64,000 nucleotides of DNA. Source: an uncultured Prevotellaceae bacterium. Its GTDB lineage: Bacteria > Bacteroidota > Bacteroidia > Bacteroidales > UBA3663. Shown here piece by piece: positions 1 to 64,000 of the stretch. The position numbers and the translations under genes are program-made. Below the pieces are notes generated by a model. That model saw only the letters and a list, made by a program, of their open reading frames with translations, searched no databases and was not told the origin of the DNA. The DNA lies in assembly GCA_964567855.1 (NCBI GenBank), contig CAZMOE010000008.1, forward strand, positions 4,921-68,920, written 5' to 3'. How positions within the stretch are numbered: position 1 is the first letter of the stretch; the number at the start of each line of letters is the position of its first letter.

Positions 1-552
1 ACCTTCTGCAGCTGTGAAATCCGACATATATTCGACAAAACGCCGGCTGCAGAGGTCTGCCCGCTGACGCCGAAAGACTACGTACCATGCTGCTCCACGC
101 CACTCTACGATGCCATGGGATATGCTCTGACAGCCCTGGACAAATACATGAAAAAGCAGGATGATGCCGTGGCCGTTGTGACCATCATCACAGACGGCAT
201 GGAAAATTCTTCCAAAGAATATAGTGGAACAATCATCAAGGAACTCGTCGAACGCCTGCGCAGCGAAGGATGGACATTCACCTATATGGGAGCCAATCAA
301 GATTCCATAGAGGTGGCCACGAGCCTTTCCATCCGCAATGCACGCAATTTCGCCTTTTGCAGCAACGGAGCAATAGGCGCCATGAGCAAGGATACTCATA
401 CTCGCAGGGGGCTTTACTGCCGACTGGCACAGAGAAAGAAAGAGGAGGTAGACGGCCATTGTGCACCCATGTCACCCGAGGAACGTCGCACCCTCTATAC
501 ATCCATGGCCGACGAAGCCTTTGATGAAGAAGAAAGAACACATAATCTCTAA
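1..552 (+). CDS. VWA (von Willebrand factor type A) domain protein, C-terminal fragment; 5' end lies outside the window
   Basis: Frame 1 is open from base 1 (my translation ...CSTPLYDAMGYALTAL...) and runs into listed ORF 115-552. T.LYDA and VVTIITDGMENSS resemble VWA/MIDAS-region motifs. Stop TAA at 550-552. Confidence 0.65.
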   Translation, partial: TFCSCEIRHIFDKTPAAEVCPLTPKDYVPCCSTPLYDAMGYALTALDKYMKKQDDAVAVVTIITDGMENSSKEYSGTIIKELVERLRSEGWTFTYMGANQDSIEVATSLSIRNARNFAFCSNGAIGAMSKDTHTRRGLYCRLAQRKKEEVDGHCAPMSPEERRTLYTSMADEAFDEEERTHNL

Positions 553-566
553 TAAAACTAACGGAT

Positions 567-1763
567 ATGAAAAAAGCTATTATTTTATTTTGGCATGGAC
601 TGACCGGAATCTTCTCCAGCATTGCCAACTGGTTTACTGTAATTTTGGGAATGAGAGACGATTCCGTATACGGGAGGATCATCCGTCGTATCGTAGGCGG
701 CAGTTTCGCGCTTCTGGTGTTAATAATGACCACGACCATCGGATGGTGCTGGTTTCATGAAATATGTAATCAATGGAGTGTAAGACACGGTTCAAAGAAC
801 GATGAAAGATATTATTCCGTCCAATATCTATCGCCGAATACGCTCTTCTACGATCATAAATACAGCAAAGAGGGTTATGTGAAAGACCGCGACGGAAAGA
901 AAATCCTGGAAAACGTACGTTGGATCGCCAAGCCGTTAGGCCGGGATTCGCTGGTATGTTATAGCGATGGCAAACGTAGGGGATATTTCAATATGTACAC
1001 CGGGGAAAACGTTATCCAGCCGCAATATCACCACGCATGGGTATTCTCAGACGGCCTGGCCTCGGTGGATGACGGCGGCTGGATAAAGTTTATCGACCCA
1101 ACCGGAAATGTTGTCGTCGATACTCATCTGCCATATATCTCCGGCATGGACGGATATGTGTTCCACGAAGGTCTGTGTGTCGTCCGCGATATGCAGCAGG
1201 ATAAGGTCGGTCTGCTTGATAAAACCGGGAAATGGCTTTTGCAACCGGAATACCAGGATATCTATCGGTTTGATTCACTGCTGATAATCAGCAACGGTAC
1301 GGAAGAGGCCGTCATGACGACCGGAATGGAGACTATCATTCCATTTTCCAAAGCAAGTCACTGGATTGAGAACCATATCATCCAGACGACCATGCCGGAC
1401 CACACTTTGCGTCAATACGACCTGCGTGGTAACGTCATAGCGGATTTCTACATCAGCGAAGTAGAACGGATGACCTATCCGACCTCCGAATTGTGTTATA
1501 ATACGACAAAGTATTATGACAATAACGGCAATGTCACAAAAAGTGAAACGGACAACTACGACCCCTATTTTACCCGACGGACAGCCAACCGCCTGTGTTA
1601 TCAGGCAGAGGCCGGATGGTATGGACTGATGTCCAACGACGGACATGTTATCACTCCCCCCTCCTATACTTCAATCACGGCCATCGGTCCGGACCTGTAT
1701 TTATGCAAGTTGTCCGAAGATTACGGAATATTGTTAAACGGAAAAGGGCAACAGGTAAAATAA
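567..1763 (+). CDS. membrane-anchored WG-repeat (KWG-type) protein of unknown function
   Basis: ATG at 567, 14 nt after the upstream stop. Hydrophobic N-terminus (IILFWHGLTGIFSSIANWFTVILG, FALLVLIMTTTIGWCWF). Repeated G(L/W)..V...GK(W/I)G.ID..G..V..P.Y units, e.g. DGLASVDDGGWIKFIDPTGNVV, EGLCVVRDMQQDKVGLLDKTGKWLLQPEY, GWYGLMSNDGHVITPPSY. Confidence 0.75.
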   Translation: MKKAIILFWHGLTGIFSSIANWFTVILGMRDDSVYGRIIRRIVGGSFALLVLIMTTTIGWCWFHEICNQWSVRHGSKNDERYYSVQYLSPNTLFYDHKYSKEGYVKDRDGKKILENVRWIAKPLGRDSLVCYSDGKRRGYFNMYTGENVIQPQYHHAWVFSDGLASVDDGGWIKFIDPTGNVVVDTHLPYISGMDGYVFHEGLCVVRDMQQDKVGLLDKTGKWLLQPEYQDIYRFDSLLIISNGTEEAVMTTGMETIIPFSKASHWIENHIIQTTMPDHTLRQYDLRGNVIADFYISEVERMTYPTSELCYNTTKYYDNNGNVTKSETDNYDPYFTRRTANRLCYQAEAGWYGLMSNDGHVITPPSYTSITAIGPDLYLCKLSEDYGILLNGKGQQVK

Positions 1764-1853
1764 CAGACTAAACGGTACAATCACCTAAAATCAGCCGAAC
1801 GACACACGATTTGTCTGGCAAATTGTTGTACCGATAACGGAAAGACAGAGGAA

Positions 1854-1895
1854 TATCCCCGGAGGCGACAAAGATTCCCGTTGCCTCCGGGGATA
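1854..1895. terminator. bidirectional hairpin between convergent genes
   Basis: Perfect 13-bp inverted repeat tatccccggaggc / gcctccggggata (1854-1866 / 1883-1895) with a 16-nt loop. It lies between the WG-repeat stop (1763) and the kinase stop (1939). Confidence 0.55.
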
Positions 1896-1938
1896 ATGCG
1901 GATAAAGCCGGACTGACAAAGCCTCATCCTTCCGGCCA

Positions 1939-2916
1939 TCACCCGAAACTCATCATGAAAACAGCGCCGAAACCCAGACGGCTGCTTACGGTAAGATTGC
2001 CGCCATGCAACCGCATGATCTGCCGACTGAGACAAAGACCGATGCCCGATCCCTCGCTCTTGGTGGTGAAAAACGGGAGGAAGACAGATTCGAGATTTTC
2101 CCGTGAAATGCCTGGACCGTTATCGCTGACGGTAATATAACACTGACCGGCGGAAAGCGAGGCGATAATTTCGATATTCGCCTCCTGCATTCCGGCCGTC
2201 GCCTCCACGGCATTCCTGATCAGATTGGTCAGGACCTGCGTAATCAGATCGGGATCCACCCGTAGTTCGATATCTTTCCCCGGCAAAAAATGAATATGGG
2301 CCGACTCGGGTGTCAAAGCCAGCAGCTTCCGCTGTTTTTCAAACAACCGGCGGATACTGACCGTCTCCAGCTTCGGCTGCGGCAAATGCGTGAGCCGATG
2401 ATAAGCATCCAGAATTTTCTCGATACTTATACACTGTCCGTTGATAAGTTCCAGTCCCTCCTGCAACATCTCCGGCGAATAACTGCCGGACTGCTTTACC
2501 AGATTATCAGACAAAGAGACTATCGGAGTGATGGAATTGCGCAATTCGTGCGTCATCACCCGTAAGATACGGTCATAATAGAGCTGCTTCGTCTCGATCT
2601 GATAAAGGTTATCCCGATAAAATGCCACAATCTGGTTCATATCGGCATACAATCGTTTTAAAGCCGAATCGTGAGTTTCCGGAAAGCGTACCATGAAATC
2701 ATGATTCACCAAAGATTGCAGGAAATAATCCATCTGCCGGATCAGAAACGAAATCAGATAGAACAACCGCCACAACAGACACACGGCCGTGCAGATCAGC
2801 AGACAACGCACCAGCCAATTCCAGCCCTCGATAAAAGCCACGGCAATCCCACCTCCCGCCAGCAGCAGGGCGATGGCGACCGCTGCCACATACCAACGAT
2901 AATAACGGCTTATCAC
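1939..2916 (-). CDS. sensor histidine kinase, intramembrane-sensing type (two TM helices, no extracytoplasmic domain)
   Basis: H-box MTHELRNSITPI, N-box LIRNAVEAT, G1 DNGPGI, G2 GSGIGL. The N-terminus has two hydrophobic helices joined by only EGWNW. GTG start at 2916 overlaps the upstream stop (GTGA). Confidence 0.9.
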   Translation of the reverse strand: MISRYYRWYVAAVAIALLLAGGGIAVAFIEGWNWLVRCLLICTAVCLLWRLFYLISFLIRQMDYFLQSLVNHDFMVRFPETHDSALKRLYADMNQIVAFYRDNLYQIETKQLYYDRILRVMTHELRNSITPIVSLSDNLVKQSGSYSPEMLQEGLELINGQCISIEKILDAYHRLTHLPQPKLETVSIRRLFEKQRKLLALTPESAHIHFLPGKDIELRVDPDLITQVLTNLIRNAVEATAGMQEANIEIIASLSAGQCYITVSDNGPGISRENLESVFLPFFTTKSEGSGIGLCLSRQIMRLHGGNLTVSSRLGFGAVFMMSFG

Positions 2917-3509
2917 GACTGTTCGATTTTCCTGACCTTATTATATAACGTCTGGCGGCCGATTCCCAAGCGCTTGGCGGCCAGCGTATAATTACCTCCC
3001 ACTTCTTTGAGGACCTCCAGAATATGCTGATTTCCGACCTCCTCGACGGTCATCCTCCGGGTGGAGTCGAGTTTGTCCTTTAAATTCTGTGCCTGACGTA
3101 CGACGTCATCCAATTGCATTTTTTCACGTTGCCTGACAATGGCATCCACCAGTTTGGCAATGAGCGCCTCATTGTCCCAAGGCTTGGTAATAAAGTCTTC
3201 GGCTCCGTTTTTAATGGATTTGACCGCGAGATCCACATCTCCAAAGGCTGTAATGAGCACCACGGCCGGTGCATTCGGCTGTTCTTTGATACGCGCCAGC
3301 CAGAACAAACCGTCTTCACCATCCAGCCTGCGGGCGTCGAAATTCATATCCAGCAGCACAACATCCACATCGCCCGCCGCCAGCAATGCAGGTAATACCT
3401 TGGGATCCGGCATCGCCACTACGGAGCGGAACACTCCGTTCAGCACGAATTTCAATGAACGCAACACCGCCTCATTGTCATCAATAATAAGAACTTTGTA
3501 ATCGTACAT
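2913..3509 (-). CDS. response regulator, REC domain + Fis-type HTH (no AAA+/sigma-54 module)
   Basis: Start trimmed to ATG 3507-3509 (MYDYKVLIIDDNE...). Phospho-acceptor context VVLLDMNF. The C-terminus NYTLAAKRLGIGRQTLYNKVRK is a Fis/HTH_8-type motif. Only about 198 aa, so there is no room for an NtrC central domain. Confidence 0.85.
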   Translation of the reverse strand: MYDYKVLIIDDNEAVLRSLKFVLNGVFRSVVAMPDPKVLPALLAAGDVDVVLLDMNFDARRLDGEDGLFWLARIKEQPNAPAVVLITAFGDVDLAVKSIKNGAEDFITKPWDNEALIAKLVDAIVRQREKMQLDDVVRQAQNLKDKLDSTRRMTVEEVGNQHILEVLKEVGGNYTLAAKRLGIGRQTLYNKVRKIEQS

Positions 3510-3572
3510 CTGTTTTCGATTTCCATCCGGCAATCGACATCTTCCTGCATCGCCGGAACCTGTTTCCAGCGA

Positions 3573-3580
3573 CAAAAGTA
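3573..3580 (-). promoter_or_regulatory. Bacteroidetes sigma-A -7 motif (TActTTTG) for the two-component operon
   Basis: The plus strand reads caaaagta, which is TACTTTTG on the minus strand, 64 nt upstream of the regulator ATG. Confidence 0.45.
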
Positions 3581-3677
3581 CTGTATTTTCTTCAACATGT
3601 GTCTTATTTTGAGACAATCCGCACCTTAAAAAAACATTTTCACGACTTTTCATCTCATAAAAGCACTTCAAAGCATC

Positions 3678-3685
3678 TATTTTTG
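3678..3685 (+). promoter_or_regulatory. Bacteroidetes sigma-A -7 motif (TAttTTTG) for the efflux operon
   Basis: tatttttg lies 54 nt upstream of the tolC-like ATG at 3739. Confidence 0.45.
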
Positions 3686-3738
3686 CATCACCAACCATAA
3701 CAGAACGAACAACGTCTCAACCTGCACACATAATCACG

Positions 3739-5166
3739 ATGAAAGAGATCCTTTCCTTCAGAAATTACCGACCGCTTAGGGCATTAGCAGTCGTCGCCAT
3801 ATTGATTTCAGGGCCACACATACCCTCTTCGGCCGCCACGCCGGCGCAGCCGGCACCAACCATTCTGCAGGAAACGCCCCAGGCATCCCGGGGCACGGCC
3901 ATGACCCTGCACGATTGCCTTCTCTACGCCCGCGACCATGCACGGGCCAACCGAATGGAACAATTATCGCTCGACATGAGCCGCATCGACCAGCAAAACC
4001 GCGCCTTCGCCTTCCTGCCCTATGTCAGCTTCGGTTCCGGAGCCTCCCTCGGTTTCGGCCGGGGCATCGACCCCGAAACCAACAGTTATGCCACCAAGCA
4101 GACGCTGAACAACAGCTACAGTCTTTCCATGTCGCTGCCGCTTTTCGACGGGTTAGTCAAGGTCAACACCTACCGCGCCTATAAAATGATGACCCTCCAG
4201 CAACGCAAACAGACCGAAATCACCGCCGATGCCACTTCGCTGAAAGTGATCCGCGCCTACTACAATATGGTCTACTACGAACAGCTTGTCAACCAAGTCA
4301 AATGCCAGCTGCAAAGCCACCGTGAGAACCTCCGCAAGACAGAACGGCAGGAGGCCCTGGGGATAATCGCCGGAGCCGACGTCGACGAAATGAAAGCGAC
4401 CGTCGCCAATTCGGAATACCAGCTTGTCAATCAGGAAAACCTTCTTGCCACGGCCGAACTGGAGCTTAAGGCCGAAATGAACTACCCCATAGACAGTCCG
4501 CTTACCATCCTCTCGCAAATACGCCTCGACGCCGATCCTCTGCACAGCGGGCCATTGCCCCTGCAAGATATCGAAAACTATGTACAGCACCTTCCCAAAG
4601 CACAGCAAGCCCTGTTGGCTCTCCGCCAAAGTCACTATCAGTTGAAAACGGCCCGCGGCAGCTACTCGCCCTCCCTCTCGCTCTCGGCCGGCATCTCGAC
4701 CTCCTATCACAAGACGCTTAACTTCAACTACGAAGCCGCTCCTTTCAATCAGCAATGGCATGACAACATGGGACAAAACATCAGCATCAGCCTCTCCATT
4801 CCCATTTTCGACCGGTTCGGCACCTTGAACAGCCACCGCCGCGCCAAACTCAGTTACAAACGCCAGCAGATAGCATACGAGGAGACCCTCTTCAATCTCG
4901 AGAAAGAGATGCAACAGGCCCAGATGGAACTGGAGGGAGCCCGCCGCGAGTATCTCGCAGCCGAATCCCGCCTCACGGCCGTAACCACAGCCCACCGCGC
5001 CAATCAGCGCAAGTTCGAGCTGGGCACTCTCTCCGCCCTGGAGCTTTATAGCAGTTCCTCCAATCTCGCTTCGGCACAAGCCACCGTCACCGGCAAGCAA
5101 ATCCAGTACCTCATCAAGCGCATCGAAATGGATTATTACCTGGGGCGTCCGTTTATCAACAACTGA
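3739..5166 (+). CDS. TolC-family outer-membrane efflux channel
   Basis: 475 aa with a signal-like N-terminus. Two long coiled-coil/beta repeat halves with typical OEP motifs (LHDCLLYA..., LQQRKQTEITADATSLKVIRAYYN, LELYSSSSNLASAQ). First gene of the efflux operon. Confidence 0.85.
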   Translation: MKEILSFRNYRPLRALAVVAILISGPHIPSSAATPAQPAPTILQETPQASRGTAMTLHDCLLYARDHARANRMEQLSLDMSRIDQQNRAFAFLPYVSFGSGASLGFGRGIDPETNSYATKQTLNNSYSLSMSLPLFDGLVKVNTYRAYKMMTLQQRKQTEITADATSLKVIRAYYNMVYYEQLVNQVKCQLQSHRENLRKTERQEALGIIAGADVDEMKATVANSEYQLVNQENLLATAELELKAEMNYPIDSPLTILSQIRLDADPLHSGPLPLQDIENYVQHLPKAQQALLALRQSHYQLKTARGSYSPSLSLSAGISTSYHKTLNFNYEAAPFNQQWHDNMGQNISISLSIPIFDRFGTLNSHRRAKLSYKRQQIAYEETLFNLEKEMQQAQMELEGARREYLAAESRLTAVTTAHRANQRKFELGTLSALELYSSSSNLASAQATVTGKQIQYLIKRIEMDYYLGRPFINN

Positions 5167-5201
5167 ATCGATCATCATACATAAAATAATCCGATTACCT
5201 C

Positions 5202-6452
5202 ATGGACAGAATCATAGAACACAAAGGAATCATCCGCAAAAAACATATTCCCTACATCATCGGCGGCTCCTTGCTCACGGGGCTCATCATCTGGGCATTG
5301 GCCGGCGACCGTTCCGCCCGGTTCCGTACAGAAAGAAAAAACATCACCGTCAGTGAAGTTACCCAGGGTGCATTCAACGACTATATCCGCCTCAACGGAA
5401 CGGTCGTGGCAGGAACCATCGTGCAGGTCGCCGCCCTCGAAAGCGGGATTGTCGAAACCAAGCACATCACCGAGGGAAACATGGTACGGAAAGGAGACAT
5501 CATCCTCACCTTACGCAATCCCCACCTCACGCAACAGATTCTCGACAGCGAGGCACAGCTTGCCGAAAAGCAGAATATGCTACGGGATACGGAGATATCC
5601 ATGGAAAAAAACAAGCTTTCCATGCAACAGGATCTCCTCACCACCGCCACCGAATACAATCGCTACCGCCGTGCCTATGAGCAGCAGAAAGCGCTTTACG
5701 AAGAACGGCTCACCTCCCGGGAATCCTATCTCCAGGCACAGGAGAACTACCATCTTGCCGAAAGCCGGCTTCAACTGCTTCACGACCGCATCTACCAGGA
5801 TTCTCTTTACCGCAGCGTACAGGTAGAGAGGCTCCGCGAAAGCCTTGCCAACATGGAACACAATCTGCAGCTCGTCCGCCAACGGGCTGACAACCTGAAA
5901 GTGCGCGCCTCGTACGACGGCCAGCTGGGAAGCCTCACTCCCGAACTCGGCCAGAACATCCCCTCGGGAGCAAATATCGGTAAAATCAACATCCTCGACA
6001 ACTACAAGATACAGGTTAGCATCGACGAACATTATATCGACCGCATCACGCTCGGACTGAACGGGAAATTTGAACAGCAAAGCACCAGCTACAACGTTTA
6101 TGTGAGCAAAGTCTATCCGGAAGTCCAGGGAGGTCAGTTCCGCACAGACCTCATCTTCGGCGACGAACGCCCGGAGAATATCCGAGTCGGCCAAACCTAT
6201 TATATCAACCTCGAACTGGGAGAATCTTCCGAAAGCGTTCTCATCCCGCGCGGCAGTTTCTATCAATCTACTGGCGGACGCTGGATTTTCGTCGTCAATG
6301 AGGAAGGCACAGAGGCCACCCGCCGCAATATCCGCATCGGAAAGCAGAATCCACAATACTACGAAATTACGGAAGGTCTCCAACCGGGAGAAAAAGTCAT
6401 CACCTCCGGTTATGACAGCTTCGGCGAGGCCGAAAAAATCATCATCCTGTAA
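5202..6452 (+). CDS. efflux periplasmic adaptor (membrane fusion protein, HlyD/MacA family)
   Basis: N-terminal TM anchor (IIGGSLLTGLIIWALAG), lipoyl-like GD.I..L motif (VRKGDIILTL), a long coiled coil, and C-terminal beta domains. Positioned between tolC and the ABC ATPase. Confidence 0.85.
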   Translation: MDRIIEHKGIIRKKHIPYIIGGSLLTGLIIWALAGDRSARFRTERKNITVSEVTQGAFNDYIRLNGTVVAGTIVQVAALESGIVETKHITEGNMVRKGDIILTLRNPHLTQQILDSEAQLAEKQNMLRDTEISMEKNKLSMQQDLLTTATEYNRYRRAYEQQKALYEERLTSRESYLQAQENYHLAESRLQLLHDRIYQDSLYRSVQVERLRESLANMEHNLQLVRQRADNLKVRASYDGQLGSLTPELGQNIPSGANIGKINILDNYKIQVSIDEHYIDRITLGLNGKFEQQSTSYNVYVSKVYPEVQGGQFRTDLIFGDERPENIRVGQTYYINLELGESSESVLIPRGSFYQSTGGRWIFVVNEEGTEATRRNIRIGKQNPQYYEITEGLQPGEKVITSGYDSFGEAEKIIIL

Positions 6453-6518
6453 GCGGGAAACAATTACAAAGAACTATAAAACAATATCCACGAATTCAAA
6501 TCAAAAACATTGTATATT

Positions 6519-7202
6519 ATGAAAATCCAAATCAAAAACTTAGAGAAAGTATTCCGTACGGAACTTGTTGAAACCGTAGCCCTGAACAGCATCGACATGG
6601 AGGTTAAAGAGGGAGAATTCGTCGCTATCATGGGTCCCTCAGGCTGCGGCAAATCTACATTGCTCAACATCCTCGGACTTTTAGACAATCCTACTTCCGG
6701 CTCTTATGAGCTTGACGGTCACGAAGTCGCTACCCTCAAAGAAAAAGAGCGCACCAACTACCGCAAAGGTAAAATCGGCTTCATTTTCCAGTCATTCAAC
6801 CTGATCGAAGAACTCAACGTCGAAGAAAACATAGCCCTGCCGCTCAACTATCTGCATATCTCTTCATCCGAAAAGAAACGCCGCGTACAGGAAATCATGC
6901 AGCGTGTCAACATCAGCCATCGCGCCAAACACTTCCCCAACCAGCTCTCCGGCGGCCAGCAACAGCGTGTGGCCATCGCCCGCGCTGTTATCGCCAATCC
7001 CGGGCTGATCCTCGCCGACGAACCTACAGGCAACCTCGACTCAAAAAACGGTCAAGAGGTTATGGAACTGCTCAGCGAACTCAATCGCGAGGGCACAACC
7101 ATCGTTATGGTGACCCACTCGCAAAAAGATTCCACCTATGCCCACCGCATCATCAATCTCTTCGACGGGCAGATCGTGCAATCGCTCGACAATAAAATGT
7201 AA
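6519..7202 (+). CDS. ABC transporter ATP-binding protein (MacB/LolD-type)
   Basis: Walker [10 protein letters not shown], signature [14 protein letters not shown], Walker [14 protein letters not shown]-loop VTHS. The track start at 6510 is TTG, so I prefer ATG 6519 ([12 protein letters not shown]). Confidence 0.92.
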
Positions 7203-7231
7203 AAACATTCCTTACCGACACCCCCGCCCTT

Positions 7232-9586
7232 ATGAAAAGTTTCTTCATTTTCCTATCGCATAACAAACTCTACACGTTCATCAACTTCTTCGGATTAAGC
7301 ATCTCCTTAGCGATCATCTTTATCATTGCCGGCTATACCGGCAACCAACTGCAGACCGATAGCTTCCAGAAAAATGCCGACCGTATCTATATCCTCAGTT
7401 CCGGTAACGGGAAAGCCCACGCGGCTTACGGTGTCTCTCCATTGTTGAGCGGCCGCTTTCCGGAAATAGAGCATGTCGTGGCCCTGCATTGCGAATCCTG
7501 CAGAACTAAGATCAATGACATACAAAGTTACGAGACCGTACTGATGGCCGATTCCGCCTTCTTCAATATGTTCACCATTGACATTAGCGACGGCGACGTG
7601 CAACAGTTCAAACATTCCCGGCAACAATGCGTCATCAGCAAGCAACTTGCCCGTCGGATGTTCGGCGATCGCAACCCCATCGGGCAGAAGATCTCATTCG
7701 ATGACAACCGCGATTTCACAATTTGCGCCGTCATGAAAGATATCAGGAACAGCATCCTGCCCGATGCCGGTATCGTGGTCCCCGTTACCTCCTACCTATC
7801 TTTCTATTATGGTAACGACAAACGATATATGGGAAACGCCGGATTCGCCTACATCTTCCTCATGCCCCACAAGGGTGCAGATCTCGAGGCACGCACCGAC
7901 GATATCCTGCAATGCTTCCGCGAAAACTATTGGGCTTATGACAACCGCGATAGGAAAGTCCAGTTCATCTCCTTGCGCGACAGTTTCTTCCAGCTCGACC
8001 TGGCCGGAGATTTTCCAAGCAACAACAAATTCCATTCCGGCAACAAAAACTTCGTGTTGACGCTCATCTCCGTAGGATTGATACTCCTGATTTTCGCCAT
8101 TCTCAACTACATCAATCTAAGTATTGCCCAAACCACTTTCCGCGCTAAGGAAATGGCCACCCGCCGTCTCCTCGGCACTTCCCGGCAAGGTATCATCGCC
8201 CGCATGATCGGCGAATCGACCATCTTCTGCTCGTTCGCCGTCGGCGTAGGCCTCCTGCTGGCCTATGCGCTCCTACCCTACGCCAATCAATTGCTGGAAC
8301 ACCAGTTCGGACTATTCGATAATATCGAGTGGCAAGGCATCGCCGCCTACCTGCTCGGCTTCATCATGCTCTGTGTGCTAACCGGTATTTGTCCGGCCCT
8401 GCTCCTCGCCCGATATCAGCCCATCGAGGTGGTGAAAGGTATTTTCAAAAGCCACAGTAAAAACCTCTACGGTAAAATCATGATCGGGATCCAATACGCC
8501 ATTGCTATTGCCATGCTCGTATCGTCGGGGATCGTCTATCTCCAGACCCGCCACCTGAAAGAGGCCCCGCTCGGCTACAATACCGAAAACATCCTCTACA
8601 TTCCACGCTACGCCAGCCATTTCCTGAATGCCGTTACCTTCCGCGACCGGATGCTGGCCCTCCCCTACGTCGAGGCTGTCGGGCTGGGCAATGGCACCCC
8701 GCTACATGGCTCCAATAATAACACCATGAAAATGGGCGACCGATGGATCTCTACCCAGGAAATCCGCGGCGATTCCGCCTATTTCGAAATCCTCGGGCTA
8801 CGCCTCAAGCAGGAAAATCATCAGGCGAACCGAAATGCCGTCTATTTCACGGAACAAGTTTTCCGCGAAATGGAGATCGATGAGGATGCCCTCGTCACCC
8901 CGATGCTCGGCAATGCGGAAAAAGGCTGGAAAATAAACATTGCGGGCGTGTACCACGACTTCCAACTCGGCACCATCTTAGACAAAAAACGTTGCGCCAG
9001 CGTCGACAACCGCGGAACGTATGACCCCAATGGCCCATGGAATCCGTGGGACTTCATTGTCAAAATCAAAGGAGATCCAGATGCTGCCAAAAAGGCTATC
9101 GCCGAAGCCTACCGCATCGAAACCGAAGGAGGCGAAGCCGGACCGGGTGAAATAATTTATTTCCACGAGACATTGGATGCAGCCTTCAAGCAGGAAAGCA
9201 ATCTGTTGCAAATCGTCATCATTTTCACGGTGCTCGCACTCCTCATCTCCACCTTAGGACTGCTTGCCATGTCGACCTATTACATCCGCCAGCGTCGTCA
9301 GGACATCGCCGTCAAGCGGGTATTCGGAGCCTCGCAAAGCAACATCGTCCGACAACTGACAGGAACGTTTCTACAACTTGTAGGCATTTCCTTCCTCGTC
9401 GCCGTTCCGATAATCTATATGATCATGCACCGATGGCTGGAAGACTACAACTACCGCATCGAACAACCTGCCTGGCTCTATGTAGCAACAGCCTGCTTCG
9501 CCGGCATCGTTGCTTTCTGCACCATCGTAGGATTCGCCATGCAAACAGCTCGGGAAAACCCGGTCTCCGTGTTAAAGAAAGAATAA
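7232..9586 (+). CDS. ABC transporter permease, FtsX/MacB family (paralog 1 of 3)
   Basis: 784 aa. N-terminal TM, then a periplasmic domain, then TM bundles. FtsX-type motif RAKEMATRRLLGTSR and a second FtsX half (IAVKRVFGASQSNIV). Confidence 0.9.
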   Translation: MKSFFIFLSHNKLYTFINFFGLSISLAIIFIIAGYTGNQLQTDSFQKNADRIYILSSGNGKAHAAYGVSPLLSGRFPEIEHVVALHCESCRTKINDIQSYETVLMADSAFFNMFTIDISDGDVQQFKHSRQQCVISKQLARRMFGDRNPIGQKISFDDNRDFTICAVMKDIRNSILPDAGIVVPVTSYLSFYYGNDKRYMGNAGFAYIFLMPHKGADLEARTDDILQCFRENYWAYDNRDRKVQFISLRDSFFQLDLAGDFPSNNKFHSGNKNFVLTLISVGLILLIFAILNYINLSIAQTTFRAKEMATRRLLGTSRQGIIARMIGESTIFCSFAVGVGLLLAYALLPYANQLLEHQFGLFDNIEWQGIAAYLLGFIMLCVLTGICPALLLARYQPIEVVKGIFKSHSKNLYGKIMIGIQYAIAIAMLVSSGIVYLQTRHLKEAPLGYNTENILYIPRYASHFLNAVTFRDRMLALPYVEAVGLGNGTPLHGSNNNTMKMGDRWISTQEIRGDSAYFEILGLRLKQENHQANRNAVYFTEQVFREMEIDEDALVTPMLGNAEKGWKINIAGVYHDFQLGTILDKKRCASVDNRGTYDPNGPWNPWDFIVKIKGDPDAAKKAIAEAYRIETEGGEAGPGEIIYFHETLDAAFKQESNLLQIVIIFTVLALLISTLGLLAMSTYYIRQRRQDIAVKRVFGASQSNIVRQLTGTFLQLVGISFLVAVPIIYMIMHRWLEDYNYRIEQPAWLYVATACFAGIVAFCTIVGFAMQTARENPVSVLKKE
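9260..9586 (+). repeat. conserved 3' block of permease paralog 1 (pairs with 11744-12070)
   Basis: This 327-nt block aligns without gaps to 11744-12070. Exact shared runs seen by eye include cagcgtcgtcaggacatcgcc (21 nt), caacctgcctggctcta, atctatatgatcatgc and gctttctgcaccatcg. Confidence 0.8.
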
Positions 9587-9721
9587 AGTATTCCTTTTTC
9601 CTGCTGTCCGAATGCGACACCGGGAAAGAGACTTTCCGCTGACACCCGCCGACCTGGAACCGCTCTTCCGTGGCTCATCGGATTTCCACACAACTCCATT
9701 CATCCATAAACATTCATCGAT

Positions 9722-12070
9722 ATGCGTTCCTATTTCGTTTTCCTTTCACGCAACAAACTCTATACCGCGATCAATTTTCTGGGACTGACCGTATCGCTTG
9801 CATTCATCATTCTCATTGCCAGCTATACCAGCAAACAGCTGCAAACCGATTCTTTCCAGGAAAATGCCGACCGCATCTATTTCGTGGGTAGCCAGCGGGG
9901 CTTCAACACTTGCTACTGGCTGCAAAGGTATCTTGTGAATCGTTACCCCGAAATCGAGGCGGCCACGGCCTTGGAGGCCGACATCATGGAAGTTTCGGCC
10001 GGTGAGAACCACCTTTCAACCCAAGAATGCTGTCTGATGGCCGACAGTTCATTTTTCGACATGTTTACCATTCCCGTTTTAGACGGCGACCTCTCCTCAT
10101 TCAAACTTTCCTGCCAATATTGCGTCATCAGCCAGCGATATGCCCGCCGAATTTTCGGCGACCGAAACCCTTTGGGCGAAAAGATCGACATCATCTATGA
10201 GAATCAACCCTTTTCCTTCACCGTCGGAGCGGTTATGCAAAATCTGGACAACAGCATTCTTCCCGAAGCAGCCGTCATCGTACCGGCGGAACCTCTCATG
10301 CTGACGGATACATCCAACGGCCCCAGCCTGAGTAACGTCAATGCCTGCTATACCGTCATCATGACCCACAAGGGAGCCGACATCTCGGCCCGAAGCGAAG
10401 AAATGCTTGAATATTTCAAGAAAATCCTCTGGAACTATTCAAGGGGAAGCAGTACCGCCGTGCGTTTCACGCCCCTCCAGGGCGCTTACTTCAACGACCA
10501 TTTCTCCAAACATCTCCGCGATCATTTCAACGGCGGCAACCGGGATTTCATCTCCATTCTCATCACCGTCGGCATCATCCTGCTGATCTTCGCCTTGCTC
10601 AACTATGTCAACCTGACGATAGCACAATCGGCCATGCGTGCCAAAGAAATGGCCATGCGCCGGCTTTTAGGAACCACTAAGAACGGCATTGTGTACCGGC
10701 TCATCGCCGAATCGCTGATCCTATGCCTATCGGCAAGCGCAGTGGCGTTATTACTGGCCTATGCCCTGCTTCCTGCCGCTACCGAACTGCTGGATTACCG
10801 ATTCACCCTCTTCAACGATTTCAACATCATCCCGGTAAGCATCTCCATAGGAGGCATTCTGCTCATCGGGGTGACGGCGGGCCTCATCCCGGCACTCTTA
10901 ATCTCCCGATATCATCCGATCGAGGTGGTCAAGGGATACTTCCGCTCCAAATCCAAAAGCATTTTCGGCAAATCGATGATCGGCATACAATACGCCATCA
11001 CCGTCTCCATGCTTATCGCTACCGGTATCGTCGGCCTGCAGGTAAAACACCTCATCGACGCACCTTTGGGTTATGACACCGACGACTGCATCGTCATCGA
11101 GAGGCAAGGACAACAACGCCTTGGCATATTGAAGGATAAACTATTGGCTCATCCTCAAATCGTGGCCGTAGGATTCGGCGAAGGACATCCGTTTACCGGT
11201 CTCTCGAATACTCCGATCCACTGCAACGGCAAGCATGTTCCCATGATGTGGGTCAAAGGCGATAAAGAGTACTTCAAGATACTCGGCCTTCGCGTCAAGC
11301 AGCACAACAGCTCCGATACACTGGGATACCATCGCATCTACTTCAACGAATATGCCCTCAAAGAGACCGGATATCCGGAGGATGCCACCGAAATCATCGA
11401 TGAAAAAGGCTACAAGGAAGCGTTTTCCGGCATCTACTACGACTTCCGCTTTCACGACATTCTGACACGCCCAAGAGGGGCACGTATCATCAATTACGGC
11501 GAAAGATCGCCCGACAAATGGCGTCCGAAAACCATTGTCATCAAAACCCAGGGCGACCACACTACCGCCCGACAATATGTCTCGCAAGTTTTTGAAGAGT
11601 TATATCCTGATCTCAGCCAATTAGACAGCCACTCGGCGCCCTATGTCGAAGAACTTCTGGTGCGACATTACAGCGCGGAACGCCGCCTGCTGAAAATCAT
11701 CGGTATCTTCACCGCCCTGGCCATCCTCATCTCCTCCCTCGGCCTGCTCGCCATGTCGACCTACTACATCCGGCAGCGTCGTCAGGACATCGCCATCAAG
11801 CGGGTCTTCGGGGCCTCGCAAGGAAACATTGTCGGCAGACTGGCAGGCACGTTTCTCCTTATCGTCGGCATCGCTTTTGTTGTGGCAACGCCCATCATCT
11901 ATATGATCATGCGTCACTGGCTCGAGGGATACAGCTACCGTATCGTGCAACCTGCCTGGCTCTACGCCGCGACAGCCGCCTTCGTCACGATCGTCGCTTT
12001 CTGCACCATCGCAGGCCTCGCCTTCAAAGCCGCAAGGGAAAACCCCGTCGCGGTCCTGAAGAAAGACTGA
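9722..12070 (+). CDS. ABC transporter permease, FtsX/MacB family (paralog 2 of 3)
   Basis: 782 aa, colinear with paralog 1. N-terminus MRSYFVFLSRNKLYTAINFLGL compares with MKSFFIFLSHNKLYTFINFFGL. Motifs RAKEMAMRRLLGTTK and IAIKRVFGASQGNIV. Confidence 0.9.
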   Translation: MRSYFVFLSRNKLYTAINFLGLTVSLAFIILIASYTSKQLQTDSFQENADRIYFVGSQRGFNTCYWLQRYLVNRYPEIEAATALEADIMEVSAGENHLSTQECCLMADSSFFDMFTIPVLDGDLSSFKLSCQYCVISQRYARRIFGDRNPLGEKIDIIYENQPFSFTVGAVMQNLDNSILPEAAVIVPAEPLMLTDTSNGPSLSNVNACYTVIMTHKGADISARSEEMLEYFKKILWNYSRGSSTAVRFTPLQGAYFNDHFSKHLRDHFNGGNRDFISILITVGIILLIFALLNYVNLTIAQSAMRAKEMAMRRLLGTTKNGIVYRLIAESLILCLSASAVALLLAYALLPAATELLDYRFTLFNDFNIIPVSISIGGILLIGVTAGLIPALLISRYHPIEVVKGYFRSKSKSIFGKSMIGIQYAITVSMLIATGIVGLQVKHLIDAPLGYDTDDCIVIERQGQQRLGILKDKLLAHPQIVAVGFGEGHPFTGLSNTPIHCNGKHVPMMWVKGDKEYFKILGLRVKQHNSSDTLGYHRIYFNEYALKETGYPEDATEIIDEKGYKEAFSGIYYDFRFHDILTRPRGARIINYGERSPDKWRPKTIVIKTQGDHTTARQYVSQVFEELYPDLSQLDSHSAPYVEELLVRHYSAERRLLKIIGIFTALAILISSLGLLAMSTYYIRQRRQDIAIKRVFGASQGNIVGRLAGTFLLIVGIAFVVATPIIYMIMRHWLEGYSYRIVQPAWLYAATAAFVTIVAFCTIAGLAFKAARENPVAVLKKD
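11744..12070 (+). repeat. conserved 3' block of permease paralog 2 (pairs with 9260-9586)
   Basis: See 9260-9586. Same length, same frame, no indels. The periplasmic-domain parts of the two genes are far more divergent. Confidence 0.8.
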
Positions 12071-12200
12071 CGGAGTAACCGGCGGCGCAAGACGGGAATC
12101 GGCTCCATGTAAATGATTGCCGCTTCCCGCCCTGCCGCAGGGAAGCCATATAGAGTGAGAAGGCCTTCCTTTTTTACAGAAACAACTAACTACAATCCAC

Positions 12201-14531
12201 ATGCGATCTTATTTCACATTTCTTTCACGTAATAAGGCATACACAGGCATCGAAATCCTCGGACTTTCAGTATCCATGGCCTTCATTATCCTGATTTTTT
12301 GCCATATCAAGCATGAAATCAGCATACCGACGATGATACCGGGATATGAAAATACCTATCTTATCCATCTCAGTGAAACCCCACACACACCATACGACAC
12401 AGGTGACCAACTCAAGGAAACCATTCCCGAAATCGCCGACATTTGCCGAATACATGATCCTTACGATTGTACGGTAACGGCAGGCGAGTTTGAACTTTAT
12501 AATATCAATGTATGTGGTATGGAAAGCAATTGGGCGGATTTCTTCCCAACCGACGTTATCGATGGCTCCATCACCGATTTTACTGATGTCCGAAATGCAA
12601 TCATCACCAGGCAATTGGCCGACAAGTTATTCAGCGATAAAGAATCGGCTGTCGGGCAAACCATTACCATAGAAAAACAAAATTATACCGTTTCGGGAGT
12701 CATCGATCCGGCCAACTTGCAGATATTCGAGTCTTTCAACATCATCGTTAATATCCGTTCCGCTCTGTTCAAGAAACTGACCGAAGGAAAAGAGAGTTCC
12801 GACAACATGGCATTCCTTTCCTTCATAAAAACCGCTCCCGGCGTAGAAGAAGAACTCCTCGCCCAAAAGTGGGATGAATATGCCCGCACCCGCTGGAAAA
12901 GTCATTTTGATATCGGATGGGAAACCGAAACAGGAGTTACCCGCTTGGATAAGCTCTACTTTCATAGCACATCCTTTTTTTTCATTCGTCACGGTAGCAA
13001 AAGAATGCTCTGTATCCTTTGTGCCATCGCCATCGGTCTGTTTTTCTCTGCGCTCGTCAATTACATCAATCTCGGTGTCGCTCTTGTCGGAAAACGGGCC
13101 AAGGAAATGGCCATCCGCCGGCTTTTAGGCTCTTCCAAGCACGAAATTCGCTTCCGATATTTCAAGGAATCCCTATTCCTGACCTGTGTTTGCTTTGCAT
13201 TAGGGATCGGACTGGCCTACCTCTTCGCTCCGGACTTCTACCAACTCATCGACGCTCGTACCGATCTTTTGGACCATATCGACGGATGGCACGTCGCCGC
13301 TTACCTCTTCACCATTTTGCTCACAGCCGGGCTTGCCTCTCTGCTCCCCGGTATGTTAGTCTCCAAACTGCAACCGCTTGATGTGGTCCGCGGCACATTC
13401 AAACTCAAAAGCAAAATGATCTTCTCTAAAATCTTCATCGTAATGCAAAACGTGTTGGCCATCGTGCTTACCGCCGTGACGCTGACCATGCACCATCAAA
13501 TAGAATATGCCTCACACCGCAACACGGGACTCAATAATACGGATGCCCTCGTTCTCGTCACAGCATTTTCGATGAAAGACGAATTGGCCGCCCTTCCTTG
13601 CGTAAAACGGATAGGTTACGGTTATGCCCTTCCCGGCCTCTCGAAAATGAAAATGAGTATACATACCGAAGGTAAGACCTACCAATTTGTAATATACAGC
13701 ATGGACACGACCGCTTTCCAAATCATCGGTTTCGACATACAGGAAAGATACGACAGAGCGCTTAACTATAGTATTTGGTACCCCCGTAGCACAGCGAATG
13801 CCCTTAACGTCACTCCGGAGCACTCCGCCGTCCCTAATGCGATAGCCCGCTGGAATCTGGACAATGATGCCCCCACCCCGCAACCCGGCGGCGTGACAGG
13901 AGATATACTGACCTCCGCAATATGGGAGGAAAACACATTCATGCCGACAATCTTCACAGTAGCAGATCGAAAAGACAAAAGCACACAGAGACTGCTCATC
14001 GAAACAATCGGTCCCCACGACGAAGCAAAAGCTGCTATCGGGGAGCTTTATGCCCGAATGGCAAAGACCAAGAACGTTCCGGACATCCCCGAAGAATGCG
14101 AATATCTCTCGGAAATTCCTAAAAGAGGGTTGCAACCCTTGCGCCGTACCGCGCGACTCGTCTCCATCTTCAACGGCGTGGCCCTGCTGATCGCCCTGCT
14201 GGGTCTCGTTGCCATGAGCCATTATTACACAGAACAATGTACTATGGAAATTGCAATGAGAAAGATTTACGGCGCCACCCGGAAGCAGATATTGCAAAAA
14301 CTTGCCCGCGGATATTTCTCGATGATGCTTCTCTCGACCGTTATCGCGATCCCGGTAGCTACAGTCATCTGCCGCCGCTATCTGGAAAACTATTCCTACC
14401 GCATACCGGGCCACACCGGAGAATTGGTTGCCGCCACCGCCATCACAATGATCGTCTCAGCCCTCGCCGTAGTCTGGCAAATATCCAAAGCTGCCACCGC
14501 TAATCCTATCGACACCATCAAAAAGGAATAA
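12201..14531 (+). CDS. ABC transporter permease, FtsX/MacB family (paralog 3 of 3, divergent)
   Basis: 776 aa. It has the same N-terminal signature (MRSYFTFLSRNKAYTGIEILGLS) and FtsX motifs (RAKEMAIRRLLGSSK; IAMRKIYGATRKQIL), but its periplasmic domain is largely unrelated. Confidence 0.88.
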   Translation: MRSYFTFLSRNKAYTGIEILGLSVSMAFIILIFCHIKHEISIPTMIPGYENTYLIHLSETPHTPYDTGDQLKETIPEIADICRIHDPYDCTVTAGEFELYNINVCGMESNWADFFPTDVIDGSITDFTDVRNAIITRQLADKLFSDKESAVGQTITIEKQNYTVSGVIDPANLQIFESFNIIVNIRSALFKKLTEGKESSDNMAFLSFIKTAPGVEEELLAQKWDEYARTRWKSHFDIGWETETGVTRLDKLYFHSTSFFFIRHGSKRMLCILCAIAIGLFFSALVNYINLGVALVGKRAKEMAIRRLLGSSKHEIRFRYFKESLFLTCVCFALGIGLAYLFAPDFYQLIDARTDLLDHIDGWHVAAYLFTILLTAGLASLLPGMLVSKLQPLDVVRGTFKLKSKMIFSKIFIVMQNVLAIVLTAVTLTMHHQIEYASHRNTGLNNTDALVLVTAFSMKDELAALPCVKRIGYGYALPGLSKMKMSIHTEGKTYQFVIYSMDTTAFQIIGFDIQERYDRALNYSIWYPRSTANALNVTPEHSAVPNAIARWNLDNDAPTPQPGGVTGDILTSAIWEENTFMPTIFTVADRKDKSTQRLLIETIGPHDEAKAAIGELYARMAKTKNVPDIPEECEYLSEIPKRGLQPLRRTARLVSIFNGVALLIALLGLVAMSHYYTEQCTMEIAMRKIYGATRKQILQKLARGYFSMMLLSTVIAIPVATVICRRYLENYSYRIPGHTGELVAATAITMIVSALAVVWQISKAATANPIDTIKKE

Positions 14532-14601
14532 GCCGGGAGCGATAAGGAACCAATAAACCGTTTTTCTTGTTGACAATGATGTATATTCAAACATAAAAAT
14601 C

Positions 14602-15675
14602 ATGAAAGCAAGAAATTTACTGTTAAGCATGGCCGTTGTCTGCGGCTTTACATTCAGGGCGATGGCCTGCACCGGTCTATCCCTGACCGCCTCCGACGGC
14701 AGTTATGTACAGGCCCGGACCATCGAATGGGCCGCCGAAGGATTGAAAAGCGAATACGTCATCATTCCCCGCGGCCAACAACTGGTTTCCTACACCCTCT
14801 CAGGGGCCAACGGGCTGGCGTTCAAAGCGAAGTATGGCGTCGTCGGGCTGGCTGTCGTCCAGAAAGAATTTATCGCCGAAGGGATCAACGAGGCAGGCCT
14901 GTCGGCCGGGCTTTTCTTCTTCCCCCGTTATGGAAGCTATGAAAGCTACGATCCGGCCGACAACCGTCGTACACTCGGCGATCTGCAGGTCGTGGCATGG
15001 ATGCTCTCCCAATTCAGTACTATTGACGAGATTAAGGCGGCCATCCCCTCCGTCCGTATCATCGGTCTGGAAGAAACTTCGGTGGTGCATTGGCGCATCG
15101 GAGATACTTCCGGCCGACAGGTTGTGCTTGAAATTGTCGACGGAGTGCCTCACTTTTACGACAATGAGGTCGGCGTCTTGACCAATGCCCCCGGCTATCC
15201 GTGGCATATCACCAACCTGAACAACTATGTCAATCTTTTTCCCGGCAGCGCCCCCAACCAGCAACTCGGCGGGGTCACTTTGCGCCCCATCGGAGCCAAC
15301 ACCGGCTTTCTCGGCATTCCCGGCGATGCCACACCACCCTCCCGTTTCGTCCGCATCGCTTTCTATCGCAATACCGCCCCTATCCAGCCCGATGGATTCC
15401 ACAGCGTGCTGCAATGTTTCCATTTACTCAATAACTTCGATATTCCCATCGGCATAGAAAATCCCCGGGGCCAGGCACCCGACATCCCCAGCGCGACACA
15501 ATGGACCTCGGCCATTGATTTGACTCACCGCCGGGTCTACTACAAAACCGCCTATAACAACTCCATCCGCTGCATCGATCTTTCTGAAATCGACTTCGAC
15601 AAGGTATCCTATCAGTCGCATCCGCTGGACGCTGTACAAGAGCAGCCCATCGTAAAAATCGAGATCGGAAACTGA
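14602..15675 (+). CDS. choloylglycine hydrolase family protein (Ntn hydrolase; bile-salt hydrolase / penicillin V acylase-like)
   Basis: Signal peptide ends in A-M-A directly before Cys (FRAMA|CTGLSL), which would expose the N-terminal nucleophile Cys. An Arg lies 16 residues later (ARTIEW, with Glu where BSH/PVA usually has Asp). 357 aa, typical for the family. Confidence 0.8.
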   Translation: MKARNLLLSMAVVCGFTFRAMACTGLSLTASDGSYVQARTIEWAAEGLKSEYVIIPRGQQLVSYTLSGANGLAFKAKYGVVGLAVVQKEFIAEGINEAGLSAGLFFFPRYGSYESYDPADNRRTLGDLQVVAWMLSQFSTIDEIKAAIPSVRIIGLEETSVVHWRIGDTSGRQVVLEIVDGVPHFYDNEVGVLTNAPGYPWHITNLNNYVNLFPGSAPNQQLGGVTLRPIGANTGFLGIPGDATPPSRFVRIAFYRNTAPIQPDGFHSVLQCFHLLNNFDIPIGIENPRGQAPDIPSATQWTSAIDLTHRRVYYKTAYNNSIRCIDLSEIDFDKVSYQSHPLDAVQEQPIVKIEIGN

Positions 15676-15678
15676 AAC

Positions 15679-15701
15679 AATGCCCGACCAGGTCGGGCAT
15701 T
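15679..15701 (+). terminator. hairpin terminator after the BSH-like gene
   Basis: aatgcccgac cag gtcgggcatt: perfect 10-bp stem, 3-nt loop, 4 nt after the stop codon. There is no clear U-tract. Confidence 0.5.
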
Positions 15702-15792
15702 CCCATCCAGGAATCCTTCTCCGCCCAAATGAGGGTCAGAATAAACCGGAGGGACCGCCACCGCCCGGCAACCGGCAAAAATCAAATTCAGA

Positions 15793-15839
15793 AAATATAC
15801 CTCGAAGCTCCTTTTGTCAGGTACCTCCGAGGTATATTT
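15793..15839. terminator. orphan terminator-like hairpin in non-coding DNA
   Basis: aaatatacctcg (15793-15804) pairs with cgaggtatattt (15828-15839). The loop is 23 nt. It is followed on the plus strand by cttttatc. No annotated gene ends here. Confidence 0.3.
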
Positions 15840-15994
15840 CTTTTATCACAGACCGGATACTTGTCCCAGCCCCGCTGTCATGACAATACCGTTCGGCGGA
15901 CATCGGTCCGGAAAAGTTTTCTCGGTCAAAACGGACCTCCATGACACATCCAGCCGTCTGTTCATCGCCGCTCACAGTCCGCACAGATACAAAA

Positions 15995-16054
15995 AAGAAG
16001 ATAAACCGCCTGATTATTGCATGAGAATGCTTAATCCATTCGATTTATCTTCTT
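15995..16054 (-). terminator. terminator of tRNA-Pro
   Basis: An 11-bp inverted repeat, aagaagataaa (15995-16005) / ttatcttctt-type arm (16044-54), starts 1 nt after the tRNA 3' end. On the minus strand it is followed by TTTTTTGT. Confidence 0.55.
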
Positions 16055-16055
16055 G

Positions 16056-16129
16056 TCGGGATGAGGCGACTCGAACGCCCGACCTCGCGCCCCCCAGACG
16101 TGTACTCTAACCAACTGAGCTACATCCCG
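16056..16129 (-). tRNA. tRNA-Pro (anticodon GGG)
   Basis: Minus-strand read CGGGATG TA GCTC AGTTGGTTA GAGT A CACGT CTGGGGG GCGCG AGGTC GGGCG TTCGAGT CGCCT CATCCCG A. This gives a 7-bp acceptor, a T-loop TTCGAGT and an anticodon loop CU-GGG-GG. There is one A:C mismatch in the anticodon stem. CCA is not encoded. Confidence 0.9.
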
Positions 16130-16178
16130 AACTTGTTTTTACGTATCTCTGACGGACCATTTTCCGTTTTTGACGGCG

Positions 16179-16186
16179 CAAAGATA
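16179..16186 (-). promoter_or_regulatory. sigma-A -7 motif (TAtcTTTG) upstream of tRNA-Pro
   Basis: The plus strand reads caaagata, 50 nt upstream of the tRNA 5' end. Confidence 0.4.
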
Positions 16187-16287
16187 ATCAGTGAAGACGA
16201 ATCAGCCAAATTTATTTTACATTTTCTTTTGCAAATCGGCCATTTCATTCACTTTTTTACTTCAACAAGGGGATTCGTACCGCAAAA

Positions 16288-17205
16288 TTACTCCCGGGAA
16301 AGCATAACTTCACGCACAGAGGTCGTACTGCCTTTGTTGACACGCTTCTGGAAGTCGTCATACTCACGTCCCGTATATTCGGAATAACCCAAGATATAGT
16401 CGACGATCATTTCTACATCAAATTCCAGAACGAAATACATCAATGAGGCGCCCTGCACAATGTCGGCAGCATAATTAAATGCGCAGGCCTCGCCGGCTGG
16501 AAAAAGATCGTGGGTAACCCAGCCTTGGTGGCGGCCCATTTCCTGATGCGTCTCGTTATAAAAAATAATGCTGTACTGCAAGCCCGGCAGATGGAACTGA
16601 GAATCATTCTGGACCAAGGCCACACCTTCAGAATGCCGCCCGTCATTGCGTGTCATGGTGTTCTCCACGATATGCACGTCTTCCGAAAGGCGATCATACA
16701 AGGCCTGCGAATAAACGAAGACCATCTGTTTGGCCCGGTTCATCCTGCTGGATAACTCGACATCGCTCGCCATTTCTGCGGAGGGGATACAGCCCGTATG
16801 GAGGGCGAATTTATAATACGGGTAGCGCTCCCAGCATGCCAGCCCGTAGCTGTCACGGATACTATAGAGTCCCAGCCTGTTATTGTCCGGCACCACAATA
16901 AAGACGATACGGCGCTGTACCTCCTGCTTCGTCTGCGTCACGAATACACTGTTGATCCTGACCCGAAGCCGGCCGTTCCCCTCGCGTGTTACCTCCACAA
17001 TATCCGCCTTGTCCGAACTATAGAAGAAATCCATTTGCTTAATGCCCGGATAGAGTTCTTCCATCAATGCTACATCCTGTTGCTGCCAAGCCTTGACAAA
17101 GGTCTCGATGGTCTGACGTGCTTCCTGCTCGGATTTATTTTGACAAGACGCTTCAAGAAAAAGCACACTAAAGAACATCAGCAGCGTAATTACCTTATTT
17201 GCCAT
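16288..17205 (-). CDS. hypothetical lipoprotein
   Basis: Start trimmed to MANKVITLLMFFSVLFLEASC (ATG 17203-17205; alternative ATG at 17211). It has a signal peptide with a Cys after LEAS. I recognise no family. Confidence 0.6.
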   Translation of the reverse strand: MANKVITLLMFFSVLFLEASCQNKSEQEARQTIETFVKAWQQQDVALMEELYPGIKQMDFFYSSDKADIVEVTREGNGRLRVRINSVFVTQTKQEVQRRIVFIVVPDNNRLGLYSIRDSYGLACWERYPYYKFALHTGCIPSAEMASDVELSSRMNRAKQMVFVYSQALYDRLSEDVHIVENTMTRNDGRHSEGVALVQNDSQFHLPGLQYSIIFYNETHQEMGRHQGWVTHDLFPAGEACAFNYAADIVQGASLMYFVLEFDVEMIVDYILGYSEYTGREYDDFQKRVNKGSTTSVREVMLSRE

Positions 17206-17215
17206 AAACATAATA

Positions 17216-17257
17216 CCGTTTGTTTGTTCATCATTCATCATGAAAACAAACAAACGG
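17216..17257 (-). terminator. hairpin after the LTA-synthase-family gene
   Basis: Perfect 13-bp repeat ccgtttgtttgtt / aacaaacaaacgg with a 16-nt loop, 46 nt after the stop at 17303 and only 5-11 nt before the lipoprotein start codon. Confidence 0.45.
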
Positions 17258-17302
17258 CGGCAAGCGGACTATTCGCCGGCTGTTAAGATTATGAAAATGA
17301 AG

Positions 17303-19309
17303 TCAACGACGGCTGAGATCGTTGTAAAGGCTCTGCAGATAGGCTTTTCCCCAACGCTGGGCACGGCCGACCGGATCATTGGAACCGGAAAGGGGATGAC
17401 CGTCGTCGGCATTGTCCTGTATATAGGAAATACTATCGGTCAGGAAGCCGAAACCGTCGGGCCAGGCATAGAAAGCGTAATGCGGCAAGGTGTCGCTCAT
17501 CAAATCTTTGCTGAAATTGAAATCCTGATGGTCCATGCCAAGCCGGGCAAGCAGGGTAGCGGCCAGATCGATCTGTGAGCCCATTGCCTCGACGCGGCGG
17601 GGAGCTCTCACAGCACCGCCGACCCAAAACATAGGGATGTGATAACGTAATGGCTCGTGAGTCATGATTCCCGCAGGAAATTTAGCGTAACAATGATCGG
17701 GGAGACCGATAATGAGCAGATTTTCCCAGTAAGGAGAGTCTTTCAGGCGGTCCACAAAACTGCCGAGACAACTATCCGTATAGGCGACGGAGTTTAAATA
17801 AAGATCGGAGAAACGACCGAAGGGCACATCGAAGGGTTCGTGACTGCTGAGAGTAAGAAACACTTTCATGAAGGGCCTTGCCGCATCGCCGGAAGCACCA
17901 CTCATACGATCGGAGGCCTGCGCGGCGGCCTGTTCAACAACTCTATCATAGAGGAAGTCGAAAGTCTTATGATCGGGAACACCCCACTTGGAAAGACGGT
18001 CGCCAATGGGAAAATCCACATCGGCAACAATCTTCTCCATCTTGCCCGCCATGAGGAAGCTGCGCATATTAGTAAAGTCGGCATCGCCTCCATGAATAAA
18101 TTCAAGGTCATAACCATAATCGGCCATGCGCCCGGAAAGATATTGCAGATTCTGCGACTTGGTAGGATCCTTCATAATGGAATTGGTAGGCTGTCCTGGA
18201 TAGGACGCAAGAACCGCAGCCACCCCGCGATCGGTCCGGAAACTGTTGGCATAAAAATTCATGAAGCCGATACCCTCGTCATAAAAACGGTTGACGGAGG
18301 GCATGATTTCAGGATCGGCACCGGCATAAAGCGGAACGCATGCGGCTCCGGAAAAACTCTCTAAAAGAATCAGAATTACATTCGGGCGGTCTGTGGTCAG
18401 CAGAGAGTCGACCGTCACGGAGTCCGGAACGGCCACAGCCAGGCTGTCACCGAGGATAGACACCGGGGCAATACTCAGGACAAGATCTCCACTGTCAAGC
18501 GTGTCCCCTCCGTCAGCCACAGATACCGGTCTCTGCCTCGGCATGGCAGCCAGTTCCTGCATGGCAGCGGCAGCTTCGGCATCGGTCATGAAACGATACT
18601 GCCTGGAGAAATCCTCATGTTTGGAGATGGAAGAAAGAAAACTGAAAGCCGGATTGATAGCGGCATGATTCAGCTTCATATCGCTGCTGAAATAAACCCT
18701 GCCGACGTTCATCGTGGAAACCGTGACACCGCCGCGGATAGGCAGAACCAGCAAGGCGCAGAAAAAAATGCACACGGCACTCTGCACCAGTCGTTCACGC
18801 AACGGAATCACCGGGTGAAGGGATACCCCGTGACGTTTGCTCAACGGAAAGAACGAGCAAAAGATACGTTGCAGGATCCACCAGATACCGGCAAGCAGAA
18901 AAGGCAATACGATCAACGCCCACATCGGCGCCTGTGCGATGGCATCGCCGGGGTTATCGGTCAGATAAATCAACGGAGTGGCGTCGAGACGAAATCCCCA
19001 GTGGGTATACAATTCCAGATCGACGAAAAAGAAAAGCAGCAACGGAATGAGTACAAGGCGCAGATACCAGCGCATGACATGCGTATGCCAGCGGCCCCGC
19101 ACCCACACGTGAATCAGGGAAAGCAAGAACGGAATGACAGAAAAATAACCGGCGACGGTCAGATCATGCGGAAGACCGTTCCATATAACGGCAAGCCACT
19201 GAACAAATGAGTACTGACCGTAAAGATCCCAATGGTAAAGCATGAAGACGGGCTTTTCGGCCACAAAAAGAAGAACGAACAAAAAATATACAATAATTTT
19301 CCTGATCAC
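17303..19309 (-). CDS. LTA synthase / sulfatase-family membrane protein (phosphoglycerol- or phosphoethanolamine-transferase-like)
   Basis: 668 aa. About 5 N-terminal TM helices precede an alkaline-phosphatase-superfamily domain (PNVILILLESFSG, FIHGGDADFTNM, LTLSSHEPF). GTG start at 19309. Confidence 0.75.
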   Translation of the reverse strand: MIRKIIVYFLFVLLFVAEKPVFMLYHWDLYGQYSFVQWLAVIWNGLPHDLTVAGYFSVIPFLLSLIHVWVRGRWHTHVMRWYLRLVLIPLLLFFFVDLELYTHWGFRLDATPLIYLTDNPGDAIAQAPMWALIVLPFLLAGIWWILQRIFCSFFPLSKRHGVSLHPVIPLRERLVQSAVCIFFCALLVLPIRGGVTVSTMNVGRVYFSSDMKLNHAAINPAFSFLSSISKHEDFSRQYRFMTDAEAAAAMQELAAMPRQRPVSVADGGDTLDSGDLVLSIAPVSILGDSLAVAVPDSVTVDSLLTTDRPNVILILLESFSGAACVPLYAGADPEIMPSVNRFYDEGIGFMNFYANSFRTDRGVAAVLASYPGQPTNSIMKDPTKSQNLQYLSGRMADYGYDLEFIHGGDADFTNMRSFLMAGKMEKIVADVDFPIGDRLSKWGVPDHKTFDFLYDRVVEQAAAQASDRMSGASGDAARPFMKVFLTLSSHEPFDVPFGRFSDLYLNSVAYTDSCLGSFVDRLKDSPYWENLLIIGLPDHCYAKFPAGIMTHEPLRYHIPMFWVGGAVRAPRRVEAMGSQIDLAATLLARLGMDHQDFNFSKDLMSDTLPHYAFYAWPDGFGFLTDSISYIQDNADDGHPLSGSNDPVGRAQRWGKAYLQSLYNDLSRR

Positions 19310-19336
19310 GGCTGTAAATAATTAAATATACGTTCG

Positions 19337-19344
19337 CAAAGATA
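19337..19344 (-). promoter_or_regulatory. sigma-A -7 motif (TAtcTTTG) for 17303-19309
   Basis: The plus strand reads caaagata, 28 nt upstream of the GTG start. Confidence 0.45.
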
Positions 19345-19459
19345 CACCATCCTCCGAAATTTTCGTGCAATCCACTTGTTTTATCAACATATCTTCACAG
19401 AAAACAGCGGTTTGTACCAGCTATCGACCGATATTTTTGCAAATTCATCCGATAAACAC

Positions 19460-19467
19460 TATCTTTG
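19460..19467 (+). promoter_or_regulatory. sigma-A -7 motif (TAtcTTTG) for the S4-domain gene
   Basis: tatctttg lies 84 nt upstream of ATG 19551. Confidence 0.4.
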
Positions 19468-19550
19468 CCGCGCATTTTTCACCGCAACGGCAATCGATCA
19501 TATTTCAAGAGACATTTTCCTTATCTAAAAAACAATCAATCATCAACAAC

Positions 19551-20120
19551 ATGGAAAAATTAGAACGAATCAACAAATATTTAAGCGAAGCAGGAGTATG
19601 TTCTCGCCGCGAAGTGGACGGACTGATTGAAACGGAACGCGTCGAAGTCAACGGAGCACCGGCCCGCATCGGAATGCAAATCGATACGGAACGCGACCAG
19701 GTCTATGTAGACGGGCAACTGGTCGATCCGGCACATCCGGAAAAAAATGCTATCAACCCGGAGCATCTTGCCGACATCAAGAAAACACCGTGGTGGGAAG
19801 AGAGAGAAAAAAAACGGGAAATGCAGGCGAAACAGCTGGCACAAAATCCCAAAAGCAAATTGCTGCGAAAGGGTAAAAAGCAGAACGGGCAGACCACCAG
19901 CATAAAAAAATCACATAAAACGGGCGTGAAGCTCACCTCTGCGGAAAAAGCGGCAAAAAAACAGGAAAACAAGAAAGCCAAAACTTTCGGAGAAGCGCTT
20001 AGCGACAAGCAGAAGCTGATGAACGTCAAAACCCGGAAGCTGGAAAACGCCGTTAACCCGAAAGCCTCGGCCTTGCGCGGCGACAAAAGAAGGAAAACAG
20101 CTCCCCGCCGCAGGCGGTAA
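19551..20120 (+). CDS. S4 RNA-binding domain protein with a long Lys/Arg-rich tail
   Basis: Start trimmed to MEKLERINKYLSEAGVCSRREVDGLIETERVEVNG, an S4 motif as at the N-terminus of RluB/RsuA-type enzymes. The remaining ~120 aa are low-complexity and basic (KKQENKKAKT...RRKTAPRRRR). No pseudouridine-synthase core is present. Confidence 0.7.
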   Translation: MEKLERINKYLSEAGVCSRREVDGLIETERVEVNGAPARIGMQIDTERDQVYVDGQLVDPAHPEKNAINPEHLADIKKTPWWEEREKKREMQAKQLAQNPKSKLLRKGKKQNGQTTSIKKSHKTGVKLTSAEKAAKKQENKKAKTFGEALSDKQKLMNVKTRKLENAVNPKASALRGDKRRKTAPRRRR

Positions 20121-20206
20121 GCCCATTTTCCGGTATCCGCGAGGCATAAACCTCCACACAACAATATTCCTGACAGCCTTTGCGGTTGTCCGCCAGAAAT
20201 ATCAAT

Positions 20207-20239
20207 GACAGCCCGGCATCTGTAAAATGCCGGGCTGTC
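20207..20239 (+). terminator. rho-independent-type terminator of the S4-domain gene
   Basis: gacagcccggcat / atgccgggctgtc: perfect 13-bp stem, 7-nt loop, followed by ggatttatagttt. Confidence 0.6.
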
Positions 20240-20278
20240 GGATTTATAGTTTGCAGACCTGACCGGAGTTCACAAAAT

Positions 20279-20320
20279 CAGCCGCGGGAAAAAGATCCTC
20301 ACAGACTTTTCCCGCGGCTG
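20279..20320 (-). terminator. terminator of the glycan-cluster distal operon
   Basis: cagccgcgggaaaa / ttttcccgcggctg: 14-bp stem, 14-nt loop, 45 nt after the DUF5107 stop. The minus strand continues ATTTTGTG. Confidence 0.6.
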
Positions 20321-20364
20321 ATTCAACGAAATGGACACCTCTCAAAAGAACGCCGATATCCGCA

Positions 20365-23300
20365 TCAGCTTATCTCCCACTCATACATAAAGGTGCGCAA
20401 CGCCTGCACCCCCTGGTGGTTGATATCCAATGCCTCGACTTCGGCAAGATACTGCCGGGCCTTACGGACATCTCCTAACCCCAAAGAGCCTAAAGCCAGC
20501 ATATATTTACAATGAATCCGGTTCTTCCGGTCTAAAGAATCCTCCCAAATAAGCAGATCGGGCAAAGAGACGGCAAAATAATCCATCACCTGAGGCTCGA
20601 AAAGGTGCTGCTTTCCATAACCGACAAGACGATGGAACCGTCCGCGGGCCTCCTCTCCCCGCCCGAGGGCCAACAACGCCAGTCCCTGATAAAAAATCTT
20701 ATCGGGCTTCGCATCATTATAATACATGGCGGCCGCCGGTTCCTGCGGTCCTTCGATAGCACGCAGCCAGCAACGGTGCGCTTGTTCCTGTTCGTCCAGC
20801 AACTGATATGCGCACCCGAGGAAGTAATAAAAATCGTTCTCCTGAGCCCCGAAGAGCTTCCCCTCGCCCAGATGATGGGGATACTCCAGGCATTCATTCA
20901 AAAGGCTGATTGCCTGCTGGCATAATCCGGCAATAGAAGTATCGTTCCGGGTCCTGGATTGCGATTCTGCCCAACATCTGCGCCCCTCGGCCAGCAACAG
21001 TTTCGCCTTTTCCACACGACATATCTGGTATTGCGCCGGCACTTTGCCCTCACCGCCTTCCCAGGGATGGAATACATGACCGTCCAGCAACCTCATCGCA
21101 TCATCATAACGTCCTGTCTGATTCAGGAGAGTGATCTGCTCAAGCAGAAGATCATCCCGCCGGGCTACAAGATCGGGGAAACGTTCAAGCCGGGCCAACC
21201 GTTCCGAATGCGGACGCTGCACACGTTTATACAACTGGTCAAGTTCCATCAGGATACGGGCATCCGCAGGATCAAGGGCAAACGCTTTTTCCATGCAACG
21301 GATAGCCTCGTCCTCTCTGCCGCATTTATTGAAATAGGCCAGGGCCAAATTACGCCATACGGTGGGAAACGCTGCATCCGCAGCTCTGGAACGTTCCCAA
21401 TAGCTGATCGCCAGATCGTATTGACGCTTGTCATAATACAGGCAACCGAGATAATAGGACGCGCGGGCACTATCCGGACGAGCATTGATAGCAGCCTGCA
21501 AAGCAAGACAAGCATCCAGACTGTTGGGGAAACAATAATCCGGGGCGCAGGCCTCAGCCTCTTCATACCTGCCGAGGAAATAATAGGTCATCGGAGAACA
21601 GGCTTTCTCGTCGATGGCAAGCTGCCAGACGGCACGGGCTTCCCGCACGAGACCGGCATGCAGATAATCGAGCGCCAGCTCATCGTAATTATGGCTGCTG
21701 CCGCGCAAAAGTTGTTTGAGGGAAACAAGCAACTGCTCATCGCCGCACAGCAGATATTGCTCATAACGACAGGTGTAATTGAACAAATCGCACGCAAGCG
21801 ATTCCTCAATCAGACGGAGGGCCTCGTCCCGGCGCCCCATCAGGCGCAGAATAGCAACTTTCAACCCGCGGGCCTTATGATTATGCCAGTAGTTATGCAA
21901 ACAGCGGTCGATCTCGTCAAGCGCATCGGCCAACCGACGCTGTTTCACACTGATCTGTGCAGCCTCGAAGTAGCCCGCATCCGCCCAACCCTTATTCCAG
22001 GTAGATTTCCAGAATAACCGATAGGCTTCTTCATCCTTGCCCCGATATTTCAGGCAGAGAGCCAGATTGTAGAGAGGCTCACCGTCATACGGATTCGGGT
22101 TGCGTTTCTGTAACACCCTGACCGCCGTGCGCAAATAGGGCTCCGCCTTGTCGAAACGGCCCCGGCGGAGATACCACAACCCCATCGCATTGTTGCAACG
22201 GTAATCCGACGGATCCCGCCGCAGACCTTCTTCGTAATAATCGAGCGCGCTCCACGTGGCGTGGCGGTATTGCTCCAGATGGAGGCCGGTCAAATAAAGC
22301 TGTTCGACCGTCTTTATATCCTGTGGAAGAAGCGCCGCCTCGGCGGCATCGGGTATAGGACGTATCTCATCGGGTTCCGCATGCCAGACAAGGGGGGTAA
22401 TATAAGTGCCCAGCTGCCGTATCATGACAGTCAGGTCATCCATATCATGTGAGCCAATGACAATTTCACGGTCAAAGATCTCTTCGGGCGACATATCGCA
22501 TTCCGTGGCAAAACATTCATTTCCATCCGCATCAGTAATGGAAACCGAAAGGCGCTGGCGGCTGGTAACGAAAATCTGAAGACGAACGGCATGACCGCAA
22601 CCGCCATCCATACCATCGGAAGAGGCGCAAGAAGTGATGTTCATGATAACATCCCTGTTGGCCTGCTTCACCACACCCAGCTCACGATAAGGCATAAAGT
22701 ATTGGGTGAAAGTTTTCTCCTCATACGGCATCAGCCAGGAGAAGTCCGGCTGATTTTCGGTATAGACACCGGCCATCAACTCAATATAAGGGCCATCCTC
22801 ATCGGTAAGATTCCGGTCCCAAGCACGTCCGAAATCGCCGTTGCCCCAGGTCCACTGCTTCTTACCGGGACTGAAATGGTTGCTGGCCACATGCAACATG
22901 CCTGCACAGGTATCATTCTCATAACCGCCCTCAAAATTATACTTCGAATTGACGGCCATGTAGCTCGTCGGCACCTTGATGTTCTTATAATTGGAAATAT
23001 CGACCCCCGCGGAATAATCGACCTTGTAATAAGTGCCTGTGGCGATGGGGAAAGAAGATACCGCGCGCTTACCATGATCGAAAACCGCATTTATATCAGG
23101 CGGGAAGACGCTCTGATAATGATCGTTCACTGCCACGGCGGGATTGGCCCACCACAAAAACGTCTGAGGCAGATCGGTACGATTATAGAGCACCCCTCTG
23201 ATTTCAAGATAGGCGCATCCCGGACGCAGGGTAAAGCCGGCCATGCCCTTTTGACGGAACATCCGTTCCATTTCGCTGACCCACACCGTCACGCTACCGT

Positions 23301-23721
23301 CTTCATGCTCCTCGATGGTCGTATCGACCGGGAGATAGGTGGACGGCCGGTGATGCTGCGGCCAATTGAACTCGATACCGCCCGAAATCCACGGGCCGGC
23401 AAGACCGACAAGAGCCGGTTTGATCACATGATTATAGTAGACGAAATGACGTTGCTTGATCTTATCGTAAGCCATCTGCACGCGTCCACCCAATTCAGGC
23501 AGGATCATGACTTTGATATATTCGTTTTCAAGCCATACGGCATCATAGGTCCTATCTGTCTTCTCATCGGCGATCGACTCTATGACGGGATAAGGATACA
23601 CCACACCGGAAGAGCCTTGATAAACACGTTTTTCCAAAAAAATCGGATTTTTTTCAGGCGCACCTACCTCATAGGTAGGAATCACAATCTGTTCACGCCA
23701 AGCCTTTGCATATGTTCCCAT
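20365..23721 (-). CDS. DUF5107 domain protein with C-terminal TPR array (YphG-like), no signal peptide
   Basis: 1118 aa. As I recall, the N-terminal ~400 aa (IVIPTYEVGAPEKNPIFLEKRVYQGSSGVVYPYP..., GGIEFNWPQHHRP) match the DUF5107/YphG family. The C-terminal ~650 aa are TPR-like (A..YY.G......G..EEA...). It lies 12 nt downstream of the GH43 gene. Confidence 0.7.
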   Translation of the reverse strand: MGTYAKAWREQIVIPTYEVGAPEKNPIFLEKRVYQGSSGVVYPYPVIESIADEKTDRTYDAVWLENEYIKVMILPELGGRVQMAYDKIKQRHFVYYNHVIKPALVGLAGPWISGGIEFNWPQHHRPSTYLPVDTTIEEHEDGSVTVWVSEMERMFRQKGMAGFTLRPGCAYLEIRGVLYNRTDLPQTFLWWANPAVAVNDHYQSVFPPDINAVFDHGKRAVSSFPIATGTYYKVDYSAGVDISNYKNIKVPTSYMAVNSKYNFEGGYENDTCAGMLHVASNHFSPGKKQWTWGNGDFGRAWDRNLTDEDGPYIELMAGVYTENQPDFSWLMPYEEKTFTQYFMPYRELGVVKQANRDVIMNITSCASSDGMDGGCGHAVRLQIFVTSRQRLSVSITDADGNECFATECDMSPEEIFDREIVIGSHDMDDLTVMIRQLGTYITPLVWHAEPDEIRPIPDAAEAALLPQDIKTVEQLYLTGLHLEQYRHATWSALDYYEEGLRRDPSDYRCNNAMGLWYLRRGRFDKAEPYLRTAVRVLQKRNPNPYDGEPLYNLALCLKYRGKDEEAYRLFWKSTWNKGWADAGYFEAAQISVKQRRLADALDEIDRCLHNYWHNHKARGLKVAILRLMGRRDEALRLIEESLACDLFNYTCRYEQYLLCGDEQLLVSLKQLLRGSSHNYDELALDYLHAGLVREARAVWQLAIDEKACSPMTYYFLGRYEEAEACAPDYCFPNSLDACLALQAAINARPDSARASYYLGCLYYDKRQYDLAISYWERSRAADAAFPTVWRNLALAYFNKCGREDEAIRCMEKAFALDPADARILMELDQLYKRVQRPHSERLARLERFPDLVARRDDLLLEQITLLNQTGRYDDAMRLLDGHVFHPWEGGEGKVPAQYQICRVEKAKLLLAEGRRCWAESQSRTRNDTSIAGLCQQAISLLNECLEYPHHLGEGKLFGAQENDFYYFLGCAYQLLDEQEQAHRCWLRAIEGPQEPAAAMYYNDAKPDKIFYQGLALLALGRGEEARGRFHRLVGYGKQHLFEPQVMDYFAVSLPDLLIWEDSLDRKNRIHCKYMLALGSLGLGDVRKARQYLAEVEALDINHQGVQALRTFMYEWEIS

Positions 23722-23733
23722 ATCAGAATCATT

Positions 23734-25464
23734 TTAATCTTTAACCATTGTAAGCGTGACGTCGTCCACATGACAATAGGCACCGGCAGCGCCGGAGACC
23801 TCAAATCCGGCACGCAACCGGCCGCCCTCCAGCACAACCGACATCTCTACGGGTTGCCATTTTTCAGAAAGCGGAACCTCCACAGCCCCCAAATCATACG
23901 GCAATGCCGGTAATGTTTCTCCGGAAGCACCTCCCACGGGAATGCCATCGTTTACCTCCAACGAAGCAATCGATCCACCGGTCGGCAAAGCCACCTGCGA
24001 CGAGGCAAACATGACGCAGCGCACCGCTTCGCCGCCTCCCTTCACCATGGCACGCAGAAGATAGCGACCGTCAGGCAAAGGAACAGCAGCGGTCCCCTCC
24101 ACCCGTTGTGAGATACGACGACAGAAAGGCATGGATTCGTCCGCCACATTCAAGGACATCTTACCGATCACGTCGGCCTGATCCTCGGCACTATTGTGAC
24201 GATTGAGGCATGGCGAAAGCGAGTCCTCATGCGCCACGACCCGACCGGCGATAAACTCCGTATCCCATCCCGTCAGAAAAGCCTGACGTGGTTTGACCGG
24301 TTCGGGGATTATCCGACGGTCGGCATCGAAACTACCGTTCAAGATGTAGTTATTGTCGGCCGCCACACGCCAATCGCCTGTAGCAGAACAGAAATCCCAA
24401 GAAGAGAGAGAATTGAAAACCGGATTTTCATCTCTGTCGAACGAAACGGGAACCCATTGATTATAGCCCAAACCGTTATTGGCGAAATCTGCCCAGCGGT
24501 CACCGCAATAAATGACGGTCTCTTTCCCGCCAGCAGTGCGATGCGTATAAAAAAAGCCGGTCTGCGTAAGATGAGAAAAGTCTCTTTCACAATTGACGAA
24601 CTTCCGCATTTCGCCGACAGGTTCATAAGGACCATGAATGTCGGTCGACTTCAGAAAATAGGCATGAGAACAATCCCATCCCCACAAATCGGAGGCGCAG
24701 AGATAATAATGTCCTTTATATTTGAACATACAATTTCCCTCGCGGCCGGCACCTTGAAAAACCTGATGACAATCCAGAAGTCCGATGCTGTCATTCTCCA
24801 AAAGCCCGATCTCGGAAATATAGGTCCGGTTACGACCGCTACCCTTGGAATAGACCAAATAACCGCGGTTAGTGTCAGGATCGACAAAAACGGTCTGATC
24901 GCCGGTATTGGGAGTCCCACAATAAGGAGTCATATCCATACTTCTGTAATAGGAAAAGGGACCACGAGGCGAGTCGCTCACCGCGACAAGCACGGAGCCA
25001 TTGTGCTGCATCATGAGCACGTATTTTCCCGCAGCCTTGACGTAAGCGACTCCCATGCGCCCCAGCCAGCCGAGCGGCAACTGCCGATCGAGCAGCTCCT
25101 GACGGGTAATCGCATCGCCGGCAGCATGCCAATGAACAAGATCGTCGGAAACATAAATCGAAACCGATTCAAAAGTACAATGAGGATACTTCCGGCCATG
25201 ATTCTCCCGATACAATGCCGCCTCTCGGTACTTCATGCCGTACCAGAAATAGCGTTCCACTCCATCCGCGGGGTCCTCGTAACGAAAAATGCCTCCACCC
25301 TGACTGTAAAGCGGGATTCCCTCTGCCGTGTCCCAGAAAACATCGTTACGGATGTTATGATATTCCGCCGTTTCCGGAGCGGCCACACCCTTACAGGAAA
25401 AATTTCCCAACACCAGAGCGACCATGCCTAAAGCATACACCGCCACGGACGAATATTTTTTCAT
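23734..25464 (-). CDS. glycoside hydrolase family 43 lipoprotein with C-terminal beta-sandwich (CBM-like) domain
   Basis: Start trimmed to ATG 25464 (MKKYSS...; the track start is GTG). Lipobox LGNFSC. GH43-like blocks are GDQTVFVDPDTNRGYLVY, REGNCMFKYKGHYYLCAS and GDRWADF. Confidence 0.7.
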   Translation of the reverse strand: MKKYSSVAVYALGMVALVLGNFSCKGVAAPETAEYHNIRNDVFWDTAEGIPLYSQGGGIFRYEDPADGVERYFWYGMKYREAALYRENHGRKYPHCTFESVSIYVSDDLVHWHAAGDAITRQELLDRQLPLGWLGRMGVAYVKAAGKYVLMMQHNGSVLVAVSDSPRGPFSYYRSMDMTPYCGTPNTGDQTVFVDPDTNRGYLVYSKGSGRNRTYISEIGLLENDSIGLLDCHQVFQGAGREGNCMFKYKGHYYLCASDLWGWDCSHAYFLKSTDIHGPYEPVGEMRKFVNCERDFSHLTQTGFFYTHRTAGGKETVIYCGDRWADFANNGLGYNQWVPVSFDRDENPVFNSLSSWDFCSATGDWRVAADNNYILNGSFDADRRIIPEPVKPRQAFLTGWDTEFIAGRVVAHEDSLSPCLNRHNSAEDQADVIGKMSLNVADESMPFCRRISQRVEGTAAVPLPDGRYLLRAMVKGGGEAVRCVMFASSQVALPTGGSIASLEVNDGIPVGGASGETLPALPYDLGAVEVPLSEKWQPVEMSVVLEGGRLRAGFEVSGAAGAYCHVDDVTLTMVKD

Positions 25465-25481
25465 GAAATCCACAGTATATA

Positions 25482-27830
25482 TTATTGTTTCAAAATTTTT
25501 GAAGTACGCTCAACAATACGGATATCATCCAGGCTGAACATAACCCCACCGGCATCGGCTTCGGAGGCAAGCAGTTCCCGCTGGACAGGCTGAAGATAAA
25601 CGGGATACTCCCGGCCATAAGGTAGAATCTTGAGTTCGACACGCTTACCGACCAAATCGGCGACCCGCACCAGCATTTCCCGGCCATTCCAATAATTATC
25701 GGCAACAAGCCGACCGTCGGCATATACACGGGCGACATCTCCTTTATAATCGATGCGGAGGAAAAGAGCGTCGATCTGTTCCTGCGATTTGCTTTTCACC
25801 ATATCGGTCACATCGGAAAGATCCCACACGGCAGCCTGGGCGAAATCTGCCTCTACCGGCATCGTCGCCACTTTGGCGTTACCCATTTTCACCGTACGCA
25901 GACCCTTATGCGGCTGCACGGGGCGGGCTTTCATCCTCTTTCCGACGCTCCAAGTCTCCTCGATAAGCCTTCCATCTTCATTGTAGATGATTCCGGTACG
26001 GGAGAAAGCGACACCTTCTCTGACGGAGGTGCCTCCGGCAACGCCTGCGGCACCTCCCACTTTATAGGCGGTCATCGCCTTGTCGGGCGAAAGGATACAA
26101 ACCTCGATCTTACGGCCTGCGGCATTGACGACGGTAAAAGAGCGGTTGAGTTTAGGCGTATATTTTTTGCCGTCGATGCTGATCTCGGCCTGAATGCCTT
26201 CACAGGCGACGAGCCAGAGCTGCGGCACCTTGCCGGAAACCTTTGTAAAAAGCTGGGCGGAAGCCCAATCGATCTTCATGCCCTCAAAATCGATCCCGAA
26301 AGGCCAGACAAAACAGGCATCGGAAGGAACCGTCACCGGGACGGAGGGGAACTTTACCGTCTCGCCCTCTGTCGTGACAAGTTCGAACTGTACACCCTGC
26401 TTGGCAGTAAGCGGCATCATCCGCAGATAGTTATTGACAAAAAGGAAGCCGCTGCGACCGTCGGTGCGGACACTCCAGCGCAGGTGTTCATCCTTCCGGC
26501 CGTTCTCGCTATTGGTAGAAGGGAAAACCGGATCCATATCGCGCATCACTCCACCCCAATCCTGAAGCATCTGATGGAAAACGCGAGTGTTGTGATAAGA
26601 ATGATTCGTCTGTCCCATCTCTCCGAGCGGCGCCTGAAAGTCATAAGACTTGTAGCAGACGTCATTATGCGCCGTGCTTTTGGAATCCTGCATCTCTCCC
26701 ATCGAATGGGCGGCTCCGCCGGCACAGGTACTTTCCGGATTCGTTCCTCCGTGATACATATAATAACCGGGCAGATTCGATCCGCTGCCGACTTTGGTCA
26801 CGCAAAGGGCCAGTGCATCGCGGTCGAAAATATGAATACGGCGGTGATAGGCGGTCTGCATGCCTCCGCCCAATTCACAGGTAAAATAAGGATAAGCCAG
26901 ATCGGAACGCTCCATCTCCGTGCTCTGGTTACTGCCGAAAGTCTCGGTAGCGATATTTGCCGAAAGACGGGTCTGCTTGAATGCGAAAGCATCGGGATAA
27001 GCACCGGGCATGTCTTCAGCCTTACGTTCCCAAAAGCCGTCGGCATAATCGCCGTAAAGAGGAAGAATCTCGCCGAAGACCTCCCGGCCATTCAGTTTCG
27101 GCCAGCCTGTACGGGTATAGAACGGTAAATCATAGCCGATCTCCAAGGCCATCTTCTTCAAGGCCTGATAATAAGGCCACGGACCGCGGCATTCATTCTC
27201 CAGCTGCATTCCGATCACCGGGCCGCCGTCTTTCCACAGAAGTCCGCCAACCTGCTTGTAAATGTTTTCATAAAGCAGCCGCACCGCGGCCATAAAACCC
27301 GGAGCGAGACTGCGTAACTTGTACTGTTTTGGGTCTGCGATCGCCTTGTCGACAATCCATTCAGGGAAGCCGCCCTGATATACCTCGCCATGACAGAAAG
27401 GACCGACGCGAATAACCATCGGCATTCCGACTTCAGCGCAAGTTTCGATGAATTTACGAAGATTCCGGTTTCCGCTCCAGTTCCATACGTTCTCTTCCTC
27501 CTCATGATGAATCCAGAAAACATAAGTCGCCACCATGGTCACACCCCCGGCACGCATTTTAAGCAATTCCCGTTTCCAGTCTCTCTCCGGAACGCGGGCG
27601 TAATGAATTTCTCCCATCACGGGCATGACCGCCTCGCCCCCGATCAGAAAACCTTTGTTATCGACAGTGACCGCCGTACCGGCAGGATTCGCAGCAGTAC
27701 CGAACTGAAAGGTTCCGGCAGAACGGGGAAGCGGTTTTTCAAGCTGTAATCGGTAATCTTGTGCCAGCAAAGCGCTGCAGCAATAAAAGAAACCCGCAAC
27801 CGCCAGCAATATGGATCTGTTGTTTCGCAT
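25482..27830 (-). CDS. beta-galactosidase, glycoside hydrolase family 35
   Basis: Start trimmed to MRNNRSILLAVAG. GH35 signature GEIHYARVPERDWKRELLKMRAGGVTMVATYVFWIHHE...VGPFCHGEVYQGGFPEWI and acid/base region MQLENE. Confidence 0.88.
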   Translation of the reverse strand: MRNNRSILLAVAGFFYCCSALLAQDYRLQLEKPLPRSAGTFQFGTAANPAGTAVTVDNKGFLIGGEAVMPVMGEIHYARVPERDWKRELLKMRAGGVTMVATYVFWIHHEEEENVWNWSGNRNLRKFIETCAEVGMPMVIRVGPFCHGEVYQGGFPEWIVDKAIADPKQYKLRSLAPGFMAAVRLLYENIYKQVGGLLWKDGGPVIGMQLENECRGPWPYYQALKKMALEIGYDLPFYTRTGWPKLNGREVFGEILPLYGDYADGFWERKAEDMPGAYPDAFAFKQTRLSANIATETFGSNQSTEMERSDLAYPYFTCELGGGMQTAYHRRIHIFDRDALALCVTKVGSGSNLPGYYMYHGGTNPESTCAGGAAHSMGEMQDSKSTAHNDVCYKSYDFQAPLGEMGQTNHSYHNTRVFHQMLQDWGGVMRDMDPVFPSTNSENGRKDEHLRWSVRTDGRSGFLFVNNYLRMMPLTAKQGVQFELVTTEGETVKFPSVPVTVPSDACFVWPFGIDFEGMKIDWASAQLFTKVSGKVPQLWLVACEGIQAEISIDGKKYTPKLNRSFTVVNAAGRKIEVCILSPDKAMTAYKVGGAAGVAGGTSVREGVAFSRTGIIYNEDGRLIEETWSVGKRMKARPVQPHKGLRTVKMGNAKVATMPVEADFAQAAVWDLSDVTDMVKSKSQEQIDALFLRIDYKGDVARVYADGRLVADNYWNGREMLVRVADLVGKRVELKILPYGREYPVYLQPVQRELLASEADAGGVMFSLDDIRIVERTSKILKQ

Positions 27831-27909
27831 GACTGTTATCTTATTTTTTATTTGAAGAATTATTAATGACATATCACCTATTCCTGTGAAAAATCTTCGG
27901 TCCGGACGT

Positions 27910-29307
27910 TCATGCGGAATGAGTCAATTCCCGCTCCAGCTCCTCCAGAGAACGGCCTTTGGTTTCCGGCAACCGACGATAAAAGCAAAAGAACCCGCAG
28001 ATGCAAATCGCAGCATAAATCCAAAAGGTTCCGCTACTGCCGAAAGCCATATTCAGCGACGGGAAAGAGAACGTAAGGGTCGTACAGCCCATCCACAAAG
28101 CAAAGGTGCAGGTAGCCATTGCAATTCCACGCACCCGGTTGGGAAAGATCTCGGACAATAGTACCCAGGTGACCGGTCCCAACGACATGGCATAGCAGGC
28201 AATGGCAGCCACTACCAGCACAACCATGAAGAATCCCGTAATGTGAAAATAGTAGCAACTGCCCAGAATGAGATAAATCATTCCAAGACCACCGGCACCG
28301 AACAACATCAGCGAGCGGCGGCCCCAGCGGTCGACCGTATAAAGCGCGACGATCGTGAAAATCACATTCGCAATACCGGTAATGACAATATTGAAAAGGA
28401 CATCACCGACCTGATAGCCGGCAGCCGAAAATATTTCCTGTGCATAGTTGAAAATAACATTCGTGCCGCACCACTGCTGAAATACGGCAATGACAATTCC
28501 CAAAACCAGAACCGCTGCATAACGGCGGGAGAATAGTTCTCTCAGTCCCCCCCTTTCCTGTCGCGCGTCGGTATCGGCAACCTCATGAATATGAGCCAGG
28601 CAGGCATCGGCATAATCTCCGCCTCCCAAGCGGCTCAATGTCGCCCTGGCGCGAGCGGTATATCCCTTCATGGCCTGCCAGCGCGGACTCTCCGGGATAC
28701 AGAATGCAAGCAGGAGAAAGAGCGCCGCCGGCAGGGCTTCGGCCCAGAACATATAGCGCCACCCCTGCTGCCCGTTCCAAGAGGCCAGAATATCGGCGGC
28801 AGTGAAACCCGCCGGGACCGGATCGGCCAATTGCCAGTTGACGATCTGCGCCCCCAGAATGCCGAGCACGATAGTCATCTGATTCAAAGAAACCAACTTG
28901 CCGCGAATCTCCGCCGGAGAAATTTCGGCGATATACATCGGCGACAAGGCCGAAGCAATACCGATACCGATGCCTCCCACAAAACGGGCGATATTAAACA
29001 TCGTAAAATCATCGTACCAGCCGGTGGCTACAGCCGATACCGTAAAGAGAACGGCCGATACAATGAGCAACGGTTTACGTCCATAACGATCGGAAAGCGC
29101 TCCGGCCACCATGGCACCTATCAGGCAGCCCACCAAAGCGGTCGACATGGCCACGCCCTGCCAGAACGGAGAGTCGGAAATGCTGAAAAAAAGTTCGTAA
29201 AAAGGTTTCGCCCCGCCGATCACGACCCAGTCATAGCCGAAAAGCAAACCTCCCATCGCCGAAACGAGACAAATAAAATAGATGAAGCCACGATTATAAG
29301 TTTTCAT
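27910..29307 (-). CDS. MFS sugar porter (XylE/AraE-like sugar:H+ symporter)
   Basis: Start trimmed to MKTYNRGF. Sugar-porter motifs GGLLFGYD, SDRYGRKPLL, PESPRW and PETKGRSLEE. 12 TM-like segments. Confidence 0.9.
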   Translation of the reverse strand: MKTYNRGFIYFICLVSAMGGLLFGYDWVVIGGAKPFYELFFSISDSPFWQGVAMSTALVGCLIGAMVAGALSDRYGRKPLLIVSAVLFTVSAVATGWYDDFTMFNIARFVGGIGIGIASALSPMYIAEISPAEIRGKLVSLNQMTIVLGILGAQIVNWQLADPVPAGFTAADILASWNGQQGWRYMFWAEALPAALFLLLAFCIPESPRWQAMKGYTARARATLSRLGGGDYADACLAHIHEVADTDARQERGGLRELFSRRYAAVLVLGIVIAVFQQWCGTNVIFNYAQEIFSAAGYQVGDVLFNIVITGIANVIFTIVALYTVDRWGRRSLMLFGAGGLGMIYLILGSCYYFHITGFFMVVLVVAAIACYAMSLGPVTWVLLSEIFPNRVRGIAMATCTFALWMGCTTLTFSFPSLNMAFGSSGTFWIYAAICICGFFCFYRRLPETKGRSLEELERELTHSA

Positions 29308-29338
29308 AGTATATAGAATAAATATGTGTTCATGGTGG

Positions 29339-29346
29339 CAAAAGTA
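29339..29346 (-). promoter_or_regulatory. sigma-A -7 motif (TActTTTG) for the MFS-GH35-GH43-DUF5107 unit
   Basis: The plus strand reads caaaagta, 32 nt upstream of ATG 29307. Confidence 0.45.
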
Positions 29347-29406
29347 CAAAGAAAAATCGACACCGCCGGTGGATAATCGTGCTATTTCATGTGGACAATC
29401 GTCCCA

Positions 29407-30309
29407 TCATGGAGTTTCTTTCATGTATTGGCTGCGGAAGCGACCGGCAGAGATCCCCATGATCTTCTTGAACGTGCGTGCAAAATACTGGCTGTCACTG
29501 AATCCCAGCTTATAGGCGATCTGCCCGACCGACAAAGGGGTATCGATCAGCAAAAGGCAGGCCTTGTTCACTTTTAAGCGGATAAAATAGTCCAACGGTG
29601 ACTGTCCCGTTTCCTCTTGAAAACGACGATAGAAATGGGACCTCGAAAAATGTCCTGCGGCAGCCATTTCCTCAACGCTCAGACGGTTTTCCACATTTTC
29701 CTCCATATAATGAATGACCTTGCCGACGGCATCCGTATCACGTTTTTTCCGATATGCTCCCTTCCGATAGACATTTACATAACGGAAAGTCCCCAGCAGA
29801 TGCTGCAAAACAAGATTCGCATAACCGAGAGCATCGGCATTAAGATTCTTGCTGAGTAAAAAGAATATCTCCTCAAACAAATCGATACGTTCGGCGATCC
29901 GGGAATCATCGGCAGGAGAGATACGTGTCGGAACAGCCAATCCCTCGGCAAGACACGGGGCTTTCAGCCCGTCAAAATGCAACCAATAGATCGACCAGGG
30001 ATCTTCCTCTTCGCTGCCATAGGCATGCGCTGCGCCTTTGGGAATCACGATAAACTCATCCTGCGACAATCGGCAACGGCCGCCGGCGACATCGACCCAA
30101 CCGCTGCCATCCCTGACGTAGATGAGAATATACTCCGGGCTGCCGCCCGGACGACGGACATAGTGGAACCGTGCATGGGGAAAATATCCGATGCAGGAAA
30201 GATACAGATCCTGCGAAACCAGGCTCTGTGTCACCTTCCCGACAACGGCCGGAGGTATAGTGAGGAATCGCTGCCCCTCAAATCCGTCCGCTAACTTCGG
30301 TCTGATCAT
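29407..30309 (-). CDS. AraC-family transcriptional regulator (cupin sensor + HTH)
   Basis: Start trimmed to MIRPKLADGFEGQRF. N-terminal cupin-like region (FHYVRRPGGSPEYILIYVRDGSGW..., IPKGAAHAYG). C-terminal AraC double HTH (SHFYRRFQEETGQSPLDYFIRLKVNKA..., GFSDSQYFARTFKK). Confidence 0.88.
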   Translation of the reverse strand: MIRPKLADGFEGQRFLTIPPAVVGKVTQSLVSQDLYLSCIGYFPHARFHYVRRPGGSPEYILIYVRDGSGWVDVAGGRCRLSQDEFIVIPKGAAHAYGSEEEDPWSIYWLHFDGLKAPCLAEGLAVPTRISPADDSRIAERIDLFEEIFFLLSKNLNADALGYANLVLQHLLGTFRYVNVYRKGAYRKKRDTDAVGKVIHYMEENVENRLSVEEMAAAGHFSRSHFYRRFQEETGQSPLDYFIRLKVNKACLLLIDTPLSVGQIAYKLGFSDSQYFARTFKKIMGISAGRFRSQYMKETP

Positions 30310-30329
30310 GGCATACTGATTTATCGGGA

Positions 30330-30337
30330 CAAAGATA
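30330..30337 (-). promoter_or_regulatory. sigma-A -7 motif (TAtcTTTG) for the AraC regulator
   Basis: The plus strand reads caaagata, 21 nt upstream of ATG 30309. Confidence 0.45.
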
Positions 30338-30370
30338 AGCAAATATTCCGCAACAGAGGATGCCCGGATG

Positions 30371-32017
30371 TTAAAATCCGCCTCCGACTACCGCAGCAGT
30401 CCCTTCACGAAGGGCGACAGGAATCCGATGCGTTCCACAACCGGACGGTTCCGTCAGCGACACACCGGGAACGGTATGGATGAAACGGATATCGGAAGAT
30501 TTTTCTCCCCCGATGATCAAAGTAAGCGAATCGGAAGGTGTGGAAAATCGGACACGGTCGAATGTCACGCGGCGTGCATCTAAAAAATGGATTCTTTCAT
30601 TGTCTGCAGCGATATCCAGATTCCGCAAAGTGAAACCATCGACATCATCCAATGCGCGGACAAGTTCACGGCAATGAATTCGCCCGTTCTCAATGGAAAC
30701 ATCCGAAAGCGGCGCCTCCGGAATACAATGCCCGGTCATCAGCCGATCCGCCGAAGCGACAACAAAATCACGTATATGTATATTGCGGACGACGGGAGTC
30801 AAAGGCGTCATCTCTCTGGCGGGAACACGCGCCGCCAGCTCGCCGACATATTTGGACTGCCCCAGCAGATCCCACGTGAAAGCCTCTCTGACATCATTCA
30901 TACGGATACGCTCGCAAAAGAATCCGTCTACCCCTCCCCCTCGGTTACGGCGGGTCTTGAAGCGGACGGCCCGATCGTTACCCTGAAAGACACAATCATG
31001 CACGTAGACGTTGCGGATATGACCGGCAGTCTCACTGCCGCATGTGATACCGCCATGCCCGCTCAGGGCCAGACAATGACGAATCAGGATATTCTCTGTC
31101 GGACGATTGACGCGGATACCGTCTTCCGCGCGACCGGCTTTCATGGTGAAACAATCGTCTCCGTTGCTGAGTGTACAATATTCTATCAACACATTGCGGC
31201 TTGACTCGATGTCGATTCCATCACCAGTAGGAATACCGACGGAATAAACCGTGACGCCGCGAACAATCACACTGTCGCAGTAGATCGGCACGATATTCCA
31301 AGTCACACCCTGCTTGATGGTGATGCCTTCGATAAGCACGCGACGGCAATCGACAGGCGAAATGGCCTTCGGCCGGTAAAAGGAACGACCACACAGACCG
31401 TCGCCGCCCCTTGCGGCAATCGGGAGACGATAATCTATTTCCTGTTCGATGACTTTCGTATTGCTGCGGGCGGTCCGAACTTCAGTATCAGGCGCCGGCC
31501 CGAAAATAATTCCTCTGCCCGTCACTGCGATATCCTCCTGTCCCAGCGCGTAGATGAAAGCACCCGATCCCATCAGTTCGATGCCCTCCACCCGGGTAAA
31601 AACAGCCGGCTGATAGTCGGCCACACTTCCGCTGAAATGCAATTCAGCCCCTTCGGCAATGTGCAGGTTGACCCGGCTCTTCAACTCAATACGTCCGGAC
31701 CGCCACCGGCCGTGCGGGATGACCACCATACCACCTCCTCGCCGGCTCACCTCGTCGATCAAAGTGTTCACAAGATCTGTGATCATGCTATCCGGTTGGG
31801 CGCCCCGCTCCCGAATGTCTATGCACAAAGCCGGAAATTCCGGACGGTGCAAAGTAGGAAAAAAGAACGGGACACCCTCCGGCGGTACTATTGTATCGGG
31901 CAGGAGTTGTGCCCCCACCTCTCCCATCTCCGGGATAACAACCTGCGGAATAGCCCGGCTTTTTACCATCCAACATATCCCTGCCAAAACGAAAATCCAT
32001 ATTCTGCAATTTTTCAT
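30371..32017 (-). CDS. glycoside hydrolase family 28 (exo-galacturonidase / rhamnogalacturonan galacturonohydrolase-like)
   Basis: Signal peptide present. Parallel beta-helix repeats with GH28 catalytic blocks PTGDGIDIESS, NGDDCFTMKAG, SGHGGITCGSE and RFKTRRNRGG. Confidence 0.85.
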   Translation of the reverse strand: MKNCRIWIFVLAGICWMVKSRAIPQVVIPEMGEVGAQLLPDTIVPPEGVPFFFPTLHRPEFPALCIDIRERGAQPDSMITDLVNTLIDEVSRRGGGMVVIPHGRWRSGRIELKSRVNLHIAEGAELHFSGSVADYQPAVFTRVEGIELMGSGAFIYALGQEDIAVTGRGIIFGPAPDTEVRTARSNTKVIEQEIDYRLPIAARGGDGLCGRSFYRPKAISPVDCRRVLIEGITIKQGVTWNIVPIYCDSVIVRGVTVYSVGIPTGDGIDIESSRNVLIEYCTLSNGDDCFTMKAGRAEDGIRVNRPTENILIRHCLALSGHGGITCGSETAGHIRNVYVHDCVFQGNDRAVRFKTRRNRGGGVDGFFCERIRMNDVREAFTWDLLGQSKYVGELAARVPAREMTPLTPVVRNIHIRDFVVASADRLMTGHCIPEAPLSDVSIENGRIHCRELVRALDDVDGFTLRNLDIAADNERIHFLDARRVTFDRVRFSTPSDSLTLIIGGEKSSDIRFIHTVPGVSLTEPSGCGTHRIPVALREGTAAVVGGGF

Positions 32018-32032
32018 ATCTCAATTCTATCG

Positions 32033-34732
32033 TTATTTCAATTTCAGATTCCGGAACCAATGCCTACCGGAATTCAACCGCTTCACTTTACCATCAGGCA
32101 AATGCACCTCCGCTGTGGTATTAGGCGGCAATACGATCATCCATTCTATACCGGAATCCCGACGGTGCCATTCGCTCCGGATAAGCCCATAAGGCGACCG
32201 ATGCGAGGCCACGACCCCGGAGAGCGCCTCCGTATGGAAATCGGGCCTCATGATAACATGTTTGAAACCGGGAATGGAAAGATCGCTGCTGATTCCCGCC
32301 AGATTTTCAAAACACCAAGGCAACAAATCTCCCAACAGCATAACATGATTACCACTATTCATCGAAGGATTGGCGGTATTGCCGTTCCATAATTCCCAGA
32401 TCGTGGTCGCTCCGTTCTTTAGCATATATCCCCAACCGGGATATTCCTCGTTGGAGGCGATCCTGTAAGCAATGTCGCCACAGCCGATAGAAGAAAGGTA
32501 GCGCATCAGCCACTGGATGCCGATCACCCCGCAACTTAAACGTCCCTCATTCTTCTCGACAATCGTCTTGATCAGCGTACGGCGTACAGCCTCTTCCTCA
32601 TTTGCAGGAACAATGCCCATAGCCAATGGCATTAAGTTAGCCGTCACTGTAGAATTGCCATACGTACCCTCTTTCAAAAATTCAGCATTGATCGCCTGGC
32701 ATGTTATTGCCGCCTCTTTTTTATAATAATCCGCATCCGCGTTCCTATTCAAACGAACAGCATGACGCGCCATCATCTTGCAAAGATAAAAGTAGTAGCA
32801 AGAAGAGATGAGCCGGCCTTCCGTAACCCGTGCGGGATCTTTGCTGTGAACCAGTGTAAGTTTTTCAGGTGGTACGCACCAATCGCCGTATCGGTCGTAA
32901 GTGATCAATCCTTTGTCATAAGACCTGCCGCGCACATAACGCAACCACTTGTCGATAAAGGGGTAGCATCTGTCCATCGGGCGAAAATCTCCATACTGGC
33001 GATACAGCATCTCGCAACCGAACGGAAGTGCTGCCGGCCAAGTGATATTGGTATTATAAAGCCGCCAATAGGCAGGAGCGACATCGGAAAGCGCTCCCTC
33101 GGGGCGTTGGGAGTCACATATGTCCCGCAACCATTTTCCGTACAACGGATAAACATCCAATAAATAGCTTTCACCCAGACATCCGGTCGTACGATCACCC
33201 AACCACGGCATCCGCTCATCCCGCTGCGGACAATCAATGGGCATTCCCTTATAATTACTACGGATTCCCCGCAAGGCGGCCTGCACAATGCTGTTCAATG
33301 TCTCATTCCCTTCTATAGTAATATAATTTCCTTCGGCTGATAAATCGTCGCTCAGCAACAAACGCTCCACATCATTGACTTGAAGATCCTTGACGCCGGT
33401 AATTTCCGCATACCGGAAACCGAACCAAGTGAATTCCGGCTGCCACAGGGCCTCCCGACCGTTACCGATATAGAAAGCCGCTTGCTCGGCACTGCGCAAA
33501 TTATCTGTATAAAGCCGTGTGCCATCATGGGAAAGCAATTCGGCGTGCCGGATGCAGACCGTGTCTCCCTTAGCCGGCCGCAAACGGAGACGGAGCACAC
33601 CGGCGCCATTCGTACCGAAGTCAAGAATATAACGTTCCCCATACCGTCGGATATCGACCGGCCTTTCAACCGCATATACCCGCACCGGCTCGGTAATATT
33701 GCCATGCATTTCACCACCGGGATCACCAACCGTTTCAGCATACGGCCAATTACGGTCGTCATATCCCGGCATCGTCCAACCGGGGAATTCCAATCGGCTG
33801 TCATACATCTCCCCATCATACAAATTGGAGTAACGCACGGCACCTTCGGTATTCAGCCGCCAGGAACTATCGGTCGCAATGGTCTCGGTAGTACCGTCAG
33901 CATATTCAAGAATCAAATCGAGACGCAAACGGGGCGTTCCGTAGGTCGTGCGCACATTAGCCTGGTAGTTCTGGGCCGGAGCAAAAAAATAACCGGCCTC
34001 GACCACAACGCCGATAGCATTATCGTCACCCAACATAGAGGTGACATCATAGCTGTTGTAAGCCACGGTTCGAGTGAAATCGGTAGGTACCGGTGTCAGC
34101 CAGTCATCTCCGACGCGCCTACCATTGAGATACAGAACATAAGTACCTAAGCCAGAAACATGGACAGTGGCACGACGCAGATTGCCGTGAGCGCGAAATT
34201 CTTTTCTGAAATAACGCCCCGTACAACGACTGTGCTGCGTGCTGCTGTCATGTACAAGCAAAGTGTCGGTACCAATCCACACCCCCCGCCACAGGGAATC
34301 GTTCAGCAAGCCGGTGGTCCACATCGCGACAGGACTCCAATCGGTATGTTTTTTCCCTGCCACACCACGGACACGCCAAAAATAGGCACGATTGGGCTGC
34401 AAAACAAGTGTGCCGGGGTCAACCCATTGCGAAGTGCTACTCTCGACCCAGCCGGAATCCCAAACATCGCCTTCGCAATGTTCCGCCTTTTCACGAGAAG
34501 AGGAGACAATGAGCCGGTAAGCCGTTTGCCGCACACCGTTACGACCGGAAACCCACTGCCAACCGAAACGCGGCTGCAATTCATCAAGCCCCATAGGGGC
34601 CTCACGGCCTTCGACAGTCAGGGAGGTAAGCTCACAAGATCTCTTTTCCGAAACATGCTTTCCGGAAACTGGTAACATGTGGCCGCTCCATGCGGCCACT
34701 ATAAATAGAAGGTATAATAAGCTCTTTTTCAT
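32033..34732 (-). CDS. alpha-L-rhamnosidase, glycoside hydrolase family 78
   Basis: 899 aa with a signal peptide. N-terminal rhamnosidase block PRFGWQW...RQTAYRLIVSS...VWDSGWVESSTSQWV...LQPNRAYFWRVRG. Central (alpha/alpha)6 region with PIDCPQRDERMPWLGD. Confidence 0.9.
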   Translation of the reverse strand: MKKSLLYLLFIVAAWSGHMLPVSGKHVSEKRSCELTSLTVEGREAPMGLDELQPRFGWQWVSGRNGVRQTAYRLIVSSSREKAEHCEGDVWDSGWVESSTSQWVDPGTLVLQPNRAYFWRVRGVAGKKHTDWSPVAMWTTGLLNDSLWRGVWIGTDTLLVHDSSTQHSRCTGRYFRKEFRAHGNLRRATVHVSGLGTYVLYLNGRRVGDDWLTPVPTDFTRTVAYNSYDVTSMLGDDNAIGVVVEAGYFFAPAQNYQANVRTTYGTPRLRLDLILEYADGTTETIATDSSWRLNTEGAVRYSNLYDGEMYDSRLEFPGWTMPGYDDRNWPYAETVGDPGGEMHGNITEPVRVYAVERPVDIRRYGERYILDFGTNGAGVLRLRLRPAKGDTVCIRHAELLSHDGTRLYTDNLRSAEQAAFYIGNGREALWQPEFTWFGFRYAEITGVKDLQVNDVERLLLSDDLSAEGNYITIEGNETLNSIVQAALRGIRSNYKGMPIDCPQRDERMPWLGDRTTGCLGESYLLDVYPLYGKWLRDICDSQRPEGALSDVAPAYWRLYNTNITWPAALPFGCEMLYRQYGDFRPMDRCYPFIDKWLRYVRGRSYDKGLITYDRYGDWCVPPEKLTLVHSKDPARVTEGRLISSCYYFYLCKMMARHAVRLNRNADADYYKKEAAITCQAINAEFLKEGTYGNSTVTANLMPLAMGIVPANEEEAVRRTLIKTIVEKNEGRLSCGVIGIQWLMRYLSSIGCGDIAYRIASNEEYPGWGYMLKNGATTIWELWNGNTANPSMNSGNHVMLLGDLLPWCFENLAGISSDLSIPGFKHVIMRPDFHTEALSGVVASHRSPYGLIRSEWHRRDSGIEWMIVLPPNTTAEVHLPDGKVKRLNSGRHWFRNLKLK

Positions 34733-34742
34733 ATTCTATCTA

Positions 34743-36809
34743 TCATTTAAAATAATCACACCACTTCAAATAATACATCAGCGCAAAATCCTGATCATTG
34801 GCCATTGGATCGAGAAAGCCTGCCGTCTGCCCGTTGACACGGGTCGGATATATCCAGGCGCATCCGCCACGTCCCTCTTCCGTAAAAAGGCAAAGATTGC
34901 CTTCGAGAATGGTACGCGCACGCTCCATATAACTCCTGTCGCCGGTACAAAGACTGTAGTTAGCGTAACAATCGGCCGTAATGCAACTCCAATAATGAGG
35001 CATGGTATCTCCCCAATAACGATGCTTGCCGAACCAAAAGCCGTCCCAATGGCGAATGGCGATATTGTTGAGATGATAACTGGGCTGATTCCCTCCAAAG
35101 GCCTCGACAACAGGCAACAGACGGCGGGCAGCATCCAAATAGCGTTGTTCGCCGGTCACAAGATACATTTCACAAATAAAGTCAACCGAGGGAGCGACAA
35201 TACTCTGCTCATAGTTCACTTCAAACTTAGGATAGTTCACTCCGTTGGCAATATAAACATCGGCCGCTTTGCGATATTCGCCCAACAGCGTATCGGCCTC
35301 GGCGGTCATCCCATTTTTACGTAGCAACTCCAGACTTTGAACGACGGGCACGTCAATGGTGTAAAATCCGTAGCCGCCTGCACGATAGGCCGCCATCTGG
35401 GTGCGGTAGCCATCCGTCAGGTATTGCTTGTTACCGGTCGCCATGAAGGTTTCAAAATAAAAATGAGCGACCCAAGGATAGTTATAGATACGATGCTTGG
35501 ATTTTCTATCCCATTCGGACCAAGTTTTATAATCCGGATCCTGTATTGCAGTACGTACAAAGCGAGCGTACTTAACCAACGCGTCGCGCAAACGACGATC
35601 CTTTGTGCGCCAGCATTGTTTCGCCAGAAAAATCCCCATTCCGACACGCTCTCTACCCTCACTCAAATCGCTGCGTTTATTGCCTTTCATCCAGTTGAGA
35701 TAAAGTGTTCCGGTTTCATTGTCATAAGGAAGCAATGCGCCGTCTCTCGGATCACCGGGACAATCATATTGTTGATGTGAAACGATAAAATCGGCGCGGC
35801 GGGCTATAAGATCATTGACATTACATGTTCCCAACAATTCTATACGGGTTCCCATGCCATCGGCATATCTACATTCGACACCGATATGGCCTATACGGTC
35901 CACTTTATAGTCCGCGGTCAGCATTCCGTCACGATAAACGGTCTTGATGGCTCTTCCGTCCACATAAAAACGACCGTTCATTAGCCGGGCACAGGCTTCG
36001 GCAGTTCGGGCATCTGCTCGCAGCCGAACTTTATCTCCAGCCTCGGCGACATAACGATCGGCCCCGGCGACAATACCGCCATAGGCGAGCAGTTTTGCAT
36101 AGAAGTCCTGCTCGCCGGCATGAGCAAACAACCGCCATTCAATGGTATCACTCTCTCCAGGAGCCAAACGGCGATCCGAAGGAGCAAGACAAATGATACC
36201 GCGGGTATTGGACATTCCTTTCCGGCTGTCCCGTTCTTTAATGACATATCCGTCCAGACTGCCACGGGTAAGCATCAACCCCAGATGAGGAGCAGCTCCG
36301 CCCATACGCAAAGCATACACATAAGCGGCATTTCCCCCGGCCCAAATATGAGCATGACAACGATGGGAAACGCACGTGGCGGCATCCGGATAGTTATCGT
36401 TGAAAGGGGTATTGATTTCCATCTCATTTAAAAAAATACTCTTGGAAGAGATGTTCTTAAAAATATACTGTTCCACAAGATCATCCCCGTGACAGAATCT
36501 CGCAACATTCAATTCGACACGACCGTCGATATGATATACACTACCCGTCCGACCGACACGGTCAGCCACCGTCCAGGCAACAGTTTTTTCATTATCCAAA
36601 CGGACGCTTCCTAAGCCCCAGCCCCATTCCCGACCGATCCATTCATATTGACGGCCATCGGGACTGACAATCCAATTCATGCCGGACGGGTCTCCGTCAA
36701 TGGTTATTCGGGTAATTCCGCCGGTTTCGGGTGCCACGTCCATTCGAACCTTCTGTGCGTAAAGTGAAACTGCGGTTATCGATATCAGAAATAAAATAAT
36801 TTTTTTCAT
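34743..36809 (-). CDS. secreted protein of unknown function (N-terminal beta-rich half + C-terminal helical, W/Y-rich half; candidate carbohydrate-active enzyme)
   Basis: Start trimmed to MKKIILFLISITAVSLYAQ (ATG 36807-36809). 688 aa. It is wedged between GH78 (10-nt gap) and the GH106-like gene (71-nt gap). I cannot place it in a named family by eye. Confidence 0.6.
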   Translation of the reverse strand: MKKIILFLISITAVSLYAQKVRMDVAPETGGITRITIDGDPSGMNWIVSPDGRQYEWIGREWGWGLGSVRLDNEKTVAWTVADRVGRTGSVYHIDGRVELNVARFCHGDDLVEQYIFKNISSKSIFLNEMEINTPFNDNYPDAATCVSHRCHAHIWAGGNAAYVYALRMGGAAPHLGLMLTRGSLDGYVIKERDSRKGMSNTRGIICLAPSDRRLAPGESDTIEWRLFAHAGEQDFYAKLLAYGGIVAGADRYVAEAGDKVRLRADARTAEACARLMNGRFYVDGRAIKTVYRDGMLTADYKVDRIGHIGVECRYADGMGTRIELLGTCNVNDLIARRADFIVSHQQYDCPGDPRDGALLPYDNETGTLYLNWMKGNKRSDLSEGRERVGMGIFLAKQCWRTKDRRLRDALVKYARFVRTAIQDPDYKTWSEWDRKSKHRIYNYPWVAHFYFETFMATGNKQYLTDGYRTQMAAYRAGGYGFYTIDVPVVQSLELLRKNGMTAEADTLLGEYRKAADVYIANGVNYPKFEVNYEQSIVAPSVDFICEMYLVTGEQRYLDAARRLLPVVEAFGGNQPSYHLNNIAIRHWDGFWFGKHRYWGDTMPHYWSCITADCYANYSLCTGDRSYMERARTILEGNLCLFTEEGRGGCAWIYPTRVNGQTAGFLDPMANDQDFALMYYLKWCDYFK

Positions 36810-36880
36810 CAGAAGTAAGTTTTGAATTAAATAATAGTTCCGCCCCAGACGAAAGCCGGGCTTCAACCAGAGATAAACGC

Positions 36881-39800
36881 TCAATGGTTACCGGAACACC
36901 GGCCACCGGTCTCCGCCACAATCCAGAAGGCCGCGGTCAGGCCAGAAGGCAACAACGCATCATCCGGATGCACAACGGAAGGATAAGCATAAGTGACACG
37001 CCCGGTTTCCGAAAGCGAGCAATCATAAATCATTCTGTTGACCAATGAATTGGCCACATGAATCTCTACTTTATTCATGCCGGGAACCAGAAAATCGGTC
37101 ACGTCGACCATTTCCGGAGAACACCAGACGACACCGGCGTCGCAGCCGTTTATATATACATGCGCACCGAAACAAGATGTTTCCAATCCTAAATACATCC
37201 GCCCATGAATGGTGTCGACCGTTACCTCTTTCCGATAAACCGCAGTGCCGGAATAATAGCGTACTGAGGGATCGGTATGTGTCGTCCAATCGATAAGGCT
37301 ATCGAACAGAATTTCGCCGGCTCCTCCTGCCCGTTCATCAAAACAGACGCTCCAGGCCCCGTCTATAGGAATGCGGGAGCTCCCTGCCGCAGGCCGTTCA
37401 AAGGCGGGAAGAGAATCATTCCGATCGGAAATAACGATGAAAGAAGATTCCCGAGGATGGAAATCGAGATCCAAGGTGACGGAACGGCCGTCGGCCCGGA
37501 TAACAGGCAAAGCAAATCGTTCTCCGGTCACGCTATTCCACCATTGCGCATAACGGCCCGCCGCTTGAAAAGTAAACCGGTTGTGTTCGGCTGTATCTTT
37601 GTGATTGTCGATAAAGAAAACATCCGCATCACTAAGCCGGCGACGGGAGAAATAAAGCCGGTTGCTGTGCGTATCACCAACAGCCAGAGAAACATCGGCG
37701 GATATACCCGCACAAGCGACAACCTCAGACAGCGGCATCCCCCAATATACCCTTCCGCGACCATATTTTTTGTAGCCGGCCGGAGTATTGTCCCACATGG
37801 CGTCCACCAATGCCCGGTAAGCCGCATCCTGCCCCACATCGGCCGCCGATCCGGAACCGATAGGACGTCCGCCATACACTTTGGCACCTTTTTCTACCAA
37901 ACGGGCCATGGCCTGCAATGCCTTGAACGTAATATCGCCATTGCGAGGCAAAACCATAAGCTCATATTGCACTCCGTCGGGCAGAACAATCCTACCGTCG
38001 GAAACATCCATACGCGAAACCAACGCGTCGGTGGTGAACGCATCGAAATCGAAACCTCCGGGAATTTCCGGCAAGCGATAAGTCAGGATCTTGACCGGAG
38101 CATTTTCTCCCAAATAAATGCAAAGCTGCGCGGCCGGTTTTCCCTGACGCAGAACATAGGCATTACGCGCCTGATAATCCCAGAACGGACGGCTGTAAGG
38201 CCAAAACGTATTATTGCGATGAATGCAGTAATGCCGCCCGCCGCCGGTATTGCCAGGATAACGATCTGCCGCCCAAGGCTGATAGGCAGATGCACAGACA
38301 ACGAACTCATTGATGCCGTAGGCATAGGCATAATCGGCCAATTGTTTCAGATCGGACAGCGATGCGGAGAATTTCGCATCGGTATAGGCCTCGGCCGAAG
38401 CAACGGTCTTACCGTAAAGATGCGCGGCGGAGGCACTCTCCTTGATATCGTAATTACCCTCGGGATGGATGGCCCAAAATTCACCTTGCGGCTTGTCAAC
38501 CTTACTCTTGGCAAGAATAGGATCGCCTGGGATACAGAGTGCATTGCCGATGGCCTGGGCCGTAAATGTCAGACCCCGGTCATGGCAGAGACGACTGATA
38601 GTTCCGTAATAATTGTCGGCCATCAGATCGGCAATATTACGGCGAACGTCGAAAAGAATCCGCTCGGAGAGAGCCGTGCTATCGACCACATACCCCATCA
38701 TCACCGGCAGATAAGGAATAAGATCATATCCACGCCTTGCTTCAAATTCCCCGGCGAAGCTATCCGTCCAATTCTGCGATCCGGCCTCGTGGCTATCCAT
38801 CGCGACACCGACCAGACAACCGCTTTTGCTGACCAAAAGCGAATCATGAATACGCGCCACATAATTTTTCCATTGGACTTCGGCTGCCTGACGGGATAAC
38901 TTGTCGCATTCCAGCCCCATCAGGTTCCTGCGACCGTGTTTGATTTTCTTACCGGTCGGGACTGCGTAAAAGCGCATGATTTTCCACCGGCCAGCAGGTA
39001 CCTCCCAGCGGAGCATTCCTATTGTATCCATCCGGTCGGTCAGGTTCACGATGTCGCGCGATGCTATCACTTCGCCGGCAACATATCCCGGTTGTCGGCA
39101 CGGTTCTATATATTCGGCATGCAGACCCACTTTTTCCTCCCACTGGTCTACCCGCGCCGAAGAATGCAATACAACCCTGCCCAATTGCAATGCCGTATTG
39201 GAGATACTGTCATGCCACCAGTCGTGAAGATTCAGCCGGTAACAGGCGGCTGTTTCTGCATCGAAAGCAATGGTTTTTACATTAATTCCGCCATGAGCTG
39301 TGTAGATGGGACGGAGATCGCAGACCTTTCTGTAATTCACACCGTCGTCAGAGGCCTCTAAGCTTCCAGGCGAAGGCAATTCAAAGAAACCGGTTCCCAC
39401 AAATGTATCGGAAGGCGGACCCGGAACATTCGTTGCGCTGGTAGTCGCCTTACCACGGGGTTTCATCTCATAAGAAACGGCCCGGGCTGTGAACGGCCGG
39501 TCAAAATCAAGATTCACATAAATATTACCATGACGCAAAGAGGCCTCTTTCTGCAACACAGCAACGGCACCCTCCTCCCCCAATATGCGGGTAAGATCCT
39601 TTATTTCTCCGGCATTGGTCGAGACACAGATTTTCCGGCAGGAAAAATCCTCATCCGATTCGCCGACAGGGAAAGCCAGCACCGCTATATCCTTATAATA
39701 TCCGAGGTTGGCACGAGGTGCCGGCAACATTCCGGCAAATTCCCGGCCGCCGGCCACAATAAGTTCCTCCGCCTGGAGCCGCTTCATAGCGAGGGCCGGA

Positions 39801-40216
39801 GTAATCCAGGGGCCGCCGGCAACAAAACCGTTGGAAACATGCACCTCGAAGCTCAGCCCCAGCCGCTCGGCCTCTTCTGCCGAAAAACGCAGCATCTGCC
39901 ACCACTCATCGCAAAAGGCGGGAAAGGCATGTTCCATTTTGCCATGTGTCTGGTCATAATAAACAACCCCTCCGACACCGGCACTCCTGAAAGCCTCCAG
40001 ATCGGCGGTAATCCCTTCACGCGTGGTCTCAGTCTCTCCATGAAACCACCAGACTTTGGTACGGGTACTGTCCTGCGGATGTTCAAAACCGTATAAGGCC
40101 TCCTCGAAACCGGCATCCCTCCCGGAGCGGCGGGAATCACAGGACGAAAAGAGAAGCAGACACAGCCACACTGCGGCAAAAAGCATCTTGAAGATAATAC
40201 GGGGTATATTTCTCAT
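36881..40216 (-). CDS. large glycoside hydrolase lipoprotein, GH106-like alpha-L-rhamnosidase (tentative)
   Basis: 1111 aa. Lipobox LLFSSC. The N-terminal block [37 protein letters not shown] and the C-terminal galactose-binding-like block [14 protein letters not shown]...[10 protein letters not shown] resemble what I recall of Glyco_hydro_106 proteins. The family call is unverified. Confidence 0.55.
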
Positions 40217-40290
40217 AAGAACAATAATATTTTCAATCGTTTAATATGTAGAAGGCGAAGATATCCGACCCTGGAAAATATATAAGGCAA

Positions 40291-40298
40291 CAAATATA
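40291..40298 (-). promoter_or_regulatory. sigma-A -7 motif (TAtaTTTG) for the GH106-unknown-GH78-GH28 unit
   Basis: The plus strand reads caaatata, 75 nt upstream of ATG 40216. Confidence 0.4.
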
Positions 40299-40391
40299 CG
40301 TATTTTTCGATAAACAGAGGGATTTCCGGCGTCAATCTCCAAAGCAGCGTAGCCGTTACAGATGGATAACGCCGGAATCCCCCCACCGTCA

Positions 40392-42818
40392 TCAATGATT
40401 TGCCTGAGAAGTGGTCTTCAATTTCAACACACGCCCCTTCATGCCATCGCAAGAGACCCGAATCTGAACCTCACCGGCCTCATGAGTGGCCCGTAAAACA
40501 GCGAGGGCAAAGCCTCTATGTAGCTGTCCGGTCGTTCCGGCAAAAGTTTCACCGGTATAATGATCGTCATTATCGAGTGCCACGAGGCGGGCAGCACCAC
40601 TCACGTCGACGGTAACCGTTCCCGTGGCCGTGGGGACGGCATTCCCTTTGTTGTCAACGGCAAAAATTTTTATGTATTGAAGATCCATACCGTCGGCGGT
40701 CCATCCGGCCGGACTTTCGGCTACCAATTGAATGGCAGAGGCCCTTCCCGTAGTGCGTAATTCATGACGTGCTACCTCTGTGCCCCCTGTGCGGGCGATG
40801 GCAACGATCCTCCCACCATTATCATACGGCACGTCATGCCAGTAAATCATGTTACGCTTGCGGATATCGCTCCGGTCATTTTTCCGGGTACCCATCGACT
40901 GGCCGTTGACCCACAGCTCGACCTCGTCGGCGTTGGTAAAGGTGAAAAGCTGCTGCACGGAACCGGTGGTACGGTTCCAATGAGACGACAAACGCAATCC
41001 GCCGACGGTGACATCGTTCCAGTCGACATTCTCGGCGGCTTCGTCGACCACGCCGATACGAACTACAGGTTCTGCGGAAAACGCGCTTTTCAGGAGATAG
41101 GCCTGCGGGTAAGGCTGAAGCGCATGGCTGAAAAATGAATAATTCCAACCTTTCTTCGGCCAGCCGTTCGATTCGCCCCAGTATTCGATCGCACCCCAAT
41201 AGGCCAGTCCCACCATACGGTCGCGATCCATACCGAAATAAGGAGCCAACAATTCATTGGAGGTAGCCTCACTCTGATAAACGATCAGGTCCGGCTTATA
41301 CTCGAGGTATTTCGGATAGGCTTCGAACTGGTAATTGTAGCTCGCAATATCGGTGACAAGGGAAAGTTCCGGCGGAGTGAAATTACCGTTAAAACCTCGG
41401 TCTTTACGGTTGATCGCTCCGGCACGGGCGGGATACATGGCCACGGTAGTTTTGCGAGTCGGATCATAGCGTTTGAGCAGGGTATCGAAAATCCGATAGG
41501 TCGTCACGCCCCAGTCTCCGGTCGGATAGCCCGCCAGATCTTCCCGCATCTGCAACTCGTTACCCAGACTCCAAAGAATGACCGATGGATGATTTCTATC
41601 GCGCTTCACCCACTCCGTTATCAGCTCCGGCCACATCTGCATAAACGGTCTGCGGCCACCCCAATAGGATTCATCGCTCCATTTATCGACCAATTCGTCA
41701 ACCACCAGGATTCCATATCTGTCGGCCAGGGCATAAAAGGTTTCAGAATAGGGATTATGAGAACAGCGGATATGGTTGAATCCGAAAGCCTTCATCTGCC
41801 TGAATTGCCGCTCGATGGATCGCTCAAAGGCCGCGACTCCCATGGCTCCGAGGTCCTGATGATTGGCAATACCTTGCAGAAAAATTTTCTCGCCATTGAG
41901 TTTAAGACCGAATTTCGGTGAATATTCTACCGAACGGATACCGAACGTTTCAGTTATCCGGTCTATCTCCCGTCCCTGATGCACCAGCCGGACCTCGGCG
42001 GTATAAAGATTCGGTGCATCGCATGACCACAACTGCGGAGTTGCCACCACAGCCGCAGGTAGGGGCATTTCGATGTTTTTTAACTTCGTTCTCGTGACGG
42101 CGGGAACACTCGTTTCTGCCACCGGACTTCCATCGGGCGCGAAAATACGGGCTTCAATGCCGACATCGCCCCGTTTATGGCGCAATCCTTCCACTTCGAC
42201 CTGAATACAAACCTCTGCCTGCCGGGAACTGACCGTTGGGGTCGTGATGAAAACTCCATGGCGGGCAATCGCGGTAGAATCTTTCACGACCAGATGGACA
42301 TTCCTGTACAAACCGCCCCCGGTGTACCAACGCGATCCTCCCTTTTTGCCAGTCGAGGCACATACGGCCACGACATTGTCACCCTCAAAATCCAACAGCG
42401 AAGTGATATCCACCTCCATGCCGAGATAACCGTAATCGGTACTGGCCACTTTCTGCCCGTTCACCCAGACATCCCCGAGTAGCATAATACCTTCAAAGTC
42501 CAGCAAGACCCGTCCGCCCTGCCATGAGGAATCGGCTTTAAAGGTTTTGCGATACCAGCCTTTTCCCATAGCCTTAAAGCCTCTGGCCCCGCCGGCAGAT
42601 TCCGTCCACGGCTGTTCGATCTGAAAGTCATGGGGCAAATCCAGCATGCGCCAGCCGGCGTCATCATAGTCTCTTGCGAAAGCATGTTCCGCGTCGCCGG
42701 CATGAAACTTCCAGTCGAAATTAAATAACTGAACCGAACGAGAGCGAGCGGCTGTTGCCTGCACCATCATCCAGAAAGCGACAAGCATCCACGACATTAT
42801 AAACGACTTCTTTGTCAT
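40392..42818 (-). CDS. glycoside hydrolase family 2 (beta-galactosidase/beta-glucuronidase-type)
   Basis: Signal peptide present. GH2 blocks FNFDWKFHAGD...DDAGWRMLDLPHDF, NHIRCSHNPYSETFYALADRYGILVVDE and NHPSVILWSLGNE. Confidence 0.9.
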   Translation of the reverse strand: MTKKSFIMSWMLVAFWMMVQATAARSRSVQLFNFDWKFHAGDAEHAFARDYDDAGWRMLDLPHDFQIEQPWTESAGGARGFKAMGKGWYRKTFKADSSWQGGRVLLDFEGIMLLGDVWVNGQKVASTDYGYLGMEVDITSLLDFEGDNVVAVCASTGKKGGSRWYTGGGLYRNVHLVVKDSTAIARHGVFITTPTVSSRQAEVCIQVEVEGLRHKRGDVGIEARIFAPDGSPVAETSVPAVTRTKLKNIEMPLPAAVVATPQLWSCDAPNLYTAEVRLVHQGREIDRITETFGIRSVEYSPKFGLKLNGEKIFLQGIANHQDLGAMGVAAFERSIERQFRQMKAFGFNHIRCSHNPYSETFYALADRYGILVVDELVDKWSDESYWGGRRPFMQMWPELITEWVKRDRNHPSVILWSLGNELQMREDLAGYPTGDWGVTTYRIFDTLLKRYDPTRKTTVAMYPARAGAINRKDRGFNGNFTPPELSLVTDIASYNYQFEAYPKYLEYKPDLIVYQSEATSNELLAPYFGMDRDRMVGLAYWGAIEYWGESNGWPKKGWNYSFFSHALQPYPQAYLLKSAFSAEPVVRIGVVDEAAENVDWNDVTVGGLRLSSHWNRTTGSVQQLFTFTNADEVELWVNGQSMGTRKNDRSDIRKRNMIYWHDVPYDNGGRIVAIARTGGTEVARHELRTTGRASAIQLVAESPAGWTADGMDLQYIKIFAVDNKGNAVPTATGTVTVDVSGAARLVALDNDDHYTGETFAGTTGQLHRGFALAVLRATHEAGEVQIRVSCDGMKGRVLKLKTTSQANH

Positions 42819-42844
42819 GATATTTATATTTTATTTTGCGTGGA

Positions 42845-42852
42845 CAAAAGTA
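42845..42852 (-). promoter_or_regulatory. sigma-A -7 motif (TActTTTG) for the GH2 gene
   Basis: The plus strand reads caaaagta, 27 nt upstream of ATG 42818. Confidence 0.45.
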
Positions 42853-42888
42853 GGCAATAGAGTAAGGAGCTCCGGCAAAGTATTCACA

Positions 42889-42920
42889 AAAGAGGTCGAA
42901 AAGTGATTTTTCGACCTCTT
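42889..42920 (-). terminator. terminator of the propeller/AraC regulator gene
   Basis: aaagaggtcgaaaa gtga ttttcgacctcttt: perfect 14-bp stem, 4-nt loop, 13 nt after the stop at 42933. Confidence 0.65.
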
Positions 42921-42932
42921 TGTGGCAATTTT

Positions 42933-45710
42933 TCAACCTTTTCCCGCATCCTGGGCATATTCTGTCGGGCCTTTTCCAAATTCTTTTCTGAAGCATGAAG
43001 AGAAATACTTCGGATCATTATAACCTACGCGAACCGCCAACTCCACGATGCGAATATCCGGCTGCTCTTCCAGAATACGGGCCGCGGCCTTGAGGCGCAT
43101 GATCCGGACAAAGGAAAGCGGATTCATGCCCGACAATTCCTTCATGCGATTGTAAAGAGTGCTCCGGCTCATGGACATCTCCTCTGCAAAACGATTGACA
43201 TCGAAGTCCGCGTCAGACAAATGGAGGTTCACACATTCCGCAGCAGCCTGCAGGAAGCGTTTATCTTCATCCGCCGATCCGTCGACCGGCAACACGATAT
43301 CCAAAGAAAGATTTTTCCCGACAAAAGCCGCAGCCCGTTTCTGTCTGTGTCGGATCAAAAGAAAAATACCTGCTGCCAATGATAAAGCAATGACAAGCAC
43401 CAGTCCAAAAACTTTTATCCATAGGCCGAAAGCTCCTTTTATGGTCAATTCCAACTGTATCGGTGGCCCCCAAACTCCATTTTCATCCGTGGCCTTGAGT
43501 TCGAAGGTGTATGAACCGGCCGGCAAATCCGAGTATGCCGCTTTCCGATGGGCGGCATCGACATGACGCCACCCGTCATCGTATCCATGAAGACGGTAAG
43601 CGTATTGAATGATTTTCGGACGACGGAATTCAAGAGAGGCAAAGCATATCTCCGCACTGGTCTCGCCGATCTGGATATCGGTAAAGACCAATGGCGCGGC
43701 TGAAGACTGCGAAATCATATCGGAAGGGGAAAAATAGATCAGTCCTTTGCCACAACCGAAATACAGTATTCCATCATGGCGGCAGGAAGCATTCGGATAG
43801 AAAAAGTTATCGATCAAACCATCGGCGATAGTGAATACGCGCAAGCCAGTCGGTGTTCCCTCGGAAGAAAGGGATAAACGAACAAGCCCGGCGTTAGTTC
43901 CTATCCAAAGATTGCCGTAATCGTCCGCCTCAATACAAGCCGCCATATCACCGGGTAAATTATAATCGGAATGAACGGAATAAAATCGGTCGGCGACGGT
44001 ATCGTACCGGCAAAGCCCCCCGCCATCCATGCCGAGCCAAAAAGTACCATCCGATGTGCCGGTGAAAAAACAAAGGGGCATTCCTATGGGTAAACTGCCA
44101 TCGGTAAAACAATATTGCCGACAAACGATAGAATCCTGGGAGAACGCTCCTCCTGTTACTCTGATTACACCAAAGGCTGTGGTGGCCAACCACAGGGCCC
44201 CGTTTCGATCTTCTGCGATCGTAATGATCTCTGTAGAAAGTAAAGAGTCGAGACCAAATAATCTAAACTCCCGCCCATCGGCATAACGGACACCGAGACC
44301 ACGGTCCGTTCCGACCCACTGATTTCCGCAGTAATCTTCATGAAGAGCATAAACATGGTTACTGGGTAAAAAATCATCCGTTTCACGCCGATATGTCGCG
44401 ATTTTTCTACCATCGCGAACACGGATAATTCCCCATCCGACAAAAGGCACAAAAATTTCAGTGCCTGCACGATTCGAAGAAAGATGCTGGATATTTTGAG
44501 AATGACGGATCACCGAATACTCGCCATCTTTATAATATTCTAAATTTTTACCAACAGCGACGTAGCACCCGCCGGCACTATCGATACATATACTTTGCAC
44601 ATGTTCGGGTGCTGCAACGGCATTTCCTTGCAAATCCATCTTCCTAAAGAACAAATCGGGAGCCTTCTCGATAATAAAAATACCGTTTCCTCGCTCGGTA
44701 GAAATCCACAAACTGCCATTGCGGCTCATTGATAAGTCTGAAATATCCCTGATAGAAGGAACCGGACCATATAATGCATCTTCCGGTGCAGAAAATATTC
44801 CTTCCTTGTCCAGATTCATGCATAGCAGATTCTCCAAAGTCCCTATCCATAAAGTATGAGTAGCCGGATCCTCAGCTAAAGAGACGACAGGAACCGGAGA
44901 GGAAGAAACCGGCGGATTTTCAGGCGTTGTCAAATAACGCTCCACGATTTCCAATTGCCGATAAACGGAAGAGGTCTCTACTTTCAGCAATCCGCTGCCA
45001 TCGGTCGCCATCCACATGCCACCCCTACTATCTTCCAGAATATCAAGTACCGTTTCCCGGGAAGAAAAAGCCCGTTGCCGCACAAATTCTTTAGTGAATG
45101 GCGAATAACGGAATAAACCCTGCCGCCACGTACCGATCAATATATCTCCGCATTTATCTTCATAAATACTTTGGACATTCATCACCTCCGGAACCTCTTC
45201 TGCCAATTTTCCGGAAGAAAGCACAATCAGACTATCTCCTATGAAATCAAAACGAGCCAGTCGCCGGATAGTACCGACGTACAATTGTCCGGTGCGGGAA
45301 AAACACAGACTATTGACACGTTGCTTGTCGACATCAGGCAGTCGGTAATGCCGCACATGTTTGCGATTCCGGTCCAGTCGCAGCAGACCGTTCTGGGTTC
45401 CGATCCACAGATTCCTGGCAGAATCTTCGGCCAGACAGATGATATCATTGCTATACGCCGCAGACGGAACTTCTTCTATGGTCTTGAAAGGCCGTACCTC
45501 GTACCCGTCATAGCGGTAAAGGCCATAAAATGTCGCAATCCACATAAAACCTTCCGCATCCTGCAAGGTCTGACGCACCATCCCGTTCGGAAGACCCTCT
45601 GCTGTCGTAAACTGAGAGAAACGAAAAGTTGTATTCTCGGCCCCTCTTACACTAAGCAGGACCACAAAAAATATCATTACCCAAAAATAAATCCGGAAAT
45701 GCCGCCTCAT
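42933..45710 (-). CDS. membrane-tethered regulator: periplasmic two-component-regulator propeller repeats + Y_Y_Y domain + single TM + AraC-type HTH (no kinase or receiver domain)
   Basis: 925 aa with a signal/anchor N-terminus. Repeated ...G.LWIGT..GL..Y/F propeller blades. Y_Y_Y block IQYAYRLHGYDDGWRHV...GSYTFELKATDENGVW. TM helix LWIKVFGLVLVIALSLAAGIFLLI. About 35 aa later comes the AraC HTH (FAEEMSMSRSTLYNRMKELSGMNPLSFVRIMRLKAAA..., GYNDPKYFSSCFRKEFG). Confidence 0.8.
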   Translation of the reverse strand: MRRHFRIYFWVMIFFVVLLSVRGAENTTFRFSQFTTAEGLPNGMVRQTLQDAEGFMWIATFYGLYRYDGYEVRPFKTIEEVPSAAYSNDIICLAEDSARNLWIGTQNGLLRLDRNRKHVRHYRLPDVDKQRVNSLCFSRTGQLYVGTIRRLARFDFIGDSLIVLSSGKLAEEVPEVMNVQSIYEDKCGDILIGTWRQGLFRYSPFTKEFVRQRAFSSRETVLDILEDSRGGMWMATDGSGLLKVETSSVYRQLEIVERYLTTPENPPVSSSPVPVVSLAEDPATHTLWIGTLENLLCMNLDKEGIFSAPEDALYGPVPSIRDISDLSMSRNGSLWISTERGNGIFIIEKAPDLFFRKMDLQGNAVAAPEHVQSICIDSAGGCYVAVGKNLEYYKDGEYSVIRHSQNIQHLSSNRAGTEIFVPFVGWGIIRVRDGRKIATYRRETDDFLPSNHVYALHEDYCGNQWVGTDRGLGVRYADGREFRLFGLDSLLSTEIITIAEDRNGALWLATTAFGVIRVTGGAFSQDSIVCRQYCFTDGSLPIGMPLCFFTGTSDGTFWLGMDGGGLCRYDTVADRFYSVHSDYNLPGDMAACIEADDYGNLWIGTNAGLVRLSLSSEGTPTGLRVFTIADGLIDNFFYPNASCRHDGILYFGCGKGLIYFSPSDMISQSSAAPLVFTDIQIGETSAEICFASLEFRRPKIIQYAYRLHGYDDGWRHVDAAHRKAAYSDLPAGSYTFELKATDENGVWGPPIQLELTIKGAFGLWIKVFGLVLVIALSLAAGIFLLIRHRQKRAAAFVGKNLSLDIVLPVDGSADEDKRFLQAAAECVNLHLSDADFDVNRFAEEMSMSRSTLYNRMKELSGMNPLSFVRIMRLKAAARILEEQPDIRIVELAVRVGYNDPKYFSSCFRKEFGKGPTEYAQDAGKG

Positions 45711-45767
45711 ATAAAATTATTCCTTATCTGTGTTCATGATACACCTTTGACTGACAAAGATGCGGAA

Positions 45768-45775
45768 CAAAGATA
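45768..45775 (-). promoter_or_regulatory. sigma-A -7 motif (TAtcTTTG) for the propeller/AraC regulator
   Basis: The plus strand reads caaagata, 58 nt upstream of ATG 45710. Confidence 0.4.
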
Positions 45776-45915
45776 AGGATTAATTTAAATCCGGCTCTCC
45801 AAAATGCACAAAGTTGAAACATCACGATGCCGGAATAGTAAAAAATACGATGTATCCGAGAAAAAGCAGCGTTTAAAATCGAAGTTTTTCCTTCACCTCT
45901 TCTGAAAAAAGCCAG

Positions 45916-47214
45916 TCAAAGAATCGTGCCGATCAATTCATAAGGCTCGGCGGAAAGAATCTTTACATTGTAGAAAGAACCTGTTTCCAATGTACCTTCC
46001 GATGCCGGAATCAGAACCTCAGGATCGATCTCTGGAGAATCGAATTCCGTGCGGCCGACATAATAATCGCCATCTAAACGGTCTATAATGACACGCAAGG
46101 TCCGCCCCACTTTCTGTTCACCCACCGCCAATGATATTTCTTCCTGTGCAGCCATCAGTATATCGAGCCGCTGCTGCTTGATCTCGGCAGGAACATCATC
46201 AGCGTAGTTTTTAGCCGCATAAGTTCCATCTTCTTCCGAATAGGCAAAAGCTCCCATACGTTCGAAACGCTGTTGCCTGACAAAATCAAGCAATTCTGCA
46301 AATTCTTCATCGGTTTCACCAGGAAAACCGACCATCAAAGTCGTGCGGAGATGAATACCCGGCACCTCTTCACGAATCCGGGCAAGCAGTTTTTCGGTTT
46401 CTTCCCGGCTGACATGACGCAACATCCTCGTCAGGACACCATCCGCCACGTGTTGAAGGGCTATATCCAAATATTTACATACATTCGGATACTTGGCCAT
46501 GACCGGCAACAAATCGTAAGGGAAATGTGTCGGATAAGCATAATGCAAACGCAACCATTCGACACCGGGCAGCTGGGCCAAACGCTCTACCAGCTCAGCG
46601 ATATTATAACGGCCATAAAGGTCATGGCCATAACCCGTCAGGTCTTGAGCGATCAGCTGAAATTCATGAACTCCCTGGCTGACAAAACCCTCGACCTCGG
46701 ACACAATAGCCTCTATCGAGCGCGACTTATAATTTCCGGTAATCAATGGAATAGCACAATAGGCACAGCGACGATTGCAACCTTCGCCAATTTTAATATA
46801 TTCATAATGCGCAGGAGTAGTCTGAAAGCGGGAGGCCCTGAATGAATCATCCCACTTATGACCAAGATGCTCCACAATCTTTCGCCAATCGAATTTTCCA
46901 TAAAACGCATCCACTTCCGGAATTTCCGCCCTCAATTCTTCACGATAACGCTCCGAAAGACAGCCCATAACAAAAATCTTCCCGATACGACGACGTTTCT
47001 TTGCCTCGCAAAGTTCCAAGATCATGTTGACACTTTCTTCCTTGGCATCCCCTATAAAACCGCAGGTATTCACAATGACTATTTCTCCATGCACCTCTTC
47101 GGGATCATGGTACATCTTATATCCGCACGCGGCCAACTGCCCCATCAGACGTTCCGAATCGACTAAGTTCTTCGAACAGCCCAACGTGATCAAGTCTATT
47201 CTGTTTTTTATCAT
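45916..47214 (-). CDS. rimO: ribosomal protein S12 methylthiotransferase RimO
   Basis: 432 aa. UPF0004 N-domain (LITLGCSKNLVDSE, VNTCGF), radical-SAM CNRRCAYC and a C-terminal TRAM domain. It lies 29 nt downstream of ftsY. Confidence 0.88.
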   Translation of the reverse strand: MIKNRIDLITLGCSKNLVDSERLMGQLAACGYKMYHDPEEVHGEIVIVNTCGFIGDAKEESVNMILELCEAKKRRRIGKIFVMGCLSERYREELRAEIPEVDAFYGKFDWRKIVEHLGHKWDDSFRASRFQTTPAHYEYIKIGEGCNRRCAYCAIPLITGNYKSRSIEAIVSEVEGFVSQGVHEFQLIAQDLTGYGHDLYGRYNIAELVERLAQLPGVEWLRLHYAYPTHFPYDLLPVMAKYPNVCKYLDIALQHVADGVLTRMLRHVSREETEKLLARIREEVPGIHLRTTLMVGFPGETDEEFAELLDFVRQQRFERMGAFAYSEEDGTYAAKNYADDVPAEIKQQRLDILMAAQEEISLAVGEQKVGRTLRVIIDRLDGDYYVGRTEFDSPEIDPEVLIPASEGTLETGSFYNVKILSAEPYELIGTIL

Positions 47215-47243
47215 AAAACGGCTGAAATTCTAAATACTCCTAC

Positions 47244-48200
47244 TCACTTTCCAAAGAGAGAATCTACAAATGCACGATTATTAAAGACCTGAAGATCCTC
47301 CATTCCTTCACCGAGACCGATATAACGAACAGGTGTCTTCAACTGGTCACTGATGCCGATCACTACACCACCCTTGGCGGTACCGTCCAGCTTAGTGATG
47401 GCCAAAGCCGTGACATCCGTAACGGCAGCAAATTGTTTGGCCTGCTCAAAAGCGTTCTGACCGGTCGATCCGTCAAGCACGAGAAGCACTTCCGGTTCCG
47501 CATCGGGAATAACCTTGCCGATGACTTTCCTGATCTTTCCCAATTCATTCATCAGCCCGACTTTGTTATGAAGTCTTCCTGCCGTATCGATGATCACCAC
47601 ATCGGCGTTTTCCGAAACCGCATGGCTCACGGCGTCATAAGTCACCGAGGCAGGATCGCTACCCATCTGTTGTTTTACAACCGGAACGCCGACACGCTCG
47701 CCCCATATCTGCAACTGGTCTATTGCGGCAGCGCGGAAGGTATCTGCAGCCCCTAAGATCACTTTGTTGCCGGCTTTTTTGAACTGATAGGCCAATTTAC
47801 CGATCGTCGTTGTTTTTCCGACGCCATTCACACCCACTACAAGAATAACATAAGGGCGTTTCACACCGGCACGAACATTAAAACCCTCCAGTTCCTCGCG
47901 TTCATTCTCGGCCAGCAACGCACAGATCTCCTCGCGCAAAATGTTGTTCAATTCTGCTGTGCCAACATACTTATCGCGAGCCACGCGATCCTCAATACGC
48001 TTGATAATACGCAACGTTGTCTCGACGCCGACATCGGAAGTCACCAATATCTCTTCAAGATTATCCAGCACGTCGTCATCGACCTTGCTACGACCGGCAA
48101 TCGCATGAGCGATCTTGCCGAAAATGCTCTGCTTGGTCTTATCAAGGCCGTTGTCGAGCGTTTGCTTTTTCTCTTTGTTGAAAAAATTGAAAAATCCCAT
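47244..48200 (-). CDS. ftsY: signal recognition particle receptor FtsY
   Basis: SRP GTPase motifs GVNGVGKTTTIGKLA, DTAGR and TKLDGTAKGG. 318 aa. Confidence 0.95.
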   Translation of the reverse strand: MGFFNFFNKEKKQTLDNGLDKTKQSIFGKIAHAIAGRSKVDDDVLDNLEEILVTSDVGVETTLRIIKRIEDRVARDKYVGTAELNNILREEICALLAENEREELEGFNVRAGVKRPYVILVVGVNGVGKTTTIGKLAYQFKKAGNKVILGAADTFRAAAIDQLQIWGERVGVPVVKQQMGSDPASVTYDAVSHAVSENADVVIIDTAGRLHNKVGLMNELGKIRKVIGKVIPDAEPEVLLVLDGSTGQNAFEQAKQFAAVTDVTALAITKLDGTAKGGVVIGISDQLKTPVRYIGLGEGMEDLQVFNNRAFVDSLFGK

Positions 48201-48298
48201 TGTGATATCAATGAATTTGTTAACATTTCCGATCCCGGAGAAAACTCATCCGGAAGCAAATAGCTTCGCATTCCGGAAAGTGAACCCGATTCTAAAGG

Positions 48299-48306
48299 CA
48301 AAGATA
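48299..48306 (-). promoter_or_regulatory. sigma-A -7 motif (TAtcTTTG) for ftsY-rimO
   Basis: The plus strand reads caaagata, 99 nt upstream of ATG 48200. Confidence 0.4.
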
Positions 48307-48383
48307 CAAAAAAAATTGCAAGAGAAATATGTAACGGTCTCATTAGTTTACCGCCCGTGACGAAAATCGCCTCCAAAAACATC

Positions 48384-48418
48384 AAAGTGCAATGTTCATT
48401 TGATGAACATTGCACTTT
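48384..48418 (-). terminator. terminator of the rpmB-rpmG-DUF4295 operon
   Basis: aaagtgcaatgttcat ttg atgaacattgcacttt: perfect 16-bp stem. The minus strand continues GATGTTTTTGG. Confidence 0.75.
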
Positions 48419-48446
48419 TCATATCTTTAAAAGAATCTGAGACAAT

Positions 48447-48599
48447 TTATTTTGCCAAAGCCTCTTTCACTTTGTCATTCGGAACCATTTCCTCTTCGAA
48501 AATGTAAGCGCCGGTCTTTTCAGACTTGACCATACGGATAACTTTTGAGAAAGTACGACCTTCTCCCTTTTGCAATGATGCGACGGTTTTCTTTGCCAT
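48447..48599 (-). CDS. DUF4295 small protein (50 aa), absent from the supplied ORF track
   Basis: My translation is MAKKTVASLQKGEGRTFSKVIRMVKSEKTGAYIFEEEMVPNDKVKEALAK*. ATG at 48597-48599, stop at 48447-48449. It sits in the conserved Bacteroidetes position directly downstream of rpmG. Confidence 0.8.
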   Translation of the reverse strand: MAKKTVASLQKGEGRTFSKVIRMVKSEKTGAYIFEEEMVPNDKVKEALAK

Positions 48600-48617
48600 A
48601 GTTCAAATCCTCCGAAA

Positions 48618-48806
48618 TTATTTAATTTCCTTATGAAGTGTATATTTCTTGAGATAAGGATTGTATTTCTTCAACTCAAGACGTTCGGGCGTATTCTTGC
48701 GGTTCTTGGTTGTGATATAACGAGACATTCCCGGAACACCGCTTTCTTTCTGCTCAGTACATTCAAGGATTACCTGAATGCGGTTGCCTTTAACTTTCTT
48801 TGCCAT
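48618..48806 (-). CDS. rpmG: 50S ribosomal protein L33
   Basis: [50 protein letters not shown]..., 62 aa. Confidence 0.95.
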
Positions 48807-48829
48807 AGCTGCTTCTCTTTCTAATCAAA

Positions 48830-49060
48830 TTAATAGAGTACATAACCTGCATCTTTCAATGCGGCAGAAATACCCTTTTTGTTAATAGTACGCAGACCGG
48901 CAGTTGAGACCTTGAGATATACATAGTCATCTAACTCCGGAACATAAAATTTCTTCAACTGCAGGTTCACATTAAACAAACGCTTTGTCCGGCGCTTTGA
49001 GTGGGAAACATTGTTTCCGTGGCCTGCCTTCTTACCTGTGATCTGACAAATCCTAGACAT
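48830..49060 (-). CDS. rpmB: 50S ribosomal protein L28
   Basis: [34 protein letters not shown]..., 76 aa. Confidence 0.95.
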
Positions 49061-49212
49061 TGTTTATATATATTTGTTTATTTGCTTGTTTTCAGTCTCC
49101 GCTATTTTTCCTTTCCGACGGACTGCATCAAACCGTCATCGAGAGCGCATAACATCGACACCTTTAAAACGGAGCGCAAAATAACTATTTTTTTTGCAAA
49201 CTTCCAAATGTA

Positions 49213-49710
49213 TTAATCTTTTTTTTGCGATTCCTCCTGAATAAACGAGCTCATTTGAGATAAAGCGACATCTGCAGCTTGCAAAATCACCATCTCCCTA
49301 TCGCCTGTAAAAAGATGTTTCCGGGCAACGGATTTCCCCTTATAATAGGCTGCAATCCAGACCGTCCCGACCGGATTCCCGACACAACCTCCGGCAGGCC
49401 CCGCCACACCGGTAGTAGCCACCGCACAATCGGCATCCAACAGGGCCGCCACCTTTTCGGCCATCTGCCGTGCTACCGATTCCGACACCACGCCGGCCGA
49501 AACGTCCACTCCTAACAACCGGGTCTTCACCTCCACGGCATAAGAGACCACGCCGCCCTTAAAATAGGCAGAAGATCCGGCCACGGCGGTCATCATAGAG
49601 GCGATAGTTCCTCCCGTACAACTCTCGGCCGCCGCCATGGTCAACCCTGATTCCTTCAGGAGACAGCCGAGGCGCTCTCCCCATTTTGAAAACCGCCGGA
49701 CGGCCGACAT
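49213..49710 (-). CDS. CinA-family nicotinamide-nucleotide amidohydrolase (PncC-like) domain protein
   Basis: Core motif LTMAAAESCTGGTIASMMTAVAGSSAYFKGGVVSYA. I prefer start ATG 49710 (MSAVRRF...), because a -7 promoter motif lies at 49752-49759, inside the longer track ORF that begins at 49770. Confidence 0.8.
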   Translation of the reverse strand: MSAVRRFSKWGERLGCLLKESGLTMAAAESCTGGTIASMMTAVAGSSAYFKGGVVSYAVEVKTRLLGVDVSAGVVSESVARQMAEKVAALLDADCAVATTGVAGPAGGCVGNPVGTVWIAAYYKGKSVARKHLFTGDREMVILQAADVALSQMSSFIQEESQKKD

Positions 49711-49751
49711 ATCCGTTCCAATCATACTCATAAAAACAAAAAAACCGGCTG

Positions 49752-49759
49752 CAAAGATA
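49752..49759 (-). promoter_or_regulatory. sigma-A -7 motif (TAtcTTTG) for the cinA-like gene
   Basis: The plus strand reads caaagata, 42 nt upstream of ATG 49710. Confidence 0.4.
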
Positions 49760-49913
49760 ATATTTTTCATCCTCTCGCCTCAAAAGTCTTCCGACAAAAC
49801 CGCAATATAGAGACATTTTACTATTTTTCACATCAAATCTGTCACAAAGAAAGACTTCCGCCCCGAAAAATATGTTATAACCGGTAGAACCCTCAATATT
49901 TCCGTTTTTTTCG

Positions 49914-49921
49914 TACATTTG
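49914..49921 (+). promoter_or_regulatory. sigma-A -7 motif (TAcaTTTG) only 5 nt before the start codon of 49927-52155
   Basis: tacatttg ccgca ATG. The spacing predicts a transcription start at or within a nucleotide or two of the ATG. Confidence 0.35.
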
Positions 49922-49926
49922 CCGCA

Positions 49927-52155
49927 ATGAAACCGAAAGATATATCTTTGCTACACGAAAGCATAGAGTATATGCTGTCATACGACCGCCTCTATGCAGC
50001 ATTGACCAGAATCATCCAGGAGGCCAAGACGGCCGAATTGTGGGACATCGTCGAGGAAGCCTCTTCCAAGCTCTCCGCCTACGGCTACCTACTGGATTAT
50101 TTCAAACGAGGAGCGGAAGATCCGCAACGGGAGGAGATGCGCAGCCAGCTGACAGAAGAAGCATTCCTGCTGAACAACCGGCTGGCGGACCGGTTGGCGG
50201 AATCCGCCTCGCAGTCGATATATTACAGCAAGCGGAAAGAGGTGCAGTCATGGGCGCAAGAATATTCGACCATCCATCTGCTACAAACTCTCCAGACGCG
50301 ACTCTGCGACCAGATTGCAGCCTCCGGCGACTCCATGGCCGATACTACCCCGATGGAAGTCGTAGCCGAACAGCTTTTTTATGCCATCTGGACCAACTTT
50401 CCTTATACAGAGAACGACCTGCTCGTCACCCGGCAACTGCTCGTCACCGAGTGCGTATTGCCGCACCAGCGGGAACTATTCATTTCAGCACTCACCTTGA
50501 ATCTGCTGCAATGGTTCGACACAGCCAAAGTCCACCTGCTTCTCGACTGCATCGAACCGGTCCAACCCCAGGCGCTGCAGCAACGGGCCTGGGTGGGACT
50601 GGCACTGCTACTTTCTACCTTTCCCAAACGATTCAGCCGAAACGACGCACTCCGCCAACGGATTTCCCGTCTGAGAAACATGTACCTGAAAGAGGACGGC
50701 ACCTCCCCCCTTCTCACACTGCAACTGCAAATATTCCAGTCGCAGGAGGCCGGACGCGTCAAGCAGCAGATAGAAGAGGAAATCACCCCCGAACTGCGGC
50801 GCATCTCCGCCGATCTACGTCAAAAGCACTCTTTACGGCAAAACACTCCCCTCAAAATAAATGAAGAGACGGCCGAGGCCCTCAACCCGGAATGGGAAGA
50901 ACAGATCCGGAAATCCGGGCTCGGTAAAAAATTGCAGAAAATAGGCCATCTGCAACAGGAGGGTACCGACATCATGCTCAACACCTTCGTGGGGATGAAA
51001 CACTTTCCATTTTTCTACAAGCTCAGCAACTGGCTGTTGCCCTACACACCGCAGCACAGTGCCGTAGCACGGCAATGGAAAAACAATCCCGATCTCAAGC
51101 CCATGGCAGAACTGTTTGAACAGCTGTCTTTTCTGTGCAGTTCCGACAAATATTCCTTTTTCCTGTCCTTCAATAATATACCGGAAGCGCAACGAAAGAT
51201 GCTGACCGAAGTGATCCGCTCCCAGAAAGAGGAATACGACGGGCAAAACGGTTCCCGTCCGGCCGGGAACGGCCAGGCAGAGCATCTTTCACGGTGTTAT
51301 CTGCACGACCTCTACCGCTTTTTCACCCTCAATCCCCGCCACGCAGATTTCAGAAATCCCTTCGACAATGACATCCGTCTATTTCTTTCCGAAGCCGTCG
51401 GCGACTGGTTCCGTTCGCCATCCGCATTGCGGATCATCGCCGAATATCTGTTCCGCAAACGACGCTATGAAGATGCGGTCTCCGCTTTCAAACTGCTCTA
51501 CAATCAGGACCGCAGCGAACCCACGTTACAGAAGCTGGCCTTTGCCGCCGACCATCAGCAAATCCCCGACGACTTGCTGACAGAACAAATTCTTGAAGAA
51601 TGCAACCTGCTATATCCTCAAAAGGAATGGACACTCCGATACCTGGCCAACTTCTACATCCGCAGGAAACGCTGCCGGGCTGCCATTCCCTTCCTACAGG
51701 AAGCTCTGCAGGCATTCCCGAATCAACTGAACCTGCTCACCGACACCGCCCAATGTTTCATCCAGCAAAAGGAATTTGCGGAAGCTCTCCCGTTGCTCTT
51801 CAAAGCCGACATTTTAAAGGAAGGGAATCCCAAAGTGGAACAAGCTATCGCCTGGTGCGCACTACTCACAGGCAACAACCGGCAAGCCGAACGCTACATC
51901 GCCAAAGTATTGCATCACAGAGGCTCCGCCCAGGCCTGGCTGAACGCCGGACATATCGCCCTGCAACGCAACGACATCGGCGAAGCCATCAGACGCTATC
52001 TGAAAAGTCTGGACATGCCCGAAAAATGGAGCCTCGAAGACTATAGTCACAACATGGCCCAGGATTTCGACGACCTCATATCGGCAGGTATAGACCCGCA
52101 TCTGCTGAATATGGTCCAGGAAAGTGTGTTGAAAGAGGTTTACGAACAAAAATAA
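49927..52155 (+). CDS. hypothetical protein with C-terminal TPR repeats
   Basis: 742 aa, no signal peptide. The C-terminal third has TPR-like units (YEDAVSAFKLLY, RCRAAIPFLQEALQAFP, FAEALPLLFKA, IGEAIRRYLKSL). I recognise no family for the N-terminal ~450 aa. Confidence 0.6.
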   Translation: MKPKDISLLHESIEYMLSYDRLYAALTRIIQEAKTAELWDIVEEASSKLSAYGYLLDYFKRGAEDPQREEMRSQLTEEAFLLNNRLADRLAESASQSIYYSKRKEVQSWAQEYSTIHLLQTLQTRLCDQIAASGDSMADTTPMEVVAEQLFYAIWTNFPYTENDLLVTRQLLVTECVLPHQRELFISALTLNLLQWFDTAKVHLLLDCIEPVQPQALQQRAWVGLALLLSTFPKRFSRNDALRQRISRLRNMYLKEDGTSPLLTLQLQIFQSQEAGRVKQQIEEEITPELRRISADLRQKHSLRQNTPLKINEETAEALNPEWEEQIRKSGLGKKLQKIGHLQQEGTDIMLNTFVGMKHFPFFYKLSNWLLPYTPQHSAVARQWKNNPDLKPMAELFEQLSFLCSSDKYSFFLSFNNIPEAQRKMLTEVIRSQKEEYDGQNGSRPAGNGQAEHLSRCYLHDLYRFFTLNPRHADFRNPFDNDIRLFLSEAVGDWFRSPSALRIIAEYLFRKRRYEDAVSAFKLLYNQDRSEPTLQKLAFAADHQQIPDDLLTEQILEECNLLYPQKEWTLRYLANFYIRRKRCRAAIPFLQEALQAFPNQLNLLTDTAQCFIQQKEFAEALPLLFKADILKEGNPKVEQAIAWCALLTGNNRQAERYIAKVLHHRGSAQAWLNAGHIALQRNDIGEAIRRYLKSLDMPEKWSLEDYSHNMAQDFDDLISAGIDPHLLNMVQESVLKEVYEQK

Positions 52156-52168
52156 CCGTTTCCATCGC

Positions 52169-52209
52169 CATTGCCGCCCGTTCCTGTTTTGCTGGAACGA
52201 GCGGCAATG
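52169..52209 (+). terminator. terminator of the TPR gene
   Basis: cattgccgcccgttcc ... ggaacgagcggcaatg: imperfect ~15-bp stem with one bulge, starting 14 nt after the stop, followed by ctgtttcc. Confidence 0.55.
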
Positions 52210-52454
52210 CTGTTTCCGGCGCTTACTGCCATGCGGCGACCGTTTCTCCCTATCGCCATCCCCATTCCTTCACAGCCGGAAAGGGCGCAAAGCCTCCGGC
52301 TACCGGCCGCCGACGTCGGCCGCCCCCAAACAACAATCTTATTACCCTTTCATTTTTTCAATATATCCATGACAAGAATGTAAGAAACATTCCATTTAAA
52401 GCGGTCACAAGTATTTTTTAAAAGGATTATGGACAATATTAATAATATATTCAT

Positions 52455-52462
52455 TATTTTTG
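52455..52462 (+). promoter_or_regulatory. sigma-A -7 motif (TAttTTTG) for wecE/wecF-like genes
   Basis: tatttttg lies 32 nt upstream of ATG 52494, in a locally AT-rich stretch. Confidence 0.45.
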
Positions 52463-52493
52463 CCGCCGGTCATCAATCGGCCGTAAAAAATAC

Positions 52494-53627
52494 ATGGAAA
52501 CAATACCTTTTAACAAAATTTACCTCACGGGGAAAGAAACCGACTATATATCCCAGACCCTGGCAGCCGGCAAAACCTGCGGCAGCGGAGAATTTACACG
52601 TCGCTGCGAGTCATTTTTTGAAAACAGGTTCGGCAAAGGGAAGTGCCTGCTGACGACCTCTTGCACAGACGCGCTGGAAATGTGCGCCATGTTGGCCGAC
52701 ATCCAACCGGGCGATGAAGTTATCGTTCCCTCTTATACTTTTGTCTCCACGGCCCTAGCGTTTGTCCGTCAAGGCGCAAAAATCATATTCGCCGACAGCC
52801 GGAGCGACAATCCGAACATTGACGAGACCCGACTGGAGGCGCTCGTCACCCCTCGCACCCGTGCCATCGTACCGGTTCACTATGCCGGTATAGCCTGTGA
52901 CATGGACGCCATCATGGACATTGCCGCCCGCCACAATCTTCTGGTAATCGAAGACGCTGCCCAGGCCGTCGACAGTTTTTATAAAGGCCGGCCGCTGGGA
53001 ACCATCGGTCATCTGGCCGCTTTTTCTTTCCACGAAACCAAAAACCTTCAGTGCGGAGAGGGCGGTATGCTGGTAGTCAACGAGCCGAAGTTCATCAAAC
53101 GGGCCGAAATCCTGTGGGAAAAGGGTACCAACCGGGCCGAATTCTTCCGAGGCGAAATCAATAAATACGGCTGGGTGGATACAGGCTCCTCCTTTCTGCC
53201 GGCGGAATACGTATCGGCCTTTCTATGGGCCCAACTGGAAGAAATGGACAAGATCCAGAATAAACGCAAAACCATCTGGAACACCTATCACGAGCATCTG
53301 CAAGGCATCGGGCATCTGACGCTTCCCGTTGTTCCCGACTATGCCACCAATAACGCCCATGCCTTTTATGCGATCTGCAGCACCCCGAAGGAACGTACCG
53401 AACTGATTGCCTATCTGAAAGAGAAGGGCATCCACGCGGTTTTCCATTATCTAAGCCTGCACAAAAGCACCTTTGCCGCCACTCGCGGCTGGGACGGGGG
53501 CGATCTGCCACAAGCCGACCGATACACGGATTGCCTGATCAGACTCCCCTTGTTCTATGATCTGTCGGTCGAACAGGCCGTTTACATCTCCCAAACAATC
53601 CGAACCTTCTATCAATCCCGCCGATGA
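52494..53627 (+). CDS. wecE: dTDP-4-amino-4,6-dideoxygalactose transaminase (WecE/RffA family, DegT/DnrJ/EryC1 aminotransferase)
   Basis: Colinear by eye with E. coli WecE as I recall it: IPFNKIYLTGKETDYISQ, CGSGEFTRRCESFFENRFG, PSYTFVSTA, VPVHYAGIACDMD, FSFHETKN, EKGTNRAEFFRGEINKYGW.D.GSS and RLPLFYDLS. Confidence 0.85.
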   Translation: METIPFNKIYLTGKETDYISQTLAAGKTCGSGEFTRRCESFFENRFGKGKCLLTTSCTDALEMCAMLADIQPGDEVIVPSYTFVSTALAFVRQGAKIIFADSRSDNPNIDETRLEALVTPRTRAIVPVHYAGIACDMDAIMDIAARHNLLVIEDAAQAVDSFYKGRPLGTIGHLAAFSFHETKNLQCGEGGMLVVNEPKFIKRAEILWEKGTNRAEFFRGEINKYGWVDTGSSFLPAEYVSAFLWAQLEEMDKIQNKRKTIWNTYHEHLQGIGHLTLPVVPDYATNNAHAFYAICSTPKERTELIAYLKEKGIHAVFHYLSLHKSTFAATRGWDGGDLPQADRYTDCLIRLPLFYDLSVEQAVYISQTIRTFYQSRR

Positions 53628-54736
53628 AACTTCATCTGTTCAATGACGAAAAAATAATCAATCGGACCATCGACATGTTCGATGAGGTTTTCCCCGGCGA
53701 AAACCTTTTTGTCGTTGCCAATAAGATCGGAACATTCAAATGGGTCAAAAAAAGGGATAATGTTCTCTCCCGGACAGAGTTCCTGAAGCAAAAAGGCTCC
53801 TTCTCCTTCAACGAAGTCTATATCCATGCGCTGAATCGCCGCAAAATGAACATCATCAACAGGCTGGAACTGAACGGAGCCAAGGTCTATTGGATCATCT
53901 GGGGTTTCGATCTGTACAACAGACTTCTGGCCCCGAAAGGATTCCGCATGGTCGATCCGTCGACCTCATTTTACAAACGTAACAACGGAGGATGGAAAAA
54001 ACTATGGGCTCCCTTCAAAAGATGGCAGAAAAGACGGAAGGCAGAACAGACCGTTCGCTTCATTCGGAACAAAATCGATTATATCGTAACCGATACCACT
54101 GACAATGACTACCAGTACCTGCTCAAATATTACCCTGAACTGAGCGTCAAACCCTGGAAAGATTTCTTCTACTATCCCCTGGATGTCATTTTAGGCGCCG
54201 ACCTGATAAACAGTAGCGTCACCGGCAACGATATCATGATCGGCAATTCGGCCTCTGCCACCAACAACCACGAATACGTCATGAACATCCTTTCCAGATT
54301 GGATATCGGTACCCGCAAAGTGATCGTTCCATTGAGCTATTCGGTAAAAAAACAATATGTAAAACCGGTCATGCAAACCGGCCGCGATCTTTTCGGCACA
54401 AACTTCACCCCATTGCTGAAGTTCATGCCGTTAGAAGACTATAACCGCCTGCAGGCCAGCATCGGCATCGCACTGTTCGGCAACTGGCGGCAGGAGGCGA
54501 TCGGAAATATCATCGTCGCACTCTATCTGGGCGCCAAAGTGTTCCTTTCATCCGTCAATCCGGTCTATGAATGGGCCCACAGTCATGGCCTGACCGTCTT
54601 TGAACTCGAAAAGATCTCGCAGGCAGACATAGACACGCCTTTGGAAGAAAATATCCGGTCGAAAAACCGGGAAATCCTGACCACTCTTTACACAAAAGAG
54701 CGCATGCACCGACTCATGAGAGAATTAGCCGGGTGA
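53624..54736 (+). CDS. wecF: TDP-Fuc4NAc:lipid II Fuc4NAc transferase-like glycosyltransferase (WecF family, GT56)
   Basis: ATGA overlap with wecE. Blocks matching my recollection of E. coli WecF: VYWIIWGFDLYN (FFWHIWGADLYE), IMIGNSASATNNH (ILVGNSGDRSNEH), VIVPLSYS (VVVPMGYP) and LFGNWRQEAIGNIIVALYLGAKVFL ([23 protein letters not shown]). Confidence 0.75.
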   Translation: MKLHLFNDEKIINRTIDMFDEVFPGENLFVVANKIGTFKWVKKRDNVLSRTEFLKQKGSFSFNEVYIHALNRRKMNIINRLELNGAKVYWIIWGFDLYNRLLAPKGFRMVDPSTSFYKRNNGGWKKLWAPFKRWQKRRKAEQTVRFIRNKIDYIVTDTTDNDYQYLLKYYPELSVKPWKDFFYYPLDVILGADLINSSVTGNDIMIGNSASATNNHEYVMNILSRLDIGTRKVIVPLSYSVKKQYVKPVMQTGRDLFGTNFTPLLKFMPLEDYNRLQASIGIALFGNWRQEAIGNIIVALYLGAKVFLSSVNPVYEWAHSHGLTVFELEKISQADIDTPLEENIRSKNREILTTLYTKERMHRLMRELAG

Positions 54737-54803
54737 CCGGGACTCCGGCCGCCTTCCGATTTCCCTTGCAGACCGACCCGGTAACACTCTCTGCCCGCCC
54801 GTC

Positions 54804-54837
54804 ATTCCGGCAAATAACCTTGCCGGAATATTTTTTT
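54804..54837 (+). terminator. rho-independent terminator after wecF
   Basis: attccggcaa ataacc ttgccggaat: perfect 10-bp stem followed by a-TTTTTTT. Confidence 0.8.
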
Positions 54838-54983
54838 GCAATTTTCCCGCCGGTTGCCGGTTCCGTTATTCTTCACGACCGCAATCTTTCATTTTCCAGA
54901 AAGAAACCCCGCTTTCCAGCCGTTTTTTATCAGTTCACCGGCTGATATTCCGTTCTCAAACAAGACCAAATCAAATAAATCAC

Positions 54984-54991
54984 TATCTTTG
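54984..54991 (+). promoter_or_regulatory. sigma-A -7 motif (TAtcTTTG) for leuS
   Basis: tatctttg lies 40 nt upstream of ATG 55031. Confidence 0.5.
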
Positions 54992-55030
54992 CACCGCCTC
55001 AAATAAGAATATTTACACATTATTAATAAA

Positions 55031-57844
<2,814 letters not shown>

Positions 57845-57858
57845 CCAGGATATTTTTT

Positions 57859-57910
57859 CCGGAATTAAGCGTCGCACCGGTTCTTAGAGACCGTTGCCTC
57901 TTAATTCCGG
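57859..57910 (+). terminator. hairpin after leuS
   Basis: ccggaattaag / cttaattccgg: perfect 11-bp stem with a 30-nt loop, 15 nt after the stop. There is no strong U-tract. yitT starts 22 nt later. Confidence 0.4.
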
Positions 57911-57931
57911 GAATTTAATATATGATCGGCA

Positions 57932-58822
57932 ATGAATAAATTTTCCCAAATTGTGGCTAAAAGAAGAATAAATCAGCAGATCAAAGACTATCTTTTCATC
58001 ACAATCGGCATTCTAATCTATTCAATCGGCTACACAGCATTCATCCTTCCGGAAGAGATCGTCATGGGCGGCGTATCCGGTATCTCCTCCCTTTTCTTTT
58101 ATGCGTTCAGATTTCCGACAGCCATCAGTATCTGGGGCATCAACGCCGTACTGCTTCTGATAGCGTTTCACGGTCTTACTAAAACTTTCACCTGGCGCAC
58201 CATTATCGGCGTTTCCATCCTGTCAGCCATGGTCGGCGTACTGCAGCCTTTCTTTGAGGCTCATCCGCTCATCACCACGGGAAAAGATACCTTCATGCAT
58301 GTCATGATAGGCGGCATGATGGCCGGAGCAGGGCTTGGCATTGTCTTCGCCCACAACGGCAGCACCGGCGGAACGGATATCATCGTGGCACTACTGACCA
58401 AACATTTCCGGATGAGTTTCGGCCGTGCACTGCAACTTGTCGACATCTGTATCGTATGTTCCTCCTATATTCTTTTCGGCAGTATGGAGAAAATTGTTTA
58501 CGGCGTCGCCTTCATACTCGTGACCAGCACCATGTGCGACTATGTCATCAACGGTACGCGCCAGACCGTCCAGTTCCTGATTATCTCCAAACGTTATGCA
58601 GCCATCGCCGACGCCATCAACACGCAAAAGAAACGCGGCGTTACCATCCTCAACGGCAAAGGATGGTATTCCAAACAGGATGTGAATGTACTCATGGTAC
58701 TGGCGCGGAAATATGAGACTCAGGATGTTTTCAACATCATCAAAAATATCGATCCCAACGCTATGGTTTCACAAAGTTTCTGCCACGGCGTTTTTGGCGA
58801 AGGGTTCGATAAAATCAAATAA
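57932..58822 (+). CDS. YitT-family membrane protein (DUF2179 C-terminal domain)
   Basis: 296 aa. Five or six TM helices, a GGTGG motif (NGSTGGTDIIV) and a C-terminal soluble domain (RGVTILNGKGWYS...). Confidence 0.8.
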   Translation: MNKFSQIVAKRRINQQIKDYLFITIGILIYSIGYTAFILPEEIVMGGVSGISSLFFYAFRFPTAISIWGINAVLLLIAFHGLTKTFTWRTIIGVSILSAMVGVLQPFFEAHPLITTGKDTFMHVMIGGMMAGAGLGIVFAHNGSTGGTDIIVALLTKHFRMSFGRALQLVDICIVCSSYILFGSMEKIVYGVAFILVTSTMCDYVINGTRQTVQFLIISKRYAAIADAINTQKKRGVTILNGKGWYSKQDVNVLMVLARKYETQDVFNIIKNIDPNAMVSQSFCHGVFGEGFDKIK

Positions 58823-58834
58823 CCACATACCCAA

Positions 58835-59662
58835 ATGAGCACCAACGTCAACAGAGTAGGAATCATTATCTCCACTTACAATAAACCGGAATGGTTGAGG
58901 AAAACCTTACTCGGATATTGCAGTCAGACCCGTCCGGCCGATGAAATCGTCATTGCCGACGACGGTTCCCGCGACGATACCCGGCAGCTCATAGACAGTT
59001 TTCGCGACCGCCTCCCCATCAAACATGTCTGGCAGGAAGACCGGGGCTTCCAAAAATCCGAAATACTTAACAAAGCGCTGGTGGCTGCCGAATCCGAATA
59101 TCTGATATTCACCGACCAGGATTGCATTCCCCGCGAAGACTTTATAGAAACTCATCTGAAATATGCCCGGCCCGGCTACTTCCTGTCGGGCGGCTATTTC
59201 AAAATGACGATGCCCATCAGCCTTGCCGTCACCGATGAAGACATCGCTACGGGAAGAGTTTTCTCAATCCGCTGGCTACGGTCCATGGGGCAACCGCTCT
59301 CGTTCAAGCTCTCCAAACTCTTTCGCAGTCCGGCCTACGCCCGACTGATGAATCTCATCACTCCCGCACGGGCCTCATGGAACGGCTGCAATGCCTCAGG
59401 CTGGCGTAAAGATGCCATTGCCATCAACGGCTATAATCAGGATATGCATTACGGCGGGCAGGATAGGGAATTCGGAGAACGCCTTTGCAACCTCGGCATA
59501 AAACCGATCCAGATCCGCTATTCGGCCATCGTTATGCATCTCGACCACAAACGCCCCTACAGAACCAAAGAATCTATCGAAAATAATTTGGCGATCAGAC
59601 GGCGCACCCGCAGTCAGAAAATTATCAAAACTCCGAACGGCATCACTCTGTTGAACGGATAA
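58835..59662 (+). CDS. glycosyltransferase family 2
   Basis: VGIIISTYNKPEWLRKTL..., IVIADDGSRDDT and FTDQDCIP (DxD), 275 aa. It starts 12 nt after yitT. Confidence 0.85.
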   Translation: MSTNVNRVGIIISTYNKPEWLRKTLLGYCSQTRPADEIVIADDGSRDDTRQLIDSFRDRLPIKHVWQEDRGFQKSEILNKALVAAESEYLIFTDQDCIPREDFIETHLKYARPGYFLSGGYFKMTMPISLAVTDEDIATGRVFSIRWLRSMGQPLSFKLSKLFRSPAYARLMNLITPARASWNGCNASGWRKDAIAINGYNQDMHYGGQDREFGERLCNLGIKPIQIRYSAIVMHLDHKRPYRTKESIENNLAIRRRTRSQKIIKTPNGITLLNG

Positions 59663-59695
59663 TCTGTTGCCGGTGCCGTCATTCCCCTTCATATC

Positions 59696-59723
59696 AGCCC
59701 TTCCGCCGTTACGCCGAAGGGCT
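59696..59723 (+). terminator. weak hairpin after the GT2 gene
   Basis: agcccttc / gaagggct: 8-bp stem, 12-nt loop, followed by ctttcatc. Confidence 0.3.
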
Positions 59724-59931
59724 CTTTCATCATCAAATGTAGTTCCGTGATATGCGAAAGCACTGCCGACGAAAGAAAATGCCGCCGCTGCGAAATATCA
59801 GAAAGCATCTGCAACGTCCGGAAGAGGCCCCGCAATACCGGAAAGGGAAAACATAAGATTCTTACCCCATAAAAAAACGCAGAAACGGCACTTGATCCGA
59901 TAATCGGCCATTCCGGGAAGCCCGAAAGAAG

Positions 59932-59957
59932 CGACAACGGCGCAGGAAGCCGTCGCC
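59932..59957 (-). terminator. weak hairpin after the LPS-kinase-family gene
   Basis: gcgac..cggc / gccgtcgc: bulged stem. The minus strand continues TTCTTTCGGG. Confidence 0.3.
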
Positions 59958-59960
59958 GGG

Positions 59961-60734
59961 CTACTGCGCCTCCCGCTTTTTCAATCCCAACAGGATTTTA
60001 AGCCGATAGAGATTCTCCCGCTTGTTTTCATAACGGCCCAGCAGCCGCAATACCTCCTGGCTACATGAATCCGGCTCCCATCCACGCACCAGGGCATAAG
60101 CCCGGACAATCTCTGCAAGCAACGCCCGGTCATGAGTAATACGCAAAAGATTCTTCAGGCACTGAGAACGGGAGAAGGAGGCGCCCCAAAGCGAACGATT
60201 GATATCGATTATACAAAAATGATAACTTCCGTCTGCCTCACGACGGCACAGAATATTCGATAAGTTCAAATCACCATGCAGGAAACCGGCTCCGTGCAGA
60301 CCGGCAAGAAAGCCGGCAAACCGGCTGACGATTTCCGCCCGGTCGGAAGAAACGGTCTGCTCCAGATAGCGGAGATTGTCATCGGCGACATAGCCGGAAA
60401 CAAAATATCCGATGCTGAACAATCCGCAGCCATCCTTTTCCTCTATATATGCCACAGGCTCAGGCGTATCGATACCTAAGGTCCGCAAGCGAAGCGCATA
60501 ATCGAAGGCCCGCCGGGCCTTGGACCGACCGAAGAAGGTATAAAAAAAACGCTGGTGAAAATAAGGACGTTTATAACGCTTGACTACAAAAGTCCTGCCG
60601 GCATCTTCAAAAAAGCGGACCTCGTTCCGCCCCCGGTAAATCAGCTTACCCTCCTGAAAAGAGGCTGGCAAACGGCGGATGGAAGCTTCGGATCGAGAAT
60701 AAGCCGGATTGATCTCAATATGGATATTCTTCAT
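59961..60734 (-). CDS. lipopolysaccharide kinase (Kdo/WaaP/InaA) family protein
   Basis: 257 aa. Kinase-fold blocks VVKRYKRP, GFLHGDLNLSNIL and IIDINRS. The stop of the upstream gene lies 3 nt before its ATG. Confidence 0.8.
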   Translation of the reverse strand: MKNIHIEINPAYSRSEASIRRLPASFQEGKLIYRGRNEVRFFEDAGRTFVVKRYKRPYFHQRFFYTFFGRSKARRAFDYALRLRTLGIDTPEPVAYIEEKDGCGLFSIGYFVSGYVADDNLRYLEQTVSSDRAEIVSRFAGFLAGLHGAGFLHGDLNLSNILCRREADGSYHFCIIDINRSLWGASFSRSQCLKNLLRITHDRALLAEIVRAYALVRGWEPDSCSQEVLRLLGRYENKRENLYRLKILLGLKKREAQ

Positions 60735-60737
60735 ACA

Positions 60738-61745
60738 TCAATGCAAATATTCAAAAGCGGCAGCCAAGGCCGTGCGTATAAAATAGCCGCTACCGACCTT
60801 TTCACCTAAAGCAGCAGCATTTCGCTGCAATTCGGCATATCTCTCGCGGGAAAGCGAAGCAAGAAGCCCTTCGATCTCATCCAAAGAATCGAATGTCAGG
60901 CAACACTTATGCGCGGTCAGGAACGGCGCAATGGCGGCCTTGCTCCAGATAAGGACAGGCAGATTACAGCGCAGGTAAAGCGATGTCTTATGCGGGTTAT
61001 TGATCAACAGATATTCTCCCCAGTTACCGGAACAGCGATCAACGGAATCACCATCCCAGACAAGGCCGAAATCGCCCTCGGCGGTGGCCACCAGCTCATC
61101 GGAGGGGAGACAGCCTTTGTAATTGATGAAATTCCAGCTTCTCAGAATCTTTTCATCCAGACCCGAACCGTATAAATTCATCTGCCAGCCCTTGGCCGGT
61201 GTCTTGTCAAGGGCATACAGGAAGCCGCTGCGCCATGCGCCAAGGCCACCGGCGAAAATCACCGACCACGGACTATGCGGTTCTCTGTAATCACGGGCAA
61301 CTGAGGGAGAGATATAATCGAAGATTCCCAAACGGATGATCTTATTGGTATATCCCTTGTCAAGCAGCCACTTTTCCATACTTTCATTGTGAACGATGAG
61401 AACATCGCTATTGCTTAAAAGACGATTTTCGCCTTCGGGAGTCAGTTTATGACGACGAAAAGCCCCCAGATCATGAATTAAAGAAACGACCTTGGCCTGT
61501 CTAAGATGTGCAAAAATGCAGGAAATCCTGAAAAACTTCTTCATGGGATACTGCAAAAACAGGACATCGCCGCGCTTCAACACTGTAAGTATCCGGAAAA
61601 TACTGACCAGCTTGGTCCAGAAACGGGAAAACGCATCGCCACGCTTCTGACGGGGAGTCAGACTGATAAATCCCATTTCCCTGACGATGGCATCTACGTC
61701 GTTCTTCGCTTTATTGGGAGAAATAATTTCTATATAATAATTCAT
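60738..61745 (-). CDS. WbbI-like sugar transferase (putative beta-1,6-galactofuranosyltransferase family)
   Basis: Start trimmed to MNYYIEIISPNK (ATG 61743-61745). FGLVWDGDSVDRCSGNWGEYLLINNPHKTSLYLRCNLPVLIWSKAAIAPFL closely parallels the E. coli WbbI block FGLIWDGDSVETCSGAFGEYLKFNNPHKTSLYLSMELPVFIWDKAALADFI as I recall it. Confidence 0.7.
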   Translation of the reverse strand: MNYYIEIISPNKAKNDVDAIVREMGFISLTPRQKRGDAFSRFWTKLVSIFRILTVLKRGDVLFLQYPMKKFFRISCIFAHLRQAKVVSLIHDLGAFRRHKLTPEGENRLLSNSDVLIVHNESMEKWLLDKGYTNKIIRLGIFDYISPSVARDYREPHSPWSVIFAGGLGAWRSGFLYALDKTPAKGWQMNLYGSGLDEKILRSWNFINYKGCLPSDELVATAEGDFGLVWDGDSVDRCSGNWGEYLLINNPHKTSLYLRCNLPVLIWSKAAIAPFLTAHKCCLTFDSLDEIEGLLASLSRERYAELQRNAAALGEKVGSGYFIRTALAAAFEYLH

Positions 61746-61957
61746 AACGTTTTTATTCTTTCTTGGTTCCGCTGTCCAATTCTCCAATCTATGGCGGGCC
61801 TTTACCGGATTTCGGTTCCGTCGGAACTTGCTCCTGGCAATCCCCCCGGCCCATGTTCCGATACGGATGTTATCCTTGCCAATCCGGACCGACAAGCCCT
61901 TTGGACCTCTAAAACATTTTAAACCAATATCTTTTTTATTTTTTTAATAATAGGCCG

Positions 61958-61965
61958 CAAATATA
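61958..61965 (-). promoter_or_regulatory. sigma-A -7 motif (TAtaTTTG), candidate promoter of the WbbI-like/kinase operon
   Basis: The plus strand reads caaatata in AT-rich DNA. This implies a leader of roughly 205 nt before ATG 61745. Confidence 0.35.
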
Positions 61966-62262
61966 ATTAATATTTGAGAATATCCGGCACTTGCCATTTT
62001 AATCTTTTACGTTCCACCGCCATTTCCATAGCCGGAATGGGTATTTCAACAAAACACAGACTTCCAAGAAGCATACTAAATCGACAAATGTTCTTCAAAA
62101 GAGGAAATGCAAAAAGCACATGAAAAGCAACTGCCGATCGCACCGGATTCCTGACCACGGTCATTTCAGTCGAAGTTCTTTACCCTCCAGCCCGGCCACG
62201 TAACCAGCAGCCCGGAAATAAAATATATCAAAAATAAACGGCCTCATTTATAATTTTAATAT

Positions 62263-62270
62263 TATCTTTG
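62263..62270 (+). promoter_or_regulatory. sigma-A -7 motif (TAtcTTTG), candidate promoter of GT2 gene 62494
   Basis: tatctttg follows an AT-rich stretch. This implies a leader of roughly 215 nt. Confidence 0.35.
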
Positions 62271-62493
62271 CAAATCTTTCAACCTAAAACGACATTTTCT
62301 TGCTCTGCATGAACCATTCTTTCGATATGCAACGGAATCCTCCCCGATACAAATCCGGCGCGGACAGCACCACGTTCAGTAAAATACGTCGGCCGCATCG
62401 GCCTGACCGGCGCTTATGCAGTTTGCCATATCACCATTTCCGCCTCCGGCACATTCCTATAACTATGTATTAACCCGCTATAAACACAACCCT

Positions 62494-63414
62494 ATGGAAT
62501 CCGTAAGTGTAATAATCACAACCCGCAACAGGCTCGATCTTCTGAAAAGGGCCATCGACAGCGTCATGTCCCAGACATACCGAAGCATAGAATGTATCGT
62601 CGTTGACGACGCGTCGTCGGATGGAACCGAAGAATACTGTCTTGCTCTTCCTCTGAAATACATACGTATCTCCGAGCAGCCGCATAAAGGCGGCGCCAAC
62701 TACGGTCGCAACATCGGGATAAGGGCCGCCACAGGCAGGTGGATCGCATTTCTGGACGATGATGACTATTGGCTTCCGGAAAAAATAGAAAAACAGGTCG
62801 ATTTGATTCTGGCCAAAAAATGCGGACTGGTATATTGCGGATATAGAAAAGAAATTGTCAGCAGGGAAGGGACCTCATTCCGCAATTGCCTGCCCAAAGC
62901 AAAATGGCAAGGAGACCTGAGCCGCAAAATCCTGACCACCATCAACTGTTGCACGACAAGCCTGGTACTTGCAGAAAAACAATTGCTGTCGGACATAGGA
63001 ATGTTTGACGAAGATATCCTTTTCTGGCAAGATTATGAACTTACAATCCGGGCAGCACAGGCAACACCATTCTATTTTGTCGATGAAATCCTCTGTATAT
63101 ACCGTGTCGACCTGCAGGACCGGCAACGTGTTACCAATAAATACAACGGCTGGAACAATACGGTGCGTTACATCTACGAGAAACACCGGGCCTTATACCA
63201 AAAACTGTCACTCTCCGAGAAGATAAAAAGAAAAAAGATATGGATTCGGGATGCCATCAAAAGATGTAAGAAAGAGCGGCTCATGGAGAGATATTACAAA
63301 CTGCGGGGATACTTTCTCTTGCTCAGTATTCTTCTTCCTCTGACCCGGATTCCCCATTTCTTCAGCCGGATATTTATGGATCCCGACCGTAAGACAACCG
63401 CAAAGAATATATAG
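62494..63414 (+). CDS. glycosyltransferase family 2
   Basis: Start trimmed to MESVSVIITTRNRLDLLKRAIDSV. IVVDDASSDGTEE and FLDDDDYW (DxD). The C-terminus has a TM-like helix (YFLLLSILLPL). Confidence 0.85.
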   Translation: MESVSVIITTRNRLDLLKRAIDSVMSQTYRSIECIVVDDASSDGTEEYCLALPLKYIRISEQPHKGGANYGRNIGIRAATGRWIAFLDDDDYWLPEKIEKQVDLILAKKCGLVYCGYRKEIVSREGTSFRNCLPKAKWQGDLSRKILTTINCCTTSLVLAEKQLLSDIGMFDEDILFWQDYELTIRAAQATPFYFVDEILCIYRVDLQDRQRVTNKYNGWNNTVRYIYEKHRALYQKLSLSEKIKRKKIWIRDAIKRCKKERLMERYYKLRGYFLLLSILLPLTRIPHFFSRIFMDPDRKTTAKNI

Positions 63415-63461
63415 CAAGACCCGGATATCTTTAACGTCCGCAATCCCGTGCAACCGCCGGC

Positions 63462-63496
63462 TCCGGAGGCCGGTCATAAGACAACCGGCCTCCGGA
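63462..63496. terminator. bidirectional hairpin between convergent GT2 and licD-family genes
   Basis: tccggaggccggt cataagaca accggcctccgga: perfect 13-bp stem, 9-nt loop. Confidence 0.6.
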
Positions 63497-63518
63497 TTCC
63501 GGCCACAACGGCGTTTCT

Positions 63519-64000
63519 CTACTTTCCCGATAGTTCAAGATAGCTGCGTTCCGTATCGAAATTCATTCTTCCATGAGTGCTTGGGGCCATCACGGGTTTC
63601 ATATAGTCTCCGAACCGCACGCTGAGGATTTCATCATACCCGACGGGGATCGGCATTTTGATATATTCGAAATCGACCCACTTGACCTCTTTGAAATTAG
63701 AAATTCGTTTTACAGGAGAGGTCATGTTAAGGCATAATTTACAACAAAGATAGGTATCTTCCGCCTTTACGCTTCTCAACAGATCCTCATACCGACGGAA
63801 TGCCTCCACATCTGAAAGTGCCGGGATATGCTGACGGCAATAACGGTAACATTTCTCCGGCAAAAGATTGCAGATTTTGGTTGTCATCTTCAGTTTGAAC
63901 TTTGTATTCTTGAGCCGGCGGATATGCTTGATAAAAGCACGCGGAGAACTGGGGACATAATCGATAACCATGATATCGACGAAAATTCCCTGATTGAATT
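63519..64000 (-). CDS. LicD-family phosphotransferase (phosphocholine/ribitol-phosphate-type), C-terminal part; 5' end outside window
   Basis: The frame stays open upstream of the listed Met to the window edge (my translation ...FNQGIFVDIMVIDYVP...). (D/I)IFP/V.D-like and GDYM.P....H blocks (RFGDYMKPVMAPSTHG) are typical of LicD. Confidence 0.65.
   Translation of the reverse strand, partial: FNQGIFVDIMVIDYVPSSPRAFIKHIRRLKNTKFKLKMTTKICNLLPEKCYRYCRQHIPALSDVEAFRRYEDLLRSVKAEDTYLCCKLCLNMTSPVKRISNFKEVKWVDFEYIKMPIPVGYDEILSVRFGDYMKPVMAPSTHGRMNFDTERSYLELSGK

Follow-up and report, generated by a model that had tools for sequence, protein, structure and literature searches.

In the Bce-type modules of Firmicutes (here BceRS-BceAB, PsdRS-AB, BraRS/VraDE and GraRS-VraFG), a kinase with two transmembrane (TM) helices, a minimal extracytoplasmic loop and no input domain adjoins an ABC transporter of the FtsX/MacB superfamily whose ATPase, of MacB/LolD type, is a separate protein. 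The linker of BceS, HAMP-like and some 60 aa long, escapes detection by sequence methods, and activation of BceS requires its transporter. According to Mascher's reviews, the characterised two-TM kinases of this design that are encoded beside FtsX-type ABC transporters reportedly need either that transporter or some other accessory membrane protein. It is common for two-component genes to diverge from an efflux operon without any sensing by a transporter. The Bce design features listed above, from the two TM helices to the HAMP-like linker of about 60 aa and the separate ATPase, recur in the locus described here.

We analysed a 64-kb window from a gut Bacteroidales bacterium, in which sequence analysis places a kinase-regulator pair beside a tripartite MacB-type (Type VII) ABC pump, consisting of TolC, an adaptor (MFP), a single ATPase and three alternative permeases built as fused pseudo-dimers (Table 1). 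The divergent operon of the original prediction, running from tolC through the adaptor and ATPase to three permeases, was recovered gene by gene. Permease 1 has two periplasmic domains of ~235 aa each; permease 3 is only a 117-aa fragment in relative L084. A choloylglycine-hydrolase-family gene probably closes the operon, whose end is probably marked by the hairpin that follows. No MacB-type ABC genes were found in the remaining ~48 kb of the window. The module is one case of a large Bacteroidales family, hitherto undescribed and with hundreds of relatives, whose members are self-contained modules for resistance/efflux.

Table 1. Coordinates of features in the 64-kb window.
Feature	Position	Strand	Basis or remark
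Histidine kinase, 325 aa, GTG start	1939..2916	-	2 TM helices, HAMP-like linker, DHp (His123), CA domain
DHp (H-box MTHELRNS, His123) and catalytic ATP-binding domain	1942..2571	-	ZraS/AtoS-like
Juxtamembrane HAMP-like linker, residues ~53-115	2572..2760	-	Helix, connector, helix with MNxI motif
Kinase TM2, residues ~34-52	2761..2817	-	Family profile; AlphaFold2 model
Kinase periplasmic turn, residues 30-33 (EGWN)	2818..2829	-	Family profile; AlphaFold2 model
Kinase TM1, residues ~10-29	2830..2889	-	Family hydropathy/charge profile; AlphaFold2 helix 6-30
Overlap of regulator stop and kinase GTG start, GTGA	2913..2916	-	
Response regulator, 198 aa	2913..3509	-	REC + Fis-type HTH_8, without AAA+
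TAnnTTTG (-7-type) motif, regulator-kinase operon promoter	3573..3580	-	28 bp from palindrome centre
17-bp palindrome TGTCTTATTTTGAGACA	3600..3616	.	Putative operator of regulator
TAnnTTTG (-7-type) motif, pump operon promoter	3678..3685	+	70 bp from palindrome centre
TolC-family outer membrane factor, 475 aa	3739..5166	+	
Membrane fusion/periplasmic adaptor protein (MFP), 416 aa	5202..6452	+	Single N-terminal TM helix
MacB/LolD/DarD-type ABC ATPase, 230 aa from TTG	6510..7202	+	227 aa by gene callers
Permease 1, 784 aa	7232..9586	+	Duplicated MacB_PCD + FtsX, 8 TM helices
Permease 2, 782 aa	9722..12070	+	Architecture as permease 1
Permease 3, 776 aa	12201..14531	+	Architecture as permease 1; most divergent of three
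Exported choloylglycine-hydrolase-family enzyme	14602..15675	+	Bile salt hydrolase/penicillin V amidase-like
GC-rich hairpin, 10-bp stem	15679..15701	.	Immediately 3' of choloylglycine-hydrolase-family stop codon

That the kinase begins with two hydrophobic helices, as first proposed, is confirmed by a hydropathy/charge profile over 81 kinase-family sequences, from which the TM limits were taken, and by an AlphaFold2 model with helices at residues 6-30 and 34-71 and a break at 31-33. Lysine and arginine flank the cytoplasmic sides of both helices in the profile, and the intervening loop, the sole extracytoplasmic part of the kinase, is four residues long throughout the family. Helix 2 had been drawn too long (residues 35-59), its membrane part stopping near residues 48-52. 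The claim that no room is left for an input domain stands for periplasmic and PAS domains, neither of which was found in the kinase, and falls for HAMP: some 70 residues separate helix 2 from the phospho-accepting His123, and residues ~53-122 form a helix, a 12-residue connector (residues 72-83, with D73, P79 and D83 conserved) and a second helix, with heptad periodicity. Neither Pfam HAMP nor a PDB profile search gave a HAMP match in this linker, whose modelled helix-connector-helix layout is HAMP-like, transmitter-type and BceS-like. It was all that a search for a cryptic input domain in the kinase returned, and it leaves the Bce analogy unweakened. Of the 50 listed PDB matches, a single chain, BceS from the BceAB-S complex (8g3a_D), aligns with practically the entire kinase (340 columns). 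Domain matches are to HisKA (weak) and HATPase_c, and the catalytic motifs are conserved in 31 of 31 aligned kinases. Conservation outside the catalytic core is highest in residues ~53-122 and, over the protein as a whole, lowest in the TM helices (majority-residue frequency 0.32-0.35 versus 0.54-0.67 elsewhere). The low value for the TM helices fits a partner-specific interface and, equally, a plain membrane anchor.

The regulator is, by its domain content, an NtrC-type protein stripped of its AAA+ core, leaving the REC domain and a Fis-type HTH; its relatives in Parabacteroides/Tannerellaceae retain an AAA+ lid remnant. Against the ActR/PrrA NCBIfam model it scores 41.9 bits, the cut-off being 250. 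The reading frame can be extended to 3698, yet the REC domain begins at 3509, and an ATG start there matches the 198-aa gene call in relative L086. Given this start, the divergent operons are separated by 229 bp (3510-3738), as the original prediction had it, and its back-to-back TAnnTTTG motifs lie within this gap, both conserved in four relatives; the GTGA coupling of kinase to regulator likewise holds, with the 4-bp overlap recurring in relatives L084-L086. A sigma-54-like site was not found in 3510-3738 with up to three mismatches, which fits a regulator that has lost AAA+.

Between the two promoters lies a palindrome (consensus TGTCyAAwwwTTrGACA) that has a single match within the window. 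Across 81 loci, 37 such palindromes with A/T-rich spacers were found where 1.6 were expected; 32 of them lie upstream of an ABC-module gene at 250 bp or less, and they also precede ABC-module operons that do not adjoin two-component genes. The distance from palindrome centre to TAnnTTTG is 68-70 bp in 24 of 26 sites, and relatives with 77-96% kinase identity retain the palindrome together with the two -7 motifs. If transcription starts ~10-12 nt past the first T of the TAnnTTTG motif, the palindrome centre falls around position -80 of the pump operon and around -40 of the regulator-kinase operon. We therefore predict, with good support, that the phosphorylated regulator binds the palindrome as a dimer and, so bound, activates the pump, the exported choloylglycine-hydrolase-family enzyme and its own operon.

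The co-occurrence of kinase and transporter proposed as a check is conserved: a MacB-type ATPase or permease lies within 10 kb of the kinase in 28 of the 30 Bacteroidales loci whose flanks reach 8 kb or more on each side, to which the count was confined, and this linkage persists over at least five gene orders. In the fully flanked loci L038 and L046, no ABC gene lies within 10 kb of the pair. The kinase, regulator, ATPase and MFP diverge in step with one another, as sets that form paralogous modules. Kinase distances correlate with those of the regulator (Mantel r = 0.91), ATPase (0.81), MFP (0.82) and permease (0.57-0.61), and for kinase, regulator and ATPase, paralogous modules of the same genome are less alike than counterparts across genomes. 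Between modules the ATPases are ~70% and the MFPs ~60% identical, and the permeases ~20-25%, a level at which no conserved docking surface was evident on them. The partial Mantel correlation between the kinase TM region and the permease (r = 0.21) is unspecific, because that with the cytoplasmic regulator matches it (r = 0.27); with the MFP it is zero.

Taken as a whole, the locus is best explained, with somewhat less than even confidence, by a two-component pair that runs the neighbouring efflux pump via the operator, the kinase sensing through the pump. By analogy, a transporter acting as sensor is plausible: lacking anything to bind a periplasmic ligand, the kinase would most likely receive its signal within the membrane from the pump under its control. 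The route may lead through the TM helices of permease and/or adaptor, whose conformation would shift with ATP-driven substrate handling. Pump expression would then follow pump demand, a convergent counterpart of Bce-type flux sensing, and the likely stimuli would be gut compounds that act on membranes, for example bile salts, antimicrobial peptides and detergent-like metabolites.

The regulatory link, well supported as it is, needs no transporter sensing, and the kinase is intact and membrane-embedded. It may itself perceive a membrane-phase stimulus through its two TM helices and HAMP-like linker, be it a partitioned hydrophobic or amphipathic compound (e.g. bile acids) or altered bilayer packing, with the pump as output only. 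DesK and SaeS, minimal-loop kinases that are said to sense in or at the membrane without a transporter, favor such a role, as do the few loci where the pair has no transporter nearby. We nonetheless consider it rather unlikely, since low TM conservation speaks against a ligand pocket common to the family, even if individual paralogues might each have one, and BceS, of similar two-TM design, cannot do without its transporter.

Control by something else, whether a LiaF/VraT-like accessory membrane protein encoded elsewhere, the single TM helix of the adaptor, or some cytoplasmic cue that is read from the ABC ATPase or affects the conserved HAMP-like linker/DHp region, would suit the conservation of linker and DHp, the highest in the kinase, the closer co-divergence of the kinase with ATPase and MFP (r ~0.8) than with permeases (r ~0.6), and the N-terminal TM helix of the MFP. 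We judge this improbable: whatever the gene order, ABC-module genes alone recur beside the pair and no small membrane-protein gene does, the TM region shows no partial correlation with the MFP, and the lower permease correlation may stem from an arbitrary pick among paralogues. That the likeness is superficial, the kinase being a largely constitutive phosphodonor/phosphatase while other regulators set the pump, or adjacency reflecting shared mobility, is very improbable indeed, for although close relatives vary in what flanks the kinase side (WG-repeat gene, glutamate synthase, GH2), so that the module moves or recombines as a unit, the rigid operator-promoter spacing in dozens of loci and gene orders, the co-divergence of components and the intact catalytic motifs argue for a functioning, dedicated signalling circuit.

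Sensing through the pump, the reading that we prefer, invites comparison with Bce, whose members share with this family multiple co-diverging paralogous modules per genome and two FtsX units on one permease polypeptide. Membership of the Bce family was rejected: the regulator here is REC plus Fis-type HTH from NtrC (OmpR-type in Bce), the kinase core is ZraS/AtoS-like, and the duplicated MacB-type permease is built of 8 TM helices with two periplasmic domains (10 and one extracellular domain in Bce). Any likeness is therefore one of convergent architecture, and because regulator family and permease topology differ, the Bce mechanism is not transferable by homology. The pump here is moreover tripartite and envelope-spanning, with MFP and TolC, up to three permeases serve one ATPase, and the phylum is Bacteroidota. 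Unlike the transporter dependence of BceS, that of the present kinase is a proposal by analogy.

With MacAB-TolC and the DarBCD darobactin exporter the pump shares a TolC-family duct, an HlyD/RND-type adaptor, MacB_PCD + FtsX permeases and a MacB/LolD-type ATPase, and with ADOP (TIGR03434) and DarB the duplicated permease architecture. The top NCBIfam matches are DarC for the adaptor, DarD for the ATPase, and ADOP followed by DarB for the permeases, all scoring far below curated cut-offs, so the pump matches no named system as an equivalog. Its ATPase is a separate polypeptide, unlike the fusion in E. coli MacB, and, unlike in MacAB-TolC, DarBCD and ADOP, is used by three paralogous fused pseudo-dimer permeases. 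E. coli macAB is under PhoPQ, which has a periplasmic sensor.

A dedicated two-component pair that both adjoins and regulates an envelope-spanning efflux operon, with a common intergenic control region, also characterizes AdeRS-AdeABC, CusRS-CusCFBA and BaeSR-MdtABC of Proteobacteria. Those kinases have periplasmic sensor domains, their regulators are OmpR-type and their pumps RND-type, whereas the kinase here lacks any such periplasmic domain and sits beside an ABC-type pump. In its DHp/CA region the kinase is closest to ZraS and AtoS of the NtrB/NtrC-type systems ZraSR and AtoSC, and the regulator's REC and HTH_8 are NtrC-like, in an architecture equal to that of PrrA/ActR/RegA. Unlike NtrB/NtrC-type systems the locus has neither AAA+ core nor sigma-54 promoter, and, unlike both NtrC-type and PrrA/ActR systems, its operator (TGTC-N9-GACA) keeps a constant spacing to a Bacteroides TAnnTTTG promoter. 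The findings new to this analysis are the linkage across loci, the co-divergence as modules, the 17-bp palindrome with its rigid promoter spacing and the NtrC-type regulator without AAA+.

The histidine kinase and response regulator encoded on the minus strand, together with the divergent tolC-adaptor-ATPase-permease genes, constitute a well-supported case of a dedicated two-component module that acts on a conserved operator to regulate the tripartite ABC pump encoded beside it. The gene set of the original prediction was borne out by the ORF map and domain scans, as was the translational coupling of the pair through GTGA, in which the regulator stop overlaps the kinase GTG start. The six HMMs built for the module had no match in the window outside positions 1939-14531.

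Features of the module and of the adjoining choloylglycine-hydrolase-family (CBAH) gene, in window coordinates
Feature	Position	Strand	Evidence
Histidine kinase, 325 aa	1939-2916	-	HATPase_c E = 1.9e-23, HisKA weak (domain scan)
Response regulator, 198 aa, REC + Fis-type HTH_8	2913-3509	-	Domain scan, ORF map
TAnnTTTG motif	3573-3580	-	Conserved in alignment with three relatives
Perfect palindrome TGTCTTATTTTGAGACA	3600-3616		Conserved block between the two TAnnTTTG motifs
TAnnTTTG motif	3678-3685	+	Conserved in alignment with three relatives
TolC-family protein	3739-5166	+	PF02321
HlyD/RND-type adaptor (MFP)	5202-6452	+	PF13437/PF16576, TIGR01730
MacB/LolD/DarD-like ABC ATPase	6510-7202	+	PF00005; NCBIfam MacB/LolD/DarD matches
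Permease 1, ~780 aa	7232-9586	+	PF12704 (MacB_PCD) + two FtsX stretches (PF02687)
Permease 2, ~780 aa	9722-12070	+	PF12704 (MacB_PCD) + two FtsX stretches (PF02687)
Permease 3, ~780 aa	12201-14531	+	PF12704 (MacB_PCD) + two FtsX stretches (PF02687)
CBAH gene (bile salt hydrolase / penicillin V amidase-like)	14602-15675	+	Domain scan
Strong hairpin	15679-15701		Directly 3' of CBAH stop codon

A hydropathy and charge profile of 81 family members resolved the kinase N-terminus into an uncharged TM1 (~10-29), a polar four-residue loop (30-33) and an uncharged TM2 (~34-48/52), with Lys/Arg enriched at both cytoplasmic flanks of the helices and no extracytoplasmic domain anywhere in the family. The AlphaFold2 model (31-sequence alignment, mean pLDDT 83.9) likewise contains helices at 6-30 and 34-71 with a 3-residue break between them, and no PAS or periplasmic Pfam domain was detected in 31 members at E<=10. 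The expectation of two hydrophobic helices, a very short loop and neither periplasmic nor PAS input is upheld. The kinase has the architecture of the intramembrane-sensing histidine kinases, a class reportedly set out by Mascher in 2006, whose entire input region is a pair of TM helices with a minimal extracytoplasmic spacer between them. That the kinase is incapable of binding a periplasmic ligand is well supported.

Conversely, the original prediction erred in having the kinase run straight into the H-box with no space for a HAMP domain, since ~70 residues separate TM2 from His123. In the AlphaFold2 model a 12-residue connector (72-83) separates the helix ending at residue 71 from a long one (84-141), which runs on into DHp helix 1. 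This linker displays a/d heptad periodicity and conserved D73, P79, D83, M93 and N94, with Pro, DxxL and MNxI motifs that were read by eye from the alignment, and is better conserved than the TM helices (majority-residue frequency 0.54 vs 0.32-0.35). Pfam HAMP (PF00672), the profile of a parallel helix-connector-helix that makes up a four-helix bundle in the dimer, matched none of 31 family members at E<=10, and a linker profile searched against PDB sequences recovered no HAMP chain and only spurious helical matches; we therefore describe a HAMP-like topology and do not claim HAMP homology. BceS possesses a ~60-aa linker with a HAMP-like fold that is overlooked by sequence methods and is typical of Bce-like kinases (bioRxiv 10.1101/2020.02.28.969956). 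The window kinase resembles BceS in this respect, its linker being similarly HAMP-like and unseen by sequence profiles, and has the same layout of two TM helices, a ~60-aa HAMP-like linker, DHp and CA. The core is nearest to ZraS and AtoS. Kinase cores top the Foldseek ranking against the PDB and, among the 50 matches listed, BceS of the BceAB-S complex (8g3a_D) is the only chain aligned over approximately the whole kinase (340 columns, 18% identity).

On the opposite strand, the occurrence together of an OEP/TolC duct, a HlyD-type adaptor, a permease with MacB_PCD and FtsX domains and a MacB/LolD-type ATPase is, as read from the sequence, the composition of a MacAB-TolC-type (Type VII ABC) system. 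A single ATPase gene serves three permease paralogues, each with eight hydrophobic segments and two periplasmic domains in the order TM1, periplasmic domain (~235 aa), TM2-4, TM5, second periplasmic domain (~225 aa), TM6-8; by this predicted arrangement each permease is a fused MacB pseudo-dimer. The permeases share the architecture of ADOP (TIGR03434) and DarB (NF038008) but not their subfamily, scoring far below the curated cut-offs of both (ADOP 159-190 bits, cut-off 622; DarB 45-72 bits, cut-off 700). Permease 3 is the most divergent of the three (HMM score 436 vs ~700). Its counterpart in L084, the locus of an 81%-identical relative, has decayed to a 117-aa FtsX fragment (L084 327-680) with the rest of the module intact. 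A bacteriocin/RiPP export or immunity locus was considered and rejected: the DarBCD-like and lactococcin-972-like matches fall far under their cut-offs, the neighbourhood is devoid of biosynthetic genes and the flanks vary among relatives.

The CBAH gene lies 70 bp past permease 3 with no terminator-like site between them, is kept in the same 81%-identical relative and is probably the last gene of the pump operon. Its predicted signal peptide ends just ahead of the Cys23 nucleophile. An exported enzyme of this type, if indeed co-transcribed, hints that the chemistry in question involves conjugated bile acids or related amides.

The module extends well beyond this contig. Scanning one genome per species recovered at least 586 relatives of the kinase, a large family of 305-334-aa proteins, and the best 80 of these all belong to the Bacteroidales (Bacteroidaceae, Prevotella, Phocaeicola, Parabacteroides/Tannerellaceae and Muribaculaceae). 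When the window proteins, and HMMs built from them, were mapped onto the relatives' loci, almost every locus had the regulator directly upstream of the kinase. Thirty loci are flanked by 8 kb or more in each direction, and 28 of these encode a MacB-type ATPase and/or duplicated FtsX permease within 10 kb; the linkage asked for by the original prediction is strongly conserved in them. The two exceptions (L038 and L046) have no ABC genes within 10 kb, the two-component pair lying among housekeeping genes. Gene order varies, with at least five arrangements: the pair may be divergent from tolC-MFP-ATPase-permease genes, as in the window, or from ATPase-permease genes, may precede opposite-strand transporter genes, may end the transporter operon or may occur in mixed arrangements.

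Three close relatives (L084-L086; kinases 77-96% identical) retain the entire module, and the flank on the kinase side varies among them, marking the module as the conserved unit; it appears to have been relocated or recombined as such. The window (567-1763, +) and L086 have a WG-repeat protein on this flank, whereas L084 has glutamate synthase and L085 has GH2 with a hybrid two-component gene.

Distances between kinases correlate with those between regulators (Mantel r 0.91), ATPases (0.81), MFPs (0.82) and nearest permeases (0.57), all with permutation p <= 0.0005. In eight genomes with two loci each, the kinase, regulator and ATPase of most pairs are much closer to another genome's module than to the genome's own second copy, which argues that co-divergence is not merely a reflection of species phylogeny. 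For instance, L007 and L034, two loci of one genome, share 56% kinase identity, and their counterparts in other genomes are 99% (L007-L009) and 96% (L034-L040) identical; the ATPases of paralogous modules cluster congruently with the kinases. By these comparisons a genome can hold several paralogous modules, each evolving as a unit. Co-variation in the TM region was rejected as a sign of kinase-permease contact: with the cytoplasmic part of the kinase controlled, a partial Mantel test gave r = 0.21 against the permease but 0.27 against the cytoplasmic regulator, and is thus not specific.

ATG 3509 is the most likely start codon of the regulator, because REC begins at residue 6 and the gene call of a 96%-identical relative is also 198 aa; the intergenic region is consequently 229 bp, as originally proposed. 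A longer ORF from 3698 was rejected, its extra 63 codons spanning the conserved palindrome and a -7 motif and gathering indels in relatives. Both of the anticipated TAnnTTTG motifs, of the Bacteroides-type -7 promoter kind, are present and conserved, and the palindrome between them is the sole match to the family pattern within 64 kb. The 81 loci analysed were drawn from the scan (those 78 of the 80 with an identified regulator), with the addition of L001, a contig that carries the module of the window itself. Of 76 regions upstream of the regulator, 18 contain TGTC-N9-GACA vs 0.017 expected per 300 bp; with an A/T-rich spacer there are 37 sites in the 81 loci vs 1.6 expected from block-shuffled sequence, with the consensus TGTCyAAwwwTTrGACA. 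Most of these sites (32/37) are followed within 250 bp by a tolC, MFP, ATPase or permease gene, some preceding operons that do not adjoin two-component genes.

The spacing is rigid. Measured toward the ABC gene, the first T of the nearest following TAnnTTTG is 68-70 bp away from the centre of the palindrome at 24 of 26 sites (70 bp in the window); measured toward the regulator gene, six sites have a spacing of 28-30 bp (28 bp in the window). If transcription starts, as we infer, ~10-12 nt after the first T of TAnnTTTG, the palindrome would be centred near -80 of the pump promoter and near -40 of the regulator-kinase promoter. Its length of 17 bp fits a Fis-type HTH protein that acts as a dimer, and we regard it as the putative operator of the window regulator, an assignment made by co-occurrence and not proven. 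Two operator copies occur in L026, L032, L037 and L080, either each ~100 bp ahead of a separate transporter sub-operon or, in L080, in tandem 20 bp apart; multi-promoter regulons are thereby implied. Across the whole window, TAnnTTTG occurs 51 times vs 31 expected from shuffles (0/100 shuffles reach 51), consistent with Bacteroides-type promoters being in use throughout.

The best NCBIfam match of the regulator, FixJ, aligns mainly on REC; NtrC-family matches also cover REC, and a FlbD match (residues 150-196) covers the C-terminal HTH. It has the REC-Fis architecture of ActR/PrrA/RegA (NF033791) but does not belong to that family (41.9 bits vs cut-off 250). The domain scan found no AAA+ domain in the window regulator, in which a 35-aa linker joins REC to HTH_8, and no sigma-54-like -24/-12 site was found in 3510-3738 with up to 3 mismatches allowed; NtrC-family sigma-54 enhancer-binding regulators, by contrast, combine an AAA+ Sigma54_activat domain with a -24/-12 promoter. 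Parabacteroides/Tannerellaceae regulators are of 260-275 aa and consist of REC, an AAA_lid_14 remnant and HTH_8 without the Sigma54_activat core. Stepwise AAA+ loss can be seen in loci L039, L046, L047, L060 and L074 when set against the window regulator. A recent survey found that in Bacteroidia sigma-54 promoters are enriched upstream of FtsX permeases (COG0577) (PMC12316311). On the strength of this survey, the ZraS/AtoS-like kinase core, the AAA_lid_14 remnant and the missing sigma-54 site, the ancestor of the module was probably an NtrBC-like, sigma-54-dependent controller of FtsX transporters, which lost its AAA+ motor and now serves Bacteroides-type promoters.

Elsewhere in the window, a polysaccharide-utilisation-like cluster (17303-42818, -) encodes a sulfatase-domain protein, a DUF5107+TPR protein, GH43, GH35, GH78 and GH106 rhamnosidases and GH2, a content in keeping with a Bacteroidales genome from the gut. 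Adjoining the glycoside hydrolases is a 925-aa protein (42933-45710, -) with Reg_prop, Y_Y_Y and AraC-type HTH and no HisKA, HATPase or REC matches, which looks like a hybrid two-component sensor without its phosphorelay core.

As to the signal, we tentatively rank transporter-coupled sensing by the kinase first, by analogy with other kinases with two TM helices, because pump components are the only membrane proteins recurring with the kinase family and because the module co-diverges. In the flux sensing of Bce modules the kinase needs both the transporter and its ATP hydrolysis in order to signal. Characterised kinases of this design beside FtsX-type transporters are said, in Mascher's reviews, to depend on the transporter. 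BceS activation depends on its transporter (bioRxiv 10.1101/2020.02.28.969956). Against transporter sensing stand permeases only ~20-25% identical between modules whose ATPase and adaptor are conserved, the two orphan loci without nearby ABC genes, and the frequency with which two-component genes adjoin efflux operons without any such sensing. That the kinase itself directly detects a stimulus in the membrane phase ranks second, and we consider it rather unlikely. Control of the kinase by another partner or a cytoplasmic cue ranks third and seems improbable.

Under transporter-coupled sensing, the sensor-less kinase would associate, within the inner membrane, with a duplicated MacB-type permease or with the adaptor, and would read the permease's ATP-driven conformational cycle. 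The NtrC-derived regulator, devoid of an AAA+ motor, would then bind the palindrome locked at ~-80 of a Bacteroides-type promoter, and paralogous modules in one genome would each report the load of their own pump. A Bce-like 'need-based' circuit may in this way have arisen independently in gut Bacteroidales around a pump that spans the envelope, combining a pump-reading kinase with an AAA+-less NtrC-derived regulator, a prospect that is possible though somewhat doubtful.

Bacteroidales dominate the mammalian gut, where they face bile salts, host and microbial peptides and drugs, and their stress sensing and efflux induction are poorly known. A family of at least 586 relatives in species-representative genomes, often more than one per genome, presents a compact and predictable kinase-regulator-operator-promoter unit in which it becomes testable whether a tripartite Gram-negative pump, too, is subject to the transporter-coupled (flux) sensing documented to date for the Bce systems of Firmicutes; interest would be higher should transporter-dependent signalling prove true. 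Furthermore, the fixed operator-promoter geometry and stepwise AAA+ loss would make a clean example of a sigma-54 activator rewired to a housekeeping-type Bacteroides promoter, and together they also furnish a candidate inducible part for synthetic biology in Bacteroides.

The full-text literature available without subscription yielded no description of intramembrane-sensing kinases, or of such a module, in Bacteroidota; the sole related item was the survey of sigma-54 promoters (PMC12316311). The module represents an uncharacterised, widespread Bacteroidales module family that unites a convergent Bce-like kinase, an AAA+-less, probably NtrC-derived regulator and a fixed operator-promoter architecture. 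With Bce modules it shares the conserved adjacency and co-evolution of two-component and ABC genes (28/30 loci; Mantel r 0.57-0.82; congruent paralogues) and, as reported for Bce, the presence of several co-evolving paralogous modules per genome. However, its kinase core is of another subfamily, and its pump is an envelope-spanning one. BceR is an OmpR-family (winged-helix) regulator, whereas the window regulator is of the REC + HTH_8 (Fis) type. BceB has 10 TM helices and one large extracellular domain (PMC8277102), whereas the window permeases have 8 TM segments and two periplasmic domains. Since regulator type and permease topology differ, the module is not a member of the Bce family but one that would work like it, with flux sensing proposed by analogy.

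Follow-up and report, generated by a model that had tools for sequence, protein, structure and literature searches.

The window, a stretch of 64,000 nucleotides from an uncultured Prevotellaceae bacterium, contains between positions 20365 and 45710 an unbroken series of 11 genes on the minus strand, whose intergenic distances range from -4 to 175 bp (Table 1). An earlier note on this DNA had counted twelve genes; its own five transcription units also sum to 11. The families that it had named (GH2, GH106, GH78, GH28, GH35, GH43, MFS, AraC and DUF5107) were all recovered with Pfam, and the one gene that it had left as unknown is a full-length homologue of PL27 lyases.

The Bacteroidota -7 motif TAnnTTTG is present on the minus strand 28 to 82 nucleotides 5' of the starts of exactly five genes (regulator, GH2, GH106, AraC and MFS) and a motif scan of the cluster found it ahead of none of the remaining genes, in agreement with the five promoter-defined units proposed earlier; with the coding-region density as baseline, about 0.24 matches are expected by chance per about 880 bp of intergenic DNA. 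The first operon has four genes, in the order GH106, PL27, GH78 and GH28; the second starts with MFS and continues with GH35 and GH43, with DUF5107/TPR as the last gene. A Sulfatase-family protein (17303-19309) adjoins the cluster, beyond its terminator.

Table 1 Genes, promoter motifs and hairpins of the cluster (positions counted from the first nucleotide of the window)
Feature	Position	Strand	Basis
DUF5107 (residues ~1-450) with ~650-aa TPR solenoid, cytoplasmic	20365..23721	-	Pfam DUF5107 E 1.8e-56, TPR families
GH43, GH43_24-like, putative exo-beta-1,3-galactanase, lipoprotein-type signal (…LGNFSC/K)	23734..25464	-	Pfam, 56 bits
GH35 beta-galactosidase-like, signal peptide	25482..27830	-	Pfam GH35 E 6.6e-50, 171 bits
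MFS sugar porter, XylE-like, 465 aa	27910..29307	-	Pfam Sugar_tr E 2.3e-109
Cytoplasmic AraC-family regulator, cupin sugar-binding domain, 300 aa	29407..30309	-	Pfam AraC_binding and HTH_AraC
GH28 exo-alpha-galacturonidase-like, signal peptide, last gene of operon	30371..32017	-	Pfam GH28
GH78 alpha-L-rhamnosidase, signal peptide	32033..34732	-	five Pfam GH78 domains
PL27 lyase homologue, predicted L-rhamnose-alpha-1,4-D-glucuronate lyase	34743..36809	-	phmmer against PDB
GH106 alpha-L-rhamnosidase, lipoprotein-type signal (…LLLFSSC/D), first gene of operon	36881..40216	-	PF17132
GH2 beta-galactosidase-like, signal peptide, monocistronic	40392..42818	-	Pfam N/Ig/TIM/DUF4982/C5 domains
One-component membrane regulator	42933..45710	-	Pfam, hydropathy
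TAnnTTTG -7 motif, regulator	45768..45775	-	motif scan
TAnnTTTG -7 motif, GH2	42845..42852	-	motif scan
TAnnTTTG -7 motif, GH106	40291..40298	-	motif scan
TAnnTTTG -7 motif, AraC	30330..30337	-	motif scan
TAnnTTTG -7 motif, MFS porter	29339..29346	-	motif scan
Terminator-like hairpin with T-run, 3' of regulator gene	42885..42918	-	-15.9 kcal/mol
Long hairpin 3' of GH2, without clean T-run	40319..40381	-	-33.1 kcal/mol
Terminator-like hairpin with T-run, 3' of DUF5107 (cluster end)	20271..20320	-	-29.3 kcal/mol

All seven enzymes, PL27 included, have N-terminal signal sequences as predicted by eye, and export signals had already been noted for the six hydrolases (GH43, GH35, GH28, GH78, GH106 and GH2). 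The two lipoprotein-type signals, those of GH43 and GH106, have no acidic stretch after the lipid-modified cysteine; both lipoproteins are probably periplasmic. Neither Pfam nor tblastn on the window identified an endo-acting family in the cluster, which has no recognisable surface endo-enzyme, and no alpha-L-arabinofuranosidase is evident in the cluster.

Among the window ORFs scanned (nearly all of those that have at least 250 amino acids and are not nested inside a longer ORF), none has a Pfam match to SusC, SusD, TonB-receptor/Plug, GH88/105 or an esterase. Likewise, tblastn searches of the six-frame window with real SusC, SusD, TonB-receptor, GH88, CE8 and GH53 proteins as queries returned nothing below E 0.03, and nothing below E 0.35 with SusC and SusD alone. 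The lack of SusC/SusD, GH105 and esterases in the window, as described in the earlier note, thus holds. Matching contigs allowed the inspection of the flanks that the note had suggested: the same families are absent from the adjoining 4.3 kb on the left and 10 kb on the right, except for a CE8 pectinesterase gene 1-3 kb past the right end of the window. To each side of the cluster at least 20 kb are free of SusC/SusD, and the adjacent susC-like/susD-like pair of a canonical Bacteroidota PUL is missing.

Enzymes of the cluster and their closest relatives

The PL27 protein has 688 amino acids, starts with MKKIILF, includes a signal peptide, and in Pfam has only a weak match to DUF5695. With phmmer it aligns end to end with the PDB entries 5NO8/5NOK (BACCELL_00875; E 2.6e-200, 670 bits, 26-706 aligned to 6-688). 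Every one of the 48 columns with a conservation of at least 95% across 77 family members is retained, and the putative active-site residues that are kept include Y165, H179, Y213, R228, R363, R465, Y467, H612 and H630. The identity to the nearest characterised enzyme is about half, judged from the alignment by eye, and the specificity could differ from that of the characterised enzymes. These are three, BACCELL_00875, BT0263 and BACFIN_07013, all Rha-GlcA lyases acting on gum arabic, and the sole PL27 activity known so far targets the Rha-alpha1,4-GlcA caps that arabinogalactan proteins carry (PMC8377490). The earlier note had seen no polysaccharide lyase and had proposed a lyase-free, purely hydrolytic pathway; this fails because a PL27 lyase gene has a central place in the main operon, between GH106 and GH78. 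The product of the PL27 reaction cannot be finished here, as GH88/GH105 are absent and neither the cluster nor the window has a clear beta-glucuronidase.

GH106 belongs to its family (PF17132, E 3.9e-167, 558 bits at a cut-off of 29); in the PDB it matches 5MQM (BT0986, E 1.3e-120) and 6Q2F (E 1.4e-106), and its best solved relative is thus the RG-II enzyme BT0986. GH78 has the multi-domain architecture of its family, with an (alpha/alpha)6 catalytic domain at E 5.7e-98, and matches 6I60 (E 5e-138) and 3W5M (E 2e-117). GH28 scores 66.7 bits with PF00295 (cut-off 22.9) and has the motifs GDD286, GHG320 and RFK; its PDB matches are 5OLP (E 3.6e-54) and the exo-polygalacturonase 3JUR (E 4.4e-53).

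GH2 and GH35 both score above the Pfam cut-offs of their families. GH2, which in the matching contigs is called as a protein of 801 amino acids with the start at 42797, reaches 457 bits with the NCBIfam model GalB and 441 bits with GalA (cut-off 900) and 143-205 bits with beta-glucuronidase models, all below the equivalog cut-offs; its top PDB matches are GH2 enzymes of the beta-galactosidase type. GH35 matches GH35 beta-galactosidases in the PDB at about E 1e-25, in its N-terminal part only. For GH43 a role in arabinan trimming had been suggested earlier, but all seven of its seven PDB matches (3VSF, 6EUG, 7BYS, 5FLW, 6EUF and others) are GH43_24 exo-beta-1,3-galactanases, even though the matches are weak (E 4.5e-14 to 7.8e-9). 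GH43_24 comprises exo-beta-1,3-galactanases only (PMC8406133).

Regulators, porter and the DUF5107 protein

The membrane regulator consists of a signal or anchor sequence (residues 5-23), a periplasmic Reg_prop beta-propeller with Y_Y_Y, a trans-membrane helix (768-786) and a cytoplasmic HTH_AraC domain (842-920), and thus has the layout of an HTCS-like sensor with a C-terminal HTH_AraC. However, Pfam detects no HisKA, HATPase or receiver domain, with only about 55 residues between the trans-membrane segment and the HTH: by its predicted domains, the protein is a one-component relative of, and not itself, a hybrid two-component system (HTCS). The MFS protein scores above the cut-off of the NCBIfam sugar-porter subfamily (359 bits, cut-off 238) and below that of the XylE model (395 bits, cut-off 608). 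An MFS for the uptake of monosaccharides, as the earlier note had it, is consistent with this predicted sugar porter.

The DUF5107/TPR protein, 1,100 residues long, has no signal peptide and no hydrophobic segment, which indicates a cytoplasmic location for this product of the cluster. Along its whole length it shares about 70% identity with proteins of Prevotellaceae/Bacteroidales. The N-terminal DUF5107 domain (pLDDT 76.6, pTM 0.82) models as a beta-sandwich of the galactose-mutarotase type: Foldseek returns 5CD6 (BDI_1685) first, followed by GalM, YeaD and hexose-6-phosphate mutarotases, the mutarotase matches having E-values of 1e-10 to 1e-7 and target-normalised TM-scores of 0.55-0.68. 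In Pfam the domain has no Aldose_epim match; H124, H216, H277, E150 and E152 show no variation across the two DUF5107 clades.

Conservation in related genomes

Orthologues of the MFS-DUF5107 pair occur in five further neighbourhoods, one of Xylanibacter muris and four metagenomic loci that represent three further distinct places. Identities between the modules are 65-79% for MFS, 69-70% for DUF5107/TPR and 36-39% for the cupin-AraC. GH35 is present in two of the five (that of Xylanibacter muris is 43% identical to the GH35 described here), and a GalM-type epimerase lies by the pair at one place, common to two samples (L088 and L091). Elsewhere, the AraC-MFS-DUF5107 module occurs alone or next to GH78/GH35, GH95/GalM or a GH53 SusC/SusD PUL, whereas in this cluster GH35 and GH43 separate MFS from DUF5107 and the rhamnose-decapping operon lies upstream. 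The kit is assembled around this conserved module. Tentatively, the AraC-MFS-DUF5107/TPR triad might be a widespread, so far uncharacterised Bacteroidales (Prevotellaceae-like) cytoplasmic module, whose DUF5107/TPR protein processes or senses the monosaccharide, probably galactose, that its partner porter imports; if true, this would be the first functional assignment for DUF5107.

A genome of Sangeribacter (L004) encodes PL27 and GH78 fused in one secreted protein with no internal signal peptide, and its GH78 half shares 55% identity with the GH78 of the cluster. The fusion indicates a shared substrate. Tentatively, PL27 and GH78, which are joined in Muribaculaceae, may work as a functional pair; the substrate of PL27 would then carry a rhamnose linkage not yet described. 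A sister lineage keeps PL27, GH78, GH106, AraC, MFS, GH35, GH43 and DUF5107; absent from it are GH28, GH2 and the sensor regulator, and GH106 is relocated between the sister lineages. Since the other genes persist in a lineage that lacks these three, the rhamnose-plus-galactan set is the stable core. The full cluster architecture is not conserved around the PL27 homologues of 78 other genomes. Other PL27 neighbourhoods of Bacteroidales are of the arabinogalactan type, with the gene orders GH30 - PL27 - GDSL/GH43 - GH115 (L006) and PL27 - GH43 - GH43 (L001), and homologues of the membrane regulator adjoin the PL27 genes of L001 and L004.

Candidate substrate and alternative readings

On balance, and at slightly better than even confidence, we read the cluster as a SusC/SusD-less periplasmic kit of exo-acting enzymes for rhamnose- and uronate-capped oligosaccharides from the galactan side chains and backbone of type II arabinogalactan (arabinogalactan-protein or gum-arabic type), possibly with attached pectic fragments. 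A coherent cluster that lacks SusC/SusD and a surface endo-enzyme, exports exo-acting enzymes and encodes an MFS porter most plausibly finishes small or already imported oligosaccharides, and this part of the earlier proposal is retained. Other species feed on low-DP arabinogalactan oligosaccharides that keystone Bacteroides release (PMC8406133).

We infer the substrate, the order of the steps, the sugar that the porter carries and the function of DUF5107 as follows. The membrane sensor-AraC and the cytoplasmic cupin-AraC would control the five units, and the products of the first operon would strip the caps: PL27 would take terminal L-rhamnose off Rha-alpha1,4-GlcA by beta-elimination, GH78 and GH106 would hydrolyse other alpha-L-rhamnosides and GH28 would remove terminal alpha-galacturonate. 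The beta-galactan could then be shortened from its ends by GH2, GH35 and the GH43_24-like enzyme, and a released monosaccharide, most likely galactose, would be imported via the MFS porter and bound or interconverted by the cytoplasmic DUF5107/TPR protein. Arabinogalactan proteins normally contain no galacturonate, and GH28 is therefore unexplained by such a substrate; for GH106 and GH78 we know of no documented role on arabinogalactan-protein glycans.

The cluster may also be one part of a split PUL, whose cognate SusC/SusD, surface endo-galactanase and GH105 are encoded elsewhere in the genome and co-regulated, so that their absence reflects gene position and not mechanism. We regard this as a serious possibility, if somewhat short of an even chance, and it is compatible with the arabinogalactan reading. 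In a related bacterium (L092) a canonical galactan-type PUL with GH53, SusC, SusD and GH35 includes the orthologous MFS-DUF5107 pair, and in L088 and L091 the distance between the pair and SusC-like genes is 7 kb. An enzyme for the missing GH88/105 step has to be encoded at some place in the genome, and Xylanibacter muris has a GH88 gene about 5 kb upstream of its pair. The distance of at least 20 kb on each side of the cluster that is free of SusC/SusD speaks against a split.

Rather unlikely, in our view, is a general kit for rhamnose decapping and scavenging with no single polymer as target, whose three different rhamnose-releasing enzymes, exo-galactosidases and galacturonidase would collect terminal sugars from mixed plant oligosaccharides that other gut bacteria have freed (RG-II fragments, RG-I, arabinogalactan proteins, gums and perhaps flavonoid rhamnosides). 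It fits the RG-II enzyme as closest solved relative of GH106, the lack of SusC/SusD, an endo-enzyme and a uronate-finishing enzyme, and the two separate regulators, which suggest more than one signal. The mosaic gene content even between sister lineages and the lack of a conserved architecture around PL27 homologues point the same way, but the PL27-GH78 fusion and the stable core of PL27, GH78, GH106, GH35 and GH43 argue for one shared glycan. The overlap with the arabinogalactan reading is large, the main difference being substrate specificity.

The earlier note had favoured rhamnogalacturonan, with arabinogalactan-protein as fallback, and it is the fallback that now fits better. A lyase-free exo-pathway, in which GH106/GH78 and GH28 degrade the RG-I backbone by alternating hydrolysis and GH2, GH35 and GH43 trim galactan and arabinan, appears very unlikely. 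The alternating GH106/GH28 route as such is real, as B. thetaiotaomicron finishes RG-I oligosaccharides with the GH106 BT4145 and GH28 enzymes (PMC8002723). Here, GH106, GH78 and GH28 share one operon, the best NCBIfam match of GH28, with its catalytic motifs intact, is BT4155 of the RG-I PUL, and the CE8 pectinesterase gene is close to the window. However, PL27 lies between GH106 and GH78 and the scores on the RG-I equivalog models are low: GH106 reaches 232 bits on BT4145 (cut-off 1300), and GH28 reaches 223 bits on BT4155 (cut-off 800) and, on the RG-I-specific rhamnogalacturonidase models, 111 bits on BT4153 (cut-off 650) and 99 bits on BT4146 (cut-off 500). In addition, the sister lineage has kept GH106, GH78 and PL27 without GH28, GH43 resembles enzymes of the galactan backbone and not of arabinan, and an acetyl esterase and GH105 are absent.

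A non-plant Rha-uronate glycan (a capsule or exopolysaccharide of bacteria, or an ulvan-like polymer of algae) is hardly credible as the substrate: PL27 is widespread beyond gut Bacteroidota (in a scan of GTDB representatives, which do not include the source species, homologues occur in Streptomyces, Bifidobacterium, Verrucomicrobiota, Lentisphaerota, spirochaetes and enterobacteria) and only three members are characterised, but the companion enzymes (GH43_24-like, GH35, GH2 and GH28) and the related neighbourhoods (GH30, GH115, GH53 and GH95) are typical plant-cell-wall sets and the cluster contains no carbohydrate sulfatase.

The composition of the arabinogalactan-protein loci of B. thetaiotaomicron has reportedly been described by Cartmell et al. 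2018 and Munoz-Munoz et al. 2017. With the arabinogalactan-protein PULs of Bacteroides (BT0262-BT0290 and BT3674-BT3687, the BACCELL_00875 locus of B. cellulosilyticus and PUL5 of B. plebeius), the cluster shares a Rha-alpha1,4-GlcA lyase (the predicted PL27 here; BT0263 and BACCELL_00875 there), GH35 and GH2 enzymes of the beta-galactosidase type and the logic of periplasmic exo-trimming, and its GH43 may correspond to their exo-beta-1,3-galactanase of the GH43_24 type. Unlike these PULs, it has no SusC/SusD, surface GH16/GH30 endo-galactanase, GH105, GH145, GH154 or arabinofuranosidase; GH106, GH78 and GH28 are added, the AraC-MFS-DUF5107 module is embedded and a one-component sensor-AraC takes the place of the hybrid two-component system. 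With the RG-I PUL of B. thetaiotaomicron (BT4145-BT4183; periplasmic GH106 BT4145 and GH28 BT4146/4149/4153/4155) it has in common the GH106 and GH28 exo-enzymes, GH2 and GH35, but no enzyme of the cluster reaches the NCBIfam equivalog cut-off of its BT counterpart, and instead of PL9, PL11, PL26, GH105, an esterase and SusC/SusD there are PL27 and the GH43_24-like enzyme.

Prevotellaceae, for example Segatella copri, have documented non-PUL CAZymes that supplement their PULs; encoded outside SusC/SusD loci, these enzymes likewise complete the breakdown of oligosaccharides in the periplasm or cytoplasm. That work concerns beta-mannan and beta-glucan enzymes (PMC12704710), whereas here a different set of enzymes is encoded in an 11-gene cluster with its own regulators.

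The DUF5695-like gene and the gene run

The gene between GH106 and GH78 looks hypothetical, since Pfam returns only a faint DUF5695 match. Its protein, however, matches the PL27 lyase structures PDB 5NO8/5NOK (BACCELL_00875) over its full length, with an E value of 2.6e-200. The 688-residue version is on record, while a 713-residue, TTG-started ORF has no exact database match. Three PL27 enzymes are characterised, BACCELL_00875, BT0263 and BACFIN_07013; each combines a beta-sandwich at the N-terminus with an (alpha/alpha)6 barrel, and they cleave Rha-alpha1,4-GlcA in gum arabic by beta-elimination, setting rhamnose free (PMC8377490). All 48 columns that reach at least 95% conservation among 77 aligned family members, drawn from many phyla, are kept in the window protein, which is very probably active. 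The record is corrected accordingly: an apparent hypothetical protein is a PL27 lyase. An earlier note, made from the sequence alone, had described the locus as purely hydrolytic and devoid of lyases; the PL27 lyase lies inside the cluster and the locus therefore shows no lyase-free pectin pathway. A lyase-free pathway was the only feature of the cluster that seemed unusual, and it is absent. All enzyme families of the cluster are known already, and so are clusters without SusC/SusD.

Eleven ORFs (not twelve, as had been counted, although the five units proposed at the time also sum to 11) follow one another in the same direction on the minus strand, the first starting at 45710 and the last ending at 20365, with intergenic gaps of -4 to 175 bp. 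The same cluster is present, identical, in several public assemblies, and for five genes we adopted the slightly shorter, ATG-started calls of these assemblies.

Coordinates of the cluster genes in order of transcription (minus strand; domains from Pfam) and of further features
Feature	Position	Content
Gene 1	42933-45710	Reg_prop/Y_Y_Y/HTH_AraC regulator
Gene 2		GH2
Gene 3		GH106 (E 3.9e-167)
Gene 4	34743-36809	Faint DUF5695 match (PL27)
Gene 5		GH78, five domains
Gene 6		GH28
Gene 7	27910-30309 (with gene 8)	Cupin-AraC regulator
Gene 8	27910-30309 (with gene 7)	Sugar_tr MFS porter (E 2.3e-109)
Gene 9		GH35
Gene 10		GH43
Gene 11	20365-23721	DUF5107+TPR protein, 1118 residues
Terminator	20271-20320	
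Left flank	17303-19309	Membrane Sulfatase-family protein
Left flank	14602-15675	Choloylglycine (bile-salt) hydrolase family gene
Left flank	3739-14531	OEP / HlyD / ABC ATPase set, then three tandem MacB/FtsX-type permeases (~780 residues each)
Contig reaching past the right end	L084:8380-10155	CE8 pectinesterase and AmiA-like domains, 591 residues
PL27 neighbourhood L001	L001:1556-3409	Sensor-AraC regulator
PL27 neighbourhood L004	L004:2351-4465	Sensor-AraC regulator
PL27 neighbourhood L004	L004:4511-9340	PL27-GH78 ORF, 1609 residues
PL27 neighbourhood L006	L006:8451-16299	GH30, PL27, GDSL/GH43, GH115

Five genes, namely regulator, GH2, GH106, AraC and MFS, have a minus-strand copy of TAnnTTTG, the Bacteroidota -7 promoter motif, 28-82 nt ahead of their starts; no other cluster gene is preceded by it. 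Because the ~25 kb of coding sequence hold seven further copies, ~0.24 chance copies are expected in the ~880 bp of intergenic DNA. A stable hairpin followed by a T-run is found after the regulator and likewise after DUF5107, and a long hairpin without a clean T-run after GH2. The pattern of motifs and hairpins agrees with the five units proposed before and supports both these units and a Bacteroidota origin.

Housekeeping genes flank the cluster: to the left lie those for an S4-domain protein and the Sulfatase-family protein, to the right those for a MiaB-like enzyme and FtsY (Pfam). The two left-hand genes were considered as cluster members and rejected, as both lie beyond the terminator, the S4 gene moreover in the opposite orientation. 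The choloylglycine hydrolase family gene, which follows the permeases, hints at a gut habitat. Whichever strand the genes occupy, all 2-kb bins of the window (1-64000) show a negative GC skew, from ~-0.002 in the first bin to -0.2, suggesting that the whole window lies on one replichore.

Candidate substrates of the cluster

On balance, we lean towards reading the cluster as a periplasmic exo-trimming kit without SusC/SusD, for galactan oligosaccharides of the type II arabinogalactan kind that bear rhamnose caps and uronate. Rhamnose would be removed by PL27, GH78 and GH106, and terminal galacturonate, where present, by GH28; GH2, GH35 and the GH43_24-like enzyme would degrade the galactan, and the released monosaccharide would be handled by the MFS porter together with DUF5107. 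Two regulators would control transcription, the one-component sensor in the periplasm and the AraC protein in the cytoplasm.

Inspection and hydropathy indicate signal-like N-termini on GH43, GH35, GH28, GH78, PL27, GH106 and GH2, with lipoprotein-type boxes on GH43 (…GNFSC) and GH106 (…LFSSC), neither followed by an acidic stretch. The DUF5107/TPR protein is without any hydrophobic segment and thus predicted to be cytoplasmic. The sensor regulator has an N-terminal anchor, a periplasmic sensor of ~730 residues, one transmembrane helix (768-786), ~55 further residues and an AraC DNA-binding domain; Pfam detects neither a kinase nor a receiver domain, so that an HTCS-type sensor (Reg_prop propeller) is joined via a single helix straight to the AraC domain, without phosphorelay.

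All seven PDB relatives of the GH43 protein, encoded at 23734-25464, are GH43_24 exo-beta-1,3-galactanases, at weak E values of 1e-14 to 1e-9; GH43_24 holds only exo-beta-1,3-galactanases, which attack the backbone of arabinogalactan proteins (PMC8406133). GH35 is a divergent member of the beta-galactosidase type. No GH88/105 or glucuronidase able to finish the lyase product is present, and no arabinofuranosidase is evident. GH2 is unlikely to be the missing beta-glucuronidase: it scores 441-457 bits with GalA/GalB beta-galactosidase models versus 143-205 bits with beta-glucuronidase models. None of the cluster enzymes reaches the B. thetaiotaomicron equivalog cut-offs.

A cognate SusC/SusD pair elsewhere in the genome would be compatible with every reading of the substrate; we regard it as a serious possibility, if somewhat short of even. 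No TonB-dependent transporter, SusD, GH88/105 or carbohydrate esterase turns up when nearly all non-nested window ORFs of at least 250 residues are scanned with Pfam, and tblastn of real SusC, SusD, TonB-receptor, GH88, CE8 and GH53 proteins, drawn from related loci, returns nothing below E 0.03 in the window. Here the earlier note, which had listed SusC/SusD, GH105 and esterases as missing from the window, holds good. The flanks, which it had proposed to inspect, contain no SusC/SusD as far as matching contigs reach, 4.3 kb on the left and 10 kb on the right of the window. A CE8/AmiA-like gene sits among housekeeping genes about 1.2-3 kb outside the window on its right side, ~19.5 kb from the cluster.

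Weak points of the arabinogalactan reading are the missing enzymes for the lyase product, the missing arabinofuranosidase, the weak subfamily call for GH43, and GH28, which classical arabinogalactan proteins leave unexplained. The GH28 protein has the GDD, GHG and RFK motifs and is nearest to exo-galacturonidases (BT4155-type model, 223 bits; 5OLP; Thermotoga 3JUR). A broader scavenging of mixed rhamnosides, for which the three rhamnose-removing families would also serve, is unlikely in our estimate. The RG-I backbone model of the earlier note is more doubtful still: GH28 reaches only 99-111 bits on RG-I-specific rhamnogalacturonidase models, and GH106, whose PDB match is the RG-II enzyme BT0986 (E 1.3e-120), attains 232 bits where the RG-I BT4145 model asks for 1300.

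Arabinogalactan oligosaccharides of low DP, released by keystone Bacteroides, feed other species (PMC8406133), and non-PUL CAZymes complement PULs in Prevotellaceae (PMC12704710). The way such accessory kits are put together, and reshuffled between relatives, matters for forecasts of which species can live on the arabinogalactan or gum-arabic oligosaccharides freed by keystone degraders.

The AraC-MFS-DUF5107 module

Hundreds of Bacteroidales proteins (named matches are Xylanibacter muris and Prevotella) share ~70% identity with the DUF5107/TPR protein from end to end, and the N-domain is near-invariant among them. The MFS-DUF5107 pair was found at five further neighbourhoods (L086, L088, L090, L091 and L092). 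As L088 and L091 come from one place met in two samples, these make four distinct places. Each has a cupin-AraC regulator within a few kb of the pair. In the three neighbourhoods measured, identity to the window proteins is 65-79% for MFS, 69-70% for DUF5107 and 36-39% for AraC. Cupin-AraC regulator, XylE-like MFS porter and cytoplasmic DUF5107/TPR protein are thus a conserved triad that recurs in Prevotellaceae-like Bacteroidales. The neighbours of the pair vary: X. muris has GH78 and GH35, L088 and L091 have GH95 together with a GalM-type epimerase, L090 has mostly housekeeping genes, and L092 has GH53, SusC, SusD, esterase and GH35, a canonical galactan-type PUL. Uncultured gut Bacteroidales appear to build accessory trimming kits without SusC/SusD around this porter module.

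A first, full-length AlphaFold model of the DUF5107/TPR protein gave a pLDDT below 50 for the N-domain; a second N-domain model, from an alignment joining the window clade with that of the solved relative 5CD6, reached pLDDT 76.6 and pTM 0.82. The modelled N-domain has a fold like that of galactose mutarotase: Foldseek places 5CD6 on top and then lists galactose mutarotases, YeaD and hexose-6-phosphate mutarotases. H124, H216, H277, E150 and E152 are invariant across both clades. True TPR repeats make up the C-terminal 650 residues, and their strong match disfavours an enzyme of beta-sandwich and (alpha/alpha)6 barrel. The literature searched yielded no published function for DUF5107, only a lone mention in an unrelated paper. 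We infer that DUF5107 may be a cytoplasmic sugar-binding or mutarotase-like partner of the MFS porter, with galactose as the likeliest sugar because GH35, GH53 and GalM recur as neighbours. This candidate role is one lead; a functional pair of PL27 and GH78 is another. The features worth following up are the module itself, the PL27-GH78 pairing and the phosphorelay-less sensor-AraC regulator that recurs beside PL27.

PL27 neighbourhoods and the sister lineage

A scan of GTDB species representatives identified 78 PL27 loci in Bacteroidota, Verrucomicrobiota, Lentisphaerota, Firmicutes, Actinobacteria, spirochaetes and enterobacteria. The highest identity to the window PL27 is just 51%, indicating that the window's species is absent from the representatives scanned. 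A LeuRS search gave no named matches, with 84% for the best one outside its own cluster; taxonomic hints come only from the Xylanibacter/Prevotella names among the DUF5107 matches and from the Sangeribacter GH78 described next. The 11-gene architecture is not kept around PL27 homologues; L004 alone, a Sangeribacter MAG, shares regulator, PL27, GH78 and GH2. Its Reg_prop-AraC regulator is followed by a single ORF that encodes PL27 and GH78 as one continuous protein lacking an internal signal peptide, and then by GH2; the window GH78 is 55% identical to the Sangeribacter GH78. This true fusion argues that PL27 and GH78 share a substrate. L001 has a Reg_prop/Y_Y_Y/AraC regulator, PL27 and two GH43 genes, and the gene set of L006 (Bacteroidales) looks like a side-chain kit of the arabinogalactan type. 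No SusC/SusD is found in the DNA examined around these three loci. The sensor-AraC regulator adjoins PL27 in three lineages (window, L001 and L004); those of the window and L001 show a Y_Y_Y domain.

A sister lineage (L093/L094; Logan SRR13490892 contig 22050), 80-87% identical to the window in nucleotides, has the order MiaB, PL27, GH78, GH106, AraC, MFS, GH35, GH43 and DUF5107. Its PL27 is split over three reading frames and could be a pseudogene or an assembly error. Compared with the window, GH106 is relocated behind GH78, and sensor regulator, GH2 and GH28 are missing from the cluster. This content points to rhamnose removal and galactan trimming as the stable core, with GH28 dispensable; such kits appear to be reshuffled between close relatives.

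What the first reader, a model, noticed from the sequence alone, without database searches (positions are those of the whole stretch)
34743..36809. Uncharacterised 688-aa secreted protein embedded between GH78 and the GH106-like gene: candidate new carbohydrate-active enzyme family
Seen in sequence:
- It has a signal peptide (MKKIILFLISITAVSLYAQ).
- The N-terminal ~330 aa are rich in short beta-type segments.
- The C-terminal ~350 aa are helical and rich in W/Y/H/D (e.g. YNYPWVAHFYFETFMATG, RHWDGFWFGKHRYWGDTMPHYW, DPMANDQDFALMYYLKW), the flavour of an (alpha/alpha)-toroid sugar-binding domain.
- Intergenic gaps of 10 and 71 nt place it inside the rhamnosidase/galacturonidase transcription unit.
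- I cannot match it to a GH or PL signature from memory.

Inference: it supplies an activity missing from the named set, for example an unsaturated or uronyl hydrolase, a lyase with a toroid fold, or a debranching enzyme.
Basis: inference. Interest (0 to 1): 0.6.

Follow-up and report, generated by a model that had tools for sequence, protein, structure and literature searches.

The report
Known-family rhamnose-glucuronate lyase (PL27)
The "uncharacterised" 688-residue secreted protein is an ordinary member of polysaccharide lyase family PL27, a family described in 2017 whose enzymes clip the rhamnose cap off glucuronic acid on plant arabinogalactan side chains, so it does not found a new enzyme family.

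Summary
The ORF is real. It lies on the minus strand at 34743-36809, encodes 688 aa with an N-terminal signal peptide, and sits 10 nt and 71 nt from the flanking GH78 and GH106 genes. The novelty claim does not hold. The protein matches the crystal structure 5NO8/5NOK (BACCELL_00875, Bacteroides cellulosilyticus) at E = 6e-200 over its full length, with 45% identity. A high-confidence AlphaFold model (pLDDT 96.4) superposes on 5NO8 with TM 0.94/0.97 and rmsd 1.2 A. BACCELL_00875 is one of three characterised founders of CAZy family PL27, the L-rhamnose-alpha-1,4-D-glucuronate lyases that remove Rha caps from gum-arabic-type arabinogalactan by beta-elimination (PMC8377490). All 25 invariant columns and 84 of 85 near-invariant columns of a 109-sequence family alignment are kept in the window protein. 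The gene cluster fits arabinogalactan side-chain breakdown: a GH43 related to exo-beta-1,3-galactanases, GH35, GH2, GH28, GH78 and GH106. Pfam gives only a weak DUF5695 hit, which explains why the gene looks unannotated. Verdict: a new, untested member of a known family, of low interest. One small residual question is the recurring PL27-GH78 gene pair in clusters that lack SusC/D.

The parts
34743..36809 (-). PL27 polysaccharide lyase gene (688 aa), predicted L-rhamnose-alpha-1,4-D-glucuronate lyase
   Evidence: phmmer against 5NO8/5NOK BACCELL_00875: E 6e-200, query residues 5-681. BLASTP: 45% identity over residues 1-681. AlphaFold pLDDT 96.4. Foldseek to 5no8_A: TM 0.94/0.97, rmsd 1.2 A.
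36753..36809 (-). Signal peptide (residues 1-19, MKKIILFLISITAVSLYAQ), type-I-like with no lipobox Cys, implying periplasmic or secreted localisation
   Evidence: Read directly from the translation. The segment is a low-pLDDT N-terminal helix in the model. No dedicated predictor was available.
35820..36752 (-). N-terminal beta-sandwich domain (about residues 20-330), containing the strongly conserved TPFNDNYPDA motif (residues 134-143)
   Evidence: DSSP strands 21-328 in the model. Invariant residues W64, G65, E113, N119, D138, Y140, R203 and W225. 38% identity to BACCELL_00875 in this domain.
34746..35819 (-). [quoted passage not shown]
   Evidence: Helices 331-687 in the model. 51% identity to BACCELL_00875 in this domain. 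Invariant residues R338, Q346, E387, R388, Q423, R440, N443, Q575, H587, D601, H605 and N671. PMC8377490 describes this PL27 domain structure.
32033..34732 (-). GH78 alpha-L-rhamnosidase, starting 10 nt downstream of the PL27 stop; the PL27-GH78 pair recurs elsewhere
   Evidence: Five Pfam GH78 domains. PDB 6I60, E 5e-138. The same adjacency occurs in L084, L086, L006, L032 and L060.
36881..40216 (-). GH106 alpha-L-rhamnosidase, ending 71 nt upstream of the PL27 start
   Evidence: Pfam PF17132, E 4e-167. PDB 5MQM/5MWK, E 1e-120.
20365..45710 (-). Co-directional 11-gene CAZyme cluster: sensor/AraC regulator, GH2, GH106, PL27, GH78, GH28, AraC, MFS sugar transporter, GH35, GH43 (related to exo-beta-1,3-galactanases), DUF5107-TPR protein. 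Gaps are 8-175 nt.
   Evidence: Pfam scans, PDB searches, gap lengths.

Best explanation
The gene encodes a periplasmic or secreted member of CAZy polysaccharide lyase family PL27. Like the three characterised members (BT0263, BACCELL_00875, BACFIN_07013), it most likely acts as an exo-lyase on the non-reducing-end disaccharide L-Rha-alpha-1,4-D-GlcA that caps side chains of gum-arabic-type arabinogalactan proteins. The terminal rhamnose would sit in the deep pocket at the centre of the (alpha/alpha)6 barrel. The GlcA carboxylate at subsite +1 would be neutralised by conserved basic or amide residues; my candidates are the invariant R440 and N443 of the R-x-Y-N-Y motif, plus H587 and H605. A conserved tyrosine would abstract H5, and the C4-O bond would break by beta-elimination. 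This releases free L-rhamnose and leaves a delta-4,5-unsaturated glucuronate on the galactan side chain, to be removed by an unsaturated glucuronyl hydrolase encoded elsewhere. In this cluster the lyase would work alongside GH78/GH106 rhamnosidases, GH35/GH2 beta-galactosidase-type enzymes, a GH43 exo-beta-1,3-galactanase relative and a GH28. An MFS transporter would take up the released sugars, under a sensor/AraC regulator. Shown here: family membership, fold, conservation of the family-invariant residues, and gene context. Inferred: substrate, the roles assigned to individual residues, localisation, and co-transcription.
For: Sequence: phmmer against PDB gives 5NO8/5NOK BACCELL_00875 at E 6e-200 and 669 bits, query 5-681 against chain 13-688; the next hit is at E 0.035. 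BLASTP against the BACCELL_00875 ORF recovered from B. cellulosilyticus DSM 14838 (L025) gives 45% identity, 62% positives and 2% gaps. Fold: the AlphaFold model has pLDDT 96.4 and pTM 0.94. Foldseek gives 5no8_A at E 8e-78, TM 0.94/0.97, rmsd 1.2 A over 668 columns, and all other PDB hits have TMq of 0.37 or less. Conservation: of 25 invariant and 85 columns at 90% or more in a 109-sequence alignment, the window protein departs only at L->I422. BACCELL_00875 shares all invariants. All eight tyrosines conserved at 90% or more (seven in the barrel domain, plus invariant Y140 in the beta-sandwich) are identical in both proteins. [quoted passage not shown] Context: the best PDB matches of the cluster's GH43 are exo-beta-1,3-galactanases, the enzymes that attack the AGP backbone. 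BACCELL_00875's own locus also has GH28, GH43 and GH35 beside the lyase. Across 61 family loci the commonest neighbours are HTCS, SusC/D, GH115, GH43, GH2 and GH28.
Against: No enzymology exists for this protein or for anything closer than 45% identity, so the exact substrate is extrapolated. The founding paper (Munoz-Munoz et al. 2017, J Biol Chem 292:13271) is not in the held library. I therefore could not check the published catalytic residues by number; the 'tyrosine base' comes from my memory of its abstract. No GH105/GH88 gene (PF07470), needed to remove the unsaturated product, was found among the ORFs of 200 aa or more scanned in the 64-kb window. The immediate neighbours (GH78, GH106, GH28) are more typical of pectin (RG-I/RG-II) than of AGP loci. 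Unlike many family members, this gene has no SusC/D pair nearby.
Confidence: 0.8

Rival explanations
1. It is a PL27-fold lyase with a shifted specificity. This clade is embedded between GH106 and GH78 rhamnosidases and next to a GH28, with no SusC/D. It could cleave a different Rha-(1->4)-uronate linkage, for example the terminal Rha-alpha-1,4-GalA of rhamnogalacturonan-I oligosaccharides, or a Rha-GlcA unit of another rhamnoglucuronan.
For: The neighbours GH78, GH106 and GH28 are classic pectin RG-I/RG-II families. The closest relative (P0001, 69% identity) also sits between GH28, a SASA esterase and GH78, with a second GH28 downstream. A PL27 protein was detected in a gut metaproteome grown on apple pectin (PMC11214529). 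Identity to the characterised enzyme is only 45%.
Against: Every family-invariant and near-invariant residue is retained, so nothing in the sequence suggests a remodelled pocket. Eliminating a GalA 4-O substituent (axial O4, anti) differs stereochemically from eliminating a GlcA one (equatorial O4, syn), so I would expect changes in the catalytic apparatus (established lyase chemistry; inference). BACCELL_00875 itself, active on gum arabic, is also flanked by a GH28. Pectin preparations carry arabinogalactan side chains, which would explain the metaproteome result.
Confidence: 0.12
2. It is a hydrolase of the six-hairpin glycosidase type, as some database labels suggest. It would resemble GH127/GH146 or GH88/GH105 enzymes and act as an unsaturated or uronyl hydrolase rather than a lyase.
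For: One homologue (P0020) is labelled 'six-hairpin glycosidase' by NCBI. There is a weak local Pfam match to the GH127 catalytic domain (E 0.009, 22 residues). Foldseek finds generic (alpha/alpha)6 barrels, including the unsaturated glucuronyl hydrolase 3WIW, at TM 0.32/0.55.
Against: The GH127 match (15.5 bits) is below the gathering score (24.9) and covers 22 residues. The barrel hits have 8-14% identity and TMq of 0.37 or less, against 0.94 for the PL27 structure. The characterised homologues are lyases (PMC8377490).
Confidence: 0.04
3. This is the first reader's reading: the protein founds a new, undescribed CAZyme family.
For: Pfam and NCBIfam give no informative name. The only hit is DUF5695 at 31.7 bits, and almost all database homologues are unnamed.
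Against: It is a full-length homologue of a crystallised, biochemically characterised founder of PL27, a family created in 2017 (PMC8377490; PMC5753385).
Confidence: 0.01

Closest known systems
BACCELL_00875 (PDB 5NO8/5NOK), PL27 L-rhamnose-alpha-1,4-D-glucuronate lyase of Bacteroides cellulosilyticus DSM 14838
   Same: The length is the same (688 vs 694 aa) and so is the two-domain architecture of beta-sandwich plus (alpha/alpha)6 barrel. Identity is 45% end to end (51% in the barrel). The predicted structure superposes at rmsd 1.2 A. All family-invariant residues are shared. GH28, GH43 and GH35 genes occur in the same cluster.
   Different: BACCELL_00875 lies in a canonical PUL with SusC/SusD, a GDSL esterase and GH115. 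The window gene lies in a cluster without SusC/D, between GH106 and GH78, with an MFS transporter and AraC-type regulators. The window protein has not been tested biochemically.
BT0263 (B. thetaiotaomicron) and BACFIN_07013 (B. finegoldii), the other characterised PL27 enzymes
   Same: They belong to the same CAZy family and are reported to release Rha from gum arabic by beta-elimination (PMC8377490).
FoRham1 (PL42) and BT3686 (GH145), which act on the same Rha-alpha-1,4-GlcA linkage
   Same: They attack the same glycosidic bond in gum arabic. PL42 does so by beta-elimination and GH145 by hydrolysis (PMC8377490).
   Different: They have an unrelated fold (seven-bladed beta-propeller) and 3-5% sequence identity to PL27 (PMC8377490). 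This is functional convergence only.
Pfam DUF5695 (PF18951)
   Same: It is the only Pfam family that scores above its threshold: 31.7 bits against a cut-off of 25.2, with residues 423-612 matching profile positions 471-668. BACCELL_00875 also hits it weakly.
   Different: It is an 857-position profile of unknown function, matched only partially. It carries no functional information and is evidently a distant relative or an over-broad model.

Membership tests
CAZy PL27 | Significant full-length sequence similarity to a characterised founding member | tested here: met
   phmmer E 6e-200 against 5NO8. BLASTP 45% identity over residues 1-681 against BACCELL_00875 taken from the B. cellulosilyticus genome.
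CAZy PL27 | [quoted passage not shown] | tested here: met
   AlphaFold model with pLDDT 96.4; strands 21-328 and helices 331-687. Foldseek TM 0.94/0.97 and rmsd 1.2 A to 5no8_A. The fold description comes from PMC8377490. The structure is predicted, not experimental.
CAZy PL27 | Conservation of the family's invariant (presumed active-site pocket) residues | tested here: met
   25 of 25 invariant columns and 84 of 85 columns at 90% or more are retained. The only change is L->I at 422. BACCELL_00875 has the same invariants.
CAZy PL27 | The specific catalytic tyrosine proposed as Bronsted base, and the mutagenesis-defined residues of the founding paper | tested here: inconclusive
   The founding paper is not held, so residue numbers could not be checked. 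All eight tyrosines conserved at 90% or more across the family (Y140, Y362, Y414, Y442, Y444, Y483, Y557, Y606) are identical in both proteins. Any family-conserved catalytic Tyr is therefore present.
CAZy PL27 | Beta-eliminative release of L-Rha from Rha-alpha-1,4-GlcA, giving a delta-4,5-GlcA product | not testable with these tools
   This needs enzymology.
GH127 / Beta-AFase-like (PF07944) | Pfam domain match above the gathering score | tested here: not met
   15.5 bits against a cut-off of 24.9, over 22 residues only.
   No Pfam hit at E <= 1. The best structural match of that type is 3WIW at TM 0.32/0.55 and 14% identity, which is generic barrel similarity.
   No Pfam hit. None appears among the top 50 Foldseek PDB hits.

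The most novel reading that the evidence does not exclude
The small clade containing this protein (window plus P0001-P0003, 65-69% identical) is characteristically fused into an operon-like pair with a GH78 rhamnosidase, in clusters rich in GH28 and GH106 and lacking SusC/D. This clade may have evolved a specificity not yet described for PL27. One example would be decapping Rha-alpha-1,4-GalA ends of rhamnogalacturonan-I oligosaccharides, that is, an exo-acting RG lyase with an (alpha/alpha)6 fold. Another would be cleavage of a different rhamnoglucuronan.
Probability: 0.1. Interest if true: 0.4.

Novelty: new member of a known kind. Interest (0 to 1): 0.12.

Why it matters
The scientific value is limited. 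The work turns an apparent "hypothetical protein / candidate new CAZyme family" into a confident PL27 assignment, and it re-reads the surrounding cluster as at least partly aimed at rhamnose-capped, glucuronate-containing arabinogalactan side chains rather than purely pectin. It also shows a practical annotation gap: Pfam and NCBIfam carry no PL27 model, only a weak DUF5695 hit. The recurring PL27-GH78 pair in non-PUL clusters is a modest lead for anyone studying how rhamnose caps are removed.

Tried and rejected
- **Pfam and NCBIfam scans.** These gave only DUF5695 (31.7 bits), a sub-threshold GH127 fragment and a spurious 13.8-bit signal-peptide-only NCBIfam hit. They were uninformative, and the assignment came from the PDB sequence search.
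- **Founding PL27 paper.** I tried to read it by DOI, PMC id and PubMed id, but it is not held. Full-text searches for BT0263, for 'PL27 catalytic base' and for PL27 alone found no paper listing the catalytic residues. Residue-level mechanistic statements therefore remain inference.
- **Source organism.** An exact-sequence cluster look-up showed an unnamed NCBI contig of 95,219 bp plus Logan metagenome contigs. The LeuRS look-up returned nothing. The species-representative genome scan found no relative closer than 53%. The organism is therefore only inferred to be a Bacteroidota (probably Bacteroidales) MAG. I ran no further search on this.
- **GH105/GH88 partner.** I looked for such a gene in the window and found none among the ORFs of 200 aa or more scanned with Pfam.
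- **Operon structure.** The promoter/terminator scan was not above shuffled expectation and gave only a weak hairpin in the 71-nt gap, so it says nothing decisive about co-transcription.
- **Plus-strand ORF 34677-35324 (215 aa).** It lies antisense within the gene. I treat it as a shadow ORF; no evidence for it was sought beyond its position.
- **New CAZy family.** Rejected.
Full report
**Observation**

The region 34743-36809 holds a minus-strand ORF. The longest reading starts at a TTG at 36884 (713 aa). Gene calls on eight independent metagenome contigs that encode the identical protein also use the 688-aa form, and homologues align from residue 1.

The leader has a basic n-region, a hydrophobic core, a YAQ end and no lipobox cysteine. 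I read it as a type-I signal peptide; no predictor was available. The gaps to the neighbouring genes are exactly 10 nt (PL27 stop to GH78 start) and 71 nt (GH106 stop to PL27 start). The three quoted aromatic-rich motifs are present at residues 442-459, 586-607 and 667-683.

**What it is**

Pfam gives only a weak hit to DUF5695 (31.7 bits) and a sub-threshold 22-residue fragment of the GH127 domain. NCBIfam gives nothing meaningful.

A sequence search of the PDB is decisive. Chain 5NO8_A/5NOK (molecule name BACCELL_00875) matches at E = 6e-200 and 669 bits, query residues 5-681 against chain residues 13-688. The next hit is at E = 0.035. I recovered the BACCELL_00875 gene itself from Bacteroides cellulosilyticus DSM 14838 (locus L025). 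BLASTP gives 45% identity, 62% positives and 2% gaps over residues 1-681. Identity is 38% in the N-terminal domain and 51% in the C-terminal domain.

An AlphaFold model built on a 109-sequence alignment has mean pLDDT 96.4 and pTM 0.94. It shows strands in residues 21-328 and twelve long helices in residues 331-687. Foldseek against the PDB returns 5no8_A, annotated 'Polysaccharide Lyase BACCELL_00875', at E 8e-78, TM 0.94/0.97 and rmsd 1.2 A over 668 columns. Every other hit has TMq of 0.37 or less and 8-14% identity; these are GH94 phosphorylases, GH76, GH116, epimerases and one GH88.

**What is known about that family**

PMC8377490 (J Biol Chem 2021) makes three statements:
- BACCELL_00875, BT0263 (B. 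thetaiotaomicron) and BACFIN_07013 (B. finegoldii) are the three characterised members of CAZy family PL27.
- They release L-rhamnose from gum arabic by a beta-elimination that desaturates GlcA at subsite +1.

That paper cites Munoz-Munoz et al. 2017, J Biol Chem 292:13271. PMC5753385 records the creation of families PL24-PL27 in 2017. The founding paper is not in the held library. From my memory of its abstract, a tyrosine in the central pocket of the barrel is the proposed catalytic base, and the unsaturated product is removed by a GH105. I could not verify residue numbers.

**Conservation**

In the 109-sequence alignment (38-69% identity to the query), 25 columns are invariant and 85 more are conserved at 90% or above. 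The window protein departs from consensus at one of these 110 columns (L->I at 422). BACCELL_00875 departs at three, all conservative, and shares all 25 invariants.

Correspondences in window = BACCELL_00875 numbering include R338=R345, E387=E394, R388=R395, R440=R447, N443=N450, H587=H594, D601=D608, H605=H612 and N671=N678. The conserved tyrosines are Y140=Y152, Y442=Y449, Y444=Y451 and Y606=Y613. All eight family-conserved tyrosines (seven in the barrel, plus invariant Y140 in the beta-sandwich) are identical in the two proteins.

There is no sequence sign of an inactivated or remodelled site. My assignment of R440/N443 (the R-x-Y-N-Y motif), H587/H605 and one of Y442/Y444/Y606 to carboxylate neutralisation and proton abstraction is inference only.

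**Context**

The gene sits in an 11-gene co-directional minus-strand cluster (20365-45710) with gaps of 8-175 nt. In order of transcription:
- a 925-aa sensor/AraC regulator
- GH2
- GH106
- PL27
- GH78
- GH28
- an AraC regulator
- an MFS sugar transporter
- GH35
- GH43
- a DUF5107-TPR protein

PDB searches refine the neighbours:
- GH106 resembles BT0986-type rhamnosidases (5MQM, E 1e-120).
- GH78 resembles 6I60/3W5M rhamnosidases.
- GH28 resembles exo-galacturonosidase-type enzymes (5OLP, 3JUR).
- GH2 resembles beta-galactosidase-type enzymes.
- GH35 resembles beta-galactosidases.
- The best PDB matches of GH43 are exo-beta-1,3-galactanases (3VSF, 7BYS, 5FLW, 6EUG; E 5e-14 to 8e-9). These are the enzymes that attack the backbone of type-II arabinogalactan.

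BACCELL_00875's own locus reads SusC, SusD, GH28, GH43, PL27, GDSL esterase, GH115, GH43-GH35. GH28, GH43 and GH35 therefore accompany the lyase in both places.

Clustering the neighbours within 8 kb in 61 family loci shows these as the commonest companions: a hybrid two-component regulator (17 loci), SusC (14), GH115 (11), GH43 (11+4), SusD (8+5), GH2 (7) and GH28 (6). This is a polysaccharide-utilisation-locus signature for a glucuronate-bearing glycan.

The window differs in two ways. It has no SusC/D anywhere in 64 kb, and the lyase lies between two rhamnosidases. The closest relative (P0001, 69% identity) has a similar arrangement: sensor/AraC regulator, GH2, GH2, GH28, SASA esterase, PL27, GH78 overlapping by 4 nt, GH28. 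PL27-GH78 adjacency also appears in L086, L006, L032 and L060. No GH105/GH88 gene was found among the ORFs of 200 aa or more scanned in the window. The promoter/terminator scan is not above chance and shows only a weak hairpin in the 71-nt gap. Co-transcription is therefore plausible from spacing and orientation but is not demonstrated.

**Mechanism proposed**

I propose a periplasmic exo-lyase. It would bind the terminal L-Rha-alpha-1,4-GlcA cap of arabinogalactan side chains in the barrel pocket, neutralise the GlcA carboxylate, abstract H5 with a conserved Tyr and eliminate the 4-O-rhamnosyl group. The products are free rhamnose and a delta-4,5-GlcA-terminated side chain.

The GH35, GH2 and GH43 enzymes would then trim the galactan. 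The GH78 and GH106 enzymes would remove rhamnose in other linkages. An unsaturated glucuronyl hydrolase encoded elsewhere would clear the lyase product.

Confidence that the protein belongs to PL27 is about 0.97. Confidence that it has the same Rha-GlcA lyase activity is about 0.8.

**Rivals**

1. Shifted specificity within the PL27 fold, for example towards Rha-alpha-1,4-GalA of RG-I. The pectin-type neighbours (GH28, GH78, GH106) and a report of a PL27 protein in a metaproteome on apple pectin (PMC11214529) suggest this. Against it stand the complete retention of conserved residues, the different stereochemistry of GalA elimination, and the GH28 next to the gum-arabic-active BACCELL_00875. 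Probability about 0.1.
2. A six-hairpin hydrolase, as in database labels and the sub-threshold GH127 fragment. This is not supported.
3. A new CAZyme family.

**Novelty and score**

This is a new, biochemically untested member of a known family. It is 45% identical to a crystallised founder and belongs to a family with hundreds of members across Bacteroidota: 393 clusters and at least 552 loci in species-representative genomes. A specialist would not be surprised. Interest is 0.12. The residual leads are the PL27-GH78 pairing in non-PUL clusters and the lack of a PL27 model in Pfam and NCBIfam.

Noticed in passing
window 42933-45710 (-): This is a 925-aa regulator with the periplasmic Reg_prop/Y_Y_Y sensor and the C-terminal AraC HTH of a Bacteroidota hybrid two-component system. 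It has no HisKA, HATPase or receiver domains. A similarly built protein (Reg_prop plus AraC HTH, cut by the locus end) flanks the closest PL27 relative (L084). Other PL27 loci carry full-length regulators of about 1300 aa.
   Followed up: partly
window 20365-23721 (-): This 1118-aa DUF5107 + TPR protein starts 12 nt after the GH43 gene and is the last gene of the CAZyme cluster. Its only non-TPR PDB relative is 5CD6, named only 'TPR-domain containing protein' (E 1e-17, residues 41-345). Its function is unknown, and it may be a more genuinely uncharacterised component of the cluster than the PL27 gene.
   Followed up: partly
window 32033-36809 (-); L084 10001-14736; L086 10001-13740; L006; L032; L060: The PL27 gene is immediately followed by a GH78 rhamnosidase, with a 10-nt gap here and a 4-nt overlap in L084. 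The pair recurs in several lineages. In the wider family, however, GH78 is a minority neighbour: 3 of 53 loci by strict tblastn.
   Followed up: partly
window 1-64000: There is no SusC/SusD (TonB-dependent receptor/SusD) pair anywhere in the window, despite an 11-gene CAZyme cluster. Uptake seems to rely on an MFS sugar transporter (27910-29349) next to an AraC regulator.
   Followed up: partly
window 3739-14531 (+): An efflux-type operon (outer-membrane factor, HlyD-like adaptor, ABC ATPase) is followed by three tandem paralogous MacB/FtsX permeases of about 780 aa each.
   Followed up: no
window 14602-15675 (+): A gene of the choloylglycine (bile-salt) hydrolase family is present, which hints at a gut-associated organism. 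The window matches an unnamed 95-kb NCBI contig and several Logan metagenome contigs. The organism was not identified beyond a probable Bacteroidota.
   Followed up: partly
window 36838-36854 (-): A weak hairpin plus a T-rich tail lies in the 71-nt gap between GH106 and PL27. The terminator-like count for the region is not clearly above shuffled expectation (29 against 20.8 +/- 5.1), so this is probably chance.
   Followed up: no
window 16288-17253 (-) and 60738-61895 (-): Two ORFs of 321 and 385 aa have no Pfam match at E <= 0.001. They were not examined further.
   Followed up: no
protein database hits P0024, P0040, P0042, P0103: Some PL27 homologues are fused to extra domains and reach 988-1185 aa. 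P0040 carries a GH43 domain and P0042 carries GH16-type domains (PF00722). This is consistent with arabinogalactan-directed multi-domain enzymes.
   Followed up: no
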